A stretch of DNA of 64,000 nt from Deltaproteobacteria bacterium (GTDB lineage: Bacteria > Desulfobacterota > Desulfomonilia > UBA1062). Where the stretch lies: positions 64,438-128,437 of the forward strand of contig JAKPDW010000077.1 in NCBI GenBank assembly GCA_029552245.1, written 5' to 3'. Below, piece after piece: positions 1-64,000 of the stretch (the stretch's first letter is position 1; each line of letters opens with the position of its first letter). The position numbers and the translations under genes are program-made. The notes below the pieces were generated by a model. That model was not told the DNA's origin, searched no databases, and saw only the letters and a program-made list of their open reading frames with translations.

Positions 1-2
1 TC

Positions 3-1448
3 AAGGACATCATCATCGAGCTCAAGCGCCAGGGGGTCAAGATCTCGGGGGTGGACGAGATCAGGCAGGCCATGGAGATAAAGAACGACGGGATGTTCGA
101 GTTCACCTTCCCCAACTACCCGGACAAGAAACCCGTGAGGAAGCTGCTCGCGTTCTCGTCGGTCCACTTCCTCAACAGGCGGTGGATCACGATCGCCACC
201 TCCCCGTACAGGGAGGTCATCTCCCTCATGTCCGGGACCTTCAACAACACCCTCATCCTGGGCTCGGTCTCCATCGGCTTCGTGATCGTGGCGACGATCA
301 CCATGATCAGGATCAACCGCGAACGGGCCGCGGCCTCGGAGAGGAACAAGTGGGCGGACAAGGTGCTCGTGGCCCACAAGCGCCTGGAGACCATCTTCAA
401 CGGCGTACCCCACTACCTGGTCATGGTGGACGCGTCGTTCACCATCACCGACGTGAACGAACGGACCTGCGACCTCTTCGGTCTCAAGCGCACGGACGTG
501 ATAGACAAGCACTGCTCCCTCGACTTTCCCGAGGGTGAGAGGATCTGCCACACCAGGCTCGTGGAGCGCTGCTTCAGGACAGGGTCCGTCGTGACCGAGT
601 CTGACACGCGCATAGACATCAAGGGCAAGCCCTACTTCTTCGACATAAGCGCCATACCGCTCTTCGGTTCAGAGGGCGAGGTGGACTACGTGGTCCAGTA
701 CGCGGTCGACATCACGGAGAAGAAGGCGTTGACCGAAAAGCTCATACAAGCGGAGAAGCTGGCGGCAGTGGGACAGATGTCGGCGCACGTGGCGCACGAG
801 ATCCGCAACCCCCTGACGTCCATCATGCTCCACTCGGAGCTCCTCGAGGACGAGCTGGAGGATATCGAGGCGGCGACAGACGCCAAGGAACTCCTGGCCA
901 TCATCAAGTCCGAGATAGACCGGCTCAGCCAGGTCACGGACGAGTACCTCTCGTACGCCAGGCTGCCTCACCCCAAGAAACAGCTCGTCGACCCGATGGT
1001 GGAGGTATCGTCGGTGGTGGCCCAGCTCATGCCCGAGCTCAAGCGCAGGAACGTGGAGACCACGATCACCTGCGCCGAAAAGCTCCCGAACATCATGATA
1101 GACCGTGGACAATTCAAGCAGCTTCTGATAAACCTCATCAAGAACGCGGAGGACGCCATGCCCTCCGGCGGCTCCCTGGAGATATCCCTCATGGGGATCA
1201 AGGAAAACGTTCTCCTCCTCGTCAAGGACACAGGTTACGGTATACCACCGGAGCTCACCCGCAGGATCTTCGACCCGTACTTCACCACGAAGGACAACGG
1301 GACAGGCCTGGGCCTGGCGCTCGTCCAGTACATCGTGAACGCACACGACGGGTGGGTCGACGTAGAGAGCCAGAAGGGCAGCGGCGCCACCTTCATCGTA
1401 TCGTTCCCGGCGGCGACGCCCACCGCGGGCCAGGAGGCACAGTCGTGA
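3..1448 (+). CDS. PAS-domain sensor histidine kinase (5'-truncated by window edge)
   Basis: Frame is open from the window start; TM segment, PAS-like region, H-box AHEIRNPL, N-box NLIKNAEDAM, G-boxes DTGYGIP and GTGLGL. Confidence 0.93.
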   Translation, partial: KDIIIELKRQGVKISGVDEIRQAMEIKNDGMFEFTFPNYPDKKPVRKLLAFSSVHFLNRRWITIATSPYREVISLMSGTFNNTLILGSVSIGFVIVATITMIRINRERAAASERNKWADKVLVAHKRLETIFNGVPHYLVMVDASFTITDVNERTCDLFGLKRTDVIDKHCSLDFPEGERICHTRLVERCFRTGSVVTESDTRIDIKGKPYFFDISAIPLFGSEGEVDYVVQYAVDITEKKALTEKLIQAEKLAAVGQMSAHVAHEIRNPLTSIMLHSELLEDELEDIEAATDAKELLAIIKSEIDRLSQVTDEYLSYARLPHPKKQLVDPMVEVSSVVAQLMPELKRRNVETTITCAEKLPNIMIDRGQFKQLLINLIKNAEDAMPSGGSLEISLMGIKENVLLLVKDTGYGIPPELTRRIFDPYFTTKDNGTGLGLALVQYIVNAHDGWVDVESQKGSGATFIVSFPAATPTAGQEAQS

Positions 1449-2521
1449 GGCACCCGGACACACGCGCCGTAGCGCTCTTCGCGATCCTCGTCCTCCTCTT
1501 CTGGCAGGCGACCCCCGCACATGCGGCACGCGTGACCGCACGGGTCCCCTCGGGGACCATCGAGGTCAAGCTCCTCTCCCCCGGTGTGACCGCGGTGCTC
1601 GACGTGCTCAGGCCCAGGCACGAGCAGCGCCTCAAGGCCTCACGGGAGGAGACCGGGGTCGACAGGCTCGAGCAGGAGGTGCGTCGGGCACGCCAGGAGG
1701 CCGAGCGGGCACGCCAGGCATTCGAGAACGCCAGGAGGGAAGCAAAGGCCCACGCGGTCTCGAAGATCCGCGTCACCGTGCACAAGGCCGATGTCCACAT
1801 CTCTTCGGAGTCGTCGATCGGCGAGGCCGAGTTCTTCTACACGGCGTTCAACGAGTCGGGCCTCGTCGTGAGCGACATCACGTACAGGCCGGTCGTCTCG
1901 GGGGTGGTCCTCCCGCTGACGACCCCCCTGACCCTCGAGTTCATCGACCCATCGAACCTCCTCCTCGGGCTCGGGCCTCAGGAGACCATCACCAACCAAA
2001 ACAAGGATCCCGAGAGGCTGACCTTCTTCCTGAGCGACCTCAGCGAGGGCGACAGGCGAAAGGTATCGGGGGCGGCACCCGGGGACTTTTCCCTCAAGGT
2101 GGAAGACATGCACTTCGTCGCCAGGAAGGGATACAAGGGCCAGAACAAGCCCATGGGCATAGAGGAGGCCTACTCCTCCCGATTGGCCCCCTTCAGCGAC
2201 GCCGTGCAACGTGCCGAGGCGCACAGGGATGCATTGGCCCAGGAGCTCGCCAGGGCCAGCCAGGCATACGCCGCCCAGACGAGGGAAGGCACGGAGAGAT
2301 TCAGGGCGCAACTGAAGGACCTGAAGGCCGCTTCCGTGCGGGCCGAGGGCGCCCTCGACAAGAAGAAGTCGAAGGCGGTCTTCACGGACGTGCCCTCCGG
2401 TGCCTACTGCGTGTACGCCGCATCCGCAGACGGCAGGGCGGCGATCAAGGAGGTGAACGTGGACAGTTCGAGGATCACCGTCACCATCGACAGACTCGGA
2501 AAGGACCCCTTCCTGCCATGA
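1445..2521 (+). CDS. Exported hypothetical protein with coiled-coil segments
   Basis: GTG start overlaps the kinase stop (GTGA); signal peptide RHPDTRAVALFAILVLLFWQATPAHA; two Ala/Glu/Arg-rich helical segments; stop overlaps the next ATG. Confidence 0.7.
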   Translation: MRHPDTRAVALFAILVLLFWQATPAHAARVTARVPSGTIEVKLLSPGVTAVLDVLRPRHEQRLKASREETGVDRLEQEVRRARQEAERARQAFENARREAKAHAVSKIRVTVHKADVHISSESSIGEAEFFYTAFNESGLVVSDITYRPVVSGVVLPLTTPLTLEFIDPSNLLLGLGPQETITNQNKDPERLTFFLSDLSEGDRRKVSGAAPGDFSLKVEDMHFVARKGYKGQNKPMGIEEAYSSRLAPFSDAVQRAEAHRDALAQELARASQAYAAQTREGTERFRAQLKDLKAASVRAEGALDKKKSKAVFTDVPSGAYCVYAASADGRAAIKEVNVDSSRITVTIDRLGKDPFLP

Positions 2522-3873
2522 ACGCGCTCCAGAAGACCATCCTCGTGGTGGACGACGAGTTGGGCATCCGCGAGTCCGTCAGGAAGATCCTGGAAAAGGA
2601 AGGCTACCAGGTCAAGACGGCATCGAACGGGGACGAGGCATTCAGGATCATACGTTCGGAGCAGATCGACCTCCTCGTCACCGACATCAGGATGGCCGGC
2701 ATGGACGGGCTCGAGCTCCTCAAGGTGTGCAAGTCCGTCTCGCCGTATACCGAGGTCATCATGATCACCGGGTACGCCTCTGTGGACACGGCGGTCGAGT
2801 CGCTCAAGCAGGGGGCGTACGACTACATCACAAAGCCATTCAAGAAGGCGGACATCCTGAAAGCGGTGAGCAAGGCCATCGAGAAGCAGGTCCTCTCCAT
2901 GGACAACGCGAGGATGAAGGAACGCATAGAGGCCATGGAGGCGGCGCCCATGCTGGAGACCGCGAGCCTCGCCATGAAGAAGGTCGTGGAGATGGTCCAC
3001 CTGGTGGCCCCGAGCCAGGCCACCGTGCTCATCCTCGGCGAGAGCGGGACCGGCAAGGAGGTCGTGGCGGACATGATCCACAGGCTCTCCCCGAGGTCGG
3101 GCAGGCCCATGGTCAAGGTCAATTGCGCCGCGATCCCCGAGACCCTCATCGAGTCGGAACTCTTCGGGTACGAGAAAGGCGCCTTCACCGGTGCGGTGGG
3201 GAGGAAAGAGGGCAGGTTCGAGGCCGCCCACCACTCGAGCATCTTCCTGGATGAGATCGGCGAGGTGCCGCCCGCAGTGCAGGTCAAGCTCCTGCGCATC
3301 CTCCAGGAGGGGACCTTCGAGCGCTTGGGCAGCAACAAGACCCAGACGGTTGACGTCAGGATCATCGCGGCGACGAACAAGGACCTCGCGGCCATGGTCA
3401 GGGAGGGGAGTTTCAGGGAAGACCTCTACTGGAGGCTGAACGTCATCACCATAGCGCTGCCGCCGCTGCGCGACCGGAAGGAGGACATACCGAGCCTCGT
3501 GCAGCACTTCCTGACGAGGTTCTCCCACAAGAACGACAAGGCGGTGCGCGGCATCGAGTCCCAGGCCATGGAGGCGCTGCTCGGATACGGCTGGCCCGGA
3601 AACGTCCGCGAGCTCGAGAACATCATCGAGCGGAGCGTCGTGCTCGACCGGGACGGGGTGATCTCCCTCGACGACCTGCCCGCGCAGCTCGTCTCCACTG
3701 CCGACGAGGCGGCCCATACGGTGACGATCCCCTTGGGCACCCCGTTGGACGAGGTGGAACGCATCCTCATGGAAGAGACCCTCAAGCGCACCAAGGGCGA
3801 CAAGGGGTTGGCCTCGAAGCTCCTCGGGATATCCACGAGGACGCTCTACCGGAAGATGGACAGGAAGGATTGA
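2518..3873 (+). CDS. NtrC-family sigma-54-dependent response regulator
   Basis: Receiver (VVDDE, TDIRMAGMDG), Walker A GESGTGKE, GAFTGA, WPGNVRELEN, Fis-type HTH. Confidence 0.96.
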   Translation: MNALQKTILVVDDELGIRESVRKILEKEGYQVKTASNGDEAFRIIRSEQIDLLVTDIRMAGMDGLELLKVCKSVSPYTEVIMITGYASVDTAVESLKQGAYDYITKPFKKADILKAVSKAIEKQVLSMDNARMKERIEAMEAAPMLETASLAMKKVVEMVHLVAPSQATVLILGESGTGKEVVADMIHRLSPRSGRPMVKVNCAAIPETLIESELFGYEKGAFTGAVGRKEGRFEAAHHSSIFLDEIGEVPPAVQVKLLRILQEGTFERLGSNKTQTVDVRIIAATNKDLAAMVREGSFREDLYWRLNVITIALPPLRDRKEDIPSLVQHFLTRFSHKNDKAVRGIESQAMEALLGYGWPGNVRELENIIERSVVLDRDGVISLDDLPAQLVSTADEAAHTVTIPLGTPLDEVERILMEETLKRTKGDKGLASKLLGISTRTLYRKMDRKD

Positions 3874-3911
3874 CGCCCGGCGATCAGGATGTCCTTGGGC
3901 GAAAGCGTCCG

Positions 3912-5276
3912 TTACCTCTTCTTTTCCGGGGTGATGTTGAACTTCCTGATCTTGTAGTGCATCACCCGGCGCGAGATCCCGAGCAGCTTGGCAGCGTCCT
4001 TCTGGACCCAGTTCGACCTGTTCAGCGCGTCGATGAGCATGGCCTTTTCCTGTGCCTCGAGCGGGTTGAGCCCGTCGTCCGGCCCGCTCGGCGCCGCGTC
4101 CTGCCCGATGCCGGAGGGGAGGAGGTCCTCGGGGGTGATGATCTCACCGCTGGTGAGGATCACGGCCGAGAACACGATGTTCCTGAGTTCACGGACGTTG
4201 CCGGGCCACCGGTGGGACAGGAGGAGGTCCATGGCCTTGCTGCTGAACCCCTTCACGTCCTTGCCGGTCTTCTCGGCGAACTCCCTGAGGAAGACCCCTG
4301 CCAGGCCCACGATGTCTTCCCTGCGTTCCCGAAGGGGCGGGATGGTGATGGTGATGACCCGCAGCCGGTAGAACAGGTCTTCCCTGAACAGCCCCGAGTC
4401 CACCTTGGCCTTGAGGTCGGCGTTGGTCGCGGCTATCACCCGGATGTCCACCCGTCTCTGATCGAGCTCGCCGAGCCTCCTGAACTCGCCGTTCTCGAGC
4501 ACCCTGAGGAGCCTCGTCTGGAGTTCAGGAGAGATGTTGCCTATCTCGTCGAGGAAGAGGGTGCCTCCGTGCGCCTCCTCGATGATCCCCCTCTTGTCCT
4601 TGACCGCGCCGGTGAAGGCGCCCCTGCCGTAACCGAAGAGCTCCGCCTCGATCAGGGTGGAAGGGGTTGCGCCGCAGTCCATGACCACGAACTTGCCCAG
4701 CCTCCTCTTGCTCCCGTGGTGGATCATGCGGGCGACGAGCTCCTTGCCCGTGCCGCTCTCGCCCAGGATGAGCACCGTGGCGTCCGACTCGCTCACCTGG
4801 CGGGCGAGGGTGAGGACCTTCTCCATGGCCGGGCTCTCGGCGTAGAGGTGCTGCCCGAAAGAATCGTCGATCTGGCGTTCCAGGTAGCGGACCCTCTGCT
4901 TGAGTCCCCGCTTCTCGATGGCCTTCTCCACCTTCGTGGCGAGTTCTATGGGCTCGAACGGCTTCACGAGGTAGTCGTGGGCGCCCTGCTTGATGGCCTC
5001 CACCGCCCCCTCGATGGAACCGTACGCGGTGAAGATGATGACCTCAACATCCGGGTCGATGCGCTTCGCATCGGCGAGGACCTCCATGCCATCCTTGTCC
5101 GGCATCTTCAGGTCGGTGATCAGGACGCTGTACTCCTCGCTCCTCAAGGCCTCGAGGGCCTTGGCGGCCTTCGTGAACCCTGCGGCGGCATATCCCAGGG
5201 CATCGAGACGGGCCACCATCACGTCCACGATGGCCTGCTCGTCGTCCAGGACCATGACCTTGTGACGAACGGTCAT
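3912..5276 (-). CDS. NtrC-family sigma-54-dependent response regulator (GlrR/QseF-like position)
   Basis: Start MTVRHKVMVLDDEQ at 5276 (ATGA overlap with upstream stop); TDLKMP, GESGTGKE, GAFTGA, WPGNVREL, HTH. Confidence 0.95.
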   Translation of the reverse strand: MTVRHKVMVLDDEQAIVDVMVARLDALGYAAAGFTKAAKALEALRSEEYSVLITDLKMPDKDGMEVLADAKRIDPDVEVIIFTAYGSIEGAVEAIKQGAHDYLVKPFEPIELATKVEKAIEKRGLKQRVRYLERQIDDSFGQHLYAESPAMEKVLTLARQVSESDATVLILGESGTGKELVARMIHHGSKRRLGKFVVMDCGATPSTLIEAELFGYGRGAFTGAVKDKRGIIEEAHGGTLFLDEIGNISPELQTRLLRVLENGEFRRLGELDQRRVDIRVIAATNADLKAKVDSGLFREDLFYRLRVITITIPPLRERREDIVGLAGVFLREFAEKTGKDVKGFSSKAMDLLLSHRWPGNVRELRNIVFSAVILTSGEIITPEDLLPSGIGQDAAPSGPDDGLNPLEAQEKAMLIDALNRSNWVQKDAAKLLGISRRVMHYKIRKFNITPEKKR

Positions 5277-5815
5277 TTCGCGCCCCTGCGCCTGAGAGAC
5301 TCCATGTGTATCTCCTCGAGTTTCTTGAGCTTGAAGCGCAGCTCCTCGTTCTCCTTGCCGAGGTCTTCCAGCTCCTTCCGGCTCGAGTCCAGGGCCTTCT
5401 TCAGCTCCTCGTTCTCCCGTGCGAGGTCCCTGGCCCGTGACGAGGCCTTGGCGAGCGTCTCCATGCGCTCGACGAGAACCAGGAGGTAGCCAGCCTCGAC
5501 CCTGAGGTACGAGGGCAGCTCGGCCTTGTCCCTGATGTCTTTCAGCTCGGCCTTCGCCGACGCATAGTTCACCTCGCCCTTCACGGCGGACTCCACGATC
5601 ATGGCGATGCGGATCCTGGCCAGGACGTCGGCAGTCGCCTGCTTCTCGAGCTCCCTCAAGTCTTGCTTCGGCGCCTTGCCTTGAGAGAGCGAGGCCTCCG
5701 CCTCGCCGATGCTCATGTAGGACTGGAGAGCCGAGCACCCCTCAAGGAAGGCCAGTATCAGCGCAAGGAAGACTGAAAGCGAAGACACTCCCCTTGCCCA
5801 CTTTGCTCTGCGCAT
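5273..5815 (-). CDS. Putative lipoprotein with C-terminal coiled coil
   Basis: MRRAKWARGVSSLSVFLALILAFLEG-C lipobox-like signal; heptad-rich C-terminus LARENEELKKALDSSRKELEDLGKENEELRFKLKKLEE. Confidence 0.72.
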   Translation of the reverse strand: MRRAKWARGVSSLSVFLALILAFLEGCSALQSYMSIGEAEASLSQGKAPKQDLRELEKQATADVLARIRIAMIVESAVKGEVNYASAKAELKDIRDKAELPSYLRVEAGYLLVLVERMETLAKASSRARDLARENEELKKALDSSRKELEDLGKENEELRFKLKKLEEIHMESLRRRGAK

Positions 5816-7223
5816 ATATGGTTCCCCCGTGCGCGTCGACGATCCCCTTCGAGATCGCGAGGCCCAGGCCCATTCCCCCGTGGCCTCTGGTCGATCGGGA
5901 TTGGAAAAACTTCTCAAAAATCCGGGGCAGATCTTCTTCGGGTATCCCTTTCCCGTGGTCTTCGATCTCGGTCACGACACACCCTCCGGTGTTCCTGACC
6001 CTGATCTCCACCTCGGAACCTTCAGGTGAGCTCTTGATGGCATTATGCGTGAGGTTTGTCAAGACCTGCAGGATCTTGTTCCTGTCGACGAGCACCCTGC
6101 ATCCGCCCTCGGCGTAGACCGCCTTTATCCTCACCCCGTTGGCATCGGCGATGGGCCATATTTCCGAGACGAACGCCGCCACCGTCTCGTTCATGTCCCA
6201 GACCCCCTTGTCGAGCGCGATGGTGCCGCTGGCGATGCGCGACATGTCCAGGAGCTCGCTCACGGTGTTCAGGAGCCTCCTGATGCCCTGGTCCATGATC
6301 TCCAGGAGCCGTTTCTGCTTGTCGGAGACGCCCCCTGCGTGTCCCTCCATGAGCAGGCTCGCGGCCTCCTTCATGGACGTGAGGGGCGTCTTGAGCTCGT
6401 GCGAGACCATGGATATGAAGTCCGACTTCATCTCGTCGAGTTCCTTGAGCCTGGACGCCATCTTGTTGAACGACTCGGCGAGCATCCCGAGCTCGTCCGT
6501 GCTCGCGAGGTCTATGCGGTAGGAAAAGTCCCCCTCCGAGATGTGGGCGATCCCCTCCTTGATCCTGTTGAGGTCCCTCACGACGCTCACCGACAGGAGC
6601 ACGGGGACGACGAGCCCGATGGACAGCCCGAGGACGAGCGCCCACCACGTCCATGCCGTGATCTCGTCGCCCAGGTCTTTGAGAGAGGCTATGTTCGACC
6701 TCAGCGAGTCCACGGCGTTCCTGTTGATATACCTCGCCGCCGACACCACCTGGTCGATCTCGGAGCTGTTCCTCGCGAACAGTTCGTCGAGCGCAGCCTG
6801 GTCCGGGGGCAGTTCCTTGAGCTGGGAGTTGAACCTCACCCAGAAGGCCATCCACAGCCCCCGGCCGTTCTCGGCGACGTTCCTTTCCGTCTCGTCGCGC
6901 GTCATTCCCCCTGACAGCAGGATGTCCCAAGCCCGGGTTATGTCGTCGTACTGCTGGTCGAGGATGGTCCTGTACGCGTCGTTCCTCAGGATGATGTACT
7001 GCTTCCCCGTCTCCTCGACCGCGATGAGGTTTGCGATCAGCCTGTCCGTGATCTCCTTCTTGCGGTAATCCACAAGATAGATCCTGCCGGCGAGCCCGCT
7101 CACCCGGGTGGAGACCACGAAGAGGACGAGGGTCAAGCCCGAGAGAACGACCACGAACACGATATAGGCGAGCACCATCTTCCGGAGCAGACCGAGCCTC
7201 TTCACGGTCAAGATTATAGACAC
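5742..7223 (-). CDS. HAMP-domain sensor histidine kinase
   Basis: Two TM helices around a periplasmic helical domain, HAMP (DELGMLAESFNKMA), SHELKTPL, NLTHNAIK, DHGKGIP, GMGLGL; start may be GTG 7205. Confidence 0.94.
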   Translation of the reverse strand: MSIILTVKRLGLLRKMVLAYIVFVVVLSGLTLVLFVVSTRVSGLAGRIYLVDYRKKEITDRLIANLIAVEETGKQYIILRNDAYRTILDQQYDDITRAWDILLSGGMTRDETERNVAENGRGLWMAFWVRFNSQLKELPPDQAALDELFARNSSEIDQVVSAARYINRNAVDSLRSNIASLKDLGDEITAWTWWALVLGLSIGLVVPVLLSVSVVRDLNRIKEGIAHISEGDFSYRIDLASTDELGMLAESFNKMASRLKELDEMKSDFISMVSHELKTPLTSMKEAASLLMEGHAGGVSDKQKRLLEIMDQGIRRLLNTVSELLDMSRIASGTIALDKGVWDMNETVAAFVSEIWPIADANGVRIKAVYAEGGCRVLVDRNKILQVLTNLTHNAIKSSPEGSEVEIRVRNTGGCVVTEIEDHGKGIPEEDLPRIFEKFFQSRSTRGHGGMGLGLAISKGIVDAHGGTIYAQSKVGKGSVFAFSLPCADTGLP

Positions 7224-7256
7224 CTTGCCGATACATCTTCAAGGAAGACATCGACC

Positions 7257-7586
7257 ATGGACGACATCCTCCTTTCAGCCCTGCGTGCGAACGAGGCCGT
7301 GGCAGCCAACGCCTCCTCGAACATAGCCAACATGAACACGCCCTCCTACAGGGCCCTCAAGACGACCATCGTCTCGTCCTCGCCGGAAGCCCTCGACGTG
7401 GTCACCCTGACCTCGGACGAACGGGGGCCGCTCGACGAGGAAGGCAACGAGATGTCGAACGTGGATCCTGCCCGGGAGATCGTGGTCCTCATGCAGGCGA
7501 AGAACGCCTTCGAGATGGCGCTGAAAGCCATCTCGACACGAGAGGAGATGCTGAACGATCTCGTGGAGTCCCTGGCGGAGCGTTGA
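7257..7586 (+). CDS. Flagellar basal-body rod (FlgB/FlgC-like) domain protein, orphan
   Basis: N-terminal NIANMNTPSY and C-terminal SNVDPAREIVVLMQAKNAFEMALKAISTREEML match the rod-protein terminal motifs. Confidence 0.78.
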   Translation: MDDILLSALRANEAVAANASSNIANMNTPSYRALKTTIVSSSPEALDVVTLTSDERGPLDEEGNEMSNVDPAREIVVLMQAKNAFEMALKAISTREEMLNDLVESLAER

Positions 7587-7734
7587 CTCCCCCGCGCGGT
7601 CCGATCGCCAGCGCCGCCTTGTGTGGTGTTGCCACCACCGTTGCCCCCCACCACACGGGCCGATCACGCGCACGTTGCCATGTCCTGCGCGATGTGGTAA
7701 GGCTCAATCAGCCAAAGGCAAGGAGGGCTGACCC

Positions 7735-7938
7735 ATGTTCGGCGGTCTCGGCATGACGGAACTGATCATCATCCTCTTGATCGTTCTCGTGATCTTCGGT
7801 GCGGGCAAGCTTCCCGAAGTGGGCAGCGCTCTGGGAAAGGGCATCAAGAACTTCAAGTCCGCAATCAGCGACTCGGGCGACAAGACACCCAAGGCGGATC
7901 TCGAGGACAAGACCAAAGAGGGGCAACCCAAGGGCTGA
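7735..7938 (+). CDS. tatA: Twin-arginine translocase TatA/TatE subunit
   Basis: [38 protein letters not shown]; RBS AAGGAGG. Confidence 0.95.
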
Positions 7939-7997
7939 ACCGAGAGGACGAGGCCCGCTTTCTCAGGAAACCTCGCACGAAAGCCCATTGTGCAGGA

Positions 7998-8082
7998 TGA
8001 AAGCCTGCGCGCACAGGGCCGCCCAAGCATCATTGCCGGAGACCAAGGCAACGTTGCCTGAAAGTCTGCGTGTACAGGGCCG
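7998..8082. repeat. Intergenic direct-repeat pair A (24 nt x2, period 61)
   Basis: TGAAAGCCTGCGCGCACAGGGCCG (7998-8021) and TGAAAGTCTGCGTGTACAGGGCCG (8059-8082), 3 C/T differences; between convergent tatA and paaK. Confidence 0.75.
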
Positions 8083-8146
8083 TGCGGCCCTCCGGCAGGC
8101 GAGGGAACCCTGGCCGCCCGACCGCACCGGTGCCTCTCAAAGACGC

Positions 8147-9436
8147 CTAGGTCGTCCGGTTGTCCACGACCCGGACCGCCTTGCCCTGGGCCACGGGTAT
8201 CCCTCCCGGTTCCGTGAGAACGACCTCGGGGGTGACCAGGATCTCGTCCCTGAGCTCCCTCACGATCCGCTTCCTCAGTTCCTCAAGCGACCGGTAGTCG
8301 TCGATGGAGAGGTGCGCGTCGATCTCGACCTTGACGGTGATGTGGTCGTTGTGCCCCCTGGACTCGAGGATGACCTGGTAGTTTCTTCCCACGCCTGGAA
8401 TGCCTATGAGAACCGCCTCGATCTGCATGGGGAAGATGTTCACGCCCTTGAGGATGATCATGTCGTCGCTGCGGCCTGCTATCCGCGAGATGCGGCGGTG
8501 TGTCCTGCCGCAGGGGCACGGTTCGTCCGACAGCGTCGTCAGGTCCTTGGTGCGGTACCTGAGGATCGGCATGGCCTCCCGCTCGAGGGTCGTGATGACC
8601 AGTTCCCCCTGCATACCCGGGGCCACGGGCTCGAGCGTGACCGGGTCGACCACCTCCACGAGGAAGGCGTCCTCCCAGATGTGCATGCCGTTCTTCTCCG
8701 GGCACTCGAAGGCCACGCCCGGACCGTTCATCTCCGAGAGGCCGTAGGAGTTGTACGCCTGGATGCCGAAGAATTCCTCCACTTTCCTCCTCGTCTCCTC
8801 GGTATGCGGCTCCGCGCCCAAGAGGGCGTACTTGAACGAGGGGAATTCACGTCTCGGGTCGATGCCGAGCTTCTCCACCTCGTCGGCCAGGTGAAGGGCA
8901 TAGCTCGGGATCACGTGTATCACGCTCACCCCGAAGTCCTTCATGAACTTGAGCTGGCGTTTCGTGTTCCCGGGCCCTGTGGGGATGGTGAGGCACCCAA
9001 GGCGTTCGGCGCCGTAGTGGAGACCGAGCCCCCCCGTGAAGAGGCCGTATCCGATCATGTTCTGGAACACGTCACCCTTGCGCACGCCTATCATGTAGAG
9101 GCAGCGCGCCACGAGGTCGGTCCAGCGGTCGATGTCTTTCTTCGAATGGTAGACCACGGTGGGCGTGCCGGTGGTCCCGGAGGAGGAGTGGAGCCTCACC
9201 ACGTCGTCGAGGGGGCAGCTCAGCATCCCGAAGGGATACGCCTCGCGAAGGTCGTCCTTGGTGGTGAACGGCAGCTTCCTGACGTCCGACAGGTCCCTCA
9301 CCTCGATCTCGCCGAGGCCCTTGGCCCGGTAGAAGGGGGATCGAGCCGCCCTCCGTACCGTCTCCCTCAGCCGGGCGAACTGGAGCCGGGCGAGATCCTC
9401 AGGCCCTATGCACTCGTTTCTTTCGTCCCAGTACAT
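8147..9436 (-). CDS. paaK: Phenylacetate-CoA ligase family protein
   Basis: RLHSSSGTTGTPT AMP-binding motif, YGLSEMNGPG, RYRTKD, GRSDDMIILKGVNIFP; start MYWDERNE at 9436. Confidence 0.92.
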   Translation of the reverse strand: MYWDERNECIGPEDLARLQFARLRETVRRAARSPFYRAKGLGEIEVRDLSDVRKLPFTTKDDLREAYPFGMLSCPLDDVVRLHSSSGTTGTPTVVYHSKKDIDRWTDLVARCLYMIGVRKGDVFQNMIGYGLFTGGLGLHYGAERLGCLTIPTGPGNTKRQLKFMKDFGVSVIHVIPSYALHLADEVEKLGIDPRREFPSFKYALLGAEPHTEETRRKVEEFFGIQAYNSYGLSEMNGPGVAFECPEKNGMHIWEDAFLVEVVDPVTLEPVAPGMQGELVITTLEREAMPILRYRTKDLTTLSDEPCPCGRTHRRISRIAGRSDDMIILKGVNIFPMQIEAVLIGIPGVGRNYQVILESRGHNDHITVKVEIDAHLSIDDYRSLEELRKRIVRELRDEILVTPEVVLTEPGGIPVAQGKAVRVVDNRTT

Positions 9437-9631
9437 GTTCGTTCCCCCTGTGGAAAGCTGCGGCGCCATGCGAGACCGGCACTTCGAGCTCCATGCCACC
9501 CGGTCCAGGGTCATGCCCTGCCGGGGGAAGAGGGCCCGGCCAGCTGCTCAAGCCCCGCCCCCCGTGCCGGGAGCCACCCCACACCCCGCGGTCGGGGGGA
9601 AACGGGTACGCCCCCTCGACCGGGCAGGGCC

Positions 9632-10024
9632 TTACTTGCCCCCGGCAGGGGCCTGCGCCGGCGTGCCGACCGGAGAGGGTGTCGCGGGAACACCCGTCGG
9701 TGCACCCGCGGCGGGAGCGGACGTGCCCGCCCGCCCCGAGGGCGCCTGCTGCGTCGCTGCAGGAGCCTTGGACATGACGCTCGTGCTCGGCCTTTCCAGA
9801 TTGAAGAACCCGAGCGTGAGCGAGGTGAGCATGAACACGACGACCATGACAAGGGTTGCCTTCTTGATGAAATCCACGGGTCCGGCCGTCCCGAAGAGGG
9901 CCTGGCTCCCGGCGCCGCCGAAGACCGCCCCTATCTCGGCGCCTTTCCCCGCCTGGATGAGCACCGCGATGACAAGGCCTATGCACACGATAATGTGGAT
10001 GACCAGGATGAAGTTGTAGAGCAT
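9632..10024 (-). CDS. secG: Preprotein translocase subunit SecG
   Basis: LVIAVLIQAGKGAEIGAVFGGAGSQALFG; follows tpiA; Pro/Ala-rich tail. Confidence 0.93.
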   Translation of the reverse strand: MLYNFILVIHIIVCIGLVIAVLIQAGKGAEIGAVFGGAGSQALFGTAGPVDFIKKATLVMVVVFMLTSLTLGFFNLERPSTSVMSKAPAATQQAPSGRAGTSAPAAGAPTGVPATPSPVGTPAQAPAGGK

Positions 10025-10028
10025 GTCT

Positions 10029-10784
10029 CTATCCCCTGTACTTCACTATTCTCTCGAACGACTCGGGCTCGAGGCTCGCGCCCCCTACTAAGACGCCGTC
10101 AATGTCGGGTTCGGCCATGAGCTCGTCCACGTTGTCGGGCTTCACGCTGCCGCCGTAGAGGATCCTTATCCGTGAGGCCGCCTGGGGGCCGAGTATCTTC
10201 GACAAGACCTCCCGGATGAAGGCGTGAACCTCCTGGGCGATCGAGGGCGTGGCCGTCCTGCCTGTCCCGATCGCCCACACGGGCTCGTAGGCAACGGCCA
10301 GAGAAGAAGCTCCCTCCTGGCCCAGGCCGTGGAGCCCCCTCTCGATCTGCTTTCCCACCACCTCGAGGGTCAGGCCGGCCTCCCGCTCGCTCAAGGTCTC
10401 GCCCACGCATACCACGGGCGAGAGCGAGGAGCGCAAGGACGCATGGACCTTCCTGTTCACCCCCTCGTCGGTCTCCCCGAACAGCTGCCTGCGCTCCGAG
10501 TGCCCTATGATGACGTGCGTCGCCCCCGCGCTCTTCAGCATGGGCGCGCTCACCTCCCCTGTGAATGCGCCCTGGTCCTCGTGGTGGACGTTCTGGCCGC
10601 CGAGGAGCACGTTCGTGCCCGCGAAGACCTGCGCCAACGCGTGGATCGCCACGAAGGGCGGGCAGATGAGGATGTCCCTCGCGTCGACGTGGGCCACCTT
10701 CGGCGCGAATGCGCGGGCGAAGGCCAAGGCCTCCTCCAGGCCCTTGTACATCTTCCAGTTTCCCGCTATCAGCGGCCTTCTCAT
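10029..10784 (-). CDS. tpiA: Triosephosphate isomerase
   Basis: IAGNWKM, IIGHSERR, AYEPVWAIGTG, ILYGGSV, LVGGASL. Confidence 0.98.
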   Translation of the reverse strand: MRRPLIAGNWKMYKGLEEALAFARAFAPKVAHVDARDILICPPFVAIHALAQVFAGTNVLLGGQNVHHEDQGAFTGEVSAPMLKSAGATHVIIGHSERRQLFGETDEGVNRKVHASLRSSLSPVVCVGETLSEREAGLTLEVVGKQIERGLHGLGQEGASSLAVAYEPVWAIGTGRTATPSIAQEVHAFIREVLSKILGPQAASRIRILYGGSVKPDNVDELMAEPDIDGVLVGGASLEPESFERIVKYRG

Positions 10785-10793
10785 GCGTCTTCC

Positions 10794-11975
10794 CTACTTC
10801 TCGAGCGCCTCCACGCCGGGCAGGACCCGGCCGCCCAGCATCTCGAGGAAGGCGCCCCCCGCCGTCGAGACGAAGCTCACCTTGTCGGACAGGCCGCTCG
10901 CGTGAAGTGCAGCATCTGTATCACCCCCGCCCACGATGGTCAAGCCCGGCGAGGAAGCGACGGCCTTTGCGACCGACATGGTGCCCAAGGCGTAGTCCTT
11001 CACCTCGAAGACCCCCATGGGGCCGTTCCAGACGATCGTCCTGCACCCGTCCAGGGCCTCAGAGAAGAGCTTTGCCGTCGCGGGGCCGATATCCAGCCCC
11101 ATGAGGTCCGAGGGCATCTCCTGTATGGTCCTGACGAGGGCCTGCCCCGCTGTCTTGGGATCCGGGCCGCACACGCAGTCCACCGGGAGATAGAACTTCA
11201 CCTTCCGGGCTTTTGCCTTCTCCATGATTTCCCTGGCCTTCCCGACGAGGTCTTCTTCCACGAGGGACCTGCCCACGTCCTGGCCGAGCGCCTTCACGAA
11301 GGTAAAGGCCATGCCGCCGCCCACGAGGATCTTGTCCGCCTTCTCGAGGAGGTTCTCGACGATCTCGAGCTTGTCGGACACCTTGGCCCCCCCGAGGATC
11401 GCCGCAAAGGGTCTCGCCGGGTCCGTCAGCACCCTCGTGATGTACTTGACCTCCTTCTCCATGAGGAAGCCGGCTGCGGTTTCCTTCACGTACGGGCACA
11501 GCCCCGCGGTGGAGGCGTGGGCCCTGTGGGCCGTTGCGAAGGCGTCGTTCACGTACACGTCGCACAGGGCGGCCAGTTCCTTCGCGAACCCCTCATCGTT
11601 CTTCTCCTCCTCGGGGTGGAAACGCAGGTTCTCGAGCAGGAGCACCTCACCGGGGGCCAGCGCGTCGACCATGGACTTCACCTTCTCGCCGACGCAGTCC
11701 GGCGCCATGTTGACGCTCGTTCCCAAGAGCTCGGAAAGCCTCCTGGCCACAGGGATGAGGCTGAGCTTCTTGTCAGGCTTCTTGGGCCTGCCGAGGTGCG
11801 ACATGAGGATCACGCGCCCGCCCTTGCCCATGACGTGCTGTATGGTGGGCAGCGCCGCCCTGATCCGCGCGTCGTCCGTGATCGATCCATGCTCGTCGAG
11901 CGGGACGTTGAAATCCACCCTGATCAAGACCCTCTTCCCCTTCACGTCGAGATCCGAGACGGAACGTACGGCCAT
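10794..11975 (-). CDS. pgk: Phosphoglycerate kinase
   Basis: RVDFNVP, SHLGRP, LLENLRF, VNDAFATAHRAHAS, WNGPMGVFE, STAGGAFLE; start MAVRSVSDL at 11975. Confidence 0.98.
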   Translation of the reverse strand: MAVRSVSDLDVKGKRVLIRVDFNVPLDEHGSITDDARIRAALPTIQHVMGKGGRVILMSHLGRPKKPDKKLSLIPVARRLSELLGTSVNMAPDCVGEKVKSMVDALAPGEVLLLENLRFHPEEEKNDEGFAKELAALCDVYVNDAFATAHRAHASTAGLCPYVKETAAGFLMEKEVKYITRVLTDPARPFAAILGGAKVSDKLEIVENLLEKADKILVGGGMAFTFVKALGQDVGRSLVEEDLVGKAREIMEKAKARKVKFYLPVDCVCGPDPKTAGQALVRTIQEMPSDLMGLDIGPATAKLFSEALDGCRTIVWNGPMGVFEVKDYALGTMSVAKAVASSPGLTIVGGGDTDAALHASGLSDKVSFVSTAGGAFLEMLGGRVLPGVEALEK

Positions 11976-12147
11976 GGCAATCCCTCCCCGTCTTGTGTAG
12001 TGTGCATCGGATGGATGCTTCCCGGTCCATCGGCTGGATGTGCTCCGAGTTCCCCCCGGCCTCCCGGCCGACGCGGCATATTGTTCATACCACAAAGCTC
12101 CGATATTGTATATGTGTTATCGATACCATGGGAGGCAGACGAGAACG

Positions 12148-12825
12148 GTGACCGACCCCCGAGACAGCACCCCGGGCATCGAGGCGGCGATCGGCCACAG
12201 GGTCGAGGCCATGGTGAGGGCCCTGGTGCAGGGGAACCTTCACCGTGCGTCAAGGACGGCCAAAAGGCTCAGGGAAGAGGAGGCCCTCGTTGGCAGGAAC
12301 ATAGCCCTGGGCAATCTTGTCGAATCCACGGCGCTCGTCCAGGCCATGAAGATCGGCCTCCTCAACCTCCCCTCCACCCTGCCGGGCCCGGGGACCGTGA
12401 TCGCGTGGATCCTCATGGGGGTCGAGGACTTCTACAACCTCGACGGGATCGTGTCGCTGGTCACGGCCATAGCCCTGTTTGCGGGTCACGACGCGCATGA
12501 CGTCGAGGGCCTGGAGGAGCTGGCGCTCTCGATCGTGGGCCGCGTGTACGGTATCGAGGATGCAGGGTCCGATGGGTCTCGAAAGAGGACGGCGTGGAGG
12601 CTCTTCTCCCGCCTGGTGCCGAGGCAGTATGCCGTGAAGGGGGTCAACAGGTGGGTGAAGGGCTTCCTTCGCAGGCTTTTGCGCCTGAGGAGGAAGTCGA
12701 GGCTCCTGCCCATGGGGCTGGGCGTCGCCGCATCCGCATGGGACGCCTACAACCTCGTCGTCAAGGCGGGGATGCTCGCCCAGGCCGAGGCGACGCGCAT
12801 GGCGCGGGTCGGGGCTCGATCATGA
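12148..12825 (+). CDS. Hypothetical protein, possibly EcsC-like
   Basis: GTG start after GGAGG; amphipathic helical pattern with GLLNLPSTLPGPG and LLPMGLGVAASAWDAYNLV resembles EcsC-family proteins. Confidence 0.5.
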   Translation: MTDPRDSTPGIEAAIGHRVEAMVRALVQGNLHRASRTAKRLREEEALVGRNIALGNLVESTALVQAMKIGLLNLPSTLPGPGTVIAWILMGVEDFYNLDGIVSLVTAIALFAGHDAHDVEGLEELALSIVGRVYGIEDAGSDGSRKRTAWRLFSRLVPRQYAVKGVNRWVKGFLRRLLRLRRKSRLLPMGLGVAASAWDAYNLVVKAGMLAQAEATRMARVGARS

Positions 12826-12944
12826 GGGGAACGTCACCCACCGACCAGGCGGTCTCGAGGGGGTCGTGCAGGTGACCGTGGGCGTCCAGGTGTTGCGTTT
12901 GCCGGGTTTTCCACCGTGCACCGGGGATCCGGCTAAGATCCCTG

Positions 12945-13373
12945 CTAGAGCCGATAGAGCTCCTTGTCCCAGAGCTTGACCCAGTTCCTCTTGAGGACGT
13001 CCGTCGCGGTCTTGAGGTGGTCCACCTCCATGATGATGATCGGGTTGGCGACCCTCCCGATGTAGGGGTACATGGTGATCACGTTGACCTTGGCGTCACG
13101 CAGGGGCTTGAGCACGGCGTTCATGCCGCCCGGATGGTCGGGCATCTCCACCGCCAGGACGTCCACCTCCTCGAACTCGATATTCTCGACCGCGAAGGCG
13201 TTCTTCGCCTTCTTCGTATCGTCCACCACGACACAGATGGACGATACGTCCTTCGATTCCTGGCCCACGGAAATGGCCCTGATGTTCACCCCGTGCTTTG
13301 CGAGGACATCGGAGAGGTAGGAGAGCTTTCCCGATACGTTGGCAGTCTGGAGCCGGTACTGTTTGACGGACAT
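12945..13373 (-). CDS. Tandem ACT-domain protein
   Basis: NVSGKLSYLSDVLAKHGVNIRAI and DHPGGMNAVLKPLRDAKVNV are two ACT repeats; ends the oxidoreductase operon. Confidence 0.88.
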   Translation of the reverse strand: MSVKQYRLQTANVSGKLSYLSDVLAKHGVNIRAISVGQESKDVSSICVVVDDTKKAKNAFAVENIEFEEVDVLAVEMPDHPGGMNAVLKPLRDAKVNVITMYPYIGRVANPIIIMEVDHLKTATDVLKRNWVKLWDKELYRL

Positions 13374-13377
13374 GTCC

Positions 13378-13923
13378 TCATAACTCCTTCGACAGGTAGT
13401 CGTACCCCGCCTTCAAAGCCTCGATGTTCGTGTCCTTGAAGCGAGCCTTCGCCTTTCCGAGGATCTCCTCCATGCGCTCGATCATGGTCTCGAGCCTCAC
13501 CTGCCGCGTCCTGCACACTAAGGCGCCGAGCATGACCATGTTCGCGTACTGTTCACCCGTGCATCCCCGAGCGATCTCGGTGGCCGGGATCTCCACGATC
13601 TCCACGTCGGTCCTGCCTGGCCTCCCGGTGACGATGCTCGTGTTGACGTAGATCTCGCCGCCCGAGGCGGCCATGCTCTGGAGCCTCATGAGGGACTCGT
13701 TGTCCATGATCACGAGGTAATCCGGGGAAGAGGCCACCGGTGAGGCTATCTCCTCGTCGGATATGGCCACGGTGCAAGAGGTCACCCCTCCGCGCATCTC
13801 TGCACCGTAGGAGGGCAGGTAGGTCACTTCCCTTCCCTCGAACATGGCGGTCCACGCGAGACAGAGCCCGGAGAACAGGATCCCCTGTCCGCCGATGCCG
13901 CTCATGACCGTCTTCTGGAGCAT
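13378..13923 (-). CDS. 2-oxoacid:ferredoxin oxidoreductase gamma subunit
   Basis: SGIGGQGIL, PSYGAEMRGG, NMVMLGAL. Confidence 0.93.
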   Translation of the reverse strand: MLQKTVMSGIGGQGILFSGLCLAWTAMFEGREVTYLPSYGAEMRGGVTSCTVAISDEEIASPVASSPDYLVIMDNESLMRLQSMAASGGEIYVNTSIVTGRPGRTDVEIVEIPATEIARGCTGEQYANMVMLGALVCRTRQVRLETMIERMEEILGKAKARFKDTNIEALKAGYDYLSKEL

Positions 13924-13924
13924 G

Positions 13925-14686
13925 TCAGCCTTCCTTCTTCTGTGCTGCCTTCGTCACGTCCTTGAGGACGCCCGGTGGGTATTCCTTTTCCATGCGTTCC
14001 TCGAGATACCTGAGCGCCTCCACGGGGCTCACCTTCCAGTTGGTGGGGCAAGGCGAGAGCACCTCGACGAGCGAGTACCCCAGGCCCTCGAGCTGGACCT
14101 CGAAGGCCTTCCTCAGCGCCTTCTTCGTCGCGATGACCTTCGCGGGCGTGGCGAGCGAGGTTCGTACCACGTACGCGGCCCCGTCGAGCTGGGCCACGAG
14201 CTCCGTGATCTTGAGGGGGTAGCCCTCGACGACAGACCTCCTGCCGAACGGCGAGGTGGTGGTCTTCTGGCCTATCATGGTGGTGGGCGCCATCTGCCCT
14301 CCAGTCATACCGTAAACCGCGTTGTTGACGAAGATGGAGGTGATGCGCTCCCCCCTGTTCGCTGCGTGAATGGTCTCGGCCGTTCCTATGGCGGCCATGT
14401 CGCCGTCACCCTGGTAGGTGAAGACGAAGCGGTCGGGCAGTGCACGCTTGATGCCCGTGGCGATGGCGCAACCCCTTCCGTGAGCCGACTCGCACACGTC
14501 GATGTCGAAGTAGTTGTACGCGAGCACCGCGCACCCCGCAGGGGGCACGCAGATCGCCTTGCCTCTGAGATCCATCTCGTCGATGAGCTCGGTCACGAGC
14601 CTGTGGATGATCGAGTGGCCGCATCCGGGGCAGTAGTGGAAAGGCGTCTGCTTGAGGCTCTGGGGCCTGGAGAACACCTTCTTCAT
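13925..14686 (-). CDS. 2-oxoacid:ferredoxin oxidoreductase beta (TPP-binding) subunit
   Basis: YCPGCGH, YQGDGD, NNAVYGMTGGQ, LSPCPTNW; start MKKVFSRP at 14686. Confidence 0.94.
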   Translation of the reverse strand: MKKVFSRPQSLKQTPFHYCPGCGHSIIHRLVTELIDEMDLRGKAICVPPAGCAVLAYNYFDIDVCESAHGRGCAIATGIKRALPDRFVFTYQGDGDMAAIGTAETIHAANRGERITSIFVNNAVYGMTGGQMAPTTMIGQKTTTSPFGRRSVVEGYPLKITELVAQLDGAAYVVRTSLATPAKVIATKKALRKAFEVQLEGLGYSLVEVLSPCPTNWKVSPVEALRYLEERMEKEYPPGVLKDVTKAAQKKEG

Positions 14687-15756
14687 GAGATCTCCCTCTG
14701 CAGCCAGTGCCGCTCGATGATACGCGCGATCTCCTGGGGGGATGCCACCACTCCGCCGGGTCTGCCGTAGAACTCGCAAGGGATCCTTCCCCCGACGGCG
14801 AGCTTCACGTCGTCGATCATCTGGCCCGTGCTCATCTCGAAGACGAGGATCAGCTTCACCCTCTTGGAGAGGTTCCTCAACGCGTCCTCGGGGAAAGGCC
14901 ACAGCGTGACGGGCCTCAAGAGCCCCACCTGGAGCCCCTCCGACCTTACGCGCTTGACCGCTCCCTTGGCGATGCGTGCAGCCGTCCCGTAGGCCACGAT
15001 GACCATCTTCGCGTCCTCGGTCATGAACTCGTCGTGCCTGGGCAGGTCTTTCCGCATGAGGTCGTACTTGCGCTTGAGCTTCCAGTTGTGCTCTTCCATC
15101 AGCTTCACGTCGAGGATGAGCGACTTGATGATGCGGGAAGGCCTCCCCTGGGCGCCGTCGAGTATGTAGTCCTTGGGCGGGAGGTCGATCTTCTTCCTCT
15201 CGTGCATGACCACCGGTTCCACGATCTGGCCCATCATCCCGTCGCCCAGGATCATGACCGGGGTCCGGTACAGATCAGCGACGTCGAACGCCTCCATGGT
15301 GATGTCGTAGAGTTCCTGCACGGTCGCGGGCGCGTAGACGGGCATCCGGTAGTCCCCGTGCCCGCCGCCCCTGGTCGCCTGGTAGTAGTCTCCCTGGCTG
15401 GGAGCAATGTTCCCGAGGCCCGGCCCGCCCCGGTTGATGTTCACGACCACCGCCGGCAGTTCGAGCGAGGCCAAGAACGAGAGGCCCTCCTGCTTGAGGC
15501 TGATGCCCGGCGACGACGAGCTCGTCATGGCCCGCATCCCCGCCGCGGCCGCACCCAGCACCATGTTGATGGAGGCGATCTCGCTCTCTCCCTGGAGGAA
15601 GACGCCGCCCACCTCTTCCATCCGCCTCGACATGTACTCCGGTATCTCGTTCTGGGGGGTTATGGGATACCCGAAGTAACAGCGGCACCCGGCCTGCACG
15701 GCGCCCTCGCCGATGGCCTCGGTGCCCTTCATCATGACCCTGCCCCTGCTATCCAC
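14683..15756 (-). CDS. vorB: 2-oxoacid:ferredoxin oxidoreductase alpha subunit (VorB-type, 3-methyl-2-oxobutanoate dehydrogenase-like)
   Basis: YFGYPITPQNEIPEY, QGESEIASINMVLGA, TSSSSPGISLKQE, RGGPGLGNI; GTG start overlaps the ferredoxin stop. Confidence 0.9.
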   Translation of the reverse strand: MDSRGRVMMKGTEAIGEGAVQAGCRCYFGYPITPQNEIPEYMSRRMEEVGGVFLQGESEIASINMVLGAAAAGMRAMTSSSSPGISLKQEGLSFLASLELPAVVVNINRGGPGLGNIAPSQGDYYQATRGGGHGDYRMPVYAPATVQELYDITMEAFDVADLYRTPVMILGDGMMGQIVEPVVMHERKKIDLPPKDYILDGAQGRPSRIIKSLILDVKLMEEHNWKLKRKYDLMRKDLPRHDEFMTEDAKMVIVAYGTAARIAKGAVKRVRSEGLQVGLLRPVTLWPFPEDALRNLSKRVKLILVFEMSTGQMIDDVKLAVGGRIPCEFYGRPGGVVASPQEIARIIERHWLQREIS

Positions 15757-15961
15757 GGTACACCTCGATGGCCACTTCGGGGCACATGGTGGCACACAGG
15801 CCGCAGCCCCTGCACAGCTCCACGACGAACTCGGCGGGGTGATACCCTTTGGTGTTGAAGGTCTCGGCGATGCGGATCGCCTGCTCGGGACAGACGGTGA
15901 CGCACAGCTCGCAACTCTTGCACAGGCTCTGGTCTATGATGATCTTTCCCTTTGCTGCCAT
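15749..15961 (-). CDS. 2x[4Fe-4S] ferredoxin (oxidoreductase delta subunit)
   Basis: CKSCELCVTVCP and CRGCGLCATMCP; start MAAKGKIII at 15961. Confidence 0.93.
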   Translation of the reverse strand: MAAKGKIIIDQSLCKSCELCVTVCPEQAIRIAETFNTKGYHPAEFVVELCRGCGLCATMCPEVAIEVYRG

Positions 15962-16409
15962 ATCCTTCTTCGGTACCCGTCTCGGGAATCCGTGGAAATG
16001 TAGCATCAAAACGCCATCCTGTACAGAGCATTTTGCGCACCGCGGACGCCGGCGGCCGTGACCCTCGCATGGTCGTCCCCGAAGAGTCGGGACGGACATC
16101 CGGGCAGCCCTCCTCTGGCATCCGAGGCCGGGCGCCAGCACACATGATCGGGGAGGGCTCGGCTCCTGCTTACGGGCGGGCCCCGGGACAGAGGGGAAAC
16201 CCGGACGAACACGTACATGCTCTCGTCCTCGGCGGTGTCACCGGGCATGCCGTTCGCCGACCCCCCTTCACCAGGGTCACGAGGCGGACCGCTGCCCGCC
16301 CGGGACACGTTGCCCCCGGATCCCCTCGGCAGCCGACGACCCCCCGTTCCCACGATGGCGCCAGGGGGCGGCAGGCATCTTTCAGGCCCGCTCGCCGGTA
16401 CAGCCACCC

Positions 16410-16436
16410 CTTGAAATCCCGGGAAGAGACCCTACT
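16410..16436 (+). promoter_or_regulatory. Putative RpoH (sigma-32)-type promoter of the hsp20 cluster
   Basis: CTTGAAA-N14-CCTACT; near-identical motif upstream of clpB. Confidence 0.6.
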
Positions 16437-16474
16437 GTACCATTGGAAATCGAGAAACACCCCACAGGAGGTGA

Positions 16475-16936
16475 ATGCACATGATAACCATCACCCGACC
16501 GAGTTGGACGAGGGATATCTGGGGCTGGGACCCCTGGCGGGAGCTGGACCGCCTGCACAGGGAAGTCAGCGGCATCTTCGGCCTCCCCAGGCTCAGGAGG
16601 CTTGCCGCCTACCCACCGATGAACGTCCACACCGCGGACGACGACGTCGTCGTGACGTCCGAGCTGCCCGGCGTTGATCCGTCGGAGGTGGAGATCACGG
16701 TGAGCGGCGACACGCTCTCCATAAAGGGTTCGCGCAAACCGAGGGAGCTCAAGGAGGGAGAGCAGTGGCACCGCAGGGAACGTGGGTTCGGCGAGTTCTT
16801 CAGGACCGTGCAGCTGCCTTTCACCGTCGACGCGTCCAAGGTGAGCGCCGAGTACACAAACGGCGTCCTGAAGATCGTCCTGCCGAGGTCAGAGGCCGAC
16901 AAGCCGAGGAAGATAGCGGTCAAGTCGACGAACTGA
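16475..16936 (+). CDS. Hsp20/alpha-crystallin small heat-shock protein
   Basis: ELPGVDPSEVEI, RRERGFGEFFRTVQLP, NGVLKIVLP; RBS AGGAGGTG. Confidence 0.95.
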   Translation: MHMITITRPSWTRDIWGWDPWRELDRLHREVSGIFGLPRLRRLAAYPPMNVHTADDDVVVTSELPGVDPSEVEITVSGDTLSIKGSRKPRELKEGEQWHRRERGFGEFFRTVQLPFTVDASKVSAEYTNGVLKIVLPRSEADKPRKIAVKSTN

Positions 16937-16959
16937 GAAGGCAGAAGGAGGTGACGACC

Positions 16960-17364
16960 ATGGAAGACGCCAAGAAGAATATCGAGAAGGCCCAGGCCAA
17001 GGATGCATCCCTGGCCGAGAGGACCAAGGACAGGGTGATCTTCACGCCGGCCGTCGACATCACCGAGGACTCGAACAACCTCTACATCTACGCGGACGTG
17101 CCCGGTGCGACGGAAAAGGGCGTGAACATCACCCTCGAGAACGACGTCTTGACCATCGAGGCCCAGGTGGAGGAGGCGCCGATGGAAGGGTACACCAGGA
17201 CCTACTCTGAGTACGCGACCGGCGACTATTACCGGGCATTCACCCTGAACGAGGCCATAGACCGCGACAAGATCGAGGCCACGCTCAAGGACGGGGTGCT
17301 CGGCATCGTGCTCCCCAAGGCCGAGGCGGTCAAGTCCAAGAAGATCCCGATCAAGGCGGGATGA
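16960..17364 (+). CDS. Hsp20 family protein
   Basis: PAVDITED, ADVPG, YYRAFTL, DGVLGIVLPK; RBS AAGGAGGTG before ATG 16960. Confidence 0.95.
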   Translation: MEDAKKNIEKAQAKDASLAERTKDRVIFTPAVDITEDSNNLYIYADVPGATEKGVNITLENDVLTIEAQVEEAPMEGYTRTYSEYATGDYYRAFTLNEAIDRDKIEATLKDGVLGIVLPKAEAVKSKKIPIKAG

Positions 17365-17391
17365 CCAAACCACGAAAAGGAGGGACAGACC

Positions 17392-17895
17392 ATGAGATAC
17401 CTGACTCCGTTCCGTTTCGGCCGCAGAAACGTCCCGGAGGCCCGCGAGTTCGAGGCTCATCCCCTGGATCTGTTCCAGAGGGAGATGAACAGGCTGTTCG
17501 ACGAGTTCTTCAAGGGAACGGGCCTGAGGCGGTGGGCCGAGGATTTCGAATCGTTCGGGTCGTTCACCCCCCAGGTGAACATGACCGAGGACGAGAAGTC
17601 CATCGTCGTGAGCGCGGAGCTGCCGGGCATGGACGAGAAGGACATCGAGATCAGCCTCAGCAAGGACTCCCTGACCATCAAGGGCGAAAAGAAGGAGGAG
17701 GCCGAGCACAAGGGCAAGGAGGCCTACTGCATCGAACGGTCGTACGGCTCCTTCACGAGGGTCCTGCCCCTGCCCAAGGAGGTGAACCCCGACAAGGCCG
17801 AGGCCACCTTCAAGAAGGGGGTGCTCACCGTGACCCTGCCCAAGGTAGAGAAAGAAAAGGGATCCCAGAAGAAGATCAAGATCAAGGCGGACTGA
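17392..17895 (+). CDS. Hsp20 family protein
   Basis: ELPGMDEKDIEI, ERSYGSFTRVLPLP, KGVLTVTLPK. Confidence 0.95.
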   Translation: MRYLTPFRFGRRNVPEAREFEAHPLDLFQREMNRLFDEFFKGTGLRRWAEDFESFGSFTPQVNMTEDEKSIVVSAELPGMDEKDIEISLSKDSLTIKGEKKEEAEHKGKEAYCIERSYGSFTRVLPLPKEVNPDKAEATFKKGVLTVTLPKVEKEKGSQKKIKIKAD

Positions 17896-18239
17896 GAACC
17901 GGCGCCCCGGCGAGGCGTGTCACCGCCTTCGGCCCGCACGCGACGCCCGGACCACGAGGAACCCGGGCGGCTCTTGGGCGCCCGATCCGAGGGGGGCCTT
18001 CCCCGGTCCCCCTCGTGCTTTTCGCTCGTCATTGCGCAACCGGTCTCAATTCCCCTCTCGATAGTGGCCTTCTCCTATACCCCTCGTGTTTCTCGTTCGC
18101 CATGCCCGGTTACGGGCGTGCATTCCTGCAGGGGGATCGATGGGTCTGCCTGAGGGAGGAAAACGCCTGGTGAAGCCTGGAACAACGTTGCCCGCGCGAG
18201 GTCGACCCATACGCCGAGATCGACGATCAGCGCCATGGA

Positions 18240-18330
18240 CCACCCTCCATGCGCCAGGGGCGTGACATGCCGGCAGGCCGGGTATTTCAGGCTCGGCCTG
18301 ACCCACCTTCCATGCGCCCGGGGGGTGACA
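18240..18330. repeat. Intergenic direct-repeat pair B (28 nt x2, period 63)
   Basis: CCACCCTCCATGCGCCAGGGGCGTGACA (18240-18267) and CCACCTTCCATGCGCCCGGGGGGTGACA (18303-18330), 3 mismatches. Confidence 0.72.
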
Positions 18331-18560
18331 ACGCATCTCGGCCTTCGCCCTCCCCGCCACGCCGCTCTCACCCCGAGGGGTCGCTTCGCGCCGGGGGCCT
18401 TCGGGCCCGAGCCGCGTTCACCTCGCCGAGAGGGTGCTGCAGGTGCGGCGCCAAGCCTGCCCGGCACCCCGACCGGTGCATGTCTTCTCGGCCGGCGCAT
18501 CGTCCAGAGCGGAACGACCCGCCCTCCTGTGCACCCTGCGAGGTACAGGCGGCCATCCGG

Positions 18561-18589
18561 CTTGAAACCCCAAGCACGCTCGCCTACAT
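18561..18589 (+). promoter_or_regulatory. Putative RpoH-type promoter of clpB
   Basis: CTTGAAA-N15-CCTACAT, 85 nt upstream of the clpB ATG. Confidence 0.62.
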
Positions 18590-18598
18590 AAGAAGTGA

Positions 18599-18626
18599 GT
18601 CGAGGGCTTGCAGGCATGCCCTCGAC
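18599..18626 (+). promoter_or_regulatory. Perfect 9-bp inverted repeat in the clpB leader
   Basis: GTCGAGGGC-N10-GCCCTCGAC immediately after the putative -10; function unknown. Confidence 0.45.
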
Positions 18627-18673
18627 AAAGAGACGCAGTCCGGCAAAGGACACTACCCAGGAGAGTGAAAGAG

Positions 18674-21313
18674 ATGGATGTGAACAGGTTCACGCAGAAA
18701 TCACAAGAGGCGATAGCGAACGCCCAGAACACGGCTGTCCGCTTCTCCCACCCGGAGATCGACGTGGAGCACCTGCTGCTCGCGCTCGTCGAGCAGGAAG
18801 ACGGCCTCGTGCCGCGGCTCTTCGCCAAGATGGACGTGCCGATGGCGAGCTTTTCGGCCGAGCTCGTCAAGGAACTCGAACGCAGGCCGAAGGTGTCGGG
18901 CCCCGGCGTCGAGCCGGGCAAGGCTCTCATCACCCAGAGGCTGAGCAGGGTGCTGGTCGCCGCAAAGGAGGAAGCGGCGCGCCTGAAGGACGAGTACGTC
19001 TCGGTCGAGCACCTCCTCTTCGCCATGATCGACGAGGGCAGGTCGTCTGCTGCGGCCCGCATCCTCGCCCGGTTCAACATCACCAGGGAACGGATCCTCC
19101 AGGCGCTGACCTCGATCAGGGGCAACCAGCGCGTGACGAGCGACAACCCGGAGGCCGCCTACGAGGCCCTCCAGAAATACGGCATAGACCTGGTCTCCCA
19201 GGCCCAGCTCGGCAAGCTCGACCCCGTCATCGGGAGGGACGACGAGATCAGGCGGGTGATCCGCATCCTCTCCCGGAAGACCAAGAACAACCCCGTGCTC
19301 ATAGGAGAGCCGGGCGTCGGGAAGACGGCGATAGTGGAGGGCCTCGCCCAGCGTATCGTCAGGGGGGACGTGCCCGAGGGCCTCAAGGACAAGACCGTCT
19401 TCGCCCTGGACATGGGGTCCCTGGTCGCGGGCGCGAAGTACCGGGGCGAGTTCGAAGAGCGCCTGAAGGCGGTGCTGGCGGAGATCAAGGCGAGCCAGGG
19501 CAGGATCATCCTCTTCATCGACGAGATGCACAACATCGTGGGCGCCGGGAGGGCGGAGGGGTCCATGGACGCGGGGAACATGCTCAAGCCCATGCTGGCA
19601 CGCGGCGAACTCCACTGCATCGGCGCGACGACCCTGGACGAGTACAGAAAGTACGTGGAGAAGGACAAGGCCCTCGAAAGGCGGTTCCAGCCCGTCATGG
19701 TGGACCCGCCGACCGTGGAGGACACGATATCCATCCTGCGTGGTCTCAAGGAGCGCTTCGAGGTCCACCACGGGGTGAAGATCCAGGACAACGCGCTCGT
19801 TGCGGCGTCGGTGCTGTCCAACCGGTACATCTCGGACCGGTTCCTTCCGGACAAGGCCATCGACCTCGTGGACGAGGCCTGCGCCATGATCCGCACCGAG
19901 ATCGACTCCATGCCGGCCGAACTCGACGGCGTGACCAGAAAGATCATGCAGCTCGAGATCGAGGAGGCGGCCCTCAAGAAGGAGAAGGACAAGGCGAGCA
20001 CCAAGCGGCTCGAGGAGCTCACGAAAGAGCTTTCTGACCTCAAGGAACAGGCCCAGGCCATGCGCTTGCGCTGGGAGAGGGAGAAGGAGGAGATCCAGCG
20101 CATAACCCGGCTCAGGGAGGAGATCGAGGAGACCAAGCGCCTCATCGAGAGGGCCGAACGAGAGTACGATCTGAACAAGGCCGCCGAGCTCAGGCACGGG
20201 AAGCTGCCGCAGCTCGAGAGGCAGCTCGCACAGGCCGAGAAGGAGGCCACCTCGTCGGAGGGCAAGCTCCTTCGCGAGAGCGTGACCGAGGACGTGATCG
20301 CCGAGATCGTGTCCCGATGGACGGGCATCCCGGTCTCGCGCCTCGTGGAGGGCGAGAAGGAAAAGCTCCTGAGGCTCGACGAGATCCTCCACAGGCGCAT
20401 CGTGGGCCAGGACGAGGCGGTCCGGGCGGTCGCCGACGCGGTGATCCGCGCCCGCTCGGGCATCAAGGACCCGAAGCGGCCCATCGGTTCGTTCATCTTC
20501 CTCGGACCCACGGGCGTGGGCAAGACGGAGCTCGCCAAGGCGCTGGCCGAGGCGCTCTTCGACACCGAGGACAACATGGTGCGCATAGACATGAGCGAGT
20601 ACATGGAAAAGCACGCGGTCAGCAGGCTCATCGGCTCCCCGCCCGGCTACGTGGGTTACGAGGAAGGCGGCCAGCTCACCGAGGCCGTACGGCGCAAGCC
20701 CTACTCCGTGGTGCTCTTCGACGAGATCGAGAAGGCCCACCATGACGTATTCAACGTGCTCCTCCAGATCCTCGACGACGGGAGGGTCACCGACTCCCAC
20801 GGGAGGACCGTGAACTTCAAGAACACGGTCATCATCATGACGAGCAATATCGGGTCAACGGACCTCATCGAGGGCGTCGGCCCCACGGGGGAGATCTCGG
20901 CCCGGGCCAGGGAGTCGGTCATGTCGCAGCTCAGGGTCCACTTCAGGCCGGAGTTCCTGAACAGGGTGGACGACATCGTGCTCTTCAAGGCACTCAGTCT
21001 GGAGGAGATCAAGCGTATCGTGGACCTCCTCACCTCCGAGATCGAAAAGAGGCTGAAGGAGCGACGGATAACCTTCCTCCTGAGCGATGAGGCCAAGGAA
21101 TTCATCGCCCGCCAGGGCTACGACCCGGTCTACGGCGCCCGTCCGCTCAAGCGTTTCATCCAGCGGGAGCTGGAGACGAGGCTCGGCAGGGCCATCATAG
21201 CGGGAGAGATCACCGACGGCAGCACGGTACGGGTGGATGTCAGGGAATCGAGGCTCGAGTTCACAACCGAGGCCGAGTCGCCCGAGCGTGTCCAGGCGGT
21301 CTCGGCCGTCTGA
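18674..21313 (+). CDS. clpB: ATP-dependent chaperone ClpB
   Basis: Start [10 protein letters not shown]; [21 protein letters not shown], long middle coiled coil, [28 protein letters not shown]. Confidence 0.98.
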
Positions 21314-21333
21314 GGCGGCCGGTCCGAGAAACC

Positions 21334-21356
21334 GCGGGGGGCCTCAAGCCCCCCGC
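21334..21356. terminator. GC hairpin between convergent clpB and hydrolase genes
   Basis: GCGGGGGGC-CTCAA-GCCCCCCGC perfect 9-bp stem; no strong adjacent U-tract. Confidence 0.5.
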
Positions 21357-21445
21357 ACCGAAAACCTCCTTTTTCGCATCCTCCTCTTGAGAAGGCACCC
21401 ATACCCGAGACGCCCGCGTGCACCTGTGGGACACGCAGGCGGTTA

Positions 21446-22195
21446 TCACCCCCATCGCTTGAGGAAGTCCATGATCTTCTCCCGGTAGGCAAACGAATGC
21501 CTCGAGATGAAGGCGTCTATGTGCCCGACGCCGTCGAGGATGAGAATGTCCTTGGGGTCGGACGCCGCCTCGTGCATGTCTATGGAGTGCGTGAACGGGA
21601 CCACGACGTCGGCGGTCCCATGGATGAAGAGCTTCGGCACCCGGCTGAGCGGCAGGGTGTCGAGGGCCGAGAAGCCCTCGGACGGCACCTCGCACGCGAA
21701 GTCCGGGTATGCCTGGGTGAAAAGCGCATGGAAAGAATGGAGTCCCGCCTCCAGGATCGCTCCTTTGAGCCCGGGGAAGTCCGGCAGGACCCTGGCGAGG
21801 GTGTACGCCCCCATGGACTGTCCGAACCCGAAGACCGAGCCGCCGAAGGTCTCGGGGTGGGCCAGGACGTGGGAGAACACGAGCCTTGCGTCCTCCTGTA
21901 TGCCCTTGAGCGTCGGCCTCCCCCGAGACTGGCCGTACCCGCTGTAGTCGAAGGCGAGCACGGGGAACCCGGCCTCGAGGAGGAACATGACGCCCGTGAT
22001 GTGCGAGGTCATGTTCTCGGCGTTGCCGTGGAGGTGCACGACGAGCTGTTTCTGTTCGTTGTGGGGTTTGGGGTGCACGAACCAGCAGTGGATTCGGTCT
22101 TCGAGCCAGAGGTCGTCCCGTCGGTACCCGCGGGTCGACGGGTCGAAGTAGACGTAACCGTCGGGGTAGAAACAGGCCTCCTCGGTGATCTTCAC
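21446..22195 (-). CDS. Alpha/beta-fold hydrolase
   Basis: HGNAEN, DYSGYGQS, nucleophile elbow GQSMG, HGTADVVVP, GVGH; start uncertain (22195 or 22231). Confidence 0.88.
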   Translation of the reverse strand: MKITEEACFYPDGYVYFDPSTRGYRRDDLWLEDRIHCWFVHPKPHNEQKQLVVHLHGNAENMTSHITGVMFLLEAGFPVLAFDYSGYGQSRGRPTLKGIQEDARLVFSHVLAHPETFGGSVFGFGQSMGAYTLARVLPDFPGLKGAILEAGLHSFHALFTQAYPDFACEVPSEGFSALDTLPLSRVPKLFIHGTADVVVPFTHSIDMHEAASDPKDILILDGVGHIDAFISRHSFAYREKIMDFLKRWG

Positions 22196-22281
22196 GGCCC
22201 CACTATAATGCAGGTCCAGCCTTGTCCGCAATCGTCTCTTGCGTGTTGACCCGGGGAGGAGTTCCGGTACAATGGTCGGAC

Positions 22282-23013
22282 ATGGCGCAGATGGTCACCT
22301 TCCTCTCGGACTTCGGGTCGAAAGACGCCTACGTTGCCCAGGTCAAGGCGGTGATCCTCTCGTCGGCGCCCTCGGTGACGATCGTGGACATCACCCACGA
22401 GGTGGAACCCTTCGACCTCGTCTCCGCGGGCTGGCTCCTGGCCGCGAGCTACAGGCACTTTCCCAGGGGCACCGTGCACCTCGCGGTCGTCGACCCGGGC
22501 GTGGGGACCGCAAGGGCGGCGCTCGTGGCGAGAAAGGACGGCCATACCTTCGTGGGGCCGGACAACGGCGTCTTCTCGTTCATCTACCCTGCGGACGAGG
22601 TCATCGAGGTGACCTGGCGTCCGGGAAAGGCCGTGTCGAACACGTTCCACGGGAGGGACCTGTTCGCGCCCCTGGTGGTGAGGCTTGTCACCGGCCACGG
22701 CCTGGGGGTGCCGGGTCGGCCGATGGCGGAGCCGGTGCGGCTCGAGGTCGACGGGCCCATGGTCGTCCACGTCGACCGTTTCGGCAACGTGATCACGAAT
22801 ATCCCGGCGGAGAGGCTCGCACGGGGCGGTGGGGTGGAGATCAACGGCACGCGGGTATCTAGGACGGTGTCCACCTTCGCGGAGCTTCAGGACGGCTCCC
22901 TCGGCCTCATCTGCGGGAGCTCGGGCACCATCGAGGTCGTGTCACACCGCGCCCGCGCATCCGACGTGCTCTGCGCGGGGCCCGGCACGCCCGTGTCCCT
23001 CATCGGCCCGTGA
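22282..23013 (+). CDS. SAM hydroxide adenosyltransferase / chlorinase-fluorinase (DUF62) family protein
   Basis: TFLSDFG, VDITHEV, HLAVVDPGVGT, GPDNG, NTFHGRDLFAP, VDRFGNVITN. Confidence 0.93.
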   Translation: MAQMVTFLSDFGSKDAYVAQVKAVILSSAPSVTIVDITHEVEPFDLVSAGWLLAASYRHFPRGTVHLAVVDPGVGTARAALVARKDGHTFVGPDNGVFSFIYPADEVIEVTWRPGKAVSNTFHGRDLFAPLVVRLVTGHGLGVPGRPMAEPVRLEVDGPMVVHVDRFGNVITNIPAERLARGGGVEINGTRVSRTVSTFAELQDGSLGLICGSSGTIEVVSHRARASDVLCAGPGTPVSLIGP

Positions 23014-23230
23014 CACGCCGTCTCAGGGCGCTCCTCGCGGATCCGCCGCACGGGTCGACCATGCCCTGCCCGAAAGGATTCCACCGCCAAGCCGGACACG
23101 TCTGTCATACATCCATCGCACGGCCCGGCCATGCGGGCGCAACCTGACTGTCCCCACCGGGACGCGATCGGCTTTGCCGGCAAAGGCCTTGCACGGCATA
23201 CCCGCGCGGGATATCGAGCCGTATCCGCCG

Positions 23231-23319
23231 CATACCCCCTTCGACGTCGGGGCCATGCGCAGCTCATTGGCCTTCTCGGTGGCCGCCCGCCCATACCCCC
23301 TTCCACGTCGGGGCCATGC
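23231..23319. repeat. Intergenic direct-repeat pair C (28 nt x2, period 61, 33-nt spacer)
   Basis: CATACCCCCTTCGACGTCGGGGCCATGC (23231-23258) and CATACCCCCTTCCACGTCGGGGCCATGC (23292-23319), 1 mismatch; degenerate copy near 23106-23134. Confidence 0.82.
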
Positions 23320-23406
23320 ACCGATGTATGGATGAAGGCGCGGCGTCGTGGGGGTCACCCCGGCCCACAGCCTGCTCCCCGGCGGTGAACCCCACGGGGA
23401 CGGCCG

Positions 23407-24063
23407 TCACCTGGGCCCGAAGATGCGCGTGCCGATCCGCACCATGGTCGCGCCCTCCTCGATGGCGATATCGTACGAATCGCTCATGCCCATGGACAAG
23501 ACCTCCATGGCCACGTTCGCGATCCCGAGCGAGGCGATCTCCTCGAAGAGCATCCTCGTCTCCCTGAAGTAGGGCCTCAAACCGGAGAAGTCCTCCATGA
23601 ACGGGCCCATGGTCATGAGCCCCTTCACCCTGATGTTGTCCAGCGTCGAGATCCGTCTCACCAAGGCCACCGCGTCCTCGGGCATGACCCCGTGCTTGTT
23701 TTCCTCGCGGCCGCTGTTGACCTCCACGAGCACGGGCACGGTCCTGCCGTTCTTCGATGCGTGCGCGTCCAGGAGGGTCGCGAGTTCCACGGAATCGACG
23801 GTCTGGATGGTGTCGAAGAGCCTGACGACGTGCTTGGCCTTGTTCTTCTGGACGTGGCCGATGAAGTGCCACCTGGCCCTGTCCCCCAGTGCGCCTATCA
23901 CCGGCACGGCCTCCTGGAGATAGTTCTCACCGATGTCCGTGATGCCGGCGTCGATGGCCTCCTCTATCTCGGCCACGGTCCGTGACTTGGCGGCGGCGAC
24001 CACCGTGACACCCGCGGGGATACCCGCGAGCAGCGACCTGACATTGTCGGAGATGACGCCCAT
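23407..24063 (-). CDS. yggS: PLP homeostasis protein YggS/PLPBP
   Basis: VAAAKSR, IGENYLQE, WHFIGHVQKNK, GLMTM, LSMGMSDSY, VRIGTRIFG. Confidence 0.95.
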   Translation of the reverse strand: MGVISDNVRSLLAGIPAGVTVVAAAKSRTVAEIEEAIDAGITDIGENYLQEAVPVIGALGDRARWHFIGHVQKNKAKHVVRLFDTIQTVDSVELATLLDAHASKNGRTVPVLVEVNSGREENKHGVMPEDAVALVRRISTLDNIRVKGLMTMGPFMEDFSGLRPYFRETRMLFEEIASLGIANVAMEVLSMGMSDSYDIAIEEGATMVRIGTRIFGPR

Positions 24064-24304
24064 GACCTTGTTGTGAGGCCTCAAGGCGCCTCCTGTCAAG
24101 GTTGAACAACACATACGGAAAACGGGAGGCTTCCTCCACCGTCTCTCGAGGATGCCGCCTCGGCACCCACGCGGACAGCGCCCGCTGTCGAAGGCCACGA
24201 AGACCACACATCGACGTGCTTCCTGCGGTCGCGCTCACGGCACACACGTGCTGAAAGACACGGATTCAGGTTGACTGCTCGCGCGCGCCCACGTATGAGG
24301 AAAA

Positions 24305-24318
24305 GGAAACCTATTTCC
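24305..24318. promoter_or_regulatory. NrpR-type operator GGAA-N6-TTCC
   Basis: GGAAACCTATTTCC (extends to AGGAA-N6-TTCCT) 22 nt before nrpR, just downstream of TTGACT-N17-TATGAG. Confidence 0.72.
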
Positions 24319-24340
24319 TCTATGGCTAGGAGGAACGCAC

Positions 24341-25351
24341 GTGTTCGGTTACGACGACATGGAACGAAAGAGCGTGTTGATCCTGCGCATCCTCAACCAG
24401 GCACAGGGTCCGCTCGGCGCACGGATCATCGCCAGGAGGCTCAAGGACTACGGCGTGAACCTCTCGGAGCGGGCCGTGCGCTACCACCTGCAGTTCATGG
24501 ACCAGCGGGAGCTGACCCGGTTCGTGGGCAGGCGCGACGGCAGGGTGATAACCGCAAGGGGCATCGAGGAGCTGCGGAACGCCCGCGTGCACGACAAGGT
24601 GGGCTACTGCATCTCGCGCATGGAGATCCTGGCCTACAAGACCACCTTCAGCGCAAGGTCGGGCAAGGGCTCGATCCCGATCAACGTGTCGTTCTTCCCC
24701 GAGGGCCAGTTCGCAAACGCGCTCAAGGCGATGCGGTCGTCCTTCGAGAAGGGCCTGTGCGTGAGCGATCTCGTGGCCACGGCGCCGGCGGGCCGCTTCC
24801 TGGGCGACATCATCGTGCCCGAGGGCAGCATCGGCTTCGCGACGGTCTGTTCCATCGTCTTCTCGGGTATGCTCCTCAAGAAGGGGATCCCCCTGGAATC
24901 CAAGTTCGGCGGCATCCTCCAGGTCAGCGAGCACAAGCCCTTGAGGTTCGTGGATCTCATCCACTACTCGGGCACCTCCCTCGACCCGTCCGAGGCGTTC
25001 ATAAGCGCCCGCATGACCGAGGTCAGGCGTGCGGTGCAACACGGCGAGGGCAAGATCCTGGCCAACTTTTCCGAGATCGCAGGGGTCTGCAAGGACGGGG
25101 TGGAGGAGGTCGTGTCCGAGCTCAGGGACGTCGGCATGAACCCGGTGATCACCATGGGCAAGACCGGGGAGCCCATATGCCAGGTACCCGTGGACGTGAA
25201 CAAGATGGGGGTGATCCTCATCGGCGGGTTGAACCCTGTCGCCGCGGCCAAGGAGGCGGGCGTGGAAGAGACCAACCTGCCCATGTCGACCCTCATGGAA
25301 TACAAGGACCTCAGGAGGTTCTCCTCGGTCTGCCGCGACTTTCTCGGCTGA
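24341..25351 (+). CDS. nrpR: NrpR-family nitrogen regulator (wHTH + NRD/DUF128 domain)
   Basis: ILRIL..PLGARIIARRL..NLSERAVRYHLQFMD wHTH, GSIPINVS, ATVCSIVFSGMLLKKGIP, LIGGLNPVAAAKE; RBS AGGAGG before GTG. Confidence 0.85.
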   Translation: MFGYDDMERKSVLILRILNQAQGPLGARIIARRLKDYGVNLSERAVRYHLQFMDQRELTRFVGRRDGRVITARGIEELRNARVHDKVGYCISRMEILAYKTTFSARSGKGSIPINVSFFPEGQFANALKAMRSSFEKGLCVSDLVATAPAGRFLGDIIVPEGSIGFATVCSIVFSGMLLKKGIPLESKFGGILQVSEHKPLRFVDLIHYSGTSLDPSEAFISARMTEVRRAVQHGEGKILANFSEIAGVCKDGVEEVVSELRDVGMNPVITMGKTGEPICQVPVDVNKMGVILIGGLNPVAAAKEAGVEETNLPMSTLMEYKDLRRFSSVCRDFLG

Positions 25352-25543
25352 TGCACCCGTTCCCTCCCCCCAGGCGCCATCGGCTCGCCCAGCCGGGCCG
25401 GGATCGAGGCCTGCCGCGACCCACACACCCTTTCGCCTGCACCTCCACACCGTGTGGACCGGGGACGAGGCCCGGGCGGCTTCCGCCTGAAGCGGCCTCG
25501 GGCTCGGGGATCACCGCTCATCACGCACGCAGGGCGCCTCGGT

Positions 25544-25686
25544 GACCGCACACGGGGGTACGGGCATGACTCGATCGCCGGTCTCTTGAAGCCACGCCTA
25601 TCAGACCGCATACGGACGGGCATGCCGTTCGGGGACCTCATTGATGGCGGGAAAAAATATCAGGCCGCACACGGACGGGCATGCCG
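25544..25686. repeat. Intergenic mini-array E (29 nt x2 plus one degenerate copy; period 59-60)
   Basis: TATCAGACCGCATACGGACGGGCATGCCG (25599-25627), TATCAGGCCGCACACGGACGGGCATGCCG (25658-25686), 30-nt spacer; degenerate GACCGCACACGG(GGGT)ACGGGCATG at 25544. Confidence 0.8.
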
Positions 25687-25866
25687 CTTCCCCGAAGACC
25701 CCGGCTTCACGCATGGAGGGTGGGCCGATGACCACGCACGGTCTCGATGCGCCCCGTGTCCCGGCCCAAGACGACTTGGGAAGGCCTCCCGTACGGGCGC
25801 TTCGACGAGCGGATGCTTCCAGAGCGCATGCGGCAGGGGGTCTTGCCGACGGCGGGGGATGCCCGC

Positions 25867-28248
25867 TCACCCTAACGCTATGGCGGTCCTCGCGATGATC
25901 TCGTCCTTGACCGAGTCAGGCAGCTCGTCGAAGTATGCGCAATACCCGGCCACCCTGACCACGATCCCGGGGTACCTGCCCGGGTGCCGCCTCGCCTCGG
26001 CGAGAAGCGCCGGGTCCAAGACGTTGAGCTGCACCTCCATGCCTTTCCGGTCGAAGAACCCTTGCACGAGCGCCCCCACGATATCCACGGCCTCCCCGCG
26101 GGAGAAAGAGCCCACGTCGATGAGGAGGTTCAGGGCATACCCGTTGGGGCAGAGCGTCGCATCGATGGAAGCGACCGAGTTGAGCAGGGCGGTGGGGCCC
26201 TGCCTGTCGCACCCGTTGCAGCACCCCATGCTTGCCGCAAAGGGTCGTCCGGCCTTTCGGCCGCTCGGCAGGGCCCCGGTGCGTCTCCCGAAGGCCACGT
26301 GGGTGGTGGACGAGTAGAAGCCGGGGATGTAGGGGCCTCCCCGGGTGTTCGTGTACCCGGCGAGCGCGTCGTGGAAGGTGCGCACCACGAAACCGGCGTA
26401 TCTCTCCGGCAGGCCGTGGTCGTTGCCGAACTTCGGCGCCGACGCGAGCGCCGCCCGTACCGTCTCGTACCCCTGGAAATCGTGCAGCACGGCCTCGAGC
26501 ACCTCCTCGAGGCTGTGCGTTCTCCTGGAGAAGACAACCTCGTCGATGGCGGCGAGCGAGTCCGCGACGTCCGCGACGCCGACGCCCTGGATACCGCTCG
26601 AGTTGCGGCGGGCCCCGCCGGCGGTCACGTCCCTTCCGCTCTCGAGGCAACCCTGCACGAGCATGGAACTGAAGGGCGTGGGGTGGAAATCCCTGTTGGC
26701 CCGCTCTATCACGCGGATGTCCCGCACGAGTCTCTCCACCATGTGCTCCACCTGGGTCTTGAAGGCCCCCATGACGTCGTCCATGGACCTCAACTCCCTC
26801 ACGTGCGGTGTCCGCGCGCCCACCCTGAAGGGAGACCCGGGCCTCCTGCCGGAGTTGAGCGCAAGGAGCAGGCACATGGGCAGGTTGAACAGGGCCGCAT
26901 CGGTCGAGCAGAAGCTCCTGCCGGGCAGGGTCGGCTCCACGCAACCCACGATCGCGTAGTCCCGGGCCTCAGCCGTGGAGTAGCCGTGGGCGGTGAGAGC
27001 CTTTACGACAGCCTCGTCGCTGAACAGGCCGGGGACCGCGTTTCCCCTGCACGCCACCTCGACCGCCCGTCGGACATACGCGGGGTCCGACGACACGCTG
27101 ATGCGCGCCATGTAGTTCGGGTCGCGCAGCCTGGCGTTCTCCATGACGTCGAGGAAGATCCAGGTGAGATCGTTGACTGCGTCATTGCCCTCGGCGTCCA
27201 CCCCTCCCACGGTCGCCGCCTGGGCCACGAGGTACCCGCCGTGGTACTCGCTGATCCCGCTCGAGAGCAGGAACATGTGCTCGGTGGTCTTCGCGGAGAA
27301 GCACAGGAGCAGCTCGTAGGCCTTCTCCCTCGTCATGCGCCCCGCTTTTCTGTCGGCCTCGTAGAAGGGGTAGAGATACTGGTCTACGCGGCCCAGGCTG
27401 ACGGCCGAGTTGAGGCCCTCGAGGCATACGGCCAGGTGGGTGAGCCAGAGCGACTGGAGCGCCTCGTGGAACGTGCCGGCAGGCTTCATGGGCACCTTCG
27501 CACAGATCCTCGAGATCTCGAGCAGTTCCTCTCTTCTCGACAAGTCCCTCTCCTTGAGCGCCGCACGTCGCGCCTCTTCCGACAGCCTGGCCGAAAACGC
27601 CGCCAGGCCCTCGCACGCTATGCGGGCGGCCGCATGCAGATCTCCCCCGTCGCGGTCCAGAGACTCGAGGAACCCCTCTATGCCGAGCTTGAGCATGGCC
27701 TCGTAGCCGGGCAGAAAGTGCCCGATGCCCCCGCCCTCGTTGATGAGGTAGTACTTCGCGTCGAGCTGGTCTGCGAGATACCTGAAAAGCCTCGGGTTGT
27801 ACCAACCGAAGGCCCTCGCCACCATGTTCCTGGAAAGCCAGTACGGTATCACCTTGGCCAGGAGGCGGAACTTGTCCTTGAGGGGAACCTTGTACGGGTT
27901 GTTCCGTCTCCTGCCCATCCAGAGGATCTCGTAACACATGACCGCGCCTGCGAGCTCGGGCTGCATGATCACCGACTTCCTGTGGGAACCCACGTTGCCT
28001 ACGATGAGCTCGTCGTCGAAGATCCTGGCCGACTTGTTCTGCAGGATATGCCTGAGCGCCTTGGCCTTCCTGACGACCATGGGCTCGTTCGGGTCGTCGT
28101 GGTGTTTGAAGAAGTCCGTGACGAGCACGGCACGTTCGGTGCACAGGCGCTCACCCTGGGAGAGCAATGCCCGCCTGATCCGCTCGAACCTTTCAGGCAC
28201 CGCCTGGTTCGAGCCTCTTTCCGCGTATACGCCCCCGGTCACCTTCAC
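25867..28248 (-). CDS. Glycyl radical enzyme (PFL-like family), GRE-2, function unknown
   Basis: 793 aa; Cys-loop AIVGCVEP; glycyl motif VVRVAGYCAYF; SLGRVDQYLYPFY. Confidence 0.93.
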   Translation of the reverse strand: MKVTGGVYAERGSNQAVPERFERIRRALLSQGERLCTERAVLVTDFFKHHDDPNEPMVVRKAKALRHILQNKSARIFDDELIVGNVGSHRKSVIMQPELAGAVMCYEILWMGRRRNNPYKVPLKDKFRLLAKVIPYWLSRNMVARAFGWYNPRLFRYLADQLDAKYYLINEGGGIGHFLPGYEAMLKLGIEGFLESLDRDGGDLHAAARIACEGLAAFSARLSEEARRAALKERDLSRREELLEISRICAKVPMKPAGTFHEALQSLWLTHLAVCLEGLNSAVSLGRVDQYLYPFYEADRKAGRMTREKAYELLLCFSAKTTEHMFLLSSGISEYHGGYLVAQAATVGGVDAEGNDAVNDLTWIFLDVMENARLRDPNYMARISVSSDPAYVRRAVEVACRGNAVPGLFSDEAVVKALTAHGYSTAEARDYAIVGCVEPTLPGRSFCSTDAALFNLPMCLLLALNSGRRPGSPFRVGARTPHVRELRSMDDVMGAFKTQVEHMVERLVRDIRVIERANRDFHPTPFSSMLVQGCLESGRDVTAGGARRNSSGIQGVGVADVADSLAAIDEVVFSRRTHSLEEVLEAVLHDFQGYETVRAALASAPKFGNDHGLPERYAGFVVRTFHDALAGYTNTRGGPYIPGFYSSTTHVAFGRRTGALPSGRKAGRPFAASMGCCNGCDRQGPTALLNSVASIDATLCPNGYALNLLIDVGSFSRGEAVDIVGALVQGFFDRKGMEVQLNVLDPALLAEARRHPGRYPGIVVRVAGYCAYFDELPDSVKDEIIARTAIALG

Positions 28249-28632
28249 TTGTCACCCCCCGTTCGCGACTCCCGCACGCTGCGCCCTCCCGCGCCTCCCG
28301 GGGCCGAGGCGGCATCGTGTCGGTCAGGACAAGCCCACGAGGGTGGGCGGGAGAGAACCCTCCTCCACGTCACCGGGGCGCCCCGAGAGGAGGCGTCCTC
28401 GTCGCACGCCATGGCGAGACCCGAGAGGGCCCGTATGGGCGGCAGGGTGAAGGTCCCCCGGCCGAGAAGGTCACGGCTCGGCCCTCTCGACTCCGTCTGG
28501 TACATGAGGAACACGTCACAAGCCTCGATCGGCCACCTCTCCATCCCCACGCGTCACCTCCCTCGGAAATCCCCCGGCCGCTCGATAGCTATCCCCGCCG
28601 GTCGGCCGAGCATGCGCCCGCTGATGCACACC

Positions 28633-29481
28633 TCAGAACTCCCGTACGGGCGCCAGCACGGTGGGGGGGTAGATCTGCCCCGGCACCGGGGGCATGGAGT
28701 TGTACACCCAGTCTATGTCCACACAACCCAGCCTCACCCCCCGGAAGCGACGATACCCGCGGAACACCCCGCGCACGAGCACGCTCTCCATCTGGAGGCT
28801 GAGCCCGTACACCGCGACGTGGGCGCCGGGCTCCACGGCCTCGAGTTCGTCCTCGTACGCGTACGGCGAGAACGCGAGCCTGCCTTCATCCGGGGCCCTG
28901 CAGGCGAAAAGCGGCACGATGAGAGGATACCCATCGGGCCCCACGTACGAGAGGAAGGTGAGCGTGTCCATGCGGCCGAGCAGCGTCTTCGTCCAGGGGT
29001 TCATCGCCCTTTCCACCTGGGGCGACCTTGCCGCCCCGTACGCGAGAGAGCACGCGCACGATGCGGCCACGATCCGCCCCAGTCTCAGGCGTTCCCTTCC
29101 CCATGTCCACACGAGATCCATGGAGTGGACCGTGTGTATGCCCGTGTACGCGTTGTACCTGAACATGGGCTTGGCATTGAAAGCGGCGTAGTCCGCGCCG
29201 TGTCCCGTCTTGTGCGTCCACCTGGCCGCCCCCCTCCAGAGCGACCGGTCCATGGTCATGATGAGAAACCCGGTCTTGGGGTTCTCGAGCACGTGCTTCT
29301 TGCTCAGGCCCTCGGAGAACTGGCCCCACACCAGCACACGGGGGGTCTTTGCCATGATCGCCGTGATCAAGGTGACGTGGGGAAGGCCCTCAGGGTTCAC
29401 GGTGGCGATGAGCCCCACCTTGTTCTCGGGCTCGAACTCCTTGAGGTCCTTCTCGTCGAAGGTGGCAAGCCGCGTCTTCAT
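28633..29481 (-). CDS. Tandem pyridoxamine-5'-phosphate-oxidase-like (split-barrel) domain protein
   Basis: Two related segments GLIATVNPEGLPHV and TFLSYVGPDGYPLI; ATG 29481 overlaps the activase stop (ATGA). Confidence 0.7.
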   Translation of the reverse strand: MKTRLATFDEKDLKEFEPENKVGLIATVNPEGLPHVTLITAIMAKTPRVLVWGQFSEGLSKKHVLENPKTGFLIMTMDRSLWRGAARWTHKTGHGADYAAFNAKPMFRYNAYTGIHTVHSMDLVWTWGRERLRLGRIVAASCACSLAYGAARSPQVERAMNPWTKTLLGRMDTLTFLSYVGPDGYPLIVPLFACRAPDEGRLAFSPYAYEDELEAVEPGAHVAVYGLSLQMESVLVRGVFRGYRRFRGVRLGCVDIDWVYNSMPPVPGQIYPPTVLAPVREF

Positions 29482-30536
29482 CTTTTCCCTCCCTGTACGA
29501 CGCCGAGCGCGGCCCGGGGCCTTTCTGGCGCATCCCGCCCGGTCTCGAGCCTCAACGGGCCGCTCAGGCGGACGATCCCGGGGTCCACCCCCGAGCCCCT
29601 GGCCGCCTCCAGCATGGCATCGGCCTCGGCGCGGCCCATGAGCTCGACGCCTCCCAGGGGCCAGTCGATGCCGAGCCCCTGGTACTTGTGCAGGCACAGG
29701 TTGTTGAAGGTGCACAGATCCCACCTGCCCACCGCACCCGAGAGGTTTCGGCGGATGAACGACCCCAGCTCCGTCACGTTGTCCGTACGGGCCGTGTGGC
29801 CTGGTATGAGGGGTGTGCGCACCCACATCTTTGAAGGCCTGCCGTTCTTTCGCAGCGATGAGGCGACCCTCTGTGCGTTCTCCAGGATGAGCGAGTTCGT
29901 CACGCCGGTGAATGCCTTGTGCCTGTCCGGATCCATCTCCTTGAGGTCGAAGAGCACGATGTCCGTGAAAGGAAGGAGCCGGCTCAACACCTCCCAGGAT
30001 GCCTGCCCACAGGTATCAAGCGCCGTGTGGACGCCCTCGGCCTTGAGTTTTGCGAGCAAGGCAAGGGCGAACTCGGGCTGCAGGGTGGGCTCGCCGCCCG
30101 AGAGCGTAACCCCGCCCGAAGACCGCTCGAAGTATACCCTGTCCTTGAGGACCTCGTTCACGAGGTCGTCGAGCCTGTACCTCACGCCGTAGGCCTCGAG
30201 TGCGGTCGACGGGCATGCCTCGGTACAGGCCAGGCACCCGGTGCACCTGTCCCTGTCGATGACCATGCCGCCTGCCGACGGTGAGAGGGCGTGAGACCTG
30301 CACGTCCTGACGCACTCCAGGCACCCGATGCACCTCGAGGCCACCCAGTGCACCTGCACCTTGCTCGAGATGCTTTCCGGGTTGTGGCACCACCTGCAGG
30401 CGAGCGGGCACCCCTTGAAGAAGACCGTGCTCCTGATTCCCGGGCCGTCCTCGGTCGACATGCGCTGTATGCGCAGGATCAGGCCCTGCGTGGAGTTCCC
30501 CGCCGCAGACGTGCCTGTTGTCGTGACGTTTCTCAT
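29478..30536 (-). CDS. Glycyl-radical enzyme activating protein (radical SAM, ferredoxin insert)
   Basis: DGPGIRSTVFFKGCPLACRWCHNPES; CIGCLECVRTC and CTGCLACTEAC; GVTLSGGEP, HTALDTCG. Confidence 0.96.
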   Translation of the reverse strand: MRNVTTTGTSAAGNSTQGLILRIQRMSTEDGPGIRSTVFFKGCPLACRWCHNPESISSKVQVHWVASRCIGCLECVRTCRSHALSPSAGGMVIDRDRCTGCLACTEACPSTALEAYGVRYRLDDLVNEVLKDRVYFERSSGGVTLSGGEPTLQPEFALALLAKLKAEGVHTALDTCGQASWEVLSRLLPFTDIVLFDLKEMDPDRHKAFTGVTNSLILENAQRVASSLRKNGRPSKMWVRTPLIPGHTARTDNVTELGSFIRRNLSGAVGRWDLCTFNNLCLHKYQGLGIDWPLGGVELMGRAEADAMLEAARGSGVDPGIVRLSGPLRLETGRDAPERPRAALGVVQGGKR

Positions 30537-30565
30537 GGGCATCGTCGGTACCCTTGCCGCCCCCC

Positions 30566-33082
30566 TCACAACGCCTCGTGGCTCAACCTCGCGATGAGCT
30601 CGTCCTGGAGCTCCCGGCCGACGCTCGTGAAGTACGCGTTGTACCCCGTTATCCTCACGAGGAGGGAACGGTAGTCCTCCGGGTGTTCCTGCGCGTCTCT
30701 CAGGGTGTCTGCGTCTATCATGTTGACCTGGAGGCAGGTCCCGCCGTTGTGCGCATACCCGCGCAAGAACGCCTTGAACTTCTCCTTGTGCTCGGGGTCT
30801 TTGAGGATCGATGGGTTGAAGGAGATGGTATGGCTCGCGCCGTTCGGAAGCCTGTTGTAGTAACCCAGGTAGTCGCCGGACCCGTCCGGGCAGAGGCCGC
30901 CGAGGGCCTTTCCCACCGAGTTCGCGTTCGCCGTCGGCCCGTTGATGTCCGCGCCGTTCGATGGGCAGATGGCGTTCGACAGGAAGGTGCCCTTGGCCCT
31001 GCCGTCAGGGCTCGCGGGCAGGATGAAGCCGTCGGAGACCCAGTAGTTCCAGCTCAGCATGCCGGGCCTGAAGCGCCTTTTGGTGGAGACGGTGCCGTGC
31101 TTCCAGGTCTCCTCGCACCACAGCTCCATGACGCGATCCGCCATGGCGTCCGCCTCGTCGTCGTCTCGGCCGTACTTGGGCGCCTTGTAGCGGGCCTTGG
31201 GCCTGAGGGCCTCGTAGCCCTCCCAGTTGGACTTGAGCGCCTGTATGAGGTCGTCCATGGTGCACTCTTTCCGGTCGTAGACGAGGTATTTGACGGCCAG
31301 CAGGCTGTCCACGGTGGTGGCGAACGTCACGGCCTCGAGCGTCGTGAAGTTCAGTTCAGCACCGCCCCTGGTGATGTCGAGCGCCTTCTCCGCGCACCCC
31401 TTGACCAGGCAGGACACGTACGGCGTGGGGCAGAACTCGGCGCGCACCGCTTCCGAGCGCTCGTAGAGATCCACGCAACGCCTGATGATGTACCGCGTCT
31501 GCTCTGCGTAGGCGTCCCAGAACTGCTCCCACGTCCTGAAGGTCCTCGGGTCTCCTGTCCTTGGGCCGTCCTGTCGTGCCTTCTCCTTCTCGAGGGTTAT
31601 GGGGTCGACGAAGTCGAAGAAGTCCCTGCCGTCGTTGAGCGCGAGCTCGACGGCCTTGAGGAGGTTGAGGTTGTTGTCCACCGTTCCCGAGCGGTCGTTG
31701 CCCACCATGGTGTTCTCGAGGCATCCCACCGGCGCGTACTCGTGGACGTTCCCCTCGTGTATGAGGTGCGTCACGCCGGCCTTCCTCGCCTCCACCATCA
31801 TCCCCGCCATGGACCGCTCGTCGAAGTTGAGAAGGAACGGGGAACCCTGGCTCGAGGCGATCATCTCCACGACCTTGTCCAGCAGTTCGTCAGGGCTGTT
31901 CCTGTGCAGCCTCACGTTCGGCTTGGGCTCGAGGATGGGGCTCATCTCGTCGATGACCTCGAGGATCGCGAAGGTGAGCTCGTTCGTCATGTCGCGCCCG
32001 CCCTGGCCCATGCCGGAGAGGGTTATGAGCTGGCCGTAGCCCGCGGTGATGCCGTTGTTGCCGATTCGGACCATGGCGTCGTACGCCGTGTTCGCATGCA
32101 CCCAGAAACACTTGAGGATCTCCTTGCCGAACTCGCGGTCCATCCCCTGCTCGATGGAGGCCCTCCAGTAGGGGAGGAGGTACTGGTCTATGCGCCCGAA
32201 GGAAACGCCGGGGCCGGGGTAGTTCTCATCGCTCATGACGAGCATGTGCGTGAGCCACAGGGCCTGGACCGCCTCCCAGAAGGTCCCGGCCGGTTCCCAG
32301 GGGACGCGCCTCAGGTTCCTCCCCATCTGCTCGAGCTCCGCCTTGCGCACGGGGTCGGGCTCCCCGGCGGCGGTCCGCTCGCAGAGTTCGGCGTAGCGGG
32401 ATGCAAGCTCCCTGGGCATGGTCGATGCAATCTTCATGGCCCTCAGCTGTGCGCCTTTCTCTCCGTTGTGCTCACGCGGGTCCAGGGCCTGCAAGCGGGC
32501 CTCGAGATCGTCGTGGACGGCCTTGAACCCCTCCTTCAGGATGCGCTCATACCCGGGTATGAGGTGGCCGCTCGTTGCCCCCGAGTTCCCGTAGCCGTGA
32601 TCGTGGAACCACTTCACAGCCCTCCTTACGCCGCTTTTCCCGAACATGAGCCTGTTCCTCCGCTTCGTCTCCCTTTCATCGAGGCAGAGCGAGGTCTGGA
32701 TGTTGAACCTCGCCCCGCAGAGAAGGTCACCGGGGAGGATCTCCTGGGGGAGCCGGTTCACCATGACCTCCTTGACGAACCAGGCCCTCCTCTCGGCTAT
32801 GCTCCAGGTCCAGAAGTCGGGATGGAGGTCCACCTTGCGGGCCGCCTGCCTGAACGACGACCTGAAGGTCTGGAAGAAGGGGTAGGTCTCGGGGACGATG
32901 TAGAAGGTCGTCTCGTCGAAGACCTCGTCCCAAGGCGTGCCGGTGGTCCACGCCGTGAACTCGTTGTTCCACCTCCTTGCCGCACCCTCGAGATAATACC
33001 GCCTCAGCCACTCGATGCGGGGCGAGAGGTTCTTGGGTTGTTTCAGCCTCTTCTGAGCCACGCAAGCCTGTGCCGTGCTCAT
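30566..33082 (-). CDS. Glycyl radical enzyme, GRE-1, function unknown
   Basis: 838 aa; Cys-loop APVGCLEN; glycyl motif LVRITGYNAYF; SFGRIDQYL; atypical N-terminus. Confidence 0.92.
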   Translation of the reverse strand: MSTAQACVAQKRLKQPKNLSPRIEWLRRYYLEGAARRWNNEFTAWTTGTPWDEVFDETTFYIVPETYPFFQTFRSSFRQAARKVDLHPDFWTWSIAERRAWFVKEVMVNRLPQEILPGDLLCGARFNIQTSLCLDERETKRRNRLMFGKSGVRRAVKWFHDHGYGNSGATSGHLIPGYERILKEGFKAVHDDLEARLQALDPREHNGEKGAQLRAMKIASTMPRELASRYAELCERTAAGEPDPVRKAELEQMGRNLRRVPWEPAGTFWEAVQALWLTHMLVMSDENYPGPGVSFGRIDQYLLPYWRASIEQGMDREFGKEILKCFWVHANTAYDAMVRIGNNGITAGYGQLITLSGMGQGGRDMTNELTFAILEVIDEMSPILEPKPNVRLHRNSPDELLDKVVEMIASSQGSPFLLNFDERSMAGMMVEARKAGVTHLIHEGNVHEYAPVGCLENTMVGNDRSGTVDNNLNLLKAVELALNDGRDFFDFVDPITLEKEKARQDGPRTGDPRTFRTWEQFWDAYAEQTRYIIRRCVDLYERSEAVRAEFCPTPYVSCLVKGCAEKALDITRGGAELNFTTLEAVTFATTVDSLLAVKYLVYDRKECTMDDLIQALKSNWEGYEALRPKARYKAPKYGRDDDEADAMADRVMELWCEETWKHGTVSTKRRFRPGMLSWNYWVSDGFILPASPDGRAKGTFLSNAICPSNGADINGPTANANSVGKALGGLCPDGSGDYLGYYNRLPNGASHTISFNPSILKDPEHKEKFKAFLRGYAHNGGTCLQVNMIDADTLRDAQEHPEDYRSLLVRITGYNAYFTSVGRELQDELIARLSHEAL

Positions 33083-33816
33083 GGGCGCCTCCCTTCCCCC
33101 TGTTTCAGCATCCTGCGCAGGTTCAGCTCGCCGTGGGCGAGCATGTCACGCATGATGGAAGCGGCCCTTTCCGGGTCTTTCGCCGCCACCGCATCCACGA
33201 TCAGCTCGTGGAACCCGACGATAGCGGGCTTCATCGACTCGTCCGAGAAGAACATGCCCGTGAAGTTCATGTAGACCGTCTTGAAAGAGTTGATGAGCAG
33301 CGGGTAGATGATGTTTCCCGAGCACATGGCGATGGTGTGGTGGAAGGCGAAGTCCAGCCTGGTCACGCTCTCCACGTCTTTCGGGTCCGCGGCCCTCTCC
33401 TTCTGCACGATCTCCTCGAGCTCTTCGAGCTGGGCCTGGGTCCGGTGGACGGCGGCAAGCCGCGCCGTCTCAGACTCCACCAGCTCCCTGACGGCGAGAA
33501 GCCCCGACAGCACGGACTCGTCAAGTGCGCCCTTGTGGAAGTTGATGATGGAGTTCAGGATGGCAAGAGACCCCTCCTTGCGGTAATCGTTCACGACCGT
33601 GCCCACCCGGGGCCTCATCGTCACGAGTCCCTTTGCCTCGAGGTCGACAAGCCCCTCGTGCACCACCGGCCTGCTCACTCCGAGCATGAGCGCGAGCTCG
33701 CGCTCGGAAGGCAGCCTTTGGCCGATGGCCAGCTTTCCCGTGAGGATGAGTTCCTCGAACCTGCTCACGAAGACCTCGACCAGGCTCTCCGCTTTCAGTG
33801 GCTTGAGGATGTCCAA
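33079..33816 (-). CDS. GntR/FadR-family transcriptional regulator
   Basis: GQRLPSERELALMLGVSRPVVHEGL HTH; FCD domain DFAFHHTIA..SGN; TTG start after AAAGGA; stop overlaps GRE-1 ATG. Confidence 0.93.
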   Translation of the reverse strand: MDILKPLKAESLVEVFVSRFEELILTGKLAIGQRLPSERELALMLGVSRPVVHEGLVDLEAKGLVTMRPRVGTVVNDYRKEGSLAILNSIINFHKGALDESVLSGLLAVRELVESETARLAAVHRTQAQLEELEEIVQKERAADPKDVESVTRLDFAFHHTIAMCSGNIIYPLLINSFKTVYMNFTGMFFSDESMKPAIVGFHELIVDAVAAKDPERAASIMRDMLAHGELNLRRMLKQGEGRRP

Positions 33817-33839
33817 TATGTCGCGTCCTTTCCGGCTGG

Positions 33840-33885
33840 TGGTATGTCCAGCTGACAATATACCCCGGATCCACCCCCTGCGCAA
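33840..33885 (-). promoter_or_regulatory. Sigma-70-type promoter and FadR-subfamily operator of the GRE operon
   Basis: Minus strand TTGCGC (33885-33880)-N17-TATATT (33862-33857), then TGGACATACCA (33850-33840), one mismatch from TGGT-N3-ACCA. Confidence 0.55.
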
Positions 33886-34510
33886 GGGGAAGGTTGCGGG
33901 GCCTTCGTCACTAGGGCGCCACTTCGGGGTCACCACTCAAGGTAACCGTCGATCAGGGGCTGCGACGTCCCCGGGGCAGGGGCGACGGGCGGGACGGGCA
34001 TCGGGAACGAGACGGGGGAAGGAGTGTGTCAAGCACGGAAGTGGCCGATGGGAAGAGACGTCGTGATGGCGCCCGGGGGTCTCGTGGCGCCGGGAAAAGG
34101 CAACGGCCGGGTCATCTTCTCGGCTGGCTCGCCCTCGTGTCTTCCCGTCGCGGGACGGGGCCGAGGCCCGGATACACCTCACCGCATCTCCGTGGAAAGG
34201 CCCCCTCTGCGACACGTTCGGGGAGAACGCAACTGCGGATAGAGTCGCTCTCGACGTGCCGTGCGGGCGCGGCCCCCGGTGACACGTGCGGTCATGGTCC
34301 ACCAGCCCTGCCTGCCAGCCGCATCCGCCAAGGGGCCCCAAACGCTCGTGACGGGTGTGGAGGGTGCGTGGCGCCTAGAGATGGGCCTGTTTCCCCATGC
34401 TTTCGAGATGATCGCTGCGGCGCGGTCCAGCACGTGTCCAGACTCGATCCCACCCCTCATGTGCGCATGGGGCGGCCGCGCGCGGCTGCACGGCCCGACT
34501 GGATGACTCC

Positions 34511-35932
34511 TCAGGCGGGGCTCAGGCCGGGGAGGAGAAAGGCGGACGGGTTGATACCGAGCATCGGCGCGGGTATCCCCCTTGCAATGGCCTGTCCTGC
34601 GTCGCCATCCTCGAGAGGTTCCTTGGCCAGGTCGATCTCGCCCGCGCAGACGTACCCCCCGGACCCGTCGTGCTCGAGGACCATGACCACCGGCCTGTCC
34701 CTCAGGGCGCCGGGGGAGTACATGCTGACGATGCCCAAGGCGCCTCCCCTGAGCTCGACGACGGAACCGACCGGGTATATTCCCATCATGGACACGAAAC
34801 ACTTGAGCAGGATGGGGTCGAAGCTCTTGCCCGCCTGGGCCCACATCTTCCTCAGCGCCTCTTCCGGGGTGAAGGCGCGTTTTCGGTACACCCTCTCAGA
34901 GGTAAGGGCGTCGTACACGTCCACGATCTTGAGGATCTTGCCCATGACGCTGACGCCCTTCATGAAGTGGGTCCTGGGGTAGCCGGTCATGTCAGGGTTC
35001 AGGTGGTGCTCGAAGGGCCCGAGGATGATCCTCGACCTCAGGACCCTGGGCGCATTCAGCCTGATGATCTTCTTCACCCCCAAGAGCGGGTGCGCGCGCA
35101 TGGTGTCCAGCTCGTCTTTGTCCAGAGCGCCTTGCTTCTTGAGTATCCCCTTGGGGATCTCGATCTTTCCGAGGTCGTGGAAGAGCCCGCAAACGGCCAG
35201 GTGCTCCAGGCTGACCCTCGAGAGGCCCACGTACCTGCCGAGGGATACGGCGAGGATGGCCACGTTGACCGAGTGCATGTACGTGTAATCATCGTAATTC
35301 CTGATGGTTGCAAGGGCGAGCATGATGGAGGGGTCCTCGTTGATGAGATCGACCACCTCCTGTGCGACACGCCTGGCCTTCCTGACGCCCGCGACCCCCC
35401 TGTCCATCTTCGAGGCGACGCCCTTGACCACCTTGAGGGCGTTGAAATACATGTCGACGGCCCGTTTGCGCACGTTCCTCTCCGGGGTGCCGGCCTCCTC
35501 GTCCTGTATCTCTCGAACCTCGATACACGAAATCCCTTTCTCCCTGAGAGCGTCTTCGAGCCACCCCACGGGGTCCTGGTGACCGTGCGCCGTGTTGAGA
35601 AGCCTCACGAAAGCAAGGAGGCAGCCCGCGAGGTCCTCCCCGGCGACGCGGCTGAAGACGATACCGCCGAGTGAGCGGGCGTTCATGAACTCCACGAGGT
35701 CGGTCATGACGCCGGCTACGTCCTTCCGGAAAGGCAACCTCTCACCGCACACGTACAACCGGTCGCGCCACACCTGGACGGGTACCTCGCCCCCGCCCAG
35801 GAGGGCATCGAGCGCCGCCGTGCATCGGCCGAGGGCTTCGACGACGACCTGGTTGTTGTCATGGTGGATCCTCGTCGCCTGGATGAGCCGGTACAGGCCC
35901 ACGATCAGTCGCTCACCGAGGAGGAAGGTCAT
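34511..35932 (-). CDS. HD-GYP domain phosphodiesterase with uncharacterised N-terminal domain
   Basis: YTYMHSVNV, LFHDLGK, HHLNPDMTGYP, IVDVYDALTSERVYRK; start 35932 or GTG 35947. Confidence 0.9.
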   Translation of the reverse strand: MTFLLGERLIVGLYRLIQATRIHHDNNQVVVEALGRCTAALDALLGGGEVPVQVWRDRLYVCGERLPFRKDVAGVMTDLVEFMNARSLGGIVFSRVAGEDLAGCLLAFVRLLNTAHGHQDPVGWLEDALREKGISCIEVREIQDEEAGTPERNVRKRAVDMYFNALKVVKGVASKMDRGVAGVRKARRVAQEVVDLINEDPSIMLALATIRNYDDYTYMHSVNVAILAVSLGRYVGLSRVSLEHLAVCGLFHDLGKIEIPKGILKKQGALDKDELDTMRAHPLLGVKKIIRLNAPRVLRSRIILGPFEHHLNPDMTGYPRTHFMKGVSVMGKILKIVDVYDALTSERVYRKRAFTPEEALRKMWAQAGKSFDPILLKCFVSMMGIYPVGSVVELRGGALGIVSMYSPGALRDRPVVMVLEHDGSGGYVCAGEIDLAKEPLEDGDAGQAIARGIPAPMLGINPSAFLLPGLSPA

Positions 35933-35982
35933 CCGCTTGTCTTCCACCTGCGAAGAGCCGCCCCTTCGTTCTCCCTCACCGA

Positions 35983-37674
35983 TCACCGCTTCGCCTCCAT
36001 AGCCTTGCGGACGATATACCTGAGAGACGGCCACAGACTCCTGGACGCCTTCTCGAGGACCTTCCTCGACTCCGCACTGCCCAACCTGGCCAGCGCGAGC
36101 GCAGCTCCCAACCGCTCGGTCCTCTTCCAGAAAGGCGGCATCCACGGCTTTTCCATCAATCGCCCCCTCAGGAAAGAAATGCATTCCGACGAACCGCACT
36201 TGCCGAGCGCCTCGTAGCAGGACAACCCATGAGCGTCCTCGGTGCGCCCGAAGGTTCGCCGCTTCAGGTACTCCATGAGCAGCCTCTCCGCCTCCCTGCT
36301 CCTGGAGGCGCCCAGTACGCCGACGACCATCCTGCTGACGTTCTCGTCCTCGTCGTCGATCAACCTGAAGATCTCCTTCGCATGCAATCCCATGCGAACA
36401 ACCTGTCTCACCACCTCCAGACGAACCTTGCCAAAGGGGTGTCGAAGGAGTTTCAACAGGAAACCGCCGGCTACGTCCCTGTCCATCCTGGCCAGAACCG
36501 GCACGAGACGCTCCGTGACCTTCGGGTCTGACGACGCCATGACACGCTCGAGGATCCCGGGGTCTCGGCAGGCCAAGGCCGCGATCACGTCCTCGGCCAC
36601 CTTCCTGTGCGAAGCCGCCTGCGGCAGCACGAGGAGGGTGCACAGTGCGGGCAGGGCATCGGGGTGGAGCATCTCGAGGATATCCCGGGCCCTTTCGACC
36701 TGGCTGTCGGACAGGCTCGTCCAGACGCCCACGAGACCGGCCAGCACCCGCTCATGCGAGACCTCGCGGACGAACTCGTCTGCAGCGGATGCAACCCAGG
36801 GCTCGTCGATCCCGCATGTGTCCCGGACGTACCGGATACGCTGAAGGATCTTGCATGCGAGGTCGAGGTCCGCCCCGGCGATCGACAGGGAGAACTCTTC
36901 CTTCAATACCTCGAAAATGAGATCGTAGTTCTCCATCGACCTCAACTGGAGCAGGCTGTCGAAGAGCGCATCCAGGTATGCCGTGTGATCTCCTTCCTCC
37001 TCGAGACGGACCATCTCCCTGTGGATGTCCTCCTCTTGGCGGGTGAGCCCGAGGCTCGACACGTCGACCACGGGGTCGTCCGGTTCCTCCGCCGCGATCA
37101 CCTGCATCGCATGTTCCGAGTGCCCCTCGTGGTCGAACTCCACCGATTCCGCGTGGTCCTCGAGGCATGTCTCTTCCGCCCAGAACGCCTCGGTGACCTC
37201 ATAGCCTATGTGTTCCAACTTCCTCTCCCAGAGCTCGGTCACGATGTCGCCGTCCGACTCGTCCGTGAGCAGCGAGTACCTGTTGACCGTCTCCACGAAG
37301 TCCTCGAGCTCGCCGAGCCCTATCCCCTCTCGAAACTCGATCCACCGGATGCCGTCCCGAAAGAGAACAAAGGGGAGAGAGAGGTCACCCTGGCCGTCTT
37401 CCAGGACGACATCCCCCTTGGACATGAGCCTGTCTTTTCCGACCTCCACGCGCAGGGATCCATGGACCCTCGTATAGCCCTCGATCAGTGCATGGCAGTG
37501 CTCGAGAGAGGTCCTGCTCACCATGTGGCCCTTGGGGTACAACGAGCAGTTCTTCCTAGCCAGGAGCAGAGCGGCAAAGAATGCACGTACGGCCTCGAGT
37601 TCCCTCGTGTCCCGCGTGGCCTGCCCCACCTCGGGCGACGATGAGAAGAAGTCCACGGTTCCAGCCATGTTCAC
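35983..37674 (-). CDS. HEAT-repeat protein
   Basis: C-terminal alpha-solenoid pattern (LLRHPFGKVRLEVVRQV, YEALGKCG, AALALARLG) after an acidic linker. Confidence 0.78.
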   Translation of the reverse strand: MNMAGTVDFFSSSPEVGQATRDTRELEAVRAFFAALLLARKNCSLYPKGHMVSRTSLEHCHALIEGYTRVHGSLRVEVGKDRLMSKGDVVLEDGQGDLSLPFVLFRDGIRWIEFREGIGLGELEDFVETVNRYSLLTDESDGDIVTELWERKLEHIGYEVTEAFWAEETCLEDHAESVEFDHEGHSEHAMQVIAAEEPDDPVVDVSSLGLTRQEEDIHREMVRLEEEGDHTAYLDALFDSLLQLRSMENYDLIFEVLKEEFSLSIAGADLDLACKILQRIRYVRDTCGIDEPWVASAADEFVREVSHERVLAGLVGVWTSLSDSQVERARDILEMLHPDALPALCTLLVLPQAASHRKVAEDVIAALACRDPGILERVMASSDPKVTERLVPVLARMDRDVAGGFLLKLLRHPFGKVRLEVVRQVVRMGLHAKEIFRLIDDEDENVSRMVVGVLGASRSREAERLLMEYLKRRTFGRTEDAHGLSCYEALGKCGSSECISFLRGRLMEKPWMPPFWKRTERLGAALALARLGSAESRKVLEKASRSLWPSLRYIVRKAMEAKR

Positions 37675-38236
37675 CTCATGGGCCTCGTTATGGGTAACCC
37701 TTCACCTCAACCCATACGGGTGGAGGGGCATCCATCCTCCTGCTCCCCGTGTTTCTCTCCCTCTCCAGCGACGCACGGACTCCTGTTTTTTTCTCTGCAT
37801 CCACCCTGGATGCCAGGGAGCGATCTCGAGCCCATGTATTCCTTTTCGGAAGAACACGACGACACGATGAGCGAAAGGCCCAGCCGGCATCCTTGCCCCA
37901 TGAACCTCAACAAGCATGGATACCTCCACGCTTTCCTCGTTCGACCCAGGTGCGTGATGCAGGCGAATCCGCTCAGGGGCGTAATACCTGCGCATGCATC
38001 CACGATCGTGCGAGACCGCCGCGGCGACACAGAGTTCTTCCCAGGTGGGAACCCCCACGTCGCGGGTGCATTGCCCGCTCGGGGAGAGACGGGTTCACGT
38101 CGATTCGTCACGGACGCGCCCAGGGCGTACGCTTTCCGGGTCTCCTCTCACCCGGTCGCGTCCTTGCCGCCTGTGCGGTCCTTGACAGGCGCCCTGCCCC
38201 CCTCACGCGCCCCTTCACACGCAGGCACAAACGAAC

Positions 38237-38273
38237 CCCGGCAGGGCACGGGATGCCTCGATGCCCTGCCGGG
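38237..38273 (-). terminator. Putative terminator hairpin downstream of the diguanylate cyclase gene
   Basis: CCCGGCAGGGCA-N13-TGCCCTGCCGGG perfect 12-bp stem; weak U-tract. Confidence 0.5.
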
Positions 38274-38377
38274 AGCTTCTTTGACAATGATTGCCTCAGG
38301 TGAGAACGAACTCGGCGGATCGGGGTGCCTGCATCTCCAGGCGGGGTCCGCCGCCCGCGAGACTTGCATGCTCCCGC

Positions 38378-41300
38378 TCAGCGGGCGATTCTCGCCGCAA
38401 CCCCCGCCTCGGCGTAGAAGCGCTGCTTGTCAGCGTACATGAGGTCGTCGGCGATCTTCATGACGAGCTCGGGATCGTCCTCGTCGGAGCTCGCGAGCCC
38501 TATGCTGATCCGTACCGGTATGGATAAATGCACTCCCACGGACGGCGACACGACCACGTTCAGGTCCGCCTGAGCCTCCCTGATTCTCTTCAACAGTATC
38601 TGCGCCTGCACCCTGTTGGTCGAGGGCATGAGAACGGCGAACTCGTCGCCGCCTATTCGGGCCACCACGTCTGTCTCCCTGCACACGGACTTGAGCATGG
38701 AGGCCACCTCCACGATGAGCTTGTCACCTGCGGCATGACCGTAGGTGTCGTTGATCTGCTTGAGGCCGTTGACGTCGACGATCAAGACCGAGAACCACAT
38801 GTCCTTGAATCTCTTCGCGTGCTTCACCGACTTCTCGAGCTCCCTGTCCAAGAAGGCCCTGTTGTAGACTCCCGTGAGCCCGTCCGTGGACGCCATCTTC
38901 TCCAGGTCGGCCATGAGCAGCCTGTTCTGCACGACCGCGGAAAGCAGCGAGACGAAGAGGGACACCGTCCTCTCCGACGGACCGTGAATGTCCTTCCCCT
39001 CGAGGATCAGGTACCCCATGACCCTGTCCCCGGGACGGTTCAGGGGGAAGACCTTCCACTGACTGTGCGCGTCTTTGTCCGCACCCTCGACGTCCCTTTC
39101 CGCCTTCCCCGCCAGGATGCCTTCGAACCCTGGGCCTCCCTGAGCGGAAACGCTCTCCATGACGAGCTTCTGCTCTCTCTCGGTGAGCCCGACGAAAGCG
39201 CTCGCATCGATGATACCCCTGCCTTTCTCCACCATGACGATCCCGCCCTTGAGATCCTCGAACAGGCTCTTGAGCTGCATCAGCGTGAACCCGAAGAGGT
39301 CGTCGAGGCTTTTTGCTTGGTGCATCCGGGTGCTCGTCTCGAGAAGGACCTCCGATATCCTGTTCTGGCGTTCGATGAGGGCGTTCCTCTCGGCTACTTC
39401 CCGCTCCTTTATCATCGCCTCTACGAGGGCTTCATTCAGCTCGCCCGTCCTCTTCTCCACCTCCTGTTCCAGGTTCTCCAGGAGCCTCGCGTTCTCGACC
39501 TGCGGGCCGAGCGAGACCGCCAGGTCCGTAAGGACCTCCCTCTCGAGCCTCGAGTACCTCGAGCCGTCGACCTTGGGGCCGAGGAGGAACACGGCCGTGA
39601 GCCTCCCGTGCGAGTGCACGGGCATGAAGATCTCCACCTCCCGGATGGTCCTGTTGTCGGTGAAGCCCCCGGCTGCAGAGCGAGCATCGCCTGCGAGATC
39701 GTCTCTCGAGAACACCCCCCTCCCCTCTGAGCAGAGCGCAAGGAGACGTTCGTCCGCCGCCGGTGACCCGAGGCACCCGCTGAACGGGTCTTCTTCGGTA
39801 TACCCGAAGAGCCCCCTGTGCATGCCTTCATTGTTGGTGATCGTCCAGGCGGCCCCGACATCGGTGCCCTCCCCGGGGAACACCGAGGTCACGAACGTGG
39901 TCCTGAACGTCTCGAACATCCACGATGCCACGTGTCGGTTCAGGTCTTCGAGCCTGAGCACCCTCGTGAGGTTGGACGTGAGCAGCCTGTACCGTTCGTG
40001 AATCCTGTCGGAGGCCTTGGGGATGAAGAGCGAGAGGACCTCGTCCAGGCCCTTCCTCACGGGTGCATTGAGCAGGCTCGCCAGAACGACGCCTGCCACG
40101 AGTGACGACCGGCTGAGACCGAGGGCGACGACGGGCGCCATGGCGATGCCCGCGAGCACGACCGTTGTCCCTGTGAAGAACAGCACACTCCTGAGGTGCT
40201 GAAGGGCCATGGACAGGTTGTACTTGAACAGGCTGTAGGCAAGGCAGACGAGCGGGACGAACACGAACGTGCCCAGCGGGTAGATCTCGTAGCCGTAGAT
40301 CGCCGGGGTATTGGTCAGGCTCATGAACGCGAGGAAGATGAAGGCGGAAATCACGTTCCTCATGGTCCTTCTCCCCGCCGCCTTCTGTCCCCTGAACTTC
40401 ACGAACATGACGTACGCGGCGTAGAGCGTGCCCACGAGCCACAGCGCGCTCATGAAGTCGTAGAGCACTGCCTTCTTTGCGAAGTAGCCCCAGTAGTACG
40501 CATGCATCCCGTCGAAGTACCAGTTCGTCTGGGTGAGGGGGGCCATGCAGGCGCCGAAGACGTACGCCCCCCACACGAGGTACCATCCCTTTTTCCTGCC
40601 GATCACCTTGAACATGAGGTGGAAGTTCGCCCCGAGCATTACGAGCACGAGGAAGAAGTGATCCACACGCGATATCTCGAGCGCGACCTCTCTGTCAGGC
40701 ACGATACCCACGAGCGTGATATCCAGGTTGAGCATCGCATAACAGAAACAGATGAGGCTGAACGGGACCGACTCGGGCCTGTTCCTCTCGAGCACGAGCA
40801 CGTAGAGGGACAGAAAAGCCGCACAGAGGAACGACAGCAGCGGCGGTACACCGTAGGGGACCAGCCTCTCGAGGATGAATTCCGCGGGATACCCTTTCAG
40901 AAGGGCATACGAAGCGGCCACTGCCGCTACGTATATGGTGGAGACAGCTGCACGTATGGCGAGGGCAGGGATGTGGCGGCCCATGGAGAAGCCGAGGCCC
41001 CTCTCGGCCCCGGCCAGGACCGACCATGAGACCACACCCAGCGGAACCCACGCGAGGAAGTATGCAGAGAGCCCGAAGCGAACCTCGGTGATCATGCTGA
41101 CGAGCACGATGAGGCCGAGGGCGGCGTATCCCCCCAGGAAGTACCGTGCATTGACCTTCTCGGCGCCGACCTCCCGAGCCTTTGCGAAGGCGCCCACGAT
41201 CCACAGGGAGCGGGAGAGCGCGGCCGTCAAGGAGCCGAGGAACAGGTATTGACCGATTCCCCTCCCGAACACGACCGGCCCGAGAGAGGTCGTCGACTCG

Positions 41301-42391
41301 GCCATGATAACCGCGGCCGACACCGCACCCGCCGCGTAGAAGGCGATCACTTCCCTGCCCGGGGTCTTCCTCGTGAACCTTTCGGCCAGGTGGAGCACCA
41401 CGCCCGGCGACAGGGCGAGGAGCAAGTCGTTCAAGAGGTAGATCTCCCTGAGATTTCCCTGGTAAAACACCCCCATGATGTCCCTGAGATTCAGGATGGC
41501 GCCCATGAGCGCCCCCGCGGACAACAGCGCCGCGTCGACGAGACTGCGTTTGCTGGCCTTTGCGATGATCGCGGCGCACGCGCCGCACAGGAAGAACGAC
41601 GCCACGCTGGAGGCGGCGAACCAGAGGAGGTGCACAGGCGTATCTGAGAGACCCGTGGTCACGGGGGTGGTGAGGGCGAACAAGAGGTCGGCCGACACCG
41701 CAAGAAAGAACGATGCCACCAAAAGCGCGGTCACGAGTCGCACCTGGTTCGCGACCCTCTCTTCCTCGTTGACCCCCTCGAGGAGGAGGCCGACAGCCGC
41801 CATGATGAGTCCAACGAAGGCGAATCCCATGGGGGGAATCGGCCATTCCACGAAGAAATCCAGGGCGGAAAGGGCTGCAAGCGACACGACCCCGGCGACG
41901 GTGACGATACGCACAGGCCCAAGGCCTTTCTCAGGGCCGCCACCGCCCCTCAGGTATCCCGGGACGACCGGGGCCACGGAACCCGCGAGGATCACCACGG
42001 CGAACCATGGCGCTGTGTCCGCCGGGTTGAGCGCGTTCCCTGCGGACAGCGAGATGAAAACGGCAGTGGCCGCGACGAGGACGGCCTGCCACGTGCACAT
42101 GGCCCGCCCTCTCCCTGCGGCCTGGAGGAGGCAAACGGAAAGAGGCGGGATGAAGAGCTTCACGAGGGTGACGACCCCCGGCAGAGAGAAGGGGACGCCG
42201 ATCATCGAGGCCGTCTTCGACGCCACCGAGGCGCCTGCATCCACCACGCACAAGAGGCTCACGATCGCCATGATCCTCTTGTGTGCATCCATCGCGCCAG
42301 TCCCCAGTACGAGCACGAGCATCGATGCACCGGTGAGGACCGTCAGCAGCTGGGGTATGGCGAACATGTACCCGGGTGTGAGCATCTCCAA
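38378..42391 (-). CDS. Large polytopic membrane diguanylate cyclase (7TM-like repeats, GAF-like, GGDEF)
   Basis: About 750 hydrophobic N-terminal residues; GAF-like region; DGLTGVYNR, DVNGLKQINDTYGHAAGD, RETDVVARIGGDEF (RxxD I-site and GGDEF intact). Confidence 0.92.
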   Translation of the reverse strand: MEMLTPGYMFAIPQLLTVLTGASMLVLVLGTGAMDAHKRIMAIVSLLCVVDAGASVASKTASMIGVPFSLPGVVTLVKLFIPPLSVCLLQAAGRGRAMCTWQAVLVAATAVFISLSAGNALNPADTAPWFAVVILAGSVAPVVPGYLRGGGGPEKGLGPVRIVTVAGVVSLAALSALDFFVEWPIPPMGFAFVGLIMAAVGLLLEGVNEEERVANQVRLVTALLVASFFLAVSADLLFALTTPVTTGLSDTPVHLLWFAASSVASFFLCGACAAIIAKASKRSLVDAALLSAGALMGAILNLRDIMGVFYQGNLREIYLLNDLLLALSPGVVLHLAERFTRKTPGREVIAFYAAGAVSAAVIMAESTTSLGPVVFGRGIGQYLFLGSLTAALSRSLWIVGAFAKAREVGAEKVNARYFLGGYAALGLIVLVSMITEVRFGLSAYFLAWVPLGVVSWSVLAGAERGLGFSMGRHIPALAIRAAVSTIYVAAVAASYALLKGYPAEFILERLVPYGVPPLLSFLCAAFLSLYVLVLERNRPESVPFSLICFCYAMLNLDITLVGIVPDREVALEISRVDHFFLVLVMLGANFHLMFKVIGRKKGWYLVWGAYVFGACMAPLTQTNWYFDGMHAYYWGYFAKKAVLYDFMSALWLVGTLYAAYVMFVKFRGQKAAGRRTMRNVISAFIFLAFMSLTNTPAIYGYEIYPLGTFVFVPLVCLAYSLFKYNLSMALQHLRSVLFFTGTTVVLAGIAMAPVVALGLSRSSLVAGVVLASLLNAPVRKGLDEVLSLFIPKASDRIHERYRLLTSNLTRVLRLEDLNRHVASWMFETFRTTFVTSVFPGEGTDVGAAWTITNNEGMHRGLFGYTEEDPFSGCLGSPAADERLLALCSEGRGVFSRDDLAGDARSAAGGFTDNRTIREVEIFMPVHSHGRLTAVFLLGPKVDGSRYSRLEREVLTDLAVSLGPQVENARLLENLEQEVEKRTGELNEALVEAMIKEREVAERNALIERQNRISEVLLETSTRMHQAKSLDDLFGFTLMQLKSLFEDLKGGIVMVEKGRGIIDASAFVGLTEREQKLVMESVSAQGGPGFEGILAGKAERDVEGADKDAHSQWKVFPLNRPGDRVMGYLILEGKDIHGPSERTVSLFVSLLSAVVQNRLLMADLEKMASTDGLTGVYNRAFLDRELEKSVKHAKRFKDMWFSVLIVDVNGLKQINDTYGHAAGDKLIVEVASMLKSVCRETDVVARIGGDEFAVLMPSTNRVQAQILLKRIREAQADLNVVVSPSVGVHLSIPVRISIGLASSDEDDPELVMKIADDLMYADKQRFYAEAGVAARIAR

Positions 42392-42745
42392 GCTCTCCGT
42401 CCACGGTCAGGGTGAACGCAGAAGTGTCCTTCCTGCCATATGCATCCTTATCGGTGAGGAGGATAACCGGGTTTACATCTTCCCAGGCCTTAGCATGCGG
42501 GAGGTTGTGCGCCCTGAGGCCGGGGTGCCCGGCTGGAATGCGCATCGTCCGTGCGAAGGCGCCGCCGCTCACCCGATCGACGCTCTGCCCTTGTGCACCT
42601 CGCGTATCCAGGAGCAGGACCGGCCGCGAGATCGACGTTGTTGACTGGGGTACACCGCGCGCGATAGATAGATATTCCCCGGCCGGAGGGATCTCTCGAC
42701 GTGAAGGGCCGGGAAGAAGGGACACACAGAGAAGGGGGATCACGG

Positions 42746-43861
42746 ATGTCGATGGTGGCGTTTATCGGGTGGCGCGGCATGGTGGGTTCCGTGCTCATGG
42801 ACAGGATGATCGCCGAGGGCGATTTCAAGGGCTTCGACGCCGTCTTCTCCTCCACCTCCCAGGTGGGGCTCGAGGGTCCGGACGTGGGCCTGGACATCCC
42901 GCCGCTCAAGGACGCGTACGACATCCGCGAACTCAAGAAGGCGGACATCATCGTCACCTGCCAGGGAAGCGACCACACCAAGGAGGTTTACCCCAGGCTC
43001 CGCAACGACGGCTGGAAGGGTTACTGGATCGACGCGTCGTCCGCCCTTCGCATGAAGGACGACAGCATCATCATCCTCGACCCCGTGAACCGCGACGTGA
43101 TCGACAGGGGGTTGCACAGGGGCGTCAAGGACTTCATCGGCGGCAATTGCACGGTGAGCCTCATGCTCATGGCGATAGGCGGTCTGTTCAAGTCAAACCT
43201 CGTCGAGTGGGTGTCGTCGATGACCTACCAGGCCGCTTCGGGTGCGGGCGCGAACAACATGCGGGAACTCGTGGAGCAGATGGCCTTCGTCGGCGACGCC
43301 TCCAGGTCCCTGCTCGAACGTCCTGCAACGGCCGCTCTCGAGCTCGACCGGAAGGTCATGGAGGCGATCGGGGACCGGTCGTTCCCCAAGAAGGTCTTCG
43401 GGTATCCCCTCGCAGCCAACGTGCTGCCCTGGATCGACACCGAGATGGAGAACGGACAGAGCAGGGAGGAGTGGAAGGGCATGGTGGAGACCAACAAGAT
43501 CCTGGGCACCGAGAAGCCCATCCCCATAGACGGCATCTGCGTTCGCGTGGGCGCCATGCGCTGCCACTCCCAAGGCTTGACCGTCAAGCTGGCGAAGGAC
43601 GTCCCCCTCGGGGAGATCAACGACATCATCGCCGCCGCGAACGACTGGGTCACCGTTGTACCGAACACCAAGGAGGAGACGCTCAAGAACCTCACCCCCG
43701 CCGCCGTCACCGGCACCCTCAAGGTCGCGGTGGGGCGCATACGGAAGATGACCTTGGGCGAACGTTTCCTTGCGTGCTTCACCGTGGGGGATCAGCTACT
43801 CTGGGGTGCGGCGGAGCCCATACGCAGGATGCTCAGGATCGCCTTGGACCACATCGGGTGA
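42746..43861 (+). CDS. asd: Aspartate-semialdehyde dehydrogenase
   Basis: FIGWRGMVGSVLM, GGNCTVSLMLM, YQAASGAGA, DGICVRVGAMRCHSQ, GDQLLWGAAEP. Confidence 0.97.
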   Translation: MSMVAFIGWRGMVGSVLMDRMIAEGDFKGFDAVFSSTSQVGLEGPDVGLDIPPLKDAYDIRELKKADIIVTCQGSDHTKEVYPRLRNDGWKGYWIDASSALRMKDDSIIILDPVNRDVIDRGLHRGVKDFIGGNCTVSLMLMAIGGLFKSNLVEWVSSMTYQAASGAGANNMRELVEQMAFVGDASRSLLERPATAALELDRKVMEAIGDRSFPKKVFGYPLAANVLPWIDTEMENGQSREEWKGMVETNKILGTEKPIPIDGICVRVGAMRCHSQGLTVKLAKDVPLGEINDIIAAANDWVTVVPNTKEETLKNLTPAAVTGTLKVAVGRIRKMTLGERFLACFTVGDQLLWGAAEPIRRMLRIALDHIG

Positions 43862-43880
43862 CGATCCCGGGTTGCAGGCC

Positions 43881-44699
43881 TCAAGCAGCCAGGTGCGTCC
43901 TGCCTGCGAGGCGGCCGTCAACCCCCTCGATCACCGCCTCGACGGCCACGGGGAGATGGTCGGACAGCGGGATGCTGAGCGTGCATGCCCGCCGGATGGT
44001 GATCCCCGCCGAGACCATGACGTGGTCGATATCGCGCATGGGCCTCCAGCTCGGGTAGGTCGGGGCATGATCGAGGGCGCTTCTGAGCCCTGTCATCGAG
44101 GCCAAGAAACGCATCTCCTCGCTCTCCTGGGTGCAGTTGAAGTCCCCCATGAAGATCGTCCTCTCGGCGATCCCGCCGAGGATCTCCCCGATACGGATCA
44201 TCTGCCTCGCGCGGTCTTTCGACCCCAGCGACAGGTGGCCCACGGCGACGGCTATGGGTATGCCTTTCGCCTCGATGTGCACGACCAAGAGACCGCGCCC
44301 CGGGATCTTCCCGGGAAGCCTGTGGCGTACGACCTTCGTTATGGGGAACCTGGAGAGCAGCCCGATGCTGTGGCGGGCGACGAACAGGTCACGGTTTATC
44401 TGCTCGGCCCAGCTCTCGAAACCCGCCAGGGAAGCGAGCAGGCTCGTGTGGTTCGTGAAAGAGGACCTCAGGCTCCCCCCGTCCGACTCCTGGAGCCCGA
44501 CGAGGTCAAACCCGGATAGAAAGCCCGCCATCTTCCCGAGGTTGTCGAGCTTGCACCGCGAGGGGAGCACGTGCTTCCACAGGTTCTTCAGCCTCTCCGA
44601 CGAACGGGAGGCGCGTATGCCTACGTGGGTGTTGTAGCTCAGGATCTTGAGAGAGATGCAGTCCTGTCCTTTCGCGGTCGATGTGGCATGCGCCCTCAC
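43881..44699 (-). CDS. Endonuclease/exonuclease/phosphatase (EEP) family protein
   Basis: LSYNTH, LVGLQESD, MGDFNC, PTYPSW, IDHVMVS, SDHLPV; start uncertain. Confidence 0.9.
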   Translation of the reverse strand: MRAHATSTAKGQDCISLKILSYNTHVGIRASRSSERLKNLWKHVLPSRCKLDNLGKMAGFLSGFDLVGLQESDGGSLRSSFTNHTSLLASLAGFESWAEQINRDLFVARHSIGLLSRFPITKVVRHRLPGKIPGRGLLVVHIEAKGIPIAVAVGHLSLGSKDRARQMIRIGEILGGIAERTIFMGDFNCTQESEEMRFLASMTGLRSALDHAPTYPSWRPMRDIDHVMVSAGITIRRACTLSIPLSDHLPVAVEAVIEGVDGRLAGRTHLAA

Positions 44700-44840
44700 T
44701 CGTCGTCCCCCCTTCGGGCTTCGGTCTGGTATTGCACACTCCTCAACGAAATGCAACGACGGCTCGCGAGCGCGGGAATCCCGACACATTGGGCCGACGT
44801 GCAACCGTGGATCATCCCTGGAGGCTGGCCCCGGGTCTCG

Positions 44841-45248
44841 TCAGGAAACCCCCCTCTCAACGAGGAACTGGCCGTACCTCTTGTCAGAACCCAGAATATG
44901 TTTCTTGAGCCAGTCGGTGAGGAAGTTCATGACATCCGTGGACAGGCCTATCCTGCCGGCGTCGAAGCCCTTCTGGAACTCACGGACCTTCGACGTGAAC
45001 TTCTCGTGTTCCTCGAGGTGCGGCCCGGCCCCCGGGTACTCATACCTCTTGAAGTACTCCTCCTCGGTCGAGAAGTGCATCGCGGTGTACCGGACCATCT
45101 CCGAGAGTATCCCGGACAGGACGGACTTGCCCCTGCCCTGCCGCATCGCGTCGTCGAGAGTGTTGATCATGCCCACGAGCTTCCTGTGCTGTTCGTCTAT
45201 CACCGCTATGCCGACACTGTAGGAGTCGTCCCACTGGAAGAGCGCCAT
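44841..45248 (-). CDS. Bacteriohemerythrin
   Basis: WDDSYSVGIAVIDEQHRKL, HFSTEE, HLEEHEKF, WLKKHILGSD. Confidence 0.95.
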   Translation of the reverse strand: MALFQWDDSYSVGIAVIDEQHRKLVGMINTLDDAMRQGRGKSVLSGILSEMVRYTAMHFSTEEEYFKRYEYPGAGPHLEEHEKFTSKVREFQKGFDAGRIGLSTDVMNFLTDWLKKHILGSDKRYGQFLVERGVS

Positions 45249-45960
45249 GGATTCCCCCCTCTCCGGTCTGTGTGAGACCTGTCGTTGCATGGTTGCTTCC
45301 CGTGATTATCGGAGAGGGGTCGTGAAACTTTATGGGTCGTCCGCACGGGGTCGACACCATGCGCATGCGAGGCAGGCTTTCACCCGTCGCGTCATGGGAG
45401 GGCTTGCTGGGGCGCTTACCCGACATCACACCGGGGCAGGGAGTGACACCACCCCCGCCTTGTCATGCCCCGGCCTCCGGGGTGTCGGCCCCGCACCACA
45501 GCGACGGGGGAGGCCCTTCACCTTGAGGCATCCACGGCCCGGGACCCGTATGTGCGAGGGGAGGCGCCGGGAGACACCTGGTGGGAAGAAAGCGCATGGC
45601 TTTCCCTCGATCCGTGCATCAAGCGGGTTTCCTCCGGGTTCGGGCACCTCATGGAATGCACCGTACTCGACCCCCCTTGGCCAGGATACGCGACAGCGTA
45701 CATATCCCGGTTTCCCGGATGGCACGCGGAGTGGGAGGTCTCTCCCGGTCGAGACGCGCTCTTCATCGATGCCCTCCTTCCCCGCACTCACTCCCGTCAC
45801 GAGGCACGCCATGGGCCTTCGCGCAGGCGCCTGCCGTCTTGCATCCCGCACCCCAAGGAGCCGCCGCACCCCCAAGGCCCATGGTACTGCTTCCCTCCGC
45901 TCGAACGGCTCGGGACACACCGGCGATGTCGTCTCTTCAGAACGCAGGAAAGGGGTCCCC

Positions 45961-46752
45961 ATGTGCGGCACGCGCAAGGAAACCCTCAAGAAACAGCGCC
46001 TTCATGCCGTAGAGAACCATGACATCCATACCGGAGATGCAGGGGAGATGGACTGTCTCGTCATCACGTACACGTTCACCATGGCTCGCGGGGACAGGGC
46101 GTCTTTCAGGCTCGAGATAGACCCAGTGAGCATAGAGCTCAGGCCCCAAGGCGGGGGCCCCTTCCCGGAGTGGACCAGGCTCACCTTCAAGAGATGCCGC
46201 GTGTGCACCCTCACGCCCTCGGCCCACCCCTTCTGCCCGATCGCAGTGAGGCTCGTTCCGATCGTGGACAGGTTCAAGGACGTCAGATCGTACGAGGAGG
46301 TGAGCCTGGAGGTGGAGACGGCGGAGAGGACCACCCTCAAGGTCACGAGCGCCCAGAAGGCCCTCAGTTCCCTCATGGGCCTGCTCTGCGCTGTCTCCGG
46401 GTGTCCGGCGACCCGCTTCCTGAGGCCCATGGCCCGCTTCCACCTGCCGTTGGCCACGCAGGAAGAGACCGTGTACCGGGCTGTCTCCACGTACCTCCTC
46501 TCCAGGTACTTCATGGTCAACAACTCCACCTCGAATGCCCTCGCCATGAATGTGTCCCTCGATCCCCTCGTCAGGAAATACAAGGCACTGGAAGAAGTGA
46601 ACACCGGCATGTCCGAGAGGATCCGCTCGGGCGCGAGGCTGGATGCCGCGGTGAACGCCATGGTGATCCTCGATTCCTTCGCAAAGGCGCTGCCCTTTGC
46701 CGTGGAAGACTCCCTGGAGCGCCTCAGACCCCTGTTCTCGACAACCCCCTGA
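45961..46752 (+). CDS. Conserved hypothetical protein (possibly DUF6901-like)
   Basis: Good RBS; WTRLTFKRCRVC..CP, SLMGLLCAVSGCP, LRPMARFHLPLAT; family name from memory only. Confidence 0.6.
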   Translation: MCGTRKETLKKQRLHAVENHDIHTGDAGEMDCLVITYTFTMARGDRASFRLEIDPVSIELRPQGGGPFPEWTRLTFKRCRVCTLTPSAHPFCPIAVRLVPIVDRFKDVRSYEEVSLEVETAERTTLKVTSAQKALSSLMGLLCAVSGCPATRFLRPMARFHLPLATQEETVYRAVSTYLLSRYFMVNNSTSNALAMNVSLDPLVRKYKALEEVNTGMSERIRSGARLDAAVNAMVILDSFAKALPFAVEDSLERLRPLFSTTP

Positions 46753-47014
46753 GCCCCTTGCAGGCAAGGGCCCAGTCCAAGGCCGTCATGACAGAGCTCG
46801 AGGCCATTCGGCCGACCGGGTGCTCCGTCACCATCTCAAGGCGCCGGCGGCACGCGACGCGTACCGATTGGGTGAGCCAGGTATGCCTTCCGGGGCCCTT
46901 ACGCCGGAGACCTGTTCCTGGAACACCTCGCGAAGAGACGGCGAAACCATCGCGCGCCGCCCCCGGTACCTCGTACACCCCCCTGGGATCCTCTTCGCAG
47001 GAACACGATATCGC

Positions 47015-47063
47015 TTGACATGCGTTCACCCGTTTACTATTGACAACAATATGCAAAATATTG
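47015..47063 (+). promoter_or_regulatory. Promoter and AT-rich palindrome (candidate Fur box) at the fur start
   Basis: TTGACA at 47015-47020; CAATAT-GCAAA-ATATTG palindrome at 47047-47063 overlaps the ATG. Confidence 0.4.
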
Positions 47064-47563
47064 ATCAGTATGACAGCTGTTCACACTGCTCCCCCAAGGG
47101 CACATGTTTCGATAATTTCAAGGATATCCTTGCCTCGAGGGGGGGAAGGCTGACGAAAGAACGCCTATCACTATTGAAAACGGTTTGCAATATGAAGGGC
47201 CACTTCCAGCCCGCCCACGTCCTCGAGGCCATGAGGAGCCAGGGGTACGGCCTATCGCTGGCGACCGTGTACCGGACCCTCTCCTTGCTCGCCCAGGCCG
47301 GCATCGTGACCAGGGTGGGCGCCTCCGACGATCCGGACTCGGCCGGCTCCTGGTACGAGCACACCTGGCGTCGGGAGCACCATGACCACCTCGTGTGCAC
47401 GCACTGCGGGGCGGTCATCGAGTTCTCGTACCCAGCCATCGAGGTCCTGCAGGAGGCGGTGGCCAGGGAGCACGGGTTCGTCCTCGAGGGACATTCGCTG
47501 GAACTGAAAGGAATATGCGCCAGATGCAGGGAAAACATCACCGGTGGGGTCGGCAAGACATGA
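47051..47563 (+). CDS. fur: Fur-family metalloregulator
   Basis: RLTKER, SLATVYRTL, HHDHLVCTHCG, CARC; heads feoAB; start inferred. Confidence 0.88.
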   Translation: MQNIDQYDSCSHCSPKGTCFDNFKDILASRGGRLTKERLSLLKTVCNMKGHFQPAHVLEAMRSQGYGLSLATVYRTLSLLAQAGIVTRVGASDDPDSAGSWYEHTWRREHHDHLVCTHCGAVIEFSYPAIEVLQEAVAREHGFVLEGHSLELKGICARCRENITGGVGKT

Positions 47564-47934
47564 CAAAGAAACACGGGGAACGACCGGCACGCCCGTCCAT
47601 CCCGGGGGATGGAGGAACAGGCGGGAAGAGCACGAGCGCCCAGACCACTCACGATGGGCCATGCACGGAGGACACCCCACCCGCACAGCCGAGCGTGCTC
47701 GCAGGCATGAGCGAAGGCTCGAGCGCCCTCATCGTGCGCATCATGGGCGGCAAGCACATGAGGGCGCGCCTTGCGGGTCTCGGGCTCCATGAAGGTTCGC
47801 GCATCCGCCTCTTGAGGGCGGCGCCCTTTTCCGGCCCCCTCCTCGTCGAGGATCTCATGAGCGGGGCGAGGGTGATGATCGGCCGCGGCATGGCCAGTTC
47901 CATCGAGGTACGCCATGACCCCAAGGCAGGGTGA
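47560..47934 (+). CDS. feoA: Ferrous iron transport protein FeoA
   Basis: RARLAGLGLHEGSRIRLLRAAPFSGPLLV; ATGA overlap with fur. Confidence 0.88.
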   Translation: MTKKHGERPARPSIPGDGGTGGKSTSAQTTHDGPCTEDTPPAQPSVLAGMSEGSSALIVRIMGGKHMRARLAGLGLHEGSRIRLLRAAPFSGPLLVEDLMSGARVMIGRGMASSIEVRHDPKAG

Positions 47935-49852
47935 GATCGTCATTGCACTCGCTGGCCAGCCCAACTGCGGCAAGTCCACGATCTTCAACGCGGTCGCCGG
48001 CTTCAAGGTGAACACGGGGAACTTCCCCGGCACCACCGTATCGTACACCGAGACCACGGTCTTCCTCGCGAACGAGACCGTGAGGCTCATAGACCTCCCG
48101 GGCACGTACTCCATATCGTCCGTGGACCCGGCGGAGAAGGTGGCGAGGGACTTCCTCCTGTCCGGCAGCGCGGACGTGGTGATCAACGTGCTCGACTCGT
48201 CCATCCTCGGCCGGTCTCTCGAGCTCACGGTGCAGCTCATGGAGATGAACGTGCCCATGGTCATGGCCCTGAACATGCACGACGAGGCCCTGGACAAGGG
48301 TATCGACATCGATGTGGAGAAACTGCGGGAACTCACCGGCGTCGAGGCGTACCCGGTGGTCGCCGTCGAGGGCAAGGGCGTCCGGGTCCTCTTCGAGGCC
48401 GCCGTCCGGGTGGCGAGAAGCGACTTCAAGCCTGTCAAACCGGTATACGACAGGGACGTCGAGGAGTGCATCGCCAGGATCCTGTCCGCATACCCCGAGC
48501 GGCTGAGAAGCAAGCTGCCCCTGGACAGCCGCTTCGTGGTCATCCGGCTCCTCGAGATGGACGAGGAGTTCGAGAGGATCGTCTGGAGGGAGGACGCGGA
48601 CTTCCTCTCCCACGTCATCAAGGAGAGAAAGGCGCTCGCAGAGCTGCACAACTGGCCGGAGGCGGGGGTGTTCTCCTCCCACAGGCACGCCTACGTGTTC
48701 GACCTCTTCGAGGCAGTGGCAAAGGTCTCGGCCAAACAGAAGGTCACCCTGAGAGAACACATGGACCGCTTCATCACCAACCCGGCGGGCGGTATCGCGA
48801 CGGTGCTCGCCATCCTGTTCCTCATGTTTCTCGCATCGTTCACGCTCGGGGACATCATCTCGGGCTTATTGGAACAACCGCTCGGGATGCTGGATGAACT
48901 GGCGGCAGGGCTCCCCGAGGGGGCCTTGCAGGCCGTGGTTTCCGGGCTCATCGACGGGGTGGTCTCCGGGATGGGGATCGTGCTGCCCTACCTCCTGCCA
49001 CTTCTGGCGGTCATGGCGATGTTGGAAGACTCCGGCCTCCTGCCGAGGATCGCCTTCATGGTGGACGGCATCCTGCACCGCTTCGGCATGCACGGGAAGG
49101 CGGCCATCCCCCTCATCCTGGGATACGGCTGCAGCGTGCCCGCGGTCATGGCCGCCCGCAACATGGAGTACGAGCGGGACCGGATCGTGACCATGCTCAC
49201 CGTGCCCTTCATCGCCTGTTCCGCAAGGAGTGTCGTGATCCTCGCGCTCGCCGGGAAGTACCTGGGCGCCGGCGTGACGACCGCCGTCTACGCGGCCAAC
49301 ATCCTCGTCACCCTCATGGTTGCGTTCTTCCTCTCCCGGATGAGCACGCAAGCCTTCCCTGGCATCATCATGGACGTCCCGCCGCTGAGGAGGCCGTATC
49401 CGAGGATCGTGGCGAACAAGGTCTGGTGGAGATTGCGCGAGTTCCTCGTCTTCGCCTGGCCCGTCATCATCGTCTCGAGCGTGGCGCTGGCCTTCCTCGA
49501 AAAGGTGGGCATAGACGGCATCGTCAACCGGGCCCTGTCCCCTGTCACATCTGGCCTGTTGGCGCTGCCCGAAGCCACCGGCGTCACCCTGTTCTTCGGG
49601 ATCTTCCGCAAGGAGCTCACGCTCGCGATGTTGAACCAGGCGCTCGGCGCCATGGATCTCGCATCCGTGCTCTCGAGCGGGCAGATACTCGTCCTGACCG
49701 TCTTCTCGATGCTCTACATACCGTGCGTGGCCACCCTGACCACCCTCTGGAAGGAAGGGGGCATCAAGATCGTGCTCTCGTCAATCCTGCTGAACACCAC
49801 GGTCGCCCTGCTCGCGGCCGGTGGGCTGTCCTGGGTCCTCAGGGCCTTCTGA
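47915..49852 (+). CDS. feoB: Ferrous iron transporter FeoB
   Basis: GQPNCGKST, GNFPGTTV, DLPGTYS, LGYGCSVPA, PFIACSAR, YIPCVAT. Confidence 0.96.
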   Translation: MTPRQGEIVIALAGQPNCGKSTIFNAVAGFKVNTGNFPGTTVSYTETTVFLANETVRLIDLPGTYSISSVDPAEKVARDFLLSGSADVVINVLDSSILGRSLELTVQLMEMNVPMVMALNMHDEALDKGIDIDVEKLRELTGVEAYPVVAVEGKGVRVLFEAAVRVARSDFKPVKPVYDRDVEECIARILSAYPERLRSKLPLDSRFVVIRLLEMDEEFERIVWREDADFLSHVIKERKALAELHNWPEAGVFSSHRHAYVFDLFEAVAKVSAKQKVTLREHMDRFITNPAGGIATVLAILFLMFLASFTLGDIISGLLEQPLGMLDELAAGLPEGALQAVVSGLIDGVVSGMGIVLPYLLPLLAVMAMLEDSGLLPRIAFMVDGILHRFGMHGKAAIPLILGYGCSVPAVMAARNMEYERDRIVTMLTVPFIACSARSVVILALAGKYLGAGVTTAVYAANILVTLMVAFFLSRMSTQAFPGIIMDVPPLRRPYPRIVANKVWWRLREFLVFAWPVIIVSSVALAFLEKVGIDGIVNRALSPVTSGLLALPEATGVTLFFGIFRKELTLAMLNQALGAMDLASVLSSGQILVLTVFSMLYIPCVATLTTLWKEGGIKIVLSSILLNTTVALLAAGGLSWVLRAF

Positions 49853-49920
49853 CAATACATCCAGAGGCCCGCAGGCCAAGGCACAAAAACGAGCCCGGAC
49901 CGCCCAGCGTGAGCCCGGCG

Positions 49921-50071
49921 GCGACGGCCGTGCGTGCCCGGGCCTTCGGCCTGATGCGGCTGGATAGTTGGGACTGGTCGCGCGACGGCCGTGCGTGCGC
50001 GGGCCTTCGGCTTCTGTAGGTCTGCCAGCGCCGCCAGGATCGCGACTGCCGTGCGTGCGCAGGCCTTCGGC
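49921..50071. repeat. Intergenic mini-array D (30 nt x3, spacers 31 and 30 nt)
   Basis: GCGACGGCCGTGCGTGCCCGGGCCTTCGGC (49921), GCGACGGCCGTGCGTGCGCGGGCCTTCGGC (49982), GCGACTGCCGTGCGTGCGCAGGCCTTCGGC (50042); spacers unrelated. Confidence 0.9.
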
Positions 50072-50572
50072 ACCGTCGAGCACCAGCGAACGCGGACCGT
50101 CGAGGCCGACCCTACCCTCGGGGCCGGTCTTCCTCGCGTGCTCCATCTCGACAAGGACGATCGAGCATGGCCTTGTCGATTCCGCAGCCCGACCTGAAGA
50201 CCCGAGGCACTTCCCCCGCAGGCCCCAACGGGGCGTGGGAGGCCCTTACGAGAAGGCCGATCCTCCAAGCTCGAGAGACGAGCATTCTCGCCCTGTCTTC
50301 CATGCGCCGCGTTGACCTGGGACCGTCCCGTGATGTCGTCCCATGCGCGCACATGCCTTTCCACCGCGTTCCACAGGCAAGAAGGGTGGGTGTTAAGAGA
50401 AAGTACAACGCACGGGCCCCCCTTTCCCGTCATGACACACCTCTTTCACCTGGCCGGTTGACAAAAGGAGGGATCTGATTTATTGAATTATCGATTCTTT
50501 TGTTCGATTGTTCGTGAATCTCGCGACCGTGCACAGATGGATGGAATCTCATTACAAAGGGGGATCGTAACG

Positions 50573-51226
50573 ATGACAGAGGCCACCATTCAGGCTTTGA
50601 ACGGGCTCAGGGACCTGACCATGGTCAAGTGGTACATCATCCCGCTGCTTGCGATCGTGTTCTACATCTACACGAAAGAGATCAAGGCCGCCAAGCAAAG
50701 CGGCGACTGGAATGCGGTCTTCGCGGGCGCCACGATCTTCGGCGTGGACTTCTTCAACGAGACCTGGAACGGGTGGGTGCTCCACTTCACGCAGAGAAGC
50801 GCCTTCTGGACAACGCCTGGCGACACGGCGCTCCGCACCATGGTGGGCTGGAACATAGAGATCATGTTCATGTTCTCCCTCGTGGGCATCATCTTCTACC
50901 ACACCCTCACCGAGGGCAGGAAGGTGAAGATCCTGGGACTCCCGGAGATGTGGTTCTGGGCGATCGCTTACTCGGCCTTCTGCGTGTTCGTCGAGTGCCT
51001 CCTCAACATCGGCGGTCACCTGGTGTGGGAATACCCCTTCTGGAACCTCTCCCTCAAGGGCGTGCCCCTCATCTTCCTCATAGGCTACTTCCACTTCTTC
51101 TGCGCCGCGATATGGGTCATCACGCGAAAGACCATGAAGGCCAAGATCGCCCTCCTGGTGCTGTTCTACAGCGTACCCGCGGTCATGAACATCCTGGCCT
51201 TCGGCGTGTTCGGGTGGAACTACTGA
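50573..51226 (+). CDS. Hypothetical polytopic membrane protein
   Basis: About 6 aromatic-rich TM segments; clean coding pattern; RBS AAAGGGGG. Confidence 0.75.
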   Translation: MTEATIQALNGLRDLTMVKWYIIPLLAIVFYIYTKEIKAAKQSGDWNAVFAGATIFGVDFFNETWNGWVLHFTQRSAFWTTPGDTALRTMVGWNIEIMFMFSLVGIIFYHTLTEGRKVKILGLPEMWFWAIAYSAFCVFVECLLNIGGHLVWEYPFWNLSLKGVPLIFLIGYFHFFCAAIWVITRKTMKAKIALLVLFYSVPAVMNILAFGVFGWNY

Positions 51227-51605
51227 CAGGGCACGGTACCCAAAGACACCCTGTCCTGCCTTGGGGGGCGCGATCCTCGCCCCCCGCCCACCGGGCCTCG
51301 GTGCCCGCCAGCTGGTGGGCCGTCTCTCAACGCGCCGGGGGCTCACCACGGCACCTCGAGGGTCGGGGACACGGGGAGGGCTCGTTGCTCTTCACGGCGC
51401 CGAACGGGCACCGCACGAGGGGTCGCGGGCCGAGGGCGGGCGTGTGACGCACCGGGCGACGTCCATGCATGCGTCAGGGGGCACGGGCTTGTCGTCGGCC
51501 GCCAAGCCCCCTTTTCGCGGACCGGGCACAGCTCTCCCCCGGTTTCCCTGCGGGGATCGCCCGTCCCCGCGGACCCGGAGTTCAGGGAGAGGGGACCGGC
51601 ATGGG

Positions 51606-52889
51606 TCATGCCGACCCGGCCGAGGCCAATGCCTGCTCTATGTCCGCAAGGATATCGTCTATGTGCTCGATCCCCACGGAAAGCCTTATGAAGTCGTCAG
51701 TGACCCCGGTCGAGGCCCTCTCCTCTCTCGTGAGCTGCTGGTGGGTGGTGCTTGCCGGGTGGATGGCCAGTGTCCTCACATCCCCTATGTTCGCGACATG
51801 GGATATGAGCTTCAGCGCATCGATGAATCTCCGGCCCGCTTCCATCCCCCCCCGGATGCCGAACCCCACGATGGCCCCCGCGCCCATGGGCAGGTATCTC
51901 TTCGCCTTTTCGTTCTGCGGGCTCGACTCGAGCCCGGGGTAATTCACCCAGGCCACCGACGGGTGCCGCTCGAGGTACCTCGCGACTTCAAGGGCGTTCT
52001 CCGAGTGCCTGATCATGCGCAGGTGTAGGGTTTCGAGGCCCTGGATAAAGAGGAAGGCATTGAACGGGCTCATCGCGCAGCCGAGGTCCCTCAGGAGATC
52101 GACCCGCGCCTTCACGATGTACGCCATGTTCCCGAAGGTCTCGGGGAAGACCGTCCCATGGTAGCCGGGGTCAGCTTCGGTGATGAGCGGGAAGTCCCCC
52201 CGGGACCAGTCGAACCTCCCCGAATCCACGATGACACCCCCCATCGAGGTGCCGTGGCCGCCGATGAACTTGGTCGCGGAATACACCACGATGTCCACGC
52301 CGTGATCGAATGGCCTCAACAGGTACGGGGTCACCGTGTTGTCGAGCACGAAGGGGACTCCAAAGCCGTGCGCGATCAGGGAAACGAGCTCGAGGTCGGT
52401 CACGTCGAGCTTGGGGTTCCCTATGGACTCGGCGTAGACCGCCTTCGTCCTCGGTCCTATGGCTTTTTCGAGCGCGCCCGGGTCTTCGGAGGGGACGAAC
52501 TTCACGTTTAAGCCCAGGCGGCTCAACGTGTGACGGAAGAGGTTGTAGGTCCCCCCGTAGAGGTTGTCGAGCGCCACGATCTCGTCTCCAGGCCCGGCGA
52601 TGTTCAGGAGGGCGAGGGCGATCGCCGACTGCCCGCTGGAGACCCCGAGCGCCCCCACGCCCCCGTCCATCATGGCCAGGCGCCTCTCGAGGACATCGGT
52701 GGTGGGGTTCATGATCCTCGTGTAGATGTTCCCCTGTTCCTCGAGGGAGAAGAGCCTGGCGGCGTGGTCCGTGTCCCTGAACAGGTAGGAGGTGGTCTGG
52801 TAGATGGGCACGGCCCTGGCCAAGCTCTGGGCGTCGGGCGTGTGCCCGCCGTGGATCAGCATCGTCTCCGTCTTCATCGTGACCTCCAT
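51606..52889 (-). CDS. metY: O-acetylhomoserine aminocarboxypropyltransferase (sulfhydrylase)
   Basis: [45 protein letters not shown]. Confidence 0.95.
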
Positions 52890-53007
52890 CTCTCATTGAT
52901 TTGCCCGCTCCACCCATCGTGCGCTGAAGAGGCCGACGCACCTTCAGGGCGGCTCCCACCTCCAAGGCCAGGGGAGACACCTCGAGACATGCATCGCCCC
53001 TCCCTCG

Positions 53008-53916
53008 TCACGATCTGTGCATGAAGAGCCCCCTGAGGCACCTCCTCGCGCCGTGGATCACCTCGCGGGGCAGGACGATCTCGGGTTCCATCCGTTCCAA
53101 GGCCTGCAGGATCTTCTCGAGGGTGACGCGCTTCATGTTGGGGCAGAAGGCCTCCTCCGTCGCCGCGAAAAAACGCTTTCCCGGGTTCTCGCGCCTGAGC
53201 CGGTGAAGGATACCGGTCTCGGTCGCCACGATCACTTCGCGACCCTTCTCCTCCCTGGCATACCAGCACATCCCCTCGGTGGACAGGATGCGATCCGCAA
53301 GCCTCCTCACCTCACTGGTGCATTCCGGGTGCGCATAGACCACAGCATCGGGATGCCTGTTCTTCGCCTCCACGATGCATTCGTCCGTTATCGCCGTGTG
53401 CGTCGGGCAGAAGCCGCCCCACGACACCACGTCCGCGCCAGCCTGCTCCGAGGCGTATTCCGCGAGGTTGCCGTCAGGCACGAACACAAGTCGGGAGCCG
53501 TCCCTTGCCAGTTCTTTCACGACGCTCGCGGCGTTCGCCGAGGTGCAGCACATGTCACAGCCGGCCTTCACCTGGGCGGACGTGTTCACGTAGCAGAGGA
53601 TCTTGGCTCCCTCGTGCTCACGCCTCAAGGCGGTTATGTCCTCGGCCGTGATCATGTCCGCCAGCGGGCAGAGAGCGTCCATGTCAGGCAGGAGGACGGT
53701 CTTTCCGGGCGAGACGATCTTCGCGGTCTCGGCCATGAACCTTACCCCGCAGAACACGATCACTCCTGCGGCGGTCCCGGAGGCCTGTATGCTCAACCCC
53801 AGGGAGTCACCCACGAAATCCGCTAAGTCCTGCACCTCGGGCCTCTGGTAATTGTGGGCCAGGATCACAGCCCGCCGTTTTTTCTTGAGCCTCAAGATGT
53901 CCTCGACGATACCCAC
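53008..53916 (-). CDS. nadA: Quinolinate synthase
   Basis: LAHNYQ, FCGVRFMAETAK, YVNTSA, CPTH, AHPEC, CPNMK. Confidence 0.96.
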   Translation of the reverse strand: MGIVEDILRLKKKRRAVILAHNYQRPEVQDLADFVGDSLGLSIQASGTAAGVIVFCGVRFMAETAKIVSPGKTVLLPDMDALCPLADMITAEDITALRREHEGAKILCYVNTSAQVKAGCDMCCTSANAASVVKELARDGSRLVFVPDGNLAEYASEQAGADVVSWGGFCPTHTAITDECIVEAKNRHPDAVVYAHPECTSEVRRLADRILSTEGMCWYAREEKGREVIVATETGILHRLRRENPGKRFFAATEEAFCPNMKRVTLEKILQALERMEPEIVLPREVIHGARRCLRGLFMHRS

Positions 53917-53934
53917 GCGTCTTTCACCCTCTCC

Positions 53935-54375
53935 TCAGATCACGTACATGCAGGCCGCGTACGCCTTCTCCCTGCCTTTTCGCGCGAGGTCCTCGAGGGT
54001 GACCGAGGCGAGCGTCGAGGCGATACGATCAGTGATCTCGGCCCAGAGGTCGCGGCTCGGGCAATGTCCCGAACGGCTGCACGTGGACGGGTCGCCGACG
54101 CACTCCACGATGCACACACCCTTCTCGAGCACCTCCACGATCTCCTTCAAGGTGATCCGGGAGGCGGGCCTCGCGAGCCTGTACCCACCCTTGGCCCCAC
54201 GCTGCGCCACGATGAGACCGGCGGACTTGAGCGGGATCGCGATCAGGCTCAGGTACTTCTCGGACAACCCCTCTTCCCGCGCTATGTCCTTGAGGTACAC
54301 GGCGTTCTCGCCGCCCCTGAGCGCGAGATCCACCATGAACCTGACGCCGTAGCGTGAACGCGTCGACAGACGCAC
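53935..54375 (-). CDS. Rrf2-family regulator (IscR/CymR-like, Cys-ligated)
   Basis: MRLSTRSRYG, SEKYLSLI, RGAKGGYRLARP, EC-x6-C-x5-C. Confidence 0.92.
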   Translation of the reverse strand: MRLSTRSRYGVRFMVDLALRGGENAVYLKDIAREEGLSEKYLSLIAIPLKSAGLIVAQRGAKGGYRLARPASRITLKEIVEVLEKGVCIVECVGDPSTCSRSGHCPSRDLWAEITDRIASTLASVTLEDLARKGREKAYAACMYVI

Positions 54376-54390
54376 GACCCATTCCTTTCT

Positions 54391-54405
54391 CTACCTTTTT
54401 GGTAG
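54391..54405. promoter_or_regulatory. Palindromic candidate Rrf2 operator
   Basis: CTACC-TTTTT-GGTAG upstream of rrf2; related CTATT-TAATC-GGTAG at 54728-54742. Confidence 0.45.
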
Positions 54406-54701
54406 CATTTATACGCTTCGATCGGTCCTGTCAAGCCCACGTAGGGTGACGTGAACCCACGCCCCGGAGACTCGCCCCCCTCCGTACGCATGGATTGGGT
54501 ATACCCCGCCGCCTGAAAACGCCTTTCCCGCCTGCGGCCCACACAGGCACCGGTTCGCCCCCGGTCCCGTTCCCCGTCCTCGCAGGCCAGATCCACGCCC
54601 CATTCAGGCCGTCACCGGGAAAGCCACGGCCATGGCAAGCCACGAAAACGTTCACCGCCTCCTGCAGGACAAGGGCGACATCCCCCATTGTCATTCTCGG
54701 C

Positions 54702-54751
54702 TTGACACCCGTGGCCGCGTTCTTTTACTATTTAATCGGTAGAGTTTCTAC
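54702..54751 (+). promoter_or_regulatory. cysK promoter with overlapping candidate operator
   Basis: TTGACA-N18-TACTAT; overlapped by CTATT-N5-GGTAG and GTAGA-N3-TCTAC. Confidence 0.55.
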
Positions 54752-54800
54752 GGGTCGGCCTGAACGGGTCCATCGAGGGCGCTCTCTGCGGAGGTGAGGC

Positions 54801-55751
54801 ATGGCGAAGTACTTCCAGGACAATGCGAGATCCATAGGCAACACCCCCATGGTGAGGATCAACCGCATGGCGCAGGCAACCGGCGCACTGGTCCTCGCCA
54901 AGATCGAGGGCAGAAACCCGGCGTATTCCGTGAAATGCCGCATCGGTGCGGGCATGATCCGGAAGGCCGAGCAGGACAGGACATTGATGCCCGGAATGGA
55001 GATCGTGGAGCCCACGAGCGGGAACACGGGCATCGCGCTCGCCTTCGTGGCCGCCTCGCTCGGCTACCGCCTGCACGTGACCATGCCGGAGACCATGTCC
55101 CTGGAGAGACGCAAGGTGCTCGCCTTCTTCGGCGCAAACGTCATCCTGACGCCGGGCAGCCTGGGCATGAGGGGGGCGGTGGAGGAGGCGGAGCGCATCG
55201 TCGCCTCGGACAGGAAGTACTTCATGCCCCAGCAGTTCAAGAACCCCGCGAACCCGCAGACCCACTTCGAGACGACCGGGCCGGAGATCTGGGAACAGAC
55301 CTCCGGCGGCATAGACGTGCTCGTCTGCGGTGTGGGCACCGGCGGGACCATCTCCGGGGTCTCCCGCTACATCAAGAAGGACAGGGGCAAACCGATCCTG
55401 AGCGTGGCGGTCGAGCCGGCATCGAGCCCCGTCATCTCGCAGCGACTCTCAGGCATGCAGATCAGGCCGGGCCCGCACAAGATCCAGGGGATCGGCGCCG
55501 GCTTCATCCCCGACACCCTCGACCTCGACCTCGTTGACCGCGTGGAGAAGGTCACCGACGAGGAAGCCATCGAACACTCGCGGCGCCTCGCCAGGGAGGA
55601 AGGCATCCTCGCGGGCATCAGCTCCGGTGCGGCCATGGCCGCGGCCTTGAGGCTCGCCCGCATGGATGCCTTCAAGGGCAAGACCATCGTCGTGGTGCTC
55701 CCCGACTCGGGCGAGAGGTACCTCTCGAGCGTCCTCTTCGAAGGGGTGTGA
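54801..55751 (+). CDS. cysK: Cysteine synthase A
   Basis: [53 protein letters not shown]. Confidence 0.97.
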
Positions 55752-55761
55752 GGGTCTTGCC

Positions 55762-56238
55762 ATGAGAACTCGGGGATCCCCCGGCGCGCTCGGCGCCGTC
55801 GTGGCCTCCGTCAACGTGGGCTTGCGCGTCGGCCAGAAGAAGACCCCTGTCGCAGAGGCCGTCCTGGAGGAAGGTGCGGGCGTCATCGGGGACGCCCATT
55901 GCCGGACGCCACGCCAGGTGAGCCTGCTCGCGTACGAAAGCATCGAGAAGATGGTCTCCATGGGCCTGGATGTCGGCGCCGGGGACTTCGCGGAGAACAT
56001 CACCACGAAAAACGTCCTGCTGCACGAACTCCCGGTCGGGACGAGGCTCGCCCTGGGCGAAGGACCGATCGTCGAAATCACCTCGATTGGAAAGGCCTGC
56101 CATCGCCGGTGCGAGATATTCAGGAAAGCTGGCCACTGCATCATGCCGAGGGAGGGCGTATTCGCGAAGGTCATCAGGGGGGGAAAGATAAGGCCTGGGG
56201 ATACCGTCAGAATCCTCGGCCGGGCCTCCAGGCGTTAA
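55762..56238 (+). CDS. MOSC-domain protein
   Basis: GDAH, RQVSLL, GDFAENITT, EITSIGKACH, MPREGVFAKV. Confidence 0.9.
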   Translation: MRTRGSPGALGAVVASVNVGLRVGQKKTPVAEAVLEEGAGVIGDAHCRTPRQVSLLAYESIEKMVSMGLDVGAGDFAENITTKNVLLHELPVGTRLALGEGPIVEITSIGKACHRRCEIFRKAGHCIMPREGVFAKVIRGGKIRPGDTVRILGRASRR

Positions 56239-56470
56239 ACCGGGACCCTGTGGGCGTCGGCCCCCCGGGTGCGAGGCGTCGAGGCACGCACAGGGGCCAT
56301 GCGCAGCGTGGAGCTCGATCCCGCCGGGAATCGCGGCCGCAGGGGGAAGAGACCTAGCCGAACATACCCCGCTCCTTTAAGGACCAACCTGAGGGCGCCC
56401 CCATCGGCCATGGGAGAGAAGTCAGGGCGGATGACGAACCTTCCAGCGGGGGCCTGCCCTTTCAAATCCC

Positions 56471-56499
56471 TTGTGAACACATGCCGGAAGGCGCATAAT
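56471..56499 (+). promoter_or_regulatory. Putative sigma-70 promoter
   Basis: TTGTGA-N17-CATAAT, 78 nt upstream of the ATG at 56578. Confidence 0.5.
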
Positions 56500-56577
56500 A
56501 TGATCCGACTCAATCTTCGGCTCCAGGGTGCTCAGACAGGCGAAGACCCTGTGAGCCGGACGTACGGGGAGGTGGCC

Positions 56578-57267
56578 ATGAGGAAAACGGTTCTTCAGTC
56601 TGCCATGCTTTTCGTCCTTCTGTTCTGCTTCCAGACGGCGACGTCGGCCCAGGGCCCGATGATGGGATCCCCCCGGCTGAAGGGCGAGTTCAAGCCCGTG
56701 CTCGGCGCCTGGGCGCAGTACCGACTCAAGGGCGGGGACATGCCCTCTTCCACCATGAAGATCGCGATCGTCGGCAAGGAGGGATCGTACTACTGGTACG
56801 AGACGATCACCGAACAGGGTGGAGAGACCACCATAGCCAAGATGCTCGTCTCGGGCGACCCCGGCAACAGCAAGGCGGTCAAGAGGTTCATCGTCAAGAA
56901 CGGGGGCGAGCCCGCCATGGAGATGCCGGTCACGGAGAGCGCCAAACCGGCAGGTCCCCGCGAGGCACCCTGCACCATGGTGGACAAGGGGAACGAGACG
57001 GTGAGCGTCCCTGCAGGGACGTTCAGGGCGAGGCACCTCCAGTTCACCTGCGGGAACGAGCGGGGGGATACGTGGGCGAGCGAGAAGGTCCCCCCCTACG
57101 GCATCGTGAAATCGACGACGAGGGGCATGGAGATGATCCTCACCGGCTACGGCATGGGCGCGAAGACCGCCATCACGGAGACGCCGCGGAAATTCACCAT
57201 GCCGCCCATGCCCAAGGGAATGCCGAAGGGCATGATGCCGCCCGGCATGGTACCCCCCGGCGATTGA
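56578..57267 (+). CDS. Secreted beta-rich hypothetical protein (VPAGTF motif, Met/Pro-rich tail)
   Basis: Signal peptide MRKTVLQSAMLFVLLFCFQTATSA; ETVSVPAGTF; tail MPPMPKGMPKGMMPPGMVPPGD. Confidence 0.75.
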   Translation: MRKTVLQSAMLFVLLFCFQTATSAQGPMMGSPRLKGEFKPVLGAWAQYRLKGGDMPSSTMKIAIVGKEGSYYWYETITEQGGETTIAKMLVSGDPGNSKAVKRFIVKNGGEPAMEMPVTESAKPAGPREAPCTMVDKGNETVSVPAGTFRARHLQFTCGNERGDTWASEKVPPYGIVKSTTRGMEMILTGYGMGAKTAITETPRKFTMPPMPKGMPKGMMPPGMVPPGD

Positions 57268-57385
57268 TCGGCCCCTCCCGGTGGGCCGTGGCCCGTGGCC
57301 GCACGCGCCCCGTCTGCCTAGAGCGAAGAAGGTTTGAAATGTGTTTCTGTGCGGCAGGAGACCTGCCGATAACTATGGAGAGATC

Positions 57386-58720
57386 ATGAAGACGATGTTC
57401 ACGCTACAGGAAACCCCGTTTCCGCTGGTCATGCAGGAGATCGTCAAGGACTCCTTCACGGGGATCGTCTTCGTATCGAGCGACGCCTGGAAAAAGGGGC
57501 TCATCTTCAAGGGAGGGGGGCTCTGCGCGATCCAGTCCAACAGGACGGAGGAGCTGCTCGGGAACATCCTCGTGGAAATGGGGTTCATCTCGGCCGAGGA
57601 GAACGAGCGCTCCCTGGCAAGGAGTCGCACCGAGCGCCGCAAGCAGGGCGTGATCCTCCTCGAGATGGGGCTCGTGCAGTCCAGGGACATCAACGAGGCG
57701 CTTGCGGTCCAGACCGAGAAGCGGTTCTTGGACATCTTTTCGTGGGAGGACGGTCTCGTCCAGGTGGTCCCCAAGCAGGACATCGAGAAGAACCCCCTTG
57801 TGGGTGGACACCAGCTGGCACGACTCATCAGGAGAGGGGTCATGGAGTACGCCCCGTTCTCGGCGGTCATCACCTCGCTCTCGCCCTTCGCCGACGCAAC
57901 ACCCAAGGTCCTCGTGGACAGCCTGCCGGCCGACGTCGGCGTAGACCTCCTCGACATGTCGCACTACAAGGTCTCAGAGATCCTGCTGCTCGGGCAGGAC
58001 CCGTCGAGGGCTCTTCTCGGGCTCTATTGCACGGGCGATGTCAGTTTCGAGGAGAGCAGGTACAAGGCCCTCATAGACACCCTCAGGCAGAAACTCAAGA
58101 CCATCAAGGACCAGGACCCGTTCCAGGTCCTCGGCGTGGACAGGCAGATCTCTGACGGCGGGCTCAAGCGCGCCTACATCAAGATCGTCAAGGCCAACCA
58201 CCCGGACACCTACGCACATGCCGACGACCCCGAGGTGAGACGCCTCGCGAACGAGGTCTTCACCGAGATCCAGAAGGCGTACTCTGCGGTCACGAAGATC
58301 CGCGCAGGCCAGAGCGTGGAAGAACCCAAGGGCATCGACGAGAGCATCCAGGCGGAGATCCTCTACGGCAAGGGCCTGGAGTACCTCAAGGCCAGGGACT
58401 ACAACAAGGCGATAGACTGCCTGAAACTCTGCATGAAACTCAGGCCCGAAGAGAGGGTCTTCACGGAGACCTACGTCAAGACGCTCTTCCTCAGGCTCCA
58501 GAACACCGGCACAGGGAGCTCAATCGAGATCAAGACCGCCATCCGTGACGGGCTGAACCGTTTCCCGTCTTCCGACACCCTGTGGCTCATCTACGGCTGG
58601 CTCCTCAAGAGGGAAGGTTCTAAGAAGGCGGTGGAGGCGTTCAAAAAGGCCCTCGAGATCAACAAGGACAATGTGGAGGCCCAGCGCGAGCTCAGGCTTT
58701 ACCAGATGAGGGAGAACTAG
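57386..58720 (+). CDS. DUF4388-like / DnaJ J-domain / TPR protein
   Basis: LLGNILVEMG..QGVILLEMG N-domain; DPFQVLGV..KANHPD J-domain; TPR-like C-terminus. Confidence 0.82.
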   Translation: MKTMFTLQETPFPLVMQEIVKDSFTGIVFVSSDAWKKGLIFKGGGLCAIQSNRTEELLGNILVEMGFISAEENERSLARSRTERRKQGVILLEMGLVQSRDINEALAVQTEKRFLDIFSWEDGLVQVVPKQDIEKNPLVGGHQLARLIRRGVMEYAPFSAVITSLSPFADATPKVLVDSLPADVGVDLLDMSHYKVSEILLLGQDPSRALLGLYCTGDVSFEESRYKALIDTLRQKLKTIKDQDPFQVLGVDRQISDGGLKRAYIKIVKANHPDTYAHADDPEVRRLANEVFTEIQKAYSAVTKIRAGQSVEEPKGIDESIQAEILYGKGLEYLKARDYNKAIDCLKLCMKLRPEERVFTETYVKTLFLRLQNTGTGSSIEIKTAIRDGLNRFPSSDTLWLIYGWLLKREGSKKAVEAFKKALEINKDNVEAQRELRLYQMREN

Positions 58721-59042
58721 GGCCCTTGGGCCTCTCTGAAGGTGCTTCCTCCCCGGGGCCTGTCGCAAGGCCGCGTCCCCGCACGAACACCGCCCTCGTC
58801 ACGAGCTCCCTCACCTTGGGCGGCAGGTACGCGGCGTCGTAATCCACCATCGCGATACCCTCTATCACGAGGCGGTTCTTCTCCCTGTACGGCGCGCGCT
58901 CGTCGAGGATCACGCACACCCGCCCGTTCACCCTGCATACGCCGCCTAGGCGGTTCAGCCTGTCCTGGATCACCTCCACGCCCGACGCCGTGGCAGCCTC
59001 GTAGAGTACCGCGAAGAGTTCCCTCCCCTTCCTGTCGTCCAC
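58692..59042 (-). CDS. Small hypothetical protein
   Basis: Follows the cupin gene; GGVCRVNG..VILD..YLPPKVRE looks like natural protein sequence. Confidence 0.6.
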   Translation of the reverse strand: MDDRKGRELFAVLYEAATASGVEVIQDRLNRLGGVCRVNGRVCVILDERAPYREKNRLVIEGIAMVDYDAAYLPPKVRELVTRAVFVRGRGLATGPGEEAPSERPKGPSSPSSGKA

Positions 59043-59054
59043 GCCCTCTTCCCC

Positions 59055-59423
59055 TCAAACGCGTCCGTAATCGTCCTCGAGCCTCACGATGTCGTCCTCC
59101 CCGAAGTAGTCGCCCATCTGGACCTCTATGAACACGAGGGGTTCTTCCCCGACGTTCTCCACCCGGTGCGGCGCCCCTTGCGGGATGTCCACCGACTGGC
59201 CCGGGCCCAGGCGCACGACCTCTTCACCCACGGTCACGAGCGCCTCACCCGCCACCACCACCCAGTGCTCACGCCTTCGCGAGTGGTACTGGAGGCTCAG
59301 CCTCTTTCCCGGCAATACCGTGATGCGCTTGACCTTGTGGTCTGCCCCGGTATCGGAAAGGATCTCGAACGAGCCCCAGGGCCTGTGTTCCATCTCGTGC
59401 CTCGTGTCCAAGAGCACCCCCAT
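59055..59423 (-). CDS. Mannose-6-phosphate isomerase type II C-terminal cupin
   Basis: RPWGSF, VKRITVLPGKRLSLQYH..RREHW, IEVQMGDYFGEDDIVRLEDDYGR. Confidence 0.93.
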   Translation of the reverse strand: MGVLLDTRHEMEHRPWGSFEILSDTGADHKVKRITVLPGKRLSLQYHSRRREHWVVVAGEALVTVGEEVVRLGPGQSVDIPQGAPHRVENVGEEPLVFIEVQMGDYFGEDDIVRLEDDYGRV

Positions 59424-59517
59424 CGCCCCCTAGCCGGGTCACGGCAGGGGGCGGCTCTGCCTTGCGATGACCGTCATCTTCGTCCCTGAGATACCCCCCG
59501 GCAGGGGCTGCTGCAAG

Positions 59518-59546
59518 AAAAAAAGGGGGGCGCCTTGCGCCCCCCT
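59518..59546 (-). terminator. Rho-independent terminator of the etf/oxidoreductase operon
   Basis: Minus strand AGGGGGGCGC-AAG-GCGCCCCCC followed by a T run. Confidence 0.85.
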
Positions 59547-59577
59547 CCATGCAGGTCCACTTCCGAGAATGCCCGCC

Positions 59578-61725
59578 TTACGCATCCCCTTCCGTCTTCT
59601 TCGGCTTCAGGTCGATGCCCGCAGCCCTCGCCACCAGGATCGCGATGTCAGCCGACTGGAGCTGTTCGCCGAGCTCGAGCTCCTTGATGCCGTCCGTCAG
59701 CATGGTGTAGCAGAACGGGCATGCGGTGCAGACGGTCTTCGCCCCGGCTTCCAGGGCCTGCCTGGTGCGCTTCTGGTTGATCCTGGTCCCCAGGTGCTCC
59801 TCCATCCACATCCTCCCGCCTCCTGCTCCGCAGCAGAAGCTCTTCGCGTGATGGCTCGACATCTCGACGACGGGGCTCGTGCTGATGGCCTTCAGGATGT
59901 CCCTCGGCTGGGTGTACACCTGGTTGTACCTGCCGAGGTAGCAGGAATCGTGGTACGTGACGGTCCCGAGATCGGTTATGGGTTCCTTGATCTTGATCCT
60001 GCCTTCCTTGATGAGCATGTCGAGGATCTCGGTGTAGTGGTAGACCTCGAAGTCGCCACCGAGTTCCTTGTAGTCGTACTTCAACGCGGTATAGCCGTGG
60101 GGGCAGAGCGTGATGATCTTCTTCACGCCGTAGCCCTTGAAGGTCTCGATGTTTGCCGTGGCCAGCGCCTGGAAGATGTACTCGTTCCCGATCTTCTTGG
60201 CCGAGTCGCCGCAACAACCCTCCTCGGTGCCGAGGATCGCGTAGTCGAGCCCCGCCTCGTTGAAGATCTTGGCCAGGGCCACTGCGGCCCTCTTGTTGAG
60301 ATCGTCGAACGCACCGGCGCAGCCTACGTAGAAGAGGTACTCCGCGCTCCCCTTCTCGGACATCAACGGCACGTCGTGCCCCTTGGCCCAGTCCGCCCTC
60401 AGGTGTGCGCCGATACCCCACGGGTTGGAGTTGTTCTCCATGCCCTTGAACACGCCCTGGAGTTCTGGTGCGAAATCCGACTCCATCATGACGAGGTAGC
60501 GCCTGAGATCGATGAGCTTCGGGAATTGCAGGATATAAGCGGGGCAGGCCTCGACGCAGGCCATGCAGGTCGTACAGGCCCACGCGGTCTCCTTCTCGAT
60601 GCAGTCGCCGATGAGAGACGGACCGGTGTACGACTCGTCGGGCAGGATATGGTACACGCCGTTCGCGTCCAGGGCGAACTTCGCCTTCTGCTCCATGTGG
60701 GTCCTGATGTTCTGGATCACGTCCCTGGGCTTGAGAGGCTTGTCCGTGTTGAAGGCGGGGCAGACCTCGACGCACCTGCCGCAACGCATGCAGGCCTCCT
60801 GGTCGAAGAGGTCCTTCCACGAGTATTCCTCGACCTTGTGGATGCCGAAGGTCTCCGCGCACTCGAACATCTCCGGAGGCATCACCTTGATCGGGGGCTG
60901 CGGGGTGGTGGGTCTCAGGAAGATGTTCACGGGGGTCATGAAGATGTGCATGAGCTTCGTGTAGCCGATGTACACGAAGAACGTGAGCGCCATGAGCACA
61001 TGGATCCACCACATGAAGTAGTGCAGACCGCGCATGGACCTCTCGTCCATCCAGGAGAAGACGAAACCGATCGCATACCCGCCCGGAGATGTCCAGATGT
61101 AGGGATGCACCGGGTGGGCGGGGTTGGTCTCGGTGGCATGGATCCTCAACCCCTCGACGATGAACCCGGTCAGGAGGATGGCCAGGATGAACCACAGGGT
61201 GAAGTTGTCCTCGGGCTTCTCGTCGAGCCAGGCCGGCTTGATCGAGTACCTCCGGTACAGGGCCATGACGACGCCCACGATGCACAGGAGGCCGAACACG
61301 TCCGCGAAGAGCGAGAGGGCAAGGTAGAACCCGCCCTTCATGAACCATATGCCCGTGATCGGGTAGAGGATATCCGCCTGGAAGAAAACGATGGCCGTGG
61401 TGATGGTGAGCGCCACGAAACCATAGAAGATGAAGAAGTGAAAGATTCCCTGGTAAGGTTCCCTGAGGATCTTGCGGTGCGCGAAGACGTCGACGATCGC
61501 GTACCACAGCCTCGATTTCCAGTTGTCGAGCCTGTCGACATCCGTTCCCTGGGCCTTGAAGATCACCTTGAGCCTCGTTCCGAACCCGCCCTTGTACAGC
61601 GCCCTGACCAGCGCCCCGATCGCCGCCAGCGCGAGGATGTAGAGCAGGATCTGCTCGGTGTATGACCCCGGGCTCAGGATATTCCAAAAGACTTCACGGG
61701 TTACTTCTCCTTGTGGACCGTGCAT
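59578..61725 (-). CDS. Membrane-bound Fe-S oxidoreductase (NarI-like membrane + 2x4Fe-4S + CCG domains; EtfAB:quinone oxidoreductase/FadF-like)
   Basis: TM region with His residues; CMRCGRCVEVCP, CTTCMACVEACP; CCGDS, HDSCYLGR, FCCGAGGG, TACPFC. Confidence 0.9.
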   Translation of the reverse strand: MHGPQGEVTREVFWNILSPGSYTEQILLYILALAAIGALVRALYKGGFGTRLKVIFKAQGTDVDRLDNWKSRLWYAIVDVFAHRKILREPYQGIFHFFIFYGFVALTITTAIVFFQADILYPITGIWFMKGGFYLALSLFADVFGLLCIVGVVMALYRRYSIKPAWLDEKPEDNFTLWFILAILLTGFIVEGLRIHATETNPAHPVHPYIWTSPGGYAIGFVFSWMDERSMRGLHYFMWWIHVLMALTFFVYIGYTKLMHIFMTPVNIFLRPTTPQPPIKVMPPEMFECAETFGIHKVEEYSWKDLFDQEACMRCGRCVEVCPAFNTDKPLKPRDVIQNIRTHMEQKAKFALDANGVYHILPDESYTGPSLIGDCIEKETAWACTTCMACVEACPAYILQFPKLIDLRRYLVMMESDFAPELQGVFKGMENNSNPWGIGAHLRADWAKGHDVPLMSEKGSAEYLFYVGCAGAFDDLNKRAAVALAKIFNEAGLDYAILGTEEGCCGDSAKKIGNEYIFQALATANIETFKGYGVKKIITLCPHGYTALKYDYKELGGDFEVYHYTEILDMLIKEGRIKIKEPITDLGTVTYHDSCYLGRYNQVYTQPRDILKAISTSPVVEMSSHHAKSFCCGAGGGRMWMEEHLGTRINQKRTRQALEAGAKTVCTACPFCYTMLTDGIKELELGEQLQSADIAILVARAAGIDLKPKKTEGDA

Positions 61726-61760
61726 AGCCCCCCCCAGAATCGTTTGATATGGTTCACGTA

Positions 61761-61795
61761 CTCCGGGGGCGGACCTGTTCGACCCGCCCCCGGAG
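61761..61795. other. Intercistronic hairpin between etfA and the oxidoreductase gene
   Basis: CTCCGGGGGCGG-N11-CCGCCCCCGGAG perfect 12-bp stem, no U-tract. Confidence 0.55.
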
Positions 61796-61807
61796 ACCTT
61801 CCATCAG

Positions 61808-62776
61808 CTAACCCTTGATCTTCTTGATCTCCTCTATGAGCGCCGGGACGACGTTGAAGAGATCGTCGACAACCCCGTAGTCCGCCTTGGTGAAGATGGG
61901 GGCCTCGGGATCCTTGTTGATCGCCACGATGACCTTGGAAGTGCCCATGCCAGCGAGGTGCTGGATGGCGCCGGAGATGCCGCAGGCGATGTAGAGATTC
62001 GGGCTCACGGTCTTACCGGTCTGGCCGACCTGGTACGAATGGGCTCTCCAGCCGGCGTCCACCGCCGCCCTGGATGCGCCCGTGGTGGCCGTGGGTCCGA
62101 AGAGCTTCGCGAGGTCTTCGAGCATCTTGAAGTTCTCGGGTCCCTTCATGCCCCTGCCGCCGGAGACGATGATCTCGGCCTCGGTCTGGTCGGGCTCGGT
62201 GGTCGCCGCCACCTCGACCGCCTTGACCTGGACCTTGATCTTGGAGGCATCGAGGTTCACCGCCACCTTCTCCACCGCGCCGGCGCCTGCGATCTCCTTG
62301 AAACCGAGGGCGTTGGGCCTGACCGAGATGACCTGGGGAGTGCCCACGGCCTCGACAAGGGCATAGGCCTTGCCAGCATACATGGGCCTCTTGGCGATGA
62401 CCTTGTCGCCTTCCTTCTTCAGTTCCACGCAGTCCGAGACGGCGCCGACGTTGAGGCGGGCCGCAACGGCCGGGGTGAAGTCCTTGCCCTGCGCGGAGGC
62501 GCTGGTGAGGATGACCGTGGGCTGCACGGTATTGGCCACCTGAACGAAGGCCTGGACGAACGCCTCGGGGACGTAGTTCTCGAACTCGGGGCCGTCCACC
62601 ACGTAGATCTTGTCGGCGCCGTACTTCGCGAGCTGAGGCGCCAGGGCCTCCGCCCCCTTGCCGATGATGCACGCGGCCACCTCGCCGCCGAACTCCTTGG
62701 CCTTGCTCGTTATCTCGAAGGCGCCCTTCTTGATCTCGCCCTTCTGTACTTCCGCGTAAATGAGTGTTCCTGCCAT
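61808..62776 (-). CDS. etfA: Electron transfer flavoprotein alpha subunit
   Basis: [50 protein letters not shown]. Confidence 0.97.
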
Positions 62777-62794
62777 GGCTCGTCCCTCCCCACC

Positions 62795-63571
62795 TTAGAT
62801 GATCTTCACTTCTTCGTGCAAGGCCTTCGCAAGCGCCGCCGCCTTGGCCTTCGCATCGTCGCCGGTGATGATCTTGCCGGCCTGGCGGGCAGGAGGCAAG
62901 GACATCTCCTTGATCACGGTCATGGGACCCGCGCTCACGCCGAGAGCGCCGGCGTTCTTGACGTCGACGGGCTTCTTCTTGGCCTTCATGATGCCGGGCA
63001 GAGAGGCGTACCTGGGCTCGTTGAGACCCTTCTGCGCCGAGAACACCGCCGGCAGCGGCACCTCGACCACCATCTGGCCGCCCTCGATCTCCCTCGTCAC
63101 GGTCGCCGTCTTCTTGTCGGCCGACACCTCGAACTTGATCACCTGGGTGACCACGGGCAGTCCGAGCAGCTCGCCCAAGAAGGCCGGCACCTGTCCGGCG
63201 TCGTCGTCGATGGCCTGCTTGCCGAGGAACACCGCGTCATAGGTGAGCCCCTTGATGGCGGCGGCCAGCACCTGGGCGGTGGCGTACGGGTCGGCCGTGT
63301 CGTAGTACGCGCCGTCGTTGATGTGCACCGCGTCGTCCGCGCCCATTGCCAAGGCGGTGCGGATCGACTCGATGGCCCTGTCAGGGCCCAGCGAGACGAT
63401 GGTCACCTTGCCCGCGTTCATCTTCTCCTTCTGACGGATCGCCTCTTCGACGGCGAACTCGTCGTACGGATTGATGACCCACTTGATACCCTCTGTTGCG
63501 ATGGATGTACCCGCGACCTTGATCAAGGTCTCCGTGTCAGGTACCTGCTTCAAGCACACAACGGTATTCAC
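62795..63571 (-). CDS. etfB: Electron transfer flavoprotein beta subunit
   Basis: VCLKQVPD, INPYDEFAVEEA, LAMGAD, GKQAIDDD, NEPRYASL. Confidence 0.97.
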   Translation of the reverse strand: MNTVVCLKQVPDTETLIKVAGTSIATEGIKWVINPYDEFAVEEAIRQKEKMNAGKVTIVSLGPDRAIESIRTALAMGADDAVHINDGAYYDTADPYATAQVLAAAIKGLTYDAVFLGKQAIDDDAGQVPAFLGELLGLPVVTQVIKFEVSADKKTATVTREIEGGQMVVEVPLPAVFSAQKGLNEPRYASLPGIMKAKKKPVDVKNAGALGVSAGPMTVIKEMSLPPARQAGKIITGDDAKAKAAALAKALHEEVKII

Positions 63572-63628
63572 ACCAAACCTCCTTCCTGGGTTTTTTATCC
63601 CTCGGGCTTCTCTGTGTCGAGCCCTCTC

Positions 63629-64000
63629 TTATCCCTTGCCCGTGTCCTTTTCAGCGGGCTGCTTCGCCTTGAGCATGCCATTCAAGAACATCTTGCCGAC
63701 CATGACCGCCACCTCGTGAACGTCGTACCTCCTGCGCTTTGCGGTGATCAGGAAGGTGGAGAGCTCGTCCAAGGACCCGAAGATGACCCTCGCGCAGAGC
63801 TCGGGCCTCAATCCATCGTCGAAGATCCCCTCTTCCTGCCCCTGAGCCACGATGTCCGCGATGATGTTGAGGTAGGCGATGAAGTGCTTGTTCTTGTATT
63901 CCCGCATGAACTTGTTCGACTGCCTGAGCTCCACCTGCATGACCTCCGCGAGCGCCCTGTCGGACTCCACGATGGTGAGGTGGTTGTCGCAGAACTTGAT
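63629..64000 (-). CDS. TetR-family regulator (FadR/YsiA-like C-terminal domain), 5'-truncated by window edge
   Basis: Frame is open to the window end; LAEVMQVELRQS..IVAQGQEEGIF..IFGSLDE. Confidence 0.8.
   Translation of the reverse strand: MKFCDNHLTIVESDRALAEVMQVELRQSNKFMREYKNKHFIAYLNIIADIVAQGQEEGIFDDGLRPELCARVIFGSLDELSTFLITAKRRRYDVHEVAVMVGKMFLNGMLKAKQPAEKDTGKG

Follow-up and report, generated by a model that had tools for sequence, protein, structure and literature searches.

What process leaves two or three direct repeats, separated by unrelated inserts of spacer size, at scattered intergenic sites of a bacterial genome? The question is raised by a 64,000-nt stretch of DNA (the window) from an uncultured Desulfomonilia bacterium, for which a sequence-only reading had reported five intergenic mini-arrays with CRISPR-like periods and no accompanying cas genes. 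All five are present, their periods are CRISPR-like (61 for locus A, 63 for B, 61 for C, 59 for D, and 61 and 60 for E), and the window is indeed devoid of cas genes. Several origins had been offered, including an unnamed repeat family, processed RNAs, protein-binding arrays and the footprints of a spacer-inserting process. Analysis of the 3.27-Mb genome supports the last of these by geometry, copied inserts and a target motif. We conclude that the loci are very probably scars of off-target Cas1-Cas2 spacer integration ("neo-CRISPR") at intergenic sites that are not arrays.

Architecture of the five window loci

Each locus consists of copies of a 28-nt target that flank one or two inserts. At locus A, copy 1 (7996..8023, GATGAAAGCCTGCGCGCACAGGGCCGCC, motif on the minus strand) and copy 2 (8057..8084) agree at 22/28 positions, or 21/24 in the core, and enclose a 33-nt insert (8024..8056) at a period of 61. 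The duplicated length is exactly 28 nt at both locus B and locus C. Locus B has copies at 18240..18267 (CCACCCTCCATGCGCCAGGGGCGTGACA) and 18303..18330 with 25/28 identity, a 35-nt insert (18268..18302) and a period of 63, while locus C has copies at 23231..23258 (CATACCCCCTTCGACGTCGGGGCCATGC) and 23292..23319 with 27/28 identity, a 33-nt insert (23259..23291) and a period of 61. The arms of the target are plainly visible in copy 1 of locus C, with CCCC at positions 6-9 and GGGG at 19-22.

Loci D and E have three copies each. The oldest copy of locus D (25540..25569) is degenerate, differs from the other two by a 2-nt indel and was identified by eye, as it falls below the automatic threshold. 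It is followed by an older insert that is now about 29 nt (25570..25598), by copy 2 (25599..25626, TATCAGACCGCATACGGACGGGCATGCC), by a 31-nt insert (25627..25657) and, at a period of 59, by copy 3 (25658..25685). Locus E comprises copy 1 (49923..49950, GACGGCCGTGCGTGCCCGGGCCTTCGGC), a 33-nt insert (49951..49983), copy 2 at a period of 61 (49984..50011), a 32-nt insert (50012..50043) and copy 3 at a period of 60 (50044..50071).

A search of this genome gave a secure source for 0/7 window inserts, which counts against the explanation favored here. There was no source for the inserts of loci A and B, the 31-nt insert of locus D or the first insert of locus E. The insert of locus C has a partial, insecure match at C28:28916-28941 (23/26, E = 0.002), and the second insert of locus E has weak matches on C30 (23/32, E = 0.03) and, as an exact 20-nt word, on C70, neither of them secure. 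Geometry and motif suggest that all seven window inserts can be counted as scars.

The loci had also been described as related in sequence. Upon ungapped comparison, the core of A matches reverse-complemented D at 12/23 positions rather than 18/23, and E matches reverse-complemented D at 12/26 rather than 19/26, both of which are the level of random intergenic DNA. The exact inverted 14-mer shared by 18240 and 25710 and the exact 15-mer shared by 23249 and 56293 do exist, but neither these words nor the "solo copy" at 56281-56307 carries weight as a sign of relatedness, since chance alone should yield about one exact 14-mer in common and three are seen. Such resemblance as there is across loci arises because the 28-nt targets have a weak motif in common.

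Two period classes in the genome

The period distribution was examined genome-wide. With a threshold of at least 21/24 matching nt, there are 77 direct-repeat pairs at offsets 59-63, of which 44 are at offset 61, and 67 pairs at offsets 70-77. The background at the remaining offsets is about 0.3 pairs per offset, and the two period classes are thus far above chance. In the 61 class the duplicated segment has a mode of 28 nt and the insert a mode of 33 nt, which is type I-E geometry. In the 70-77 (73) class the duplicated segment is 36 nt and the inserts are 35-39 nt, which is type I-G/III geometry. Both classes have a sharp upper edge. In total the genome contains 129 loci with 154 inserts, ranging from one to four inserts per locus, with a single insert at most loci. 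Fully non-coding positions account for 64/78 and 45/67 repeat pairs, whereas coding sequence occupies about 86% of the genome, indicating a strong intergenic bias.

The repeat sequence is specific to each locus, with every window repeat found at its own locus alone in a blastn-short search of the 3.27-Mb genome. This bears upon the idea that the loci are what is left of numerous true CRISPR arrays that decayed and were scattered by rearrangement. The CRISPR-like geometry fits such an origin, as does one true solitary repeat at C23:9008, which is 34/36 identical to the type I-G repeat of a relative (G009) and is the sole canonical repeat in the genome. True arrays of one CRISPR system have one repeat in common. 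Here, however, no two of the 129 loci have the same repeat, agreement being limited to a weak motif, most loci hold a single insert, and the repeat is already non-canonical even at fresh loci whose copies are identical. We thus regard scattered orphan arrays as highly improbable.

Local tandem duplication by slippage, with a unit length near 61 bp (or 73 bp) and later divergence of half the unit, would also place copies head to tail, and one genuine tandem duplication of 78 nt with a 61-nt period is present at C2:15290. Against this origin, spacers are wholly unrelated even in pairs with 100% identical repeats, inserts have distant sources, and slippage gives no cause for two fixed lengths throughout the genome, which makes it the most improbable of the origins considered here.

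A subset of inserts is copied from elsewhere in the genome

Full-length copies of unique sequences located elsewhere in this genome, mostly within genes, make up 22 of the 154 inserts. For all 22, similarity to the source stops at the repeat borders and the flanks beyond the copy are unrelated. Copies measure 33, or 35-38 for the longer class, and three of the 22 are 32-33/33 identical to their source. Matches at E <= 1e-5 were obtained for 17/154 inserts versus 4/558 control segments, and the four matching controls include one source and two multi-copy repeats. The direction of copying is indicated by the observation that 20/22 sources lie inside ordinary high-GC3 ORFs. Additionally, insert-to-source identity climbs with repeat-pair identity (rho = 0.53, p = 0.03), and repeat pairs and inserts age in step.

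Several observations do not favor the scar interpretation or its attribution to Cas1-Cas2. Inserts with no source in this genome are 86% of the total and, as a set, the unsourced inserts have a codon periodicity of 0.30 versus 0.45 in this genome's DNA; both argue against the favored explanation. The suggested search of phage collections yielded no match for 30 young inserts in INPHARED or for three inserts in IMG/VR, and one insert searched against genome_contigs also had no match. The flanks of the 22 sources show no common PAM and the inserts lack a conserved first base, both of which may argue against Cas1-Cas2. A terminal G/C is present in 11/16 inserts (p = 0.15), with the orientation of palindromic sites being ambiguous.

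Targets of the 61 class resemble a type I-E repeat

The 28-nt targets have in common a weak motif, T-CCCC-N8-GGGG, for which the EM log-likelihood in duplicated 28-mers is 209 as compared to 55-84 for random intergenic sets. The best-fit register against the type I-E repeats of relatives is ambiguous, the core being palindromic, and the EM motif was used instead. Its consensus nnnnTCCCCGCGCGCGCGGGG agrees at 15/17 positions (5-21) with GTGTTCCCCGCACACGCGGGGATGAACC, the repeat of the type I-E system in G023, a relative from the same family, and has an identical 5/7-nt asymmetry. In contrast, the 36-nt targets neither share a motif nor resemble the I-G repeat, which counts against the favored explanation; likeness to the repeat of the cognate type is found for the 61 class and is absent from the 73 class. 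Relative to motif orientation, array polarity disagrees between C32:129633 and C95:123030, the only two loci with a datable newest insert.

The count of PWM sites for the motif in the genome is not above that of a Markov simulation. A dispersed repeat family was considered and rejected, as repeats are confined to their own locus and PWM sites are at Markov expectation. The "unnamed repeat family" of the sequence-only reading finds no support, there being only a weak target motif common to the loci and neither a RAYT nor a Y1 transposase.

A functional dispersed element, in which the repeat is under selection and the linker is free, is also very unlikely. Such elements could be REP/BIME-like hairpins, protein-binding arrays or small processed RNAs, and would account for intergenic placement, partly palindromic repeats and a regular period. 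REPs occur as numerous copies of a single consensus, their linkers are conserved, and they come with a cognate Y1 transposase. The loci described here share with REP/BIME the intergenic location and partly palindromic units but lack the single consensus, the conserved linkers and the cognate transposase, with the suggested search for RAYT/TnpA-REP genes showing that PF01797 is absent from the genome. Furthermore, each locus has its own repeat, motif sites are not over-represented, the loci are missing from 1.06 Mb of relatives, 22 linkers are proven copies of distant genes, and repeat pairs and inserts decay in step. The data can be explained without processed RNAs or protein-binding arrays.

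CRISPR-Cas content of the genome and its relatives

If Cas1-Cas2 produced these scars then adaptation genes might be expected, but the bin, which is rated 99.3% complete, contains no cas1, cas2 or I-E cascade genes, and tblastn with cas proteins from the loci of six relatives gave no match in this genome. The proposed search for cas genes outside of the window did recover a type III-A effector operon, with its Cas10 contig found by a Cas3_HD family search. This operon is broken and is located on a contig that ends abruptly on both sides. As the bin is broken inside the type III-A locus, the lack of cas1 is weak evidence, and the absence of cas1 and cas2 holds for the assembly and is not proven for the organism. 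A sequence common to several contig ends was examined as a candidate CRISPR repeat and rejected, as it is a multi-copy IS end.

The relatives are informative regarding the two size classes, both of which coincide with CRISPR subtypes present in the genus and family. G023 has a type I-E locus (G023:C28) with a 29-nt repeat, GTGTTCCCCGCACACGCGGGGATGAACCG, and a period of 61, and the type I-G locus of G009 has a period of 71-76 and a repeat of 36 nt. No scar loci occur in the 1.06 Mb sampled from seven relatives, and their absence from relatives that carry I-E or I-G systems argues against Cas1-Cas2. In a search for same-species empty sites, congeners proved to be 70-74% identical at feoB and without synteny. 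No same-species genome was found, with a best match of 61% amino-acid identity in a metagenome scan and no match in an exact-protein search.

These observations bring up the alternative of an integrase other than Cas1-Cas2, cellular or borne by a mobile element and perhaps acting in trans, that makes 28- or 36-bp staggered cuts and joins in 33-37-bp inserts. It would accommodate the freshest-looking scars, with repeats at 28/28 and an insert at 33/33, in a bin that is 99% complete and has no cas1 or cas2. It would likewise accommodate the lack of a visible PAM, the absence of scars from relatives with I-E or I-G systems, and the many inserts that are unlike this genome's DNA. However, both size classes match exactly two CRISPR subtypes of the genus and family, the 28-nt targets mirror the layout and 15/17 core positions of a real I-E repeat, and a missing cas1 means little in a bin broken at its CRISPR-Cas locus. 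In addition, we know of no candidate enzyme. Overall, we consider such an integrase unlikely.

Off-target Cas1-Cas2 integration as the probable origin

Since adaptation genes are missing from the assembly, we infer the identity of the integrase. A Cas1-Cas2 integrase with type I-E measurements would cut opposite strands of intergenic DNA 28 bp apart, at sites chosen for their chance likeness to a repeat, in which a T at position 5 is followed by a C-rich arm (6-9), a core of alternating YG and a G-rich arm (18-21). The fragment joined in would be of spacer size, about 33 bp, and gap repair would then double the 28-bp target to give target-insert-target with a 61-bp period. Where one site is used repeatedly, between three and five copies would result. 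The 70-77-bp class elsewhere in the genome, which exhibits little target preference, would be the product of another integrase, associated with type I-G or type III, whose ruler is 36 bp. Because a pseudo-repeat differs from the cognate repeat, the inserts would presumably have no immune function after integration and would decay neutrally, while selection would purge insertions in genes such that an intergenic distribution remains. In a milder variant, a wild Cas1-Cas2 whose array and leader have been lost may act as a genome-wide insertional mutagen and, if so, new CRISPR arrays would be seeded by a mutagenic Cas1-Cas2.

Scars of this kind are already known, mainly from engineered E. coli and Cas1-Cas2 over-expression. 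As summarized in 10.1101/148544, PMC7054753 and PMC11788318, Nivala, Shipman & Church (2018, Nat Microbiol 3:310) described neo-CRISPR loci from non-canonical Cas1-Cas2 integration in E. coli type I-E, and experiments have documented off-target integration at sites that resemble the repeat (Nivala et al. 2018 via 10.1101/148544 and PMC7054753; PMC6698737). According to these accounts, the E. coli events resemble those described here in having a 33-bp insert between 28-bp target duplications at genomic sites outside the array, sites similar to the repeat, re-use of sites to form small arrays, and self-derived inserts. They differ in coming from an over-expression experiment, whereas the loci here occur in a wild, uncultured Desulfomonilia genome as 129 loci with 154 inserts of a range of ages, include an additional class with a 36-bp ruler, and lie in an assembly with no adaptation genes and no PAM signal. 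A paper citing Nivala et al. (2018) describes the natural frequency of off-target integration as unclear, with circumstantial evidence in two species only.

Similarly, Grainy et al. (2019, PMC6698737) observed that Cas1-Cas2 of Pyrococcus furiosus carries out full-site integration in vitro at off-target plasmid sites that resemble the repeat. The two cases have in common a ruler, paired attacks one repeat length apart, and target sequences with a few positionally conserved repeat bases, but that study, carried out in vitro, concerned another subtype (30-bp repeat) and reported no natural scars in genomes. With the canonical type I-E array of G023:C28, the loci share the period of 61, the repeat and spacer lengths, and the C-arm/G-arm layout. 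Unlike that array, they have no repeat common to loci, one to four inserts per locus, no leader, no adjacent cas genes, and many self-derived inserts.

Implications for CRISPR adaptation

The genome would represent a natural record of more than 150 integration events by two integrase types over a range of ages. It would also chart in vivo the target requirements of each integrase, with two arms at fixed positions needed by the I-E-like one and apparently little beyond its ruler by the 36-bp one. A hidden cost of CRISPR adaptation, consisting of insertional load and self-derived spacers, the latter presumably tolerated because the pseudo-repeats are not functional, would become measurable. The loci would also offer numerous candidate starting points from which CRISPR arrays could arise de novo. 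For annotation, an orphan mini-array called by a CRISPR finder can be such a scar.

Genome-wide census of repeat pairs

The assembled genome (3.27 Mb, 64% G+C, 95 contigs) was scanned by comparing each 24-nt window with the sequence d bases downstream for d = 26-200, counting as a match any comparison in which at least 21 positions agreed. Almost every offset yielded only 0-3 matches. The fixed period that a sequence-only reading had proposed for five intergenic loci is upheld genome-wide, as matches concentrate at offsets 59-63 (77 matches, 44 of them at d = 61) and at offsets 70-77 (67 matches), with a minor echo near offset 122 that represents loci with at least three units. Once chained and cleared of duplicates, these matches resolve into 129 loci containing 154 inserts. 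The 61 class (offsets 59-63) comprises 65 loci, about 17 of which have 3-5 copies; the best ungapped match between its repeat copies is most often 28 nt long (19 of 78, and seldom above 30 nt), and its inserts have a mode of 33 nt. The 73 class (offsets 70-77) comprises 64 loci with a single insert in all but one, a matching segment with a mode of 36 nt, and inserts mainly of 35-39 nt.

Two loci of unusual structure were also observed. In the four-copy array at C69:97371-97620 alternate "spacers" are alike, which suggests that an array of two units was later duplicated as a block of ~125 bp. Additionally, C2:15290-15367 is a true 78-nt tandem duplication with a 61-nt period and is not of the insert-plus-duplication type. 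The youngest loci include C32:129633-129845, C95:123030-123240 and C32:264846-264954, along with loci C and E of the window.

The five loci of the window

The window corresponds to C56:64438-128437 of the assembly, and its FeoB groups it with uncultured Desulfomonilia / "Deltaproteobacteria". All five loci named in the sequence-only reading are present and belong to the 61 class. Each consists of a ~28-nt segment particular to that locus, present two or three times with 31-35 nt of unrelated sequence between the copies. Locus A has copies at 7996-8023 and 8057-8084 (period 61), locus B at 18240-18267 and 18303-18330 (period 63), and locus C at 23231-23258 and 23292-23319 (period 61). Locus D has a degenerate copy at ~25540-25569 followed by copies at 25599-25626 and 25658-25685 (period 59), while the three copies of locus E are located at 49923-49950, 49984-50011 and 50044-50071 (periods 61 and 60). 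A blastn-short search of these loci against the whole genome showed that each repeat is confined to its own locus. A gene for a PFL-like glycyl radical enzyme (25867-28248, minus strand) directly adjoins locus D.

The loci had also been described as related to one another, a view that stands in part, as they share a weak target motif (described below) while the alignments offered for it are only at chance level. Specifically, cross-locus matches of 18/23 and 19/26 were not reproduced without gaps, where agreement falls to 12/23 and 12/26. An exact 14-mer and an exact 15-mer shared between sites do exist and span or fall within repeats rather than inserts, but chance alone would supply about one such word. 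Finally, the "solo copy" at 56281-56307 occurs once, without duplication, and lies outside of the phenomenon.

Origin of the inserts

A search of the inserts against the genome identified unique sources for 22 of the 154. For example, the inserts at C32:129661-129693 and C47:31405-31437 match C95:99489-99521 and the minus strand of C49:9412-9444, respectively, at 33/33 positions, and the insert at C95:123180-123211 matches the minus strand of C63:108781-108812 at 32/32. Likewise, the insert at C27:99779-99811 matches C56:40986-41018 at 32/33, and a 73-class insert at C32:277614 matches C69:40297-40331 at 34/35. When aligned with 32-40 nt of flank, similarity between insert and source ends where the duplicated segments begin. 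The copied length is 33 nt for the 61 class and 35-38 nt for the 73 class. Matches with E <= 1e-5 were obtained for 17 of the 154 inserts versus four of 558 control segments of equal length taken 300-400 nt away from the arrays; of these four controls, one is itself an insert source and another two belong to multi-copy repeats. Since 20 of the 22 sources lie within ordinary ORFs (GC3 0.80-0.93), and since their codon periodicity is like that of random genome DNA (0.42 versus 0.45), copying went from the gene to the intergenic site. Inserts that are closer to their source also tend to be flanked by more similar repeat pairs (Spearman 0.53, p = 0.03), as would be expected if insert and repeats alike began to decay upon insertion.

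The remaining 132 inserts have no source, and among the seven inserts of the window none has a secure one in the genome, so that assignment of the window loci relies on geometry and motif. The sourceless inserts have a G+C content of 0.62-0.63, near that of the genome but different from the 0.69 of the DNA that flanks the arrays, and a codon periodicity of 0.30, compared with 0.45 for 33-mers of the genome and 0.31 for its intergenic DNA. Because this set lacks the codon periodicity of the genome, most of its members are not recent copies of the organism's own coding DNA and may be foreign DNA or DNA that has since been lost. Young inserts gave no match in phage genomes (30 against INPHARED), in IMG/VR (three) or in genome contig collections (one). 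No PAM was visible at the 22 sources or at insert ends, a small sample in which palindromic targets leave the orientation uncertain.

Target sites and genomic location

Expectation-maximization applied to the duplicated 28-nt segments, allowing either strand and small shifts, recovered a motif of T5, a C-rich stretch at 6-9, G10 C11 G12 C13 R14 C15 G16, and a G-rich stretch at 18-21. Its log-likelihood is 209 versus 55-84 for matched random intergenic sets. This target preference is common to the loci and accounts for the earlier impression that they are related. A family relative (G023, contig C28) contains a true type I-E array with a period of 61 and the repeat GTGTT-CCCC-GCACACGC-GGGG-ATGAACC(G), adjoining Cas3, Cse1, Cse2, Cas7e, Cas5e, Cas6e and Cas1. 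The 28-nt targets have the same layout as this repeat (5 nt, 4-nt arm, 8 nt, 4-nt arm, 7 nt) and agree with it at 15 of 17 core positions. In that operon cas6e and cas1 are separated by an inserted Bro-N domain gene (L047:10353-11183).

Sites that score well with the motif matrix are no more common in the genome than a first-order Markov simulation would predict, which rules out a dispersed element; the 28-nt targets are chance pseudo-repeats. Neither a motif nor a likeness to the type I-G repeat was found among the 36-nt targets. A crude gene call based on GC3 (86% coding) places 64 of 78 61-class pairs and 45 of 67 73-class pairs entirely outside of coding sequence, and convergent, tandem and divergent intergenic contexts are used about in proportion to their length. 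We read this intergenic bias as selection purging genic insertions and not as targeting.

Probable off-target integration and the CRISPR-Cas complement

These loci are very probably scars of off-target spacer integration by Cas1-Cas2, as in "neo-CRISPR". Full-site integration outside of an array, followed by gap repair, would yield the order target-insert-target. The reading is favored because the target duplication is exactly one repeat length and the insert exactly one spacer length, because the inserts are copy-paste in origin and the targets repeat-like, and because the two size classes match two CRISPR subtypes of the clade. Neo-CRISPR is reported for E. coli over-expressing Cas1-Cas2 (as cited in 10.1101/148544 and PMC7054753). 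The phenomenon is mirrored by off-target integration in vitro with the P. furiosus system, where sites resemble the repeat and paired attacks occur one repeat length apart (PMC6698737).

Cas genes do occur elsewhere in the genome, but Cas1, Cas2 and Cas7e are absent from the bin (99.3% complete), and tblastn with all ORFs from the cas loci of six relatives recovered only housekeeping neighbors. This absence speaks for an integrase other than Cas1-Cas2 as the maker of the scars, an explanation to which we assign little probability. The genes that are present, outside of the window at C52:1-6622 (locus L131), encode Cas10/Csm1, Csm2, Csm3, Csm4 and Csm5, along with the first part of a CARF/Csm6-like gene cut off by the contig end, and constitute a type III-A effector operon. 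As this contig is broken at both ends, the CRISPR-Cas locus is incompletely assembled. A solitary canonical 36-nt repeat at C23:9008-9043, also outside of the window, shares 34/36 positions with the type I-G repeat of a congener (G009), whose locus has a period of 71-76 and encodes a Cas4-Cas1 fusion, Cas2, GSU0053/0054 and Cas3. This solitary repeat is situated upstream of a cation-efflux-like gene; after it come AT-rich sequence and, at the contig edge, an IS1595-like transposase end. The organism thus carries, or once carried, CRISPR-Cas, and the assembly breaks at precisely that place, so that the lack of adaptation genes in the bin is a poor guide to their absence from the cell. Cas1 is found in three of 15 genomes of the genus, and an I-E-like Cas1 occurs at the family and class level.

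An identical 140-nt sequence present at several contig ends, including the starts of C72, C70 and C22 (loci L132-L134), represents the end of a multi-copy IS that interrupts the assembly.

Lineage specificity

Repeat pairs of the two classes have a density of 44 per Mb in the studied genome. The same offset scan detected neither 61-class nor 73-class pairs in 1.06 Mb drawn from seven relatives (G007, 280 kb; G002, 200 kb; G023, 160 kb; G014, 120 kb; and G012, G003 and G008, 100 kb each), two of which have I-E or I-G systems. A different, conserved tandem element is shared by two congeners (L058:7449-7660 in G007 and L116:11081-11300 in G002), where its periods are 82 and 99-100 nt and its core is GGACCCGTGG(C/T)TTTCCGGCCCATGGTTACC. 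This element does not occur in the arrays studied here and may be a structured RNA or an array of binding sites.

Follow-up and report, generated by a model that had tools for sequence, protein, structure and literature searches.

The window, a stretch of 64,000 nucleotides from a Deltaproteobacteria bacterium (GCA_029552245.1), carries on its minus strand five intact genes, in the order FadR-type GntR regulator, first glycyl radical enzyme (GRE1), activase (AE), tandem split-barrel (PNPOx-like) protein and, behind a spacer, second glycyl radical enzyme (GRE2). All five assignments are backed by Pfam and NCBIfam and, together with the translations, bear out the gene content and order given in the first-pass annotation. 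The features are listed below, with positions counted from the first letter of the window.

33857..33885, minus strand: predicted sigma-70-like cassette promoter (-35 TTGCGC at 33880-33885, 17-nt spacer, -10 TATATT at 33857-33862)
33834..33852, minus strand: GntR operator-like palindrome GCTGGACATACCACCAGCC, directly 3' of the -10 box
33079..33816, minus strand: FadR-subfamily GntR/FCD regulator, 245 aa from the probable start TTG 33816 (ORF 33079-33936)
30566..33082, minus strand: GRE1, glycyl radical enzyme and cassette core, 838 aa, thiyl loop VGCLEN, glycyl loop VRITGYNAYF
29478..30569, minus strand: radical SAM activase (AE) carrying a two-ferredoxin insert, start probably at ATG 30542
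28633..29481, minus strand: tandem split-barrel (PNPOx-like) partner, 282 aa
28249..28632, minus strand: non-conserved spacer between cassette and GRE2, 384 bp
25867..28248, minus strand: GRE2, glycyl radical enzyme, 793 aa, thiyl loop VGCVEP, glycyl loop VRVAGYCAYF

ATGA overlaps were read from the sequence at 33079-33082 and 29478-29481, each with GGGAGG ahead of it, and the ORFs of GRE1 and AE overlap as GTGA. The earlier description of the locus as one minus-strand unit holds for the ATGA couplings, but the membership of GRE2 is plausible rather than firm, because the non-conserved spacer separates it from the split-barrel gene. In relatives, the corresponding spacer measures ~30 to 330 bp. 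We infer that GRE2 is co-transcribed with the cassette. The flanking genes (NrpR, YggS-like, SAM hydroxide adenosyltransferase, ClpB, HD-domain protein and HEAT protein) are unrelated. None of the locus neighbours encodes a BMC shell protein, aldolase, CoA-transferase or small GRE subunit, as had been noted at the outset.

Regulation

The regulator scored 59.7 bits for GntR (PF00392) and 83.6 bits for FCD (PF07729) in Pfam, which places it in the FadR subfamily; none of the NCBIfam equivalog cut-offs was reached. Its homologues are 244-245 aa long and begin with MKDILKPLK, and TTG 33816 matches their start. The operator family has the consensus GCTGGTAATACCACCAGCC with a TGGT-N3-ACCA core, which is the operator consensus type of FadR-subfamily GntR regulators. 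In ~45 related loci, spread over several phyla, a single copy was found in each, invariably upstream of gntR; in this 3.27-Mb genome, the site upstream of gntR is the sole good one. The spacer before GRE2 (28249-28632) contains no such operator, and no terminator, promoter, Rfam match, repeat or conservation was detected in it either. The conserved operator lies upstream of gntR only, which does not support the earlier picture of both GREs acting on a substrate sensed by the GntR. We treat the cassette promoter as predicted, because a consensus promoter scan did not flag 33857..33885; in the closest relatives, an arrangement of CCCCTTGCC...TATATT is likewise found upstream of gntR.

The two glycyl radical enzymes

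The GRE superfamily is defined by a PFL-like barrel with its catalytic Cys in the middle and by a glycyl radical domain at the C-terminus that carries an RVxG[FYW] loop, while the 1,2-eliminase/isomerase type is marked by a CxE motif plus the beta1 His. Both GREs belong to the superfamily, with scores well above the cut-offs of PF02901 (PFL-like) and PF01228 (Gly_radical). Their translations confirm the motifs noticed earlier (GCLE and RITGY in GRE1, GCVE and RVAGY in GRE2), and neither has the CC pair. The C-L-E loop of GRE1 and the C-V-E loop of GRE2 are each accompanied by a His that aligns with H164 (the beta1 His) of glycerol dehydratase (GD) and is conserved in the respective family. Both GREs are thus of the 1,2-eliminase/isomerase type, contrary to the initial impression that they fit no nameable GRE class.

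Equivalog membership was defined as a whole-protein score above the curated NCBIfam cut-off, and neither GRE reaches it for HypD, CutC, HpsG/HpfG, IAD, HPAD or PFL/TdcE. The best scores were 459 for HypD (cut-off 1100), 450 for CutC (1050), 433 for HpfG (1000), 311 for IAD (1100), 228 for HPAD (1150) and 135 for PFL (994), with GRE1 lower throughout. The TIGR01774 subfamily cut-off of 678 was also missed (GRE2 608, GRE1 422). The placement of both GREs outside the characterised clades therefore stands: equivalog scores are ~30-45% of the cut-offs, lower still for PFL and HPAD, and the best solved-structure match is A. fulgidus PFL2 (PDB 2f3o), at 309 bits for GRE1 and 488 bits for GRE2.

The pocket signature of GRE1 (SGH, MSDENYPGPG, GITAGYGQL, FRPGMLSWNYW) is conserved. 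A conserved Arg at the position of V680 in IslA suggests an anionic substrate, and an anion-binding pocket is plausible; the substrate would presumably be both anionic and hydroxylated. Species-representative genomes contain relatives of GRE1 at 492 places, the best 80 of which are 69-79% identical and come from Thermodesulfobacteriota, Spirochaetota, Chloroflexota, Myxococcota and Binatia. One subclade (L035, L038, L041, L042, L046) has the arrangement glpK-GRE1-AE-partner-MFS (lactate-type); this is probably a single evolutionary event, too weak for substrate assignment.

GRE2 belongs to an A. fulgidus PFL2-like clade, separate from that of GRE1 and about equally widespread, with more than 120 clusters at 60% identity or above. 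The loci of this family were collected by profile, the single GRE2 sequence having retrieved one locus only. No variation was seen in the family at H177, C436, E438, D450, Y645 and G768, and GRE2 keeps the equivalents of H164, E435, D447 and Y640 of GD. We rejected the view that GRE2 has decayed or is a spare copy, because all catalytic residues are invariant family-wide.

The split-barrel partner

The partner matched PF01243 with its N-terminal half (33.5 bits, cut-off 28.1), and a sequence search against the PDB returned nothing significant. Its AF2 model (pLDDT 87.7, pTM 0.86) consists of two split barrels. PNPOx-like split-barrel flavoproteins combine this fold with FMN, F420 or heme bound at a dimer-like interface; for the partner, the agreement concerns the fold. 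In Foldseek, each half resembles ~120-aa FMN/F420/heme split-barrel proteins; Ldb0262, HupZ, MSMEG_3380, PhdC and the D. vulgaris FMN-binding protein were matched with probability 1.0, at only 12-16% identity. The loop PMFRYNAY (residues 105-112) is invariant. The family comprises 445 clusters with all members between 260 and 300 aa, among which no fusions were found that could have served as Rosetta-stone hints.

In 67 of the 68 loci with enough flank, the partner adjoins GRE1. The AE gene is absent between the two in L028, L031, L036, L037, L079, L105, L106 and L112, and the partner thus follows GRE1 more tightly than AE does. A role as mere reductant of the AE was rejected as the leading reading of the partner, because the latter still adjoins GRE1 in loci whose AE gene lies elsewhere. 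A split-barrel or flavin partner of GREs was not found in the accessible part of the June 2026 GRE review (PMC13450708), and a full-text literature search returned no paper joining glycyl radical enzymes with split-barrel proteins.

Modularity and co-occurrence

The genes for GntR, GRE1, AE and the split-barrel protein form an autonomous cassette, to which GRE2 is attached in one small lineage only. GRE2 is adjacent in 8 of 67 cassette loci, and the cassette in 9 of 80 GRE2 loci, so that the two GREs are not co-conserved as one operon, a condition that the first-pass annotation had itself named as refuting its proposal. A second, independent attachment occurs in genome G051 (TetR-GRE2-GRE1B-AE-split-barrel paralogue), where GRE1B is a sister of GRE1 at 46-48% identity that keeps the pocket of GRE1.

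The adjacency of GRE1 and GRE2 in this lineage is the sole feature in favour of a heteromeric enzyme, one of the two alternatives of the first-pass annotation. The two proteins share 28-31% identity and have different pockets, GRE2 usually lies far from GRE1, and most genomes with the cassette lack GRE2 (47 of the 50 cassette genomes and, in the phylum sample, 18 of 26). Furthermore, characterised PFL-like GREs are described as having a conserved homodimer interface. We therefore give a GRE1:GRE2 heteromer hardly any credence.

Beyond adjacency, the split-barrel marker was present in 43 of 50 GRE2-family genomes from four phyla (86%), these genomes being drawn from the top-scoring loci and the counts taking no account of phylogeny. 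Of the 43 matches, 35 had E<=1e-60 and seven fell between 1e-22 and 1e-37, at sister level; the remaining one was a marginal half-length match (1e-9). Conversely, a detached GRE2 ortholog occurred in only 3 of 50 cassette genomes (6%). For comparison, although the sampling frames differ, the marker was found in ~10% of 401 genomes of the phylum and in 20-34% of GRE-positive genomes without GRE2. The association of GRE2 with the marker in the phylum sample was significant (Fisher p=5e-7) and persisted when conditioned on the presence of any GRE (odds ratio 4.5, p=0.01). The seven GRE2 genomes without the marker had only generic AEs (39-44% identity); incompleteness of the MAGs may or may not be the reason. 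These sequence comparisons suggest an asymmetric dependence, of GRE2 on the cassette rather than the reverse. As a point against activase sharing, co-occurrence could mean a metabolic link or a shared niche.

Neighbourhood clustering of 80 GRE1 loci and 18+80 GRE2 loci revealed no further conserved pathway genes. Other clusters were mostly shadow ORFs or lineage synteny (NrpR, GDH, YggS).

Activase sharing

The AE scored 304.9 bits for TIGR02494 (cut-off 174.35), has Radical_SAM and Fer4 domains, and contains the radical SAM motif CxxxCxxC as CPLACRWC along with two Fer4 motifs, as expected of a GRE-activating enzyme. This genome encodes five GREs, of which only GRE2 lacks an AE of its own; besides the cassette AE it has three others, on contigs C58, C95 and C2. 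Of 80 loci of the GRE2 family, 70 had no AE at a distance of up to 6 kb, and 12 of the 18 contexts of a smaller set had none either. Genome G111, of the same genus and 98% complete, has two GREs and one GRE-AE, its next TIGR02494 match being at E=1e-8. Genome G305 has three GREs and one AE, with GRE2 on another contig. Because G111 contains just these two GREs and a single GRE-AE, elimination supports the proposal of one activase for both enzymes, and we regard such sharing as probable. The glycyl loops of the two enzymes differ (RITGYNA in GRE1, RVAGYCA in GRE2), and that of GRE2 resembles the loops of two further GREs of this genome, C58 and C95, each of which has an AE of its own. The sequence of the Gly loop is considered a contributor to AE specificity (PMC13450708).

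This resemblance would fit a scenario in which the two GREs are coincidental neighbours, GRE2 being activated by another or promiscuous AE and the co-occurrence reflecting a lineage and habitat shared among GRE-rich sediment and digester anaerobes. The seven marker-less genomes and the modest association among GRE-positive genomes of the phylum sample point in the same direction. In contrast, the 86% co-occurrence over four phyla against 6% in reverse, the lack of any other GRE activase in G111 and G305, and attachment on at least two occasions make coincidence improbable.

The asymmetric co-occurrence and the two independent attachments (to the cassette and to its sister) would also fit a pathway in which GRE1 (with its partner) and GRE2 carry out radical eliminations on a single substrate family, in sequence or as branches. 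GRE2 would then use the product of GRE1 or supply its substrate, and AE sharing would be an incidental feature. Both GREs are of the eliminase type with different pockets, as such a pathway would allow. However, there is no common regulator site before GRE2, GRE2 occurs in scattered, unrelated contexts in 70 of 80 loci, and no other pathway genes are conserved. Moreover, genome G233 has GRE2 and an orphan AE, which shares 54% identity with that of the cassette, without GRE1 or the partner. We consider a sequential pathway rather unlikely.

We favour, with a probability of roughly 0.6, a composite of two modules, in which GRE2 is most likely activated by the cassette AE and acts as a separate homodimer on a different substrate. 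The first module would be a self-regulated, autonomous cassette. Its GntR repressor would bind one palindromic operator overlapping its own promoter and control three genes, encoding GRE1, the cognate radical-SAM AE and the tandem split-barrel protein. GRE1 would be a CxE/His 1,2-eliminase-type GRE with a pocket unlike that of any characterised member. The split-barrel protein would presumably be a partner specific to GRE1, whether as an accessory or redox subunit bound to it or as the enzyme of the following pathway step. The second module would be GRE2, which is an intact enzyme of the eliminase type from another clade, is almost always encoded alone and has in this lineage been set behind the cassette. 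Its glycyl radical would most likely be installed by the cassette AE, and its substrate, although different, may be related.

Implications

The locus links two large, unstudied clades, each at ~500-600 places in species-representative genomes. The GRE1 clade travels with a non-activase partner whose fold was not found linked to GREs, and the GRE2 clade is mostly without AE. According to PMC13450708, whole GRE clades still lack a function, and little is understood of activase specificity or of accessory subunits. Should the orphan clade depend on the cassette, its members could be activated and assayed by co-expression with this AE, with or without the partner, and the locus would be a natural case of one activase for dissimilar GREs. 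The conserved operator and GntR offer a handle on the inducer, and therefore on the substrate.

A more far-reaching idea is that the partner and the cassette-type AE form a new multi-component glycyl radical system, serving both GRE1 and the AE-less GRE clade in trans. We consider this doubtful. If true, ~600 species with orphan GRE2-type genes would need the cassette for radical installation or a flavin-linked step, and the cassette would be one activation and redox hub for two different radical chemistries.

Comparison with known systems

Glycerol dehydratase (C. butyricum DhaB1, 1r8w/1r9d) and 1,2-propanediol dehydratase (5i2a/5i2g) resemble the two GREs in the PFL2-type fold, the CxE loop and the beta1 His, and have a similar AE with ferredoxin insert. 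Their systems differ from this locus, which has no BMC and no 1,3-propanediol dehydrogenase but instead the split-barrel partner. GRE2 is 33% and GRE1 28% identical to GD. Of the residues that we take to bind the diol in GD (H281, S282, Y339, D447, Y640), GRE2 keeps only D447 and Y640, with H281->S, S282->A and Y339->A. GRE1 keeps none of the five: it has a 2-residue insert at H281/S282, has lost Y339 (deleted), D447 (->V) and Y640 (->L), and has gained FRPG...SWNYW, with its aromatic SWNYW, and the conserved Arg. These losses and the missed TIGR01774 cut-off led us to reject glycerol or propanediol dehydratase for both.

A. fulgidus PFL2, the top solved structure for both GREs, is a remote match. 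GRE2 has a segment ...SF.S(S/T)DAAL.N after the Cys loop in common with it; the identity of GRE2 to this protein is ~40% by a rough by-eye estimate from the alignment. Because the function of 2f3o is itself debated, with GD or alkylsuccinate synthase proposed (PMC13450708), the match gives no functional transfer.

The C-S lyases IslA/IseG and HpsG are alike in their CxE eliminase architecture and are among the top PDB matches of GRE1 (289-291 bits); the equivalog scores of GRE1 are 375 for HpsG and 360 for HpfG, against a cut-off of 1000. Of the IslA sulfonate triad R189/Q193/R678, GRE1 has R189->A and Q193->H, while the R678 position is Arg here (R670) but a non-conserved R/Q in the family. 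We rejected GRE1 as an isethionate or DHPS sulfite-lyase, since this Arg-Gln-Arg triad is not kept.

Finally, HPAD gamma, BSS beta/gamma and the rubredoxin-like MASS delta are small non-catalytic proteins that are encoded, like the partner, beside a GRE. In contrast to these accessory subunits, the partner has no Fe-S Cys motifs and an unrelated fold, built from two PNPOx-like split barrels.

Gene content of the locus

GC3-guided ORF calling in the window (~64% G+C), combined with Pfam and NCBIfam searches, yielded five genes, to which an operator-like site was added:

33834-33852, minus strand: operator-like palindrome GCTGGACATACCACCAGCC, the window copy
33079-33936, minus strand: ORF of the GntR/FCD regulator, probable start TTG 33816
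30566-33082, minus strand: glycyl radical enzyme GRE1, 838 aa
29478-30569, minus strand: GRE activase (AE)
28633-29481, minus strand: PNPOx-like split-barrel partner, 282 aa
25867-28248, minus strand: glycyl radical enzyme GRE2, 793 aa

Together with the ATGA overlaps at 33079-33082 and 29478-29481, both preceded by GGGAGG, these calls bear out the coupled five-gene array proposed in the first-pass annotation. Its description of two dissimilar GREs with intact Cys and Gly motifs also agrees with the translated sequences (VGCLEN/VRITGYNAYF in GRE1, VGCVEP/VRVAGYCAYF in GRE2), and the PFL Cys pair is present in neither. GRE2 is separated from the partner gene by a 384-bp gap, in which no terminator, promoter, Rfam family or repeat was detected and whose sequence is not conserved. 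With this spacer in between, a single transcription unit including GRE2 is plausible only, the one reservation about the first-pass observation.

In about 45 loci from several phyla, the palindrome GCTGGTAATACCACCAGCC occurs once per locus, upstream of gntR and right behind a -10 box (TATATT). TTG 33816 follows from this placement as the probable GntR start. The genome contains no other good site besides the window copy, and there is none before GRE2.

The flanks encode unrelated proteins (NrpR, YggS-like, SAM hydroxide adenosyltransferase, ClpB, HD-domain, HEAT and GGDEF proteins). The NrpR-type gene (24341-25351, plus strand; HTH_12 and NRD1_2 domains) is convergent and lies just downstream of GRE2; since it is syntenic in relatives with or without GRE2, it was placed outside the locus.

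Conservation of the cassette

Scanning one genome per species gave 492 relatives of GRE1, of which the best 80 were 69-79% identical and came from Thermodesulfobacteriota, Spirochaetota, Chloroflexota, Myxococcota, Binatia and others. The five window proteins were compared with these 80 loci by tblastn. Of the 68 loci with enough flank, 67 have the split-barrel gene downstream of GRE1, mostly with the AE between the two; five loci (L028, L031, L036, L037, L079) lacked the AE, yet the partner still followed GRE1. GntR was upstream in about half of the loci, and no further conserved genes were found around them. A GRE2 ortholog followed the cassette in only eight, which contradicts the idea that the five genes form one pathway unit. 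Judged by gene order, the conserved unit is GntR-GRE1-AE-partner without GRE2, an autonomous and putatively self-regulated cassette.

The only amply flanked GRE1 ortholog without both AE and split-barrel gene nearby was in a Candidatus Binatia MAG (L048, 8001-10472), whose genome has a GRE2-like gene (45% identical). In one Syntrophaceae-like subclade (L035, L038, L041, L042, L046) the cassette lacked GntR; a genuine glycerol kinase (glpK; TIGR01311, 685 versus cut-off 590; e.g. L038:6480-7958) lay upstream and an SfMCT-type L-lactate (monocarboxylate) MFS transporter (449 versus cut-off 320; e.g. L035:5159-6382) downstream. These flanks are the sole hint at a substrate from the gene neighbourhood.

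Enzyme class and active sites

Both GREs scored far under the cut-offs of all NCBIfam equivalogs, including HypD (GRE2 459, GRE1 369; cut-off 1100), CutC (450 and 319; cut-off 1050), HpsG/HpfG, IAD, HPAD and PFL. The best solved structure for both was A. fulgidus PFL2, of unknown function (488 bits for GRE2, 309 for GRE1). GRE1 and GRE2 are 28-31% identical to each other, and 28% and 33% identical, respectively, to glycerol dehydratase (GD).

For pocket mapping, the GD sequence was taken from the HMMER alignment, its numbering was checked, and 77 GRE1 and 119 GRE2 relatives were aligned. Both families retain the Glu of the CxE motif and, on beta1, the His equivalent to GD H164; CxE is described as the hallmark of 1,2-eliminases and isomerases in passages of a June 2026 review (PMC13450708). 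The earlier view that the GREs fit no nameable class does not hold: by sequence, neither is a known enzyme, but both belong to a known type, the CxE eliminases/isomerases.

In GRE2, D447 and Y640 of GD also have conserved counterparts, but the changes H281S, S282A and Y339A are present. In GRE1, two residues are inserted at H281/S282 (ENYPGPG), Y339 is missing, and V and L take the places of D447 and Y640. Given these pocket differences, the two substrates almost certainly differ. The GRE1 strand FRPGMLSWNYW is strictly conserved among the 77 relatives; its Arg aligns with V680, a pocket residue of isethionate sulfite-lyase (IslA), whose sulfonate triad is not kept. The pocket Arg, the regulator of the carboxylate-sensing FadR type and the lactate-type transporter of one subclade hint at an anionic, hydroxylated GRE1 substrate.

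The GRE2 clade

GRE2 falls in a separate clade that normally goes without an activase. Its relatives form more than 120 clusters (60-75% identity), and species genomes contain at least 574 such loci, spanning Thermodesulfobacteriota, Dehalococcoidia and other Chloroflexota, Actinomycetota and Spirochaetota. Among the best 80 of these loci, 70 had no AE within 6 kb, nine lay directly behind a cassette and one had an unrelated GRE and AE nearby. The window GRE2 and eight of the nine attached copies were monophyletic (support 0.978), and the ninth (L121) was basal to the neighbouring solo clade. The locus noted in the first pass is real, but it is an autonomous GRE1 cassette to which, in one lineage, a GRE from an 'orphan' clade has been appended.

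In G051, a genome of an unrelated family, a GRE2 ortholog precedes a sister cassette (TetR-GRE2-GRE1B-AE-partner paralogue), whose GRE1B shares 46-48% identity and the complete pocket signature with GRE1. In family f12, GRE2 orthologs adjoin TetR-family regulators with BetI-type or YsiA-like C-terminal domains (L092 11205-12011, L088 10475-11119), unlike the GntR control of the cassette. A Dehalococcoidales MAG (L126, 9829-13072) encodes, 1.5 kb downstream of the GRE2 ortholog, a second GRE of 31% identity that has an AE of its own, a different two-GRE/one-AE arrangement.

Link between GRE2 and the cassette

In 401 genomes evenly drawn from the phylum, a GRE2 ortholog occurred in 15, the orthologous partner in 26 and both in eight (Fisher p 5e-7; 0.01 conditioned on GRE-positive genomes); after inspection, 13 of the 15 had a cassette or sister cassette. 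Across phyla, the partner was present in 43 of 50 genomes reached via GRE2 loci (35 at ortholog level), and a detached GRE2 ortholog in only three of 50 reached via cassette loci. The seven GRE2 genomes without the partner are MAGs of 1.4-3.2 Mb, completeness unstated, with only generic AEs (39-44% identity). Dependence of GRE2 on the cassette at the genome level is strong and one-sided.

Five GREs and four GRE-AEs are encoded in the window's genome (99% complete); every GRE except GRE2 has an AE next to it. G111 (same genus, 98% complete, the record of L002) has exactly GRE1, GRE2 and one GRE-AE, its next TIGR02494 match having E=1e-8. In G305, three GREs are accompanied by the cassette AE only, with GRE2 on another contig, and G233 combines GRE2 with an orphan AE (54% identity to the cassette AE) but lacks GRE1 and partner. 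Elimination thus leaves the cassette-type AE as the strongest candidate for activating GRE2.

The Gly loops speak against activase sharing: RITGYNA in GRE1 differs from RVAGYCA in GRE2, which resembles two other GREs of the window's genome, and passages of the review present this loop as believed to matter for AE specificity (PMC13450708). A metabolic link between cassette and GRE2 is the main rival. Activase sharing nevertheless remains the best-supported link, so that one activase for two GREs, as first suggested, survives by elimination (G111, G305), but the suggested GRE1:GRE2 heteromer is unsupported. The window thereby contributes evidence connecting the cassette with an activase-less GRE clade.

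The stand-alone AE of G233 (L104, contig C168, 2277-3386) lies several kb or more from any GRE; in this genome the GRE2 ortholog and two further GREs are likewise unlinked. The window's genome (3.27 Mb) carries three further uncharacterised GRE+activase loci on contigs C58, C95 and C2 (L099, L100, L101). One GRE has 850 aa and a QACMSP Cys loop, presumably X-succinate-synthase-like, another 797 aa and an NNCMQP loop; the third, a GCVEP enzyme of 1027 aa, is extended at its N-terminus by 230 aa, and next to it come its AE and an SDR.

The split-barrel partner

A confident AF2 model from an alignment of 47 orthologues (pLDDT 87.7, pTM 0.86) contained two split barrels. Each resembles dimeric FMN/F420/heme split-barrel proteins of ~120 aa (Ldb0262, HupZ, MSMEG_3380, the prFMN maturase PhdC, the D. 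vulgaris FMN-binding protein), at only 12-16% identity. The loop PMFRYNAY has low confidence in the model but is invariant, a conservation that extends to a sister protein of only 26% identity. With 445 clusters (50% identity) in a set of 1.84 billion representatives this is a small family, whose members are always ~280 aa and never fused. A full-text search found no literature joining 'glycyl radical' with 'split barrel'. Passages of the review mention accessory subunits for HPAD, BSS and MASS, with no split-barrel partner among them (PMC13450708); beside these, the partner is an unprecedented companion protein for a GRE.
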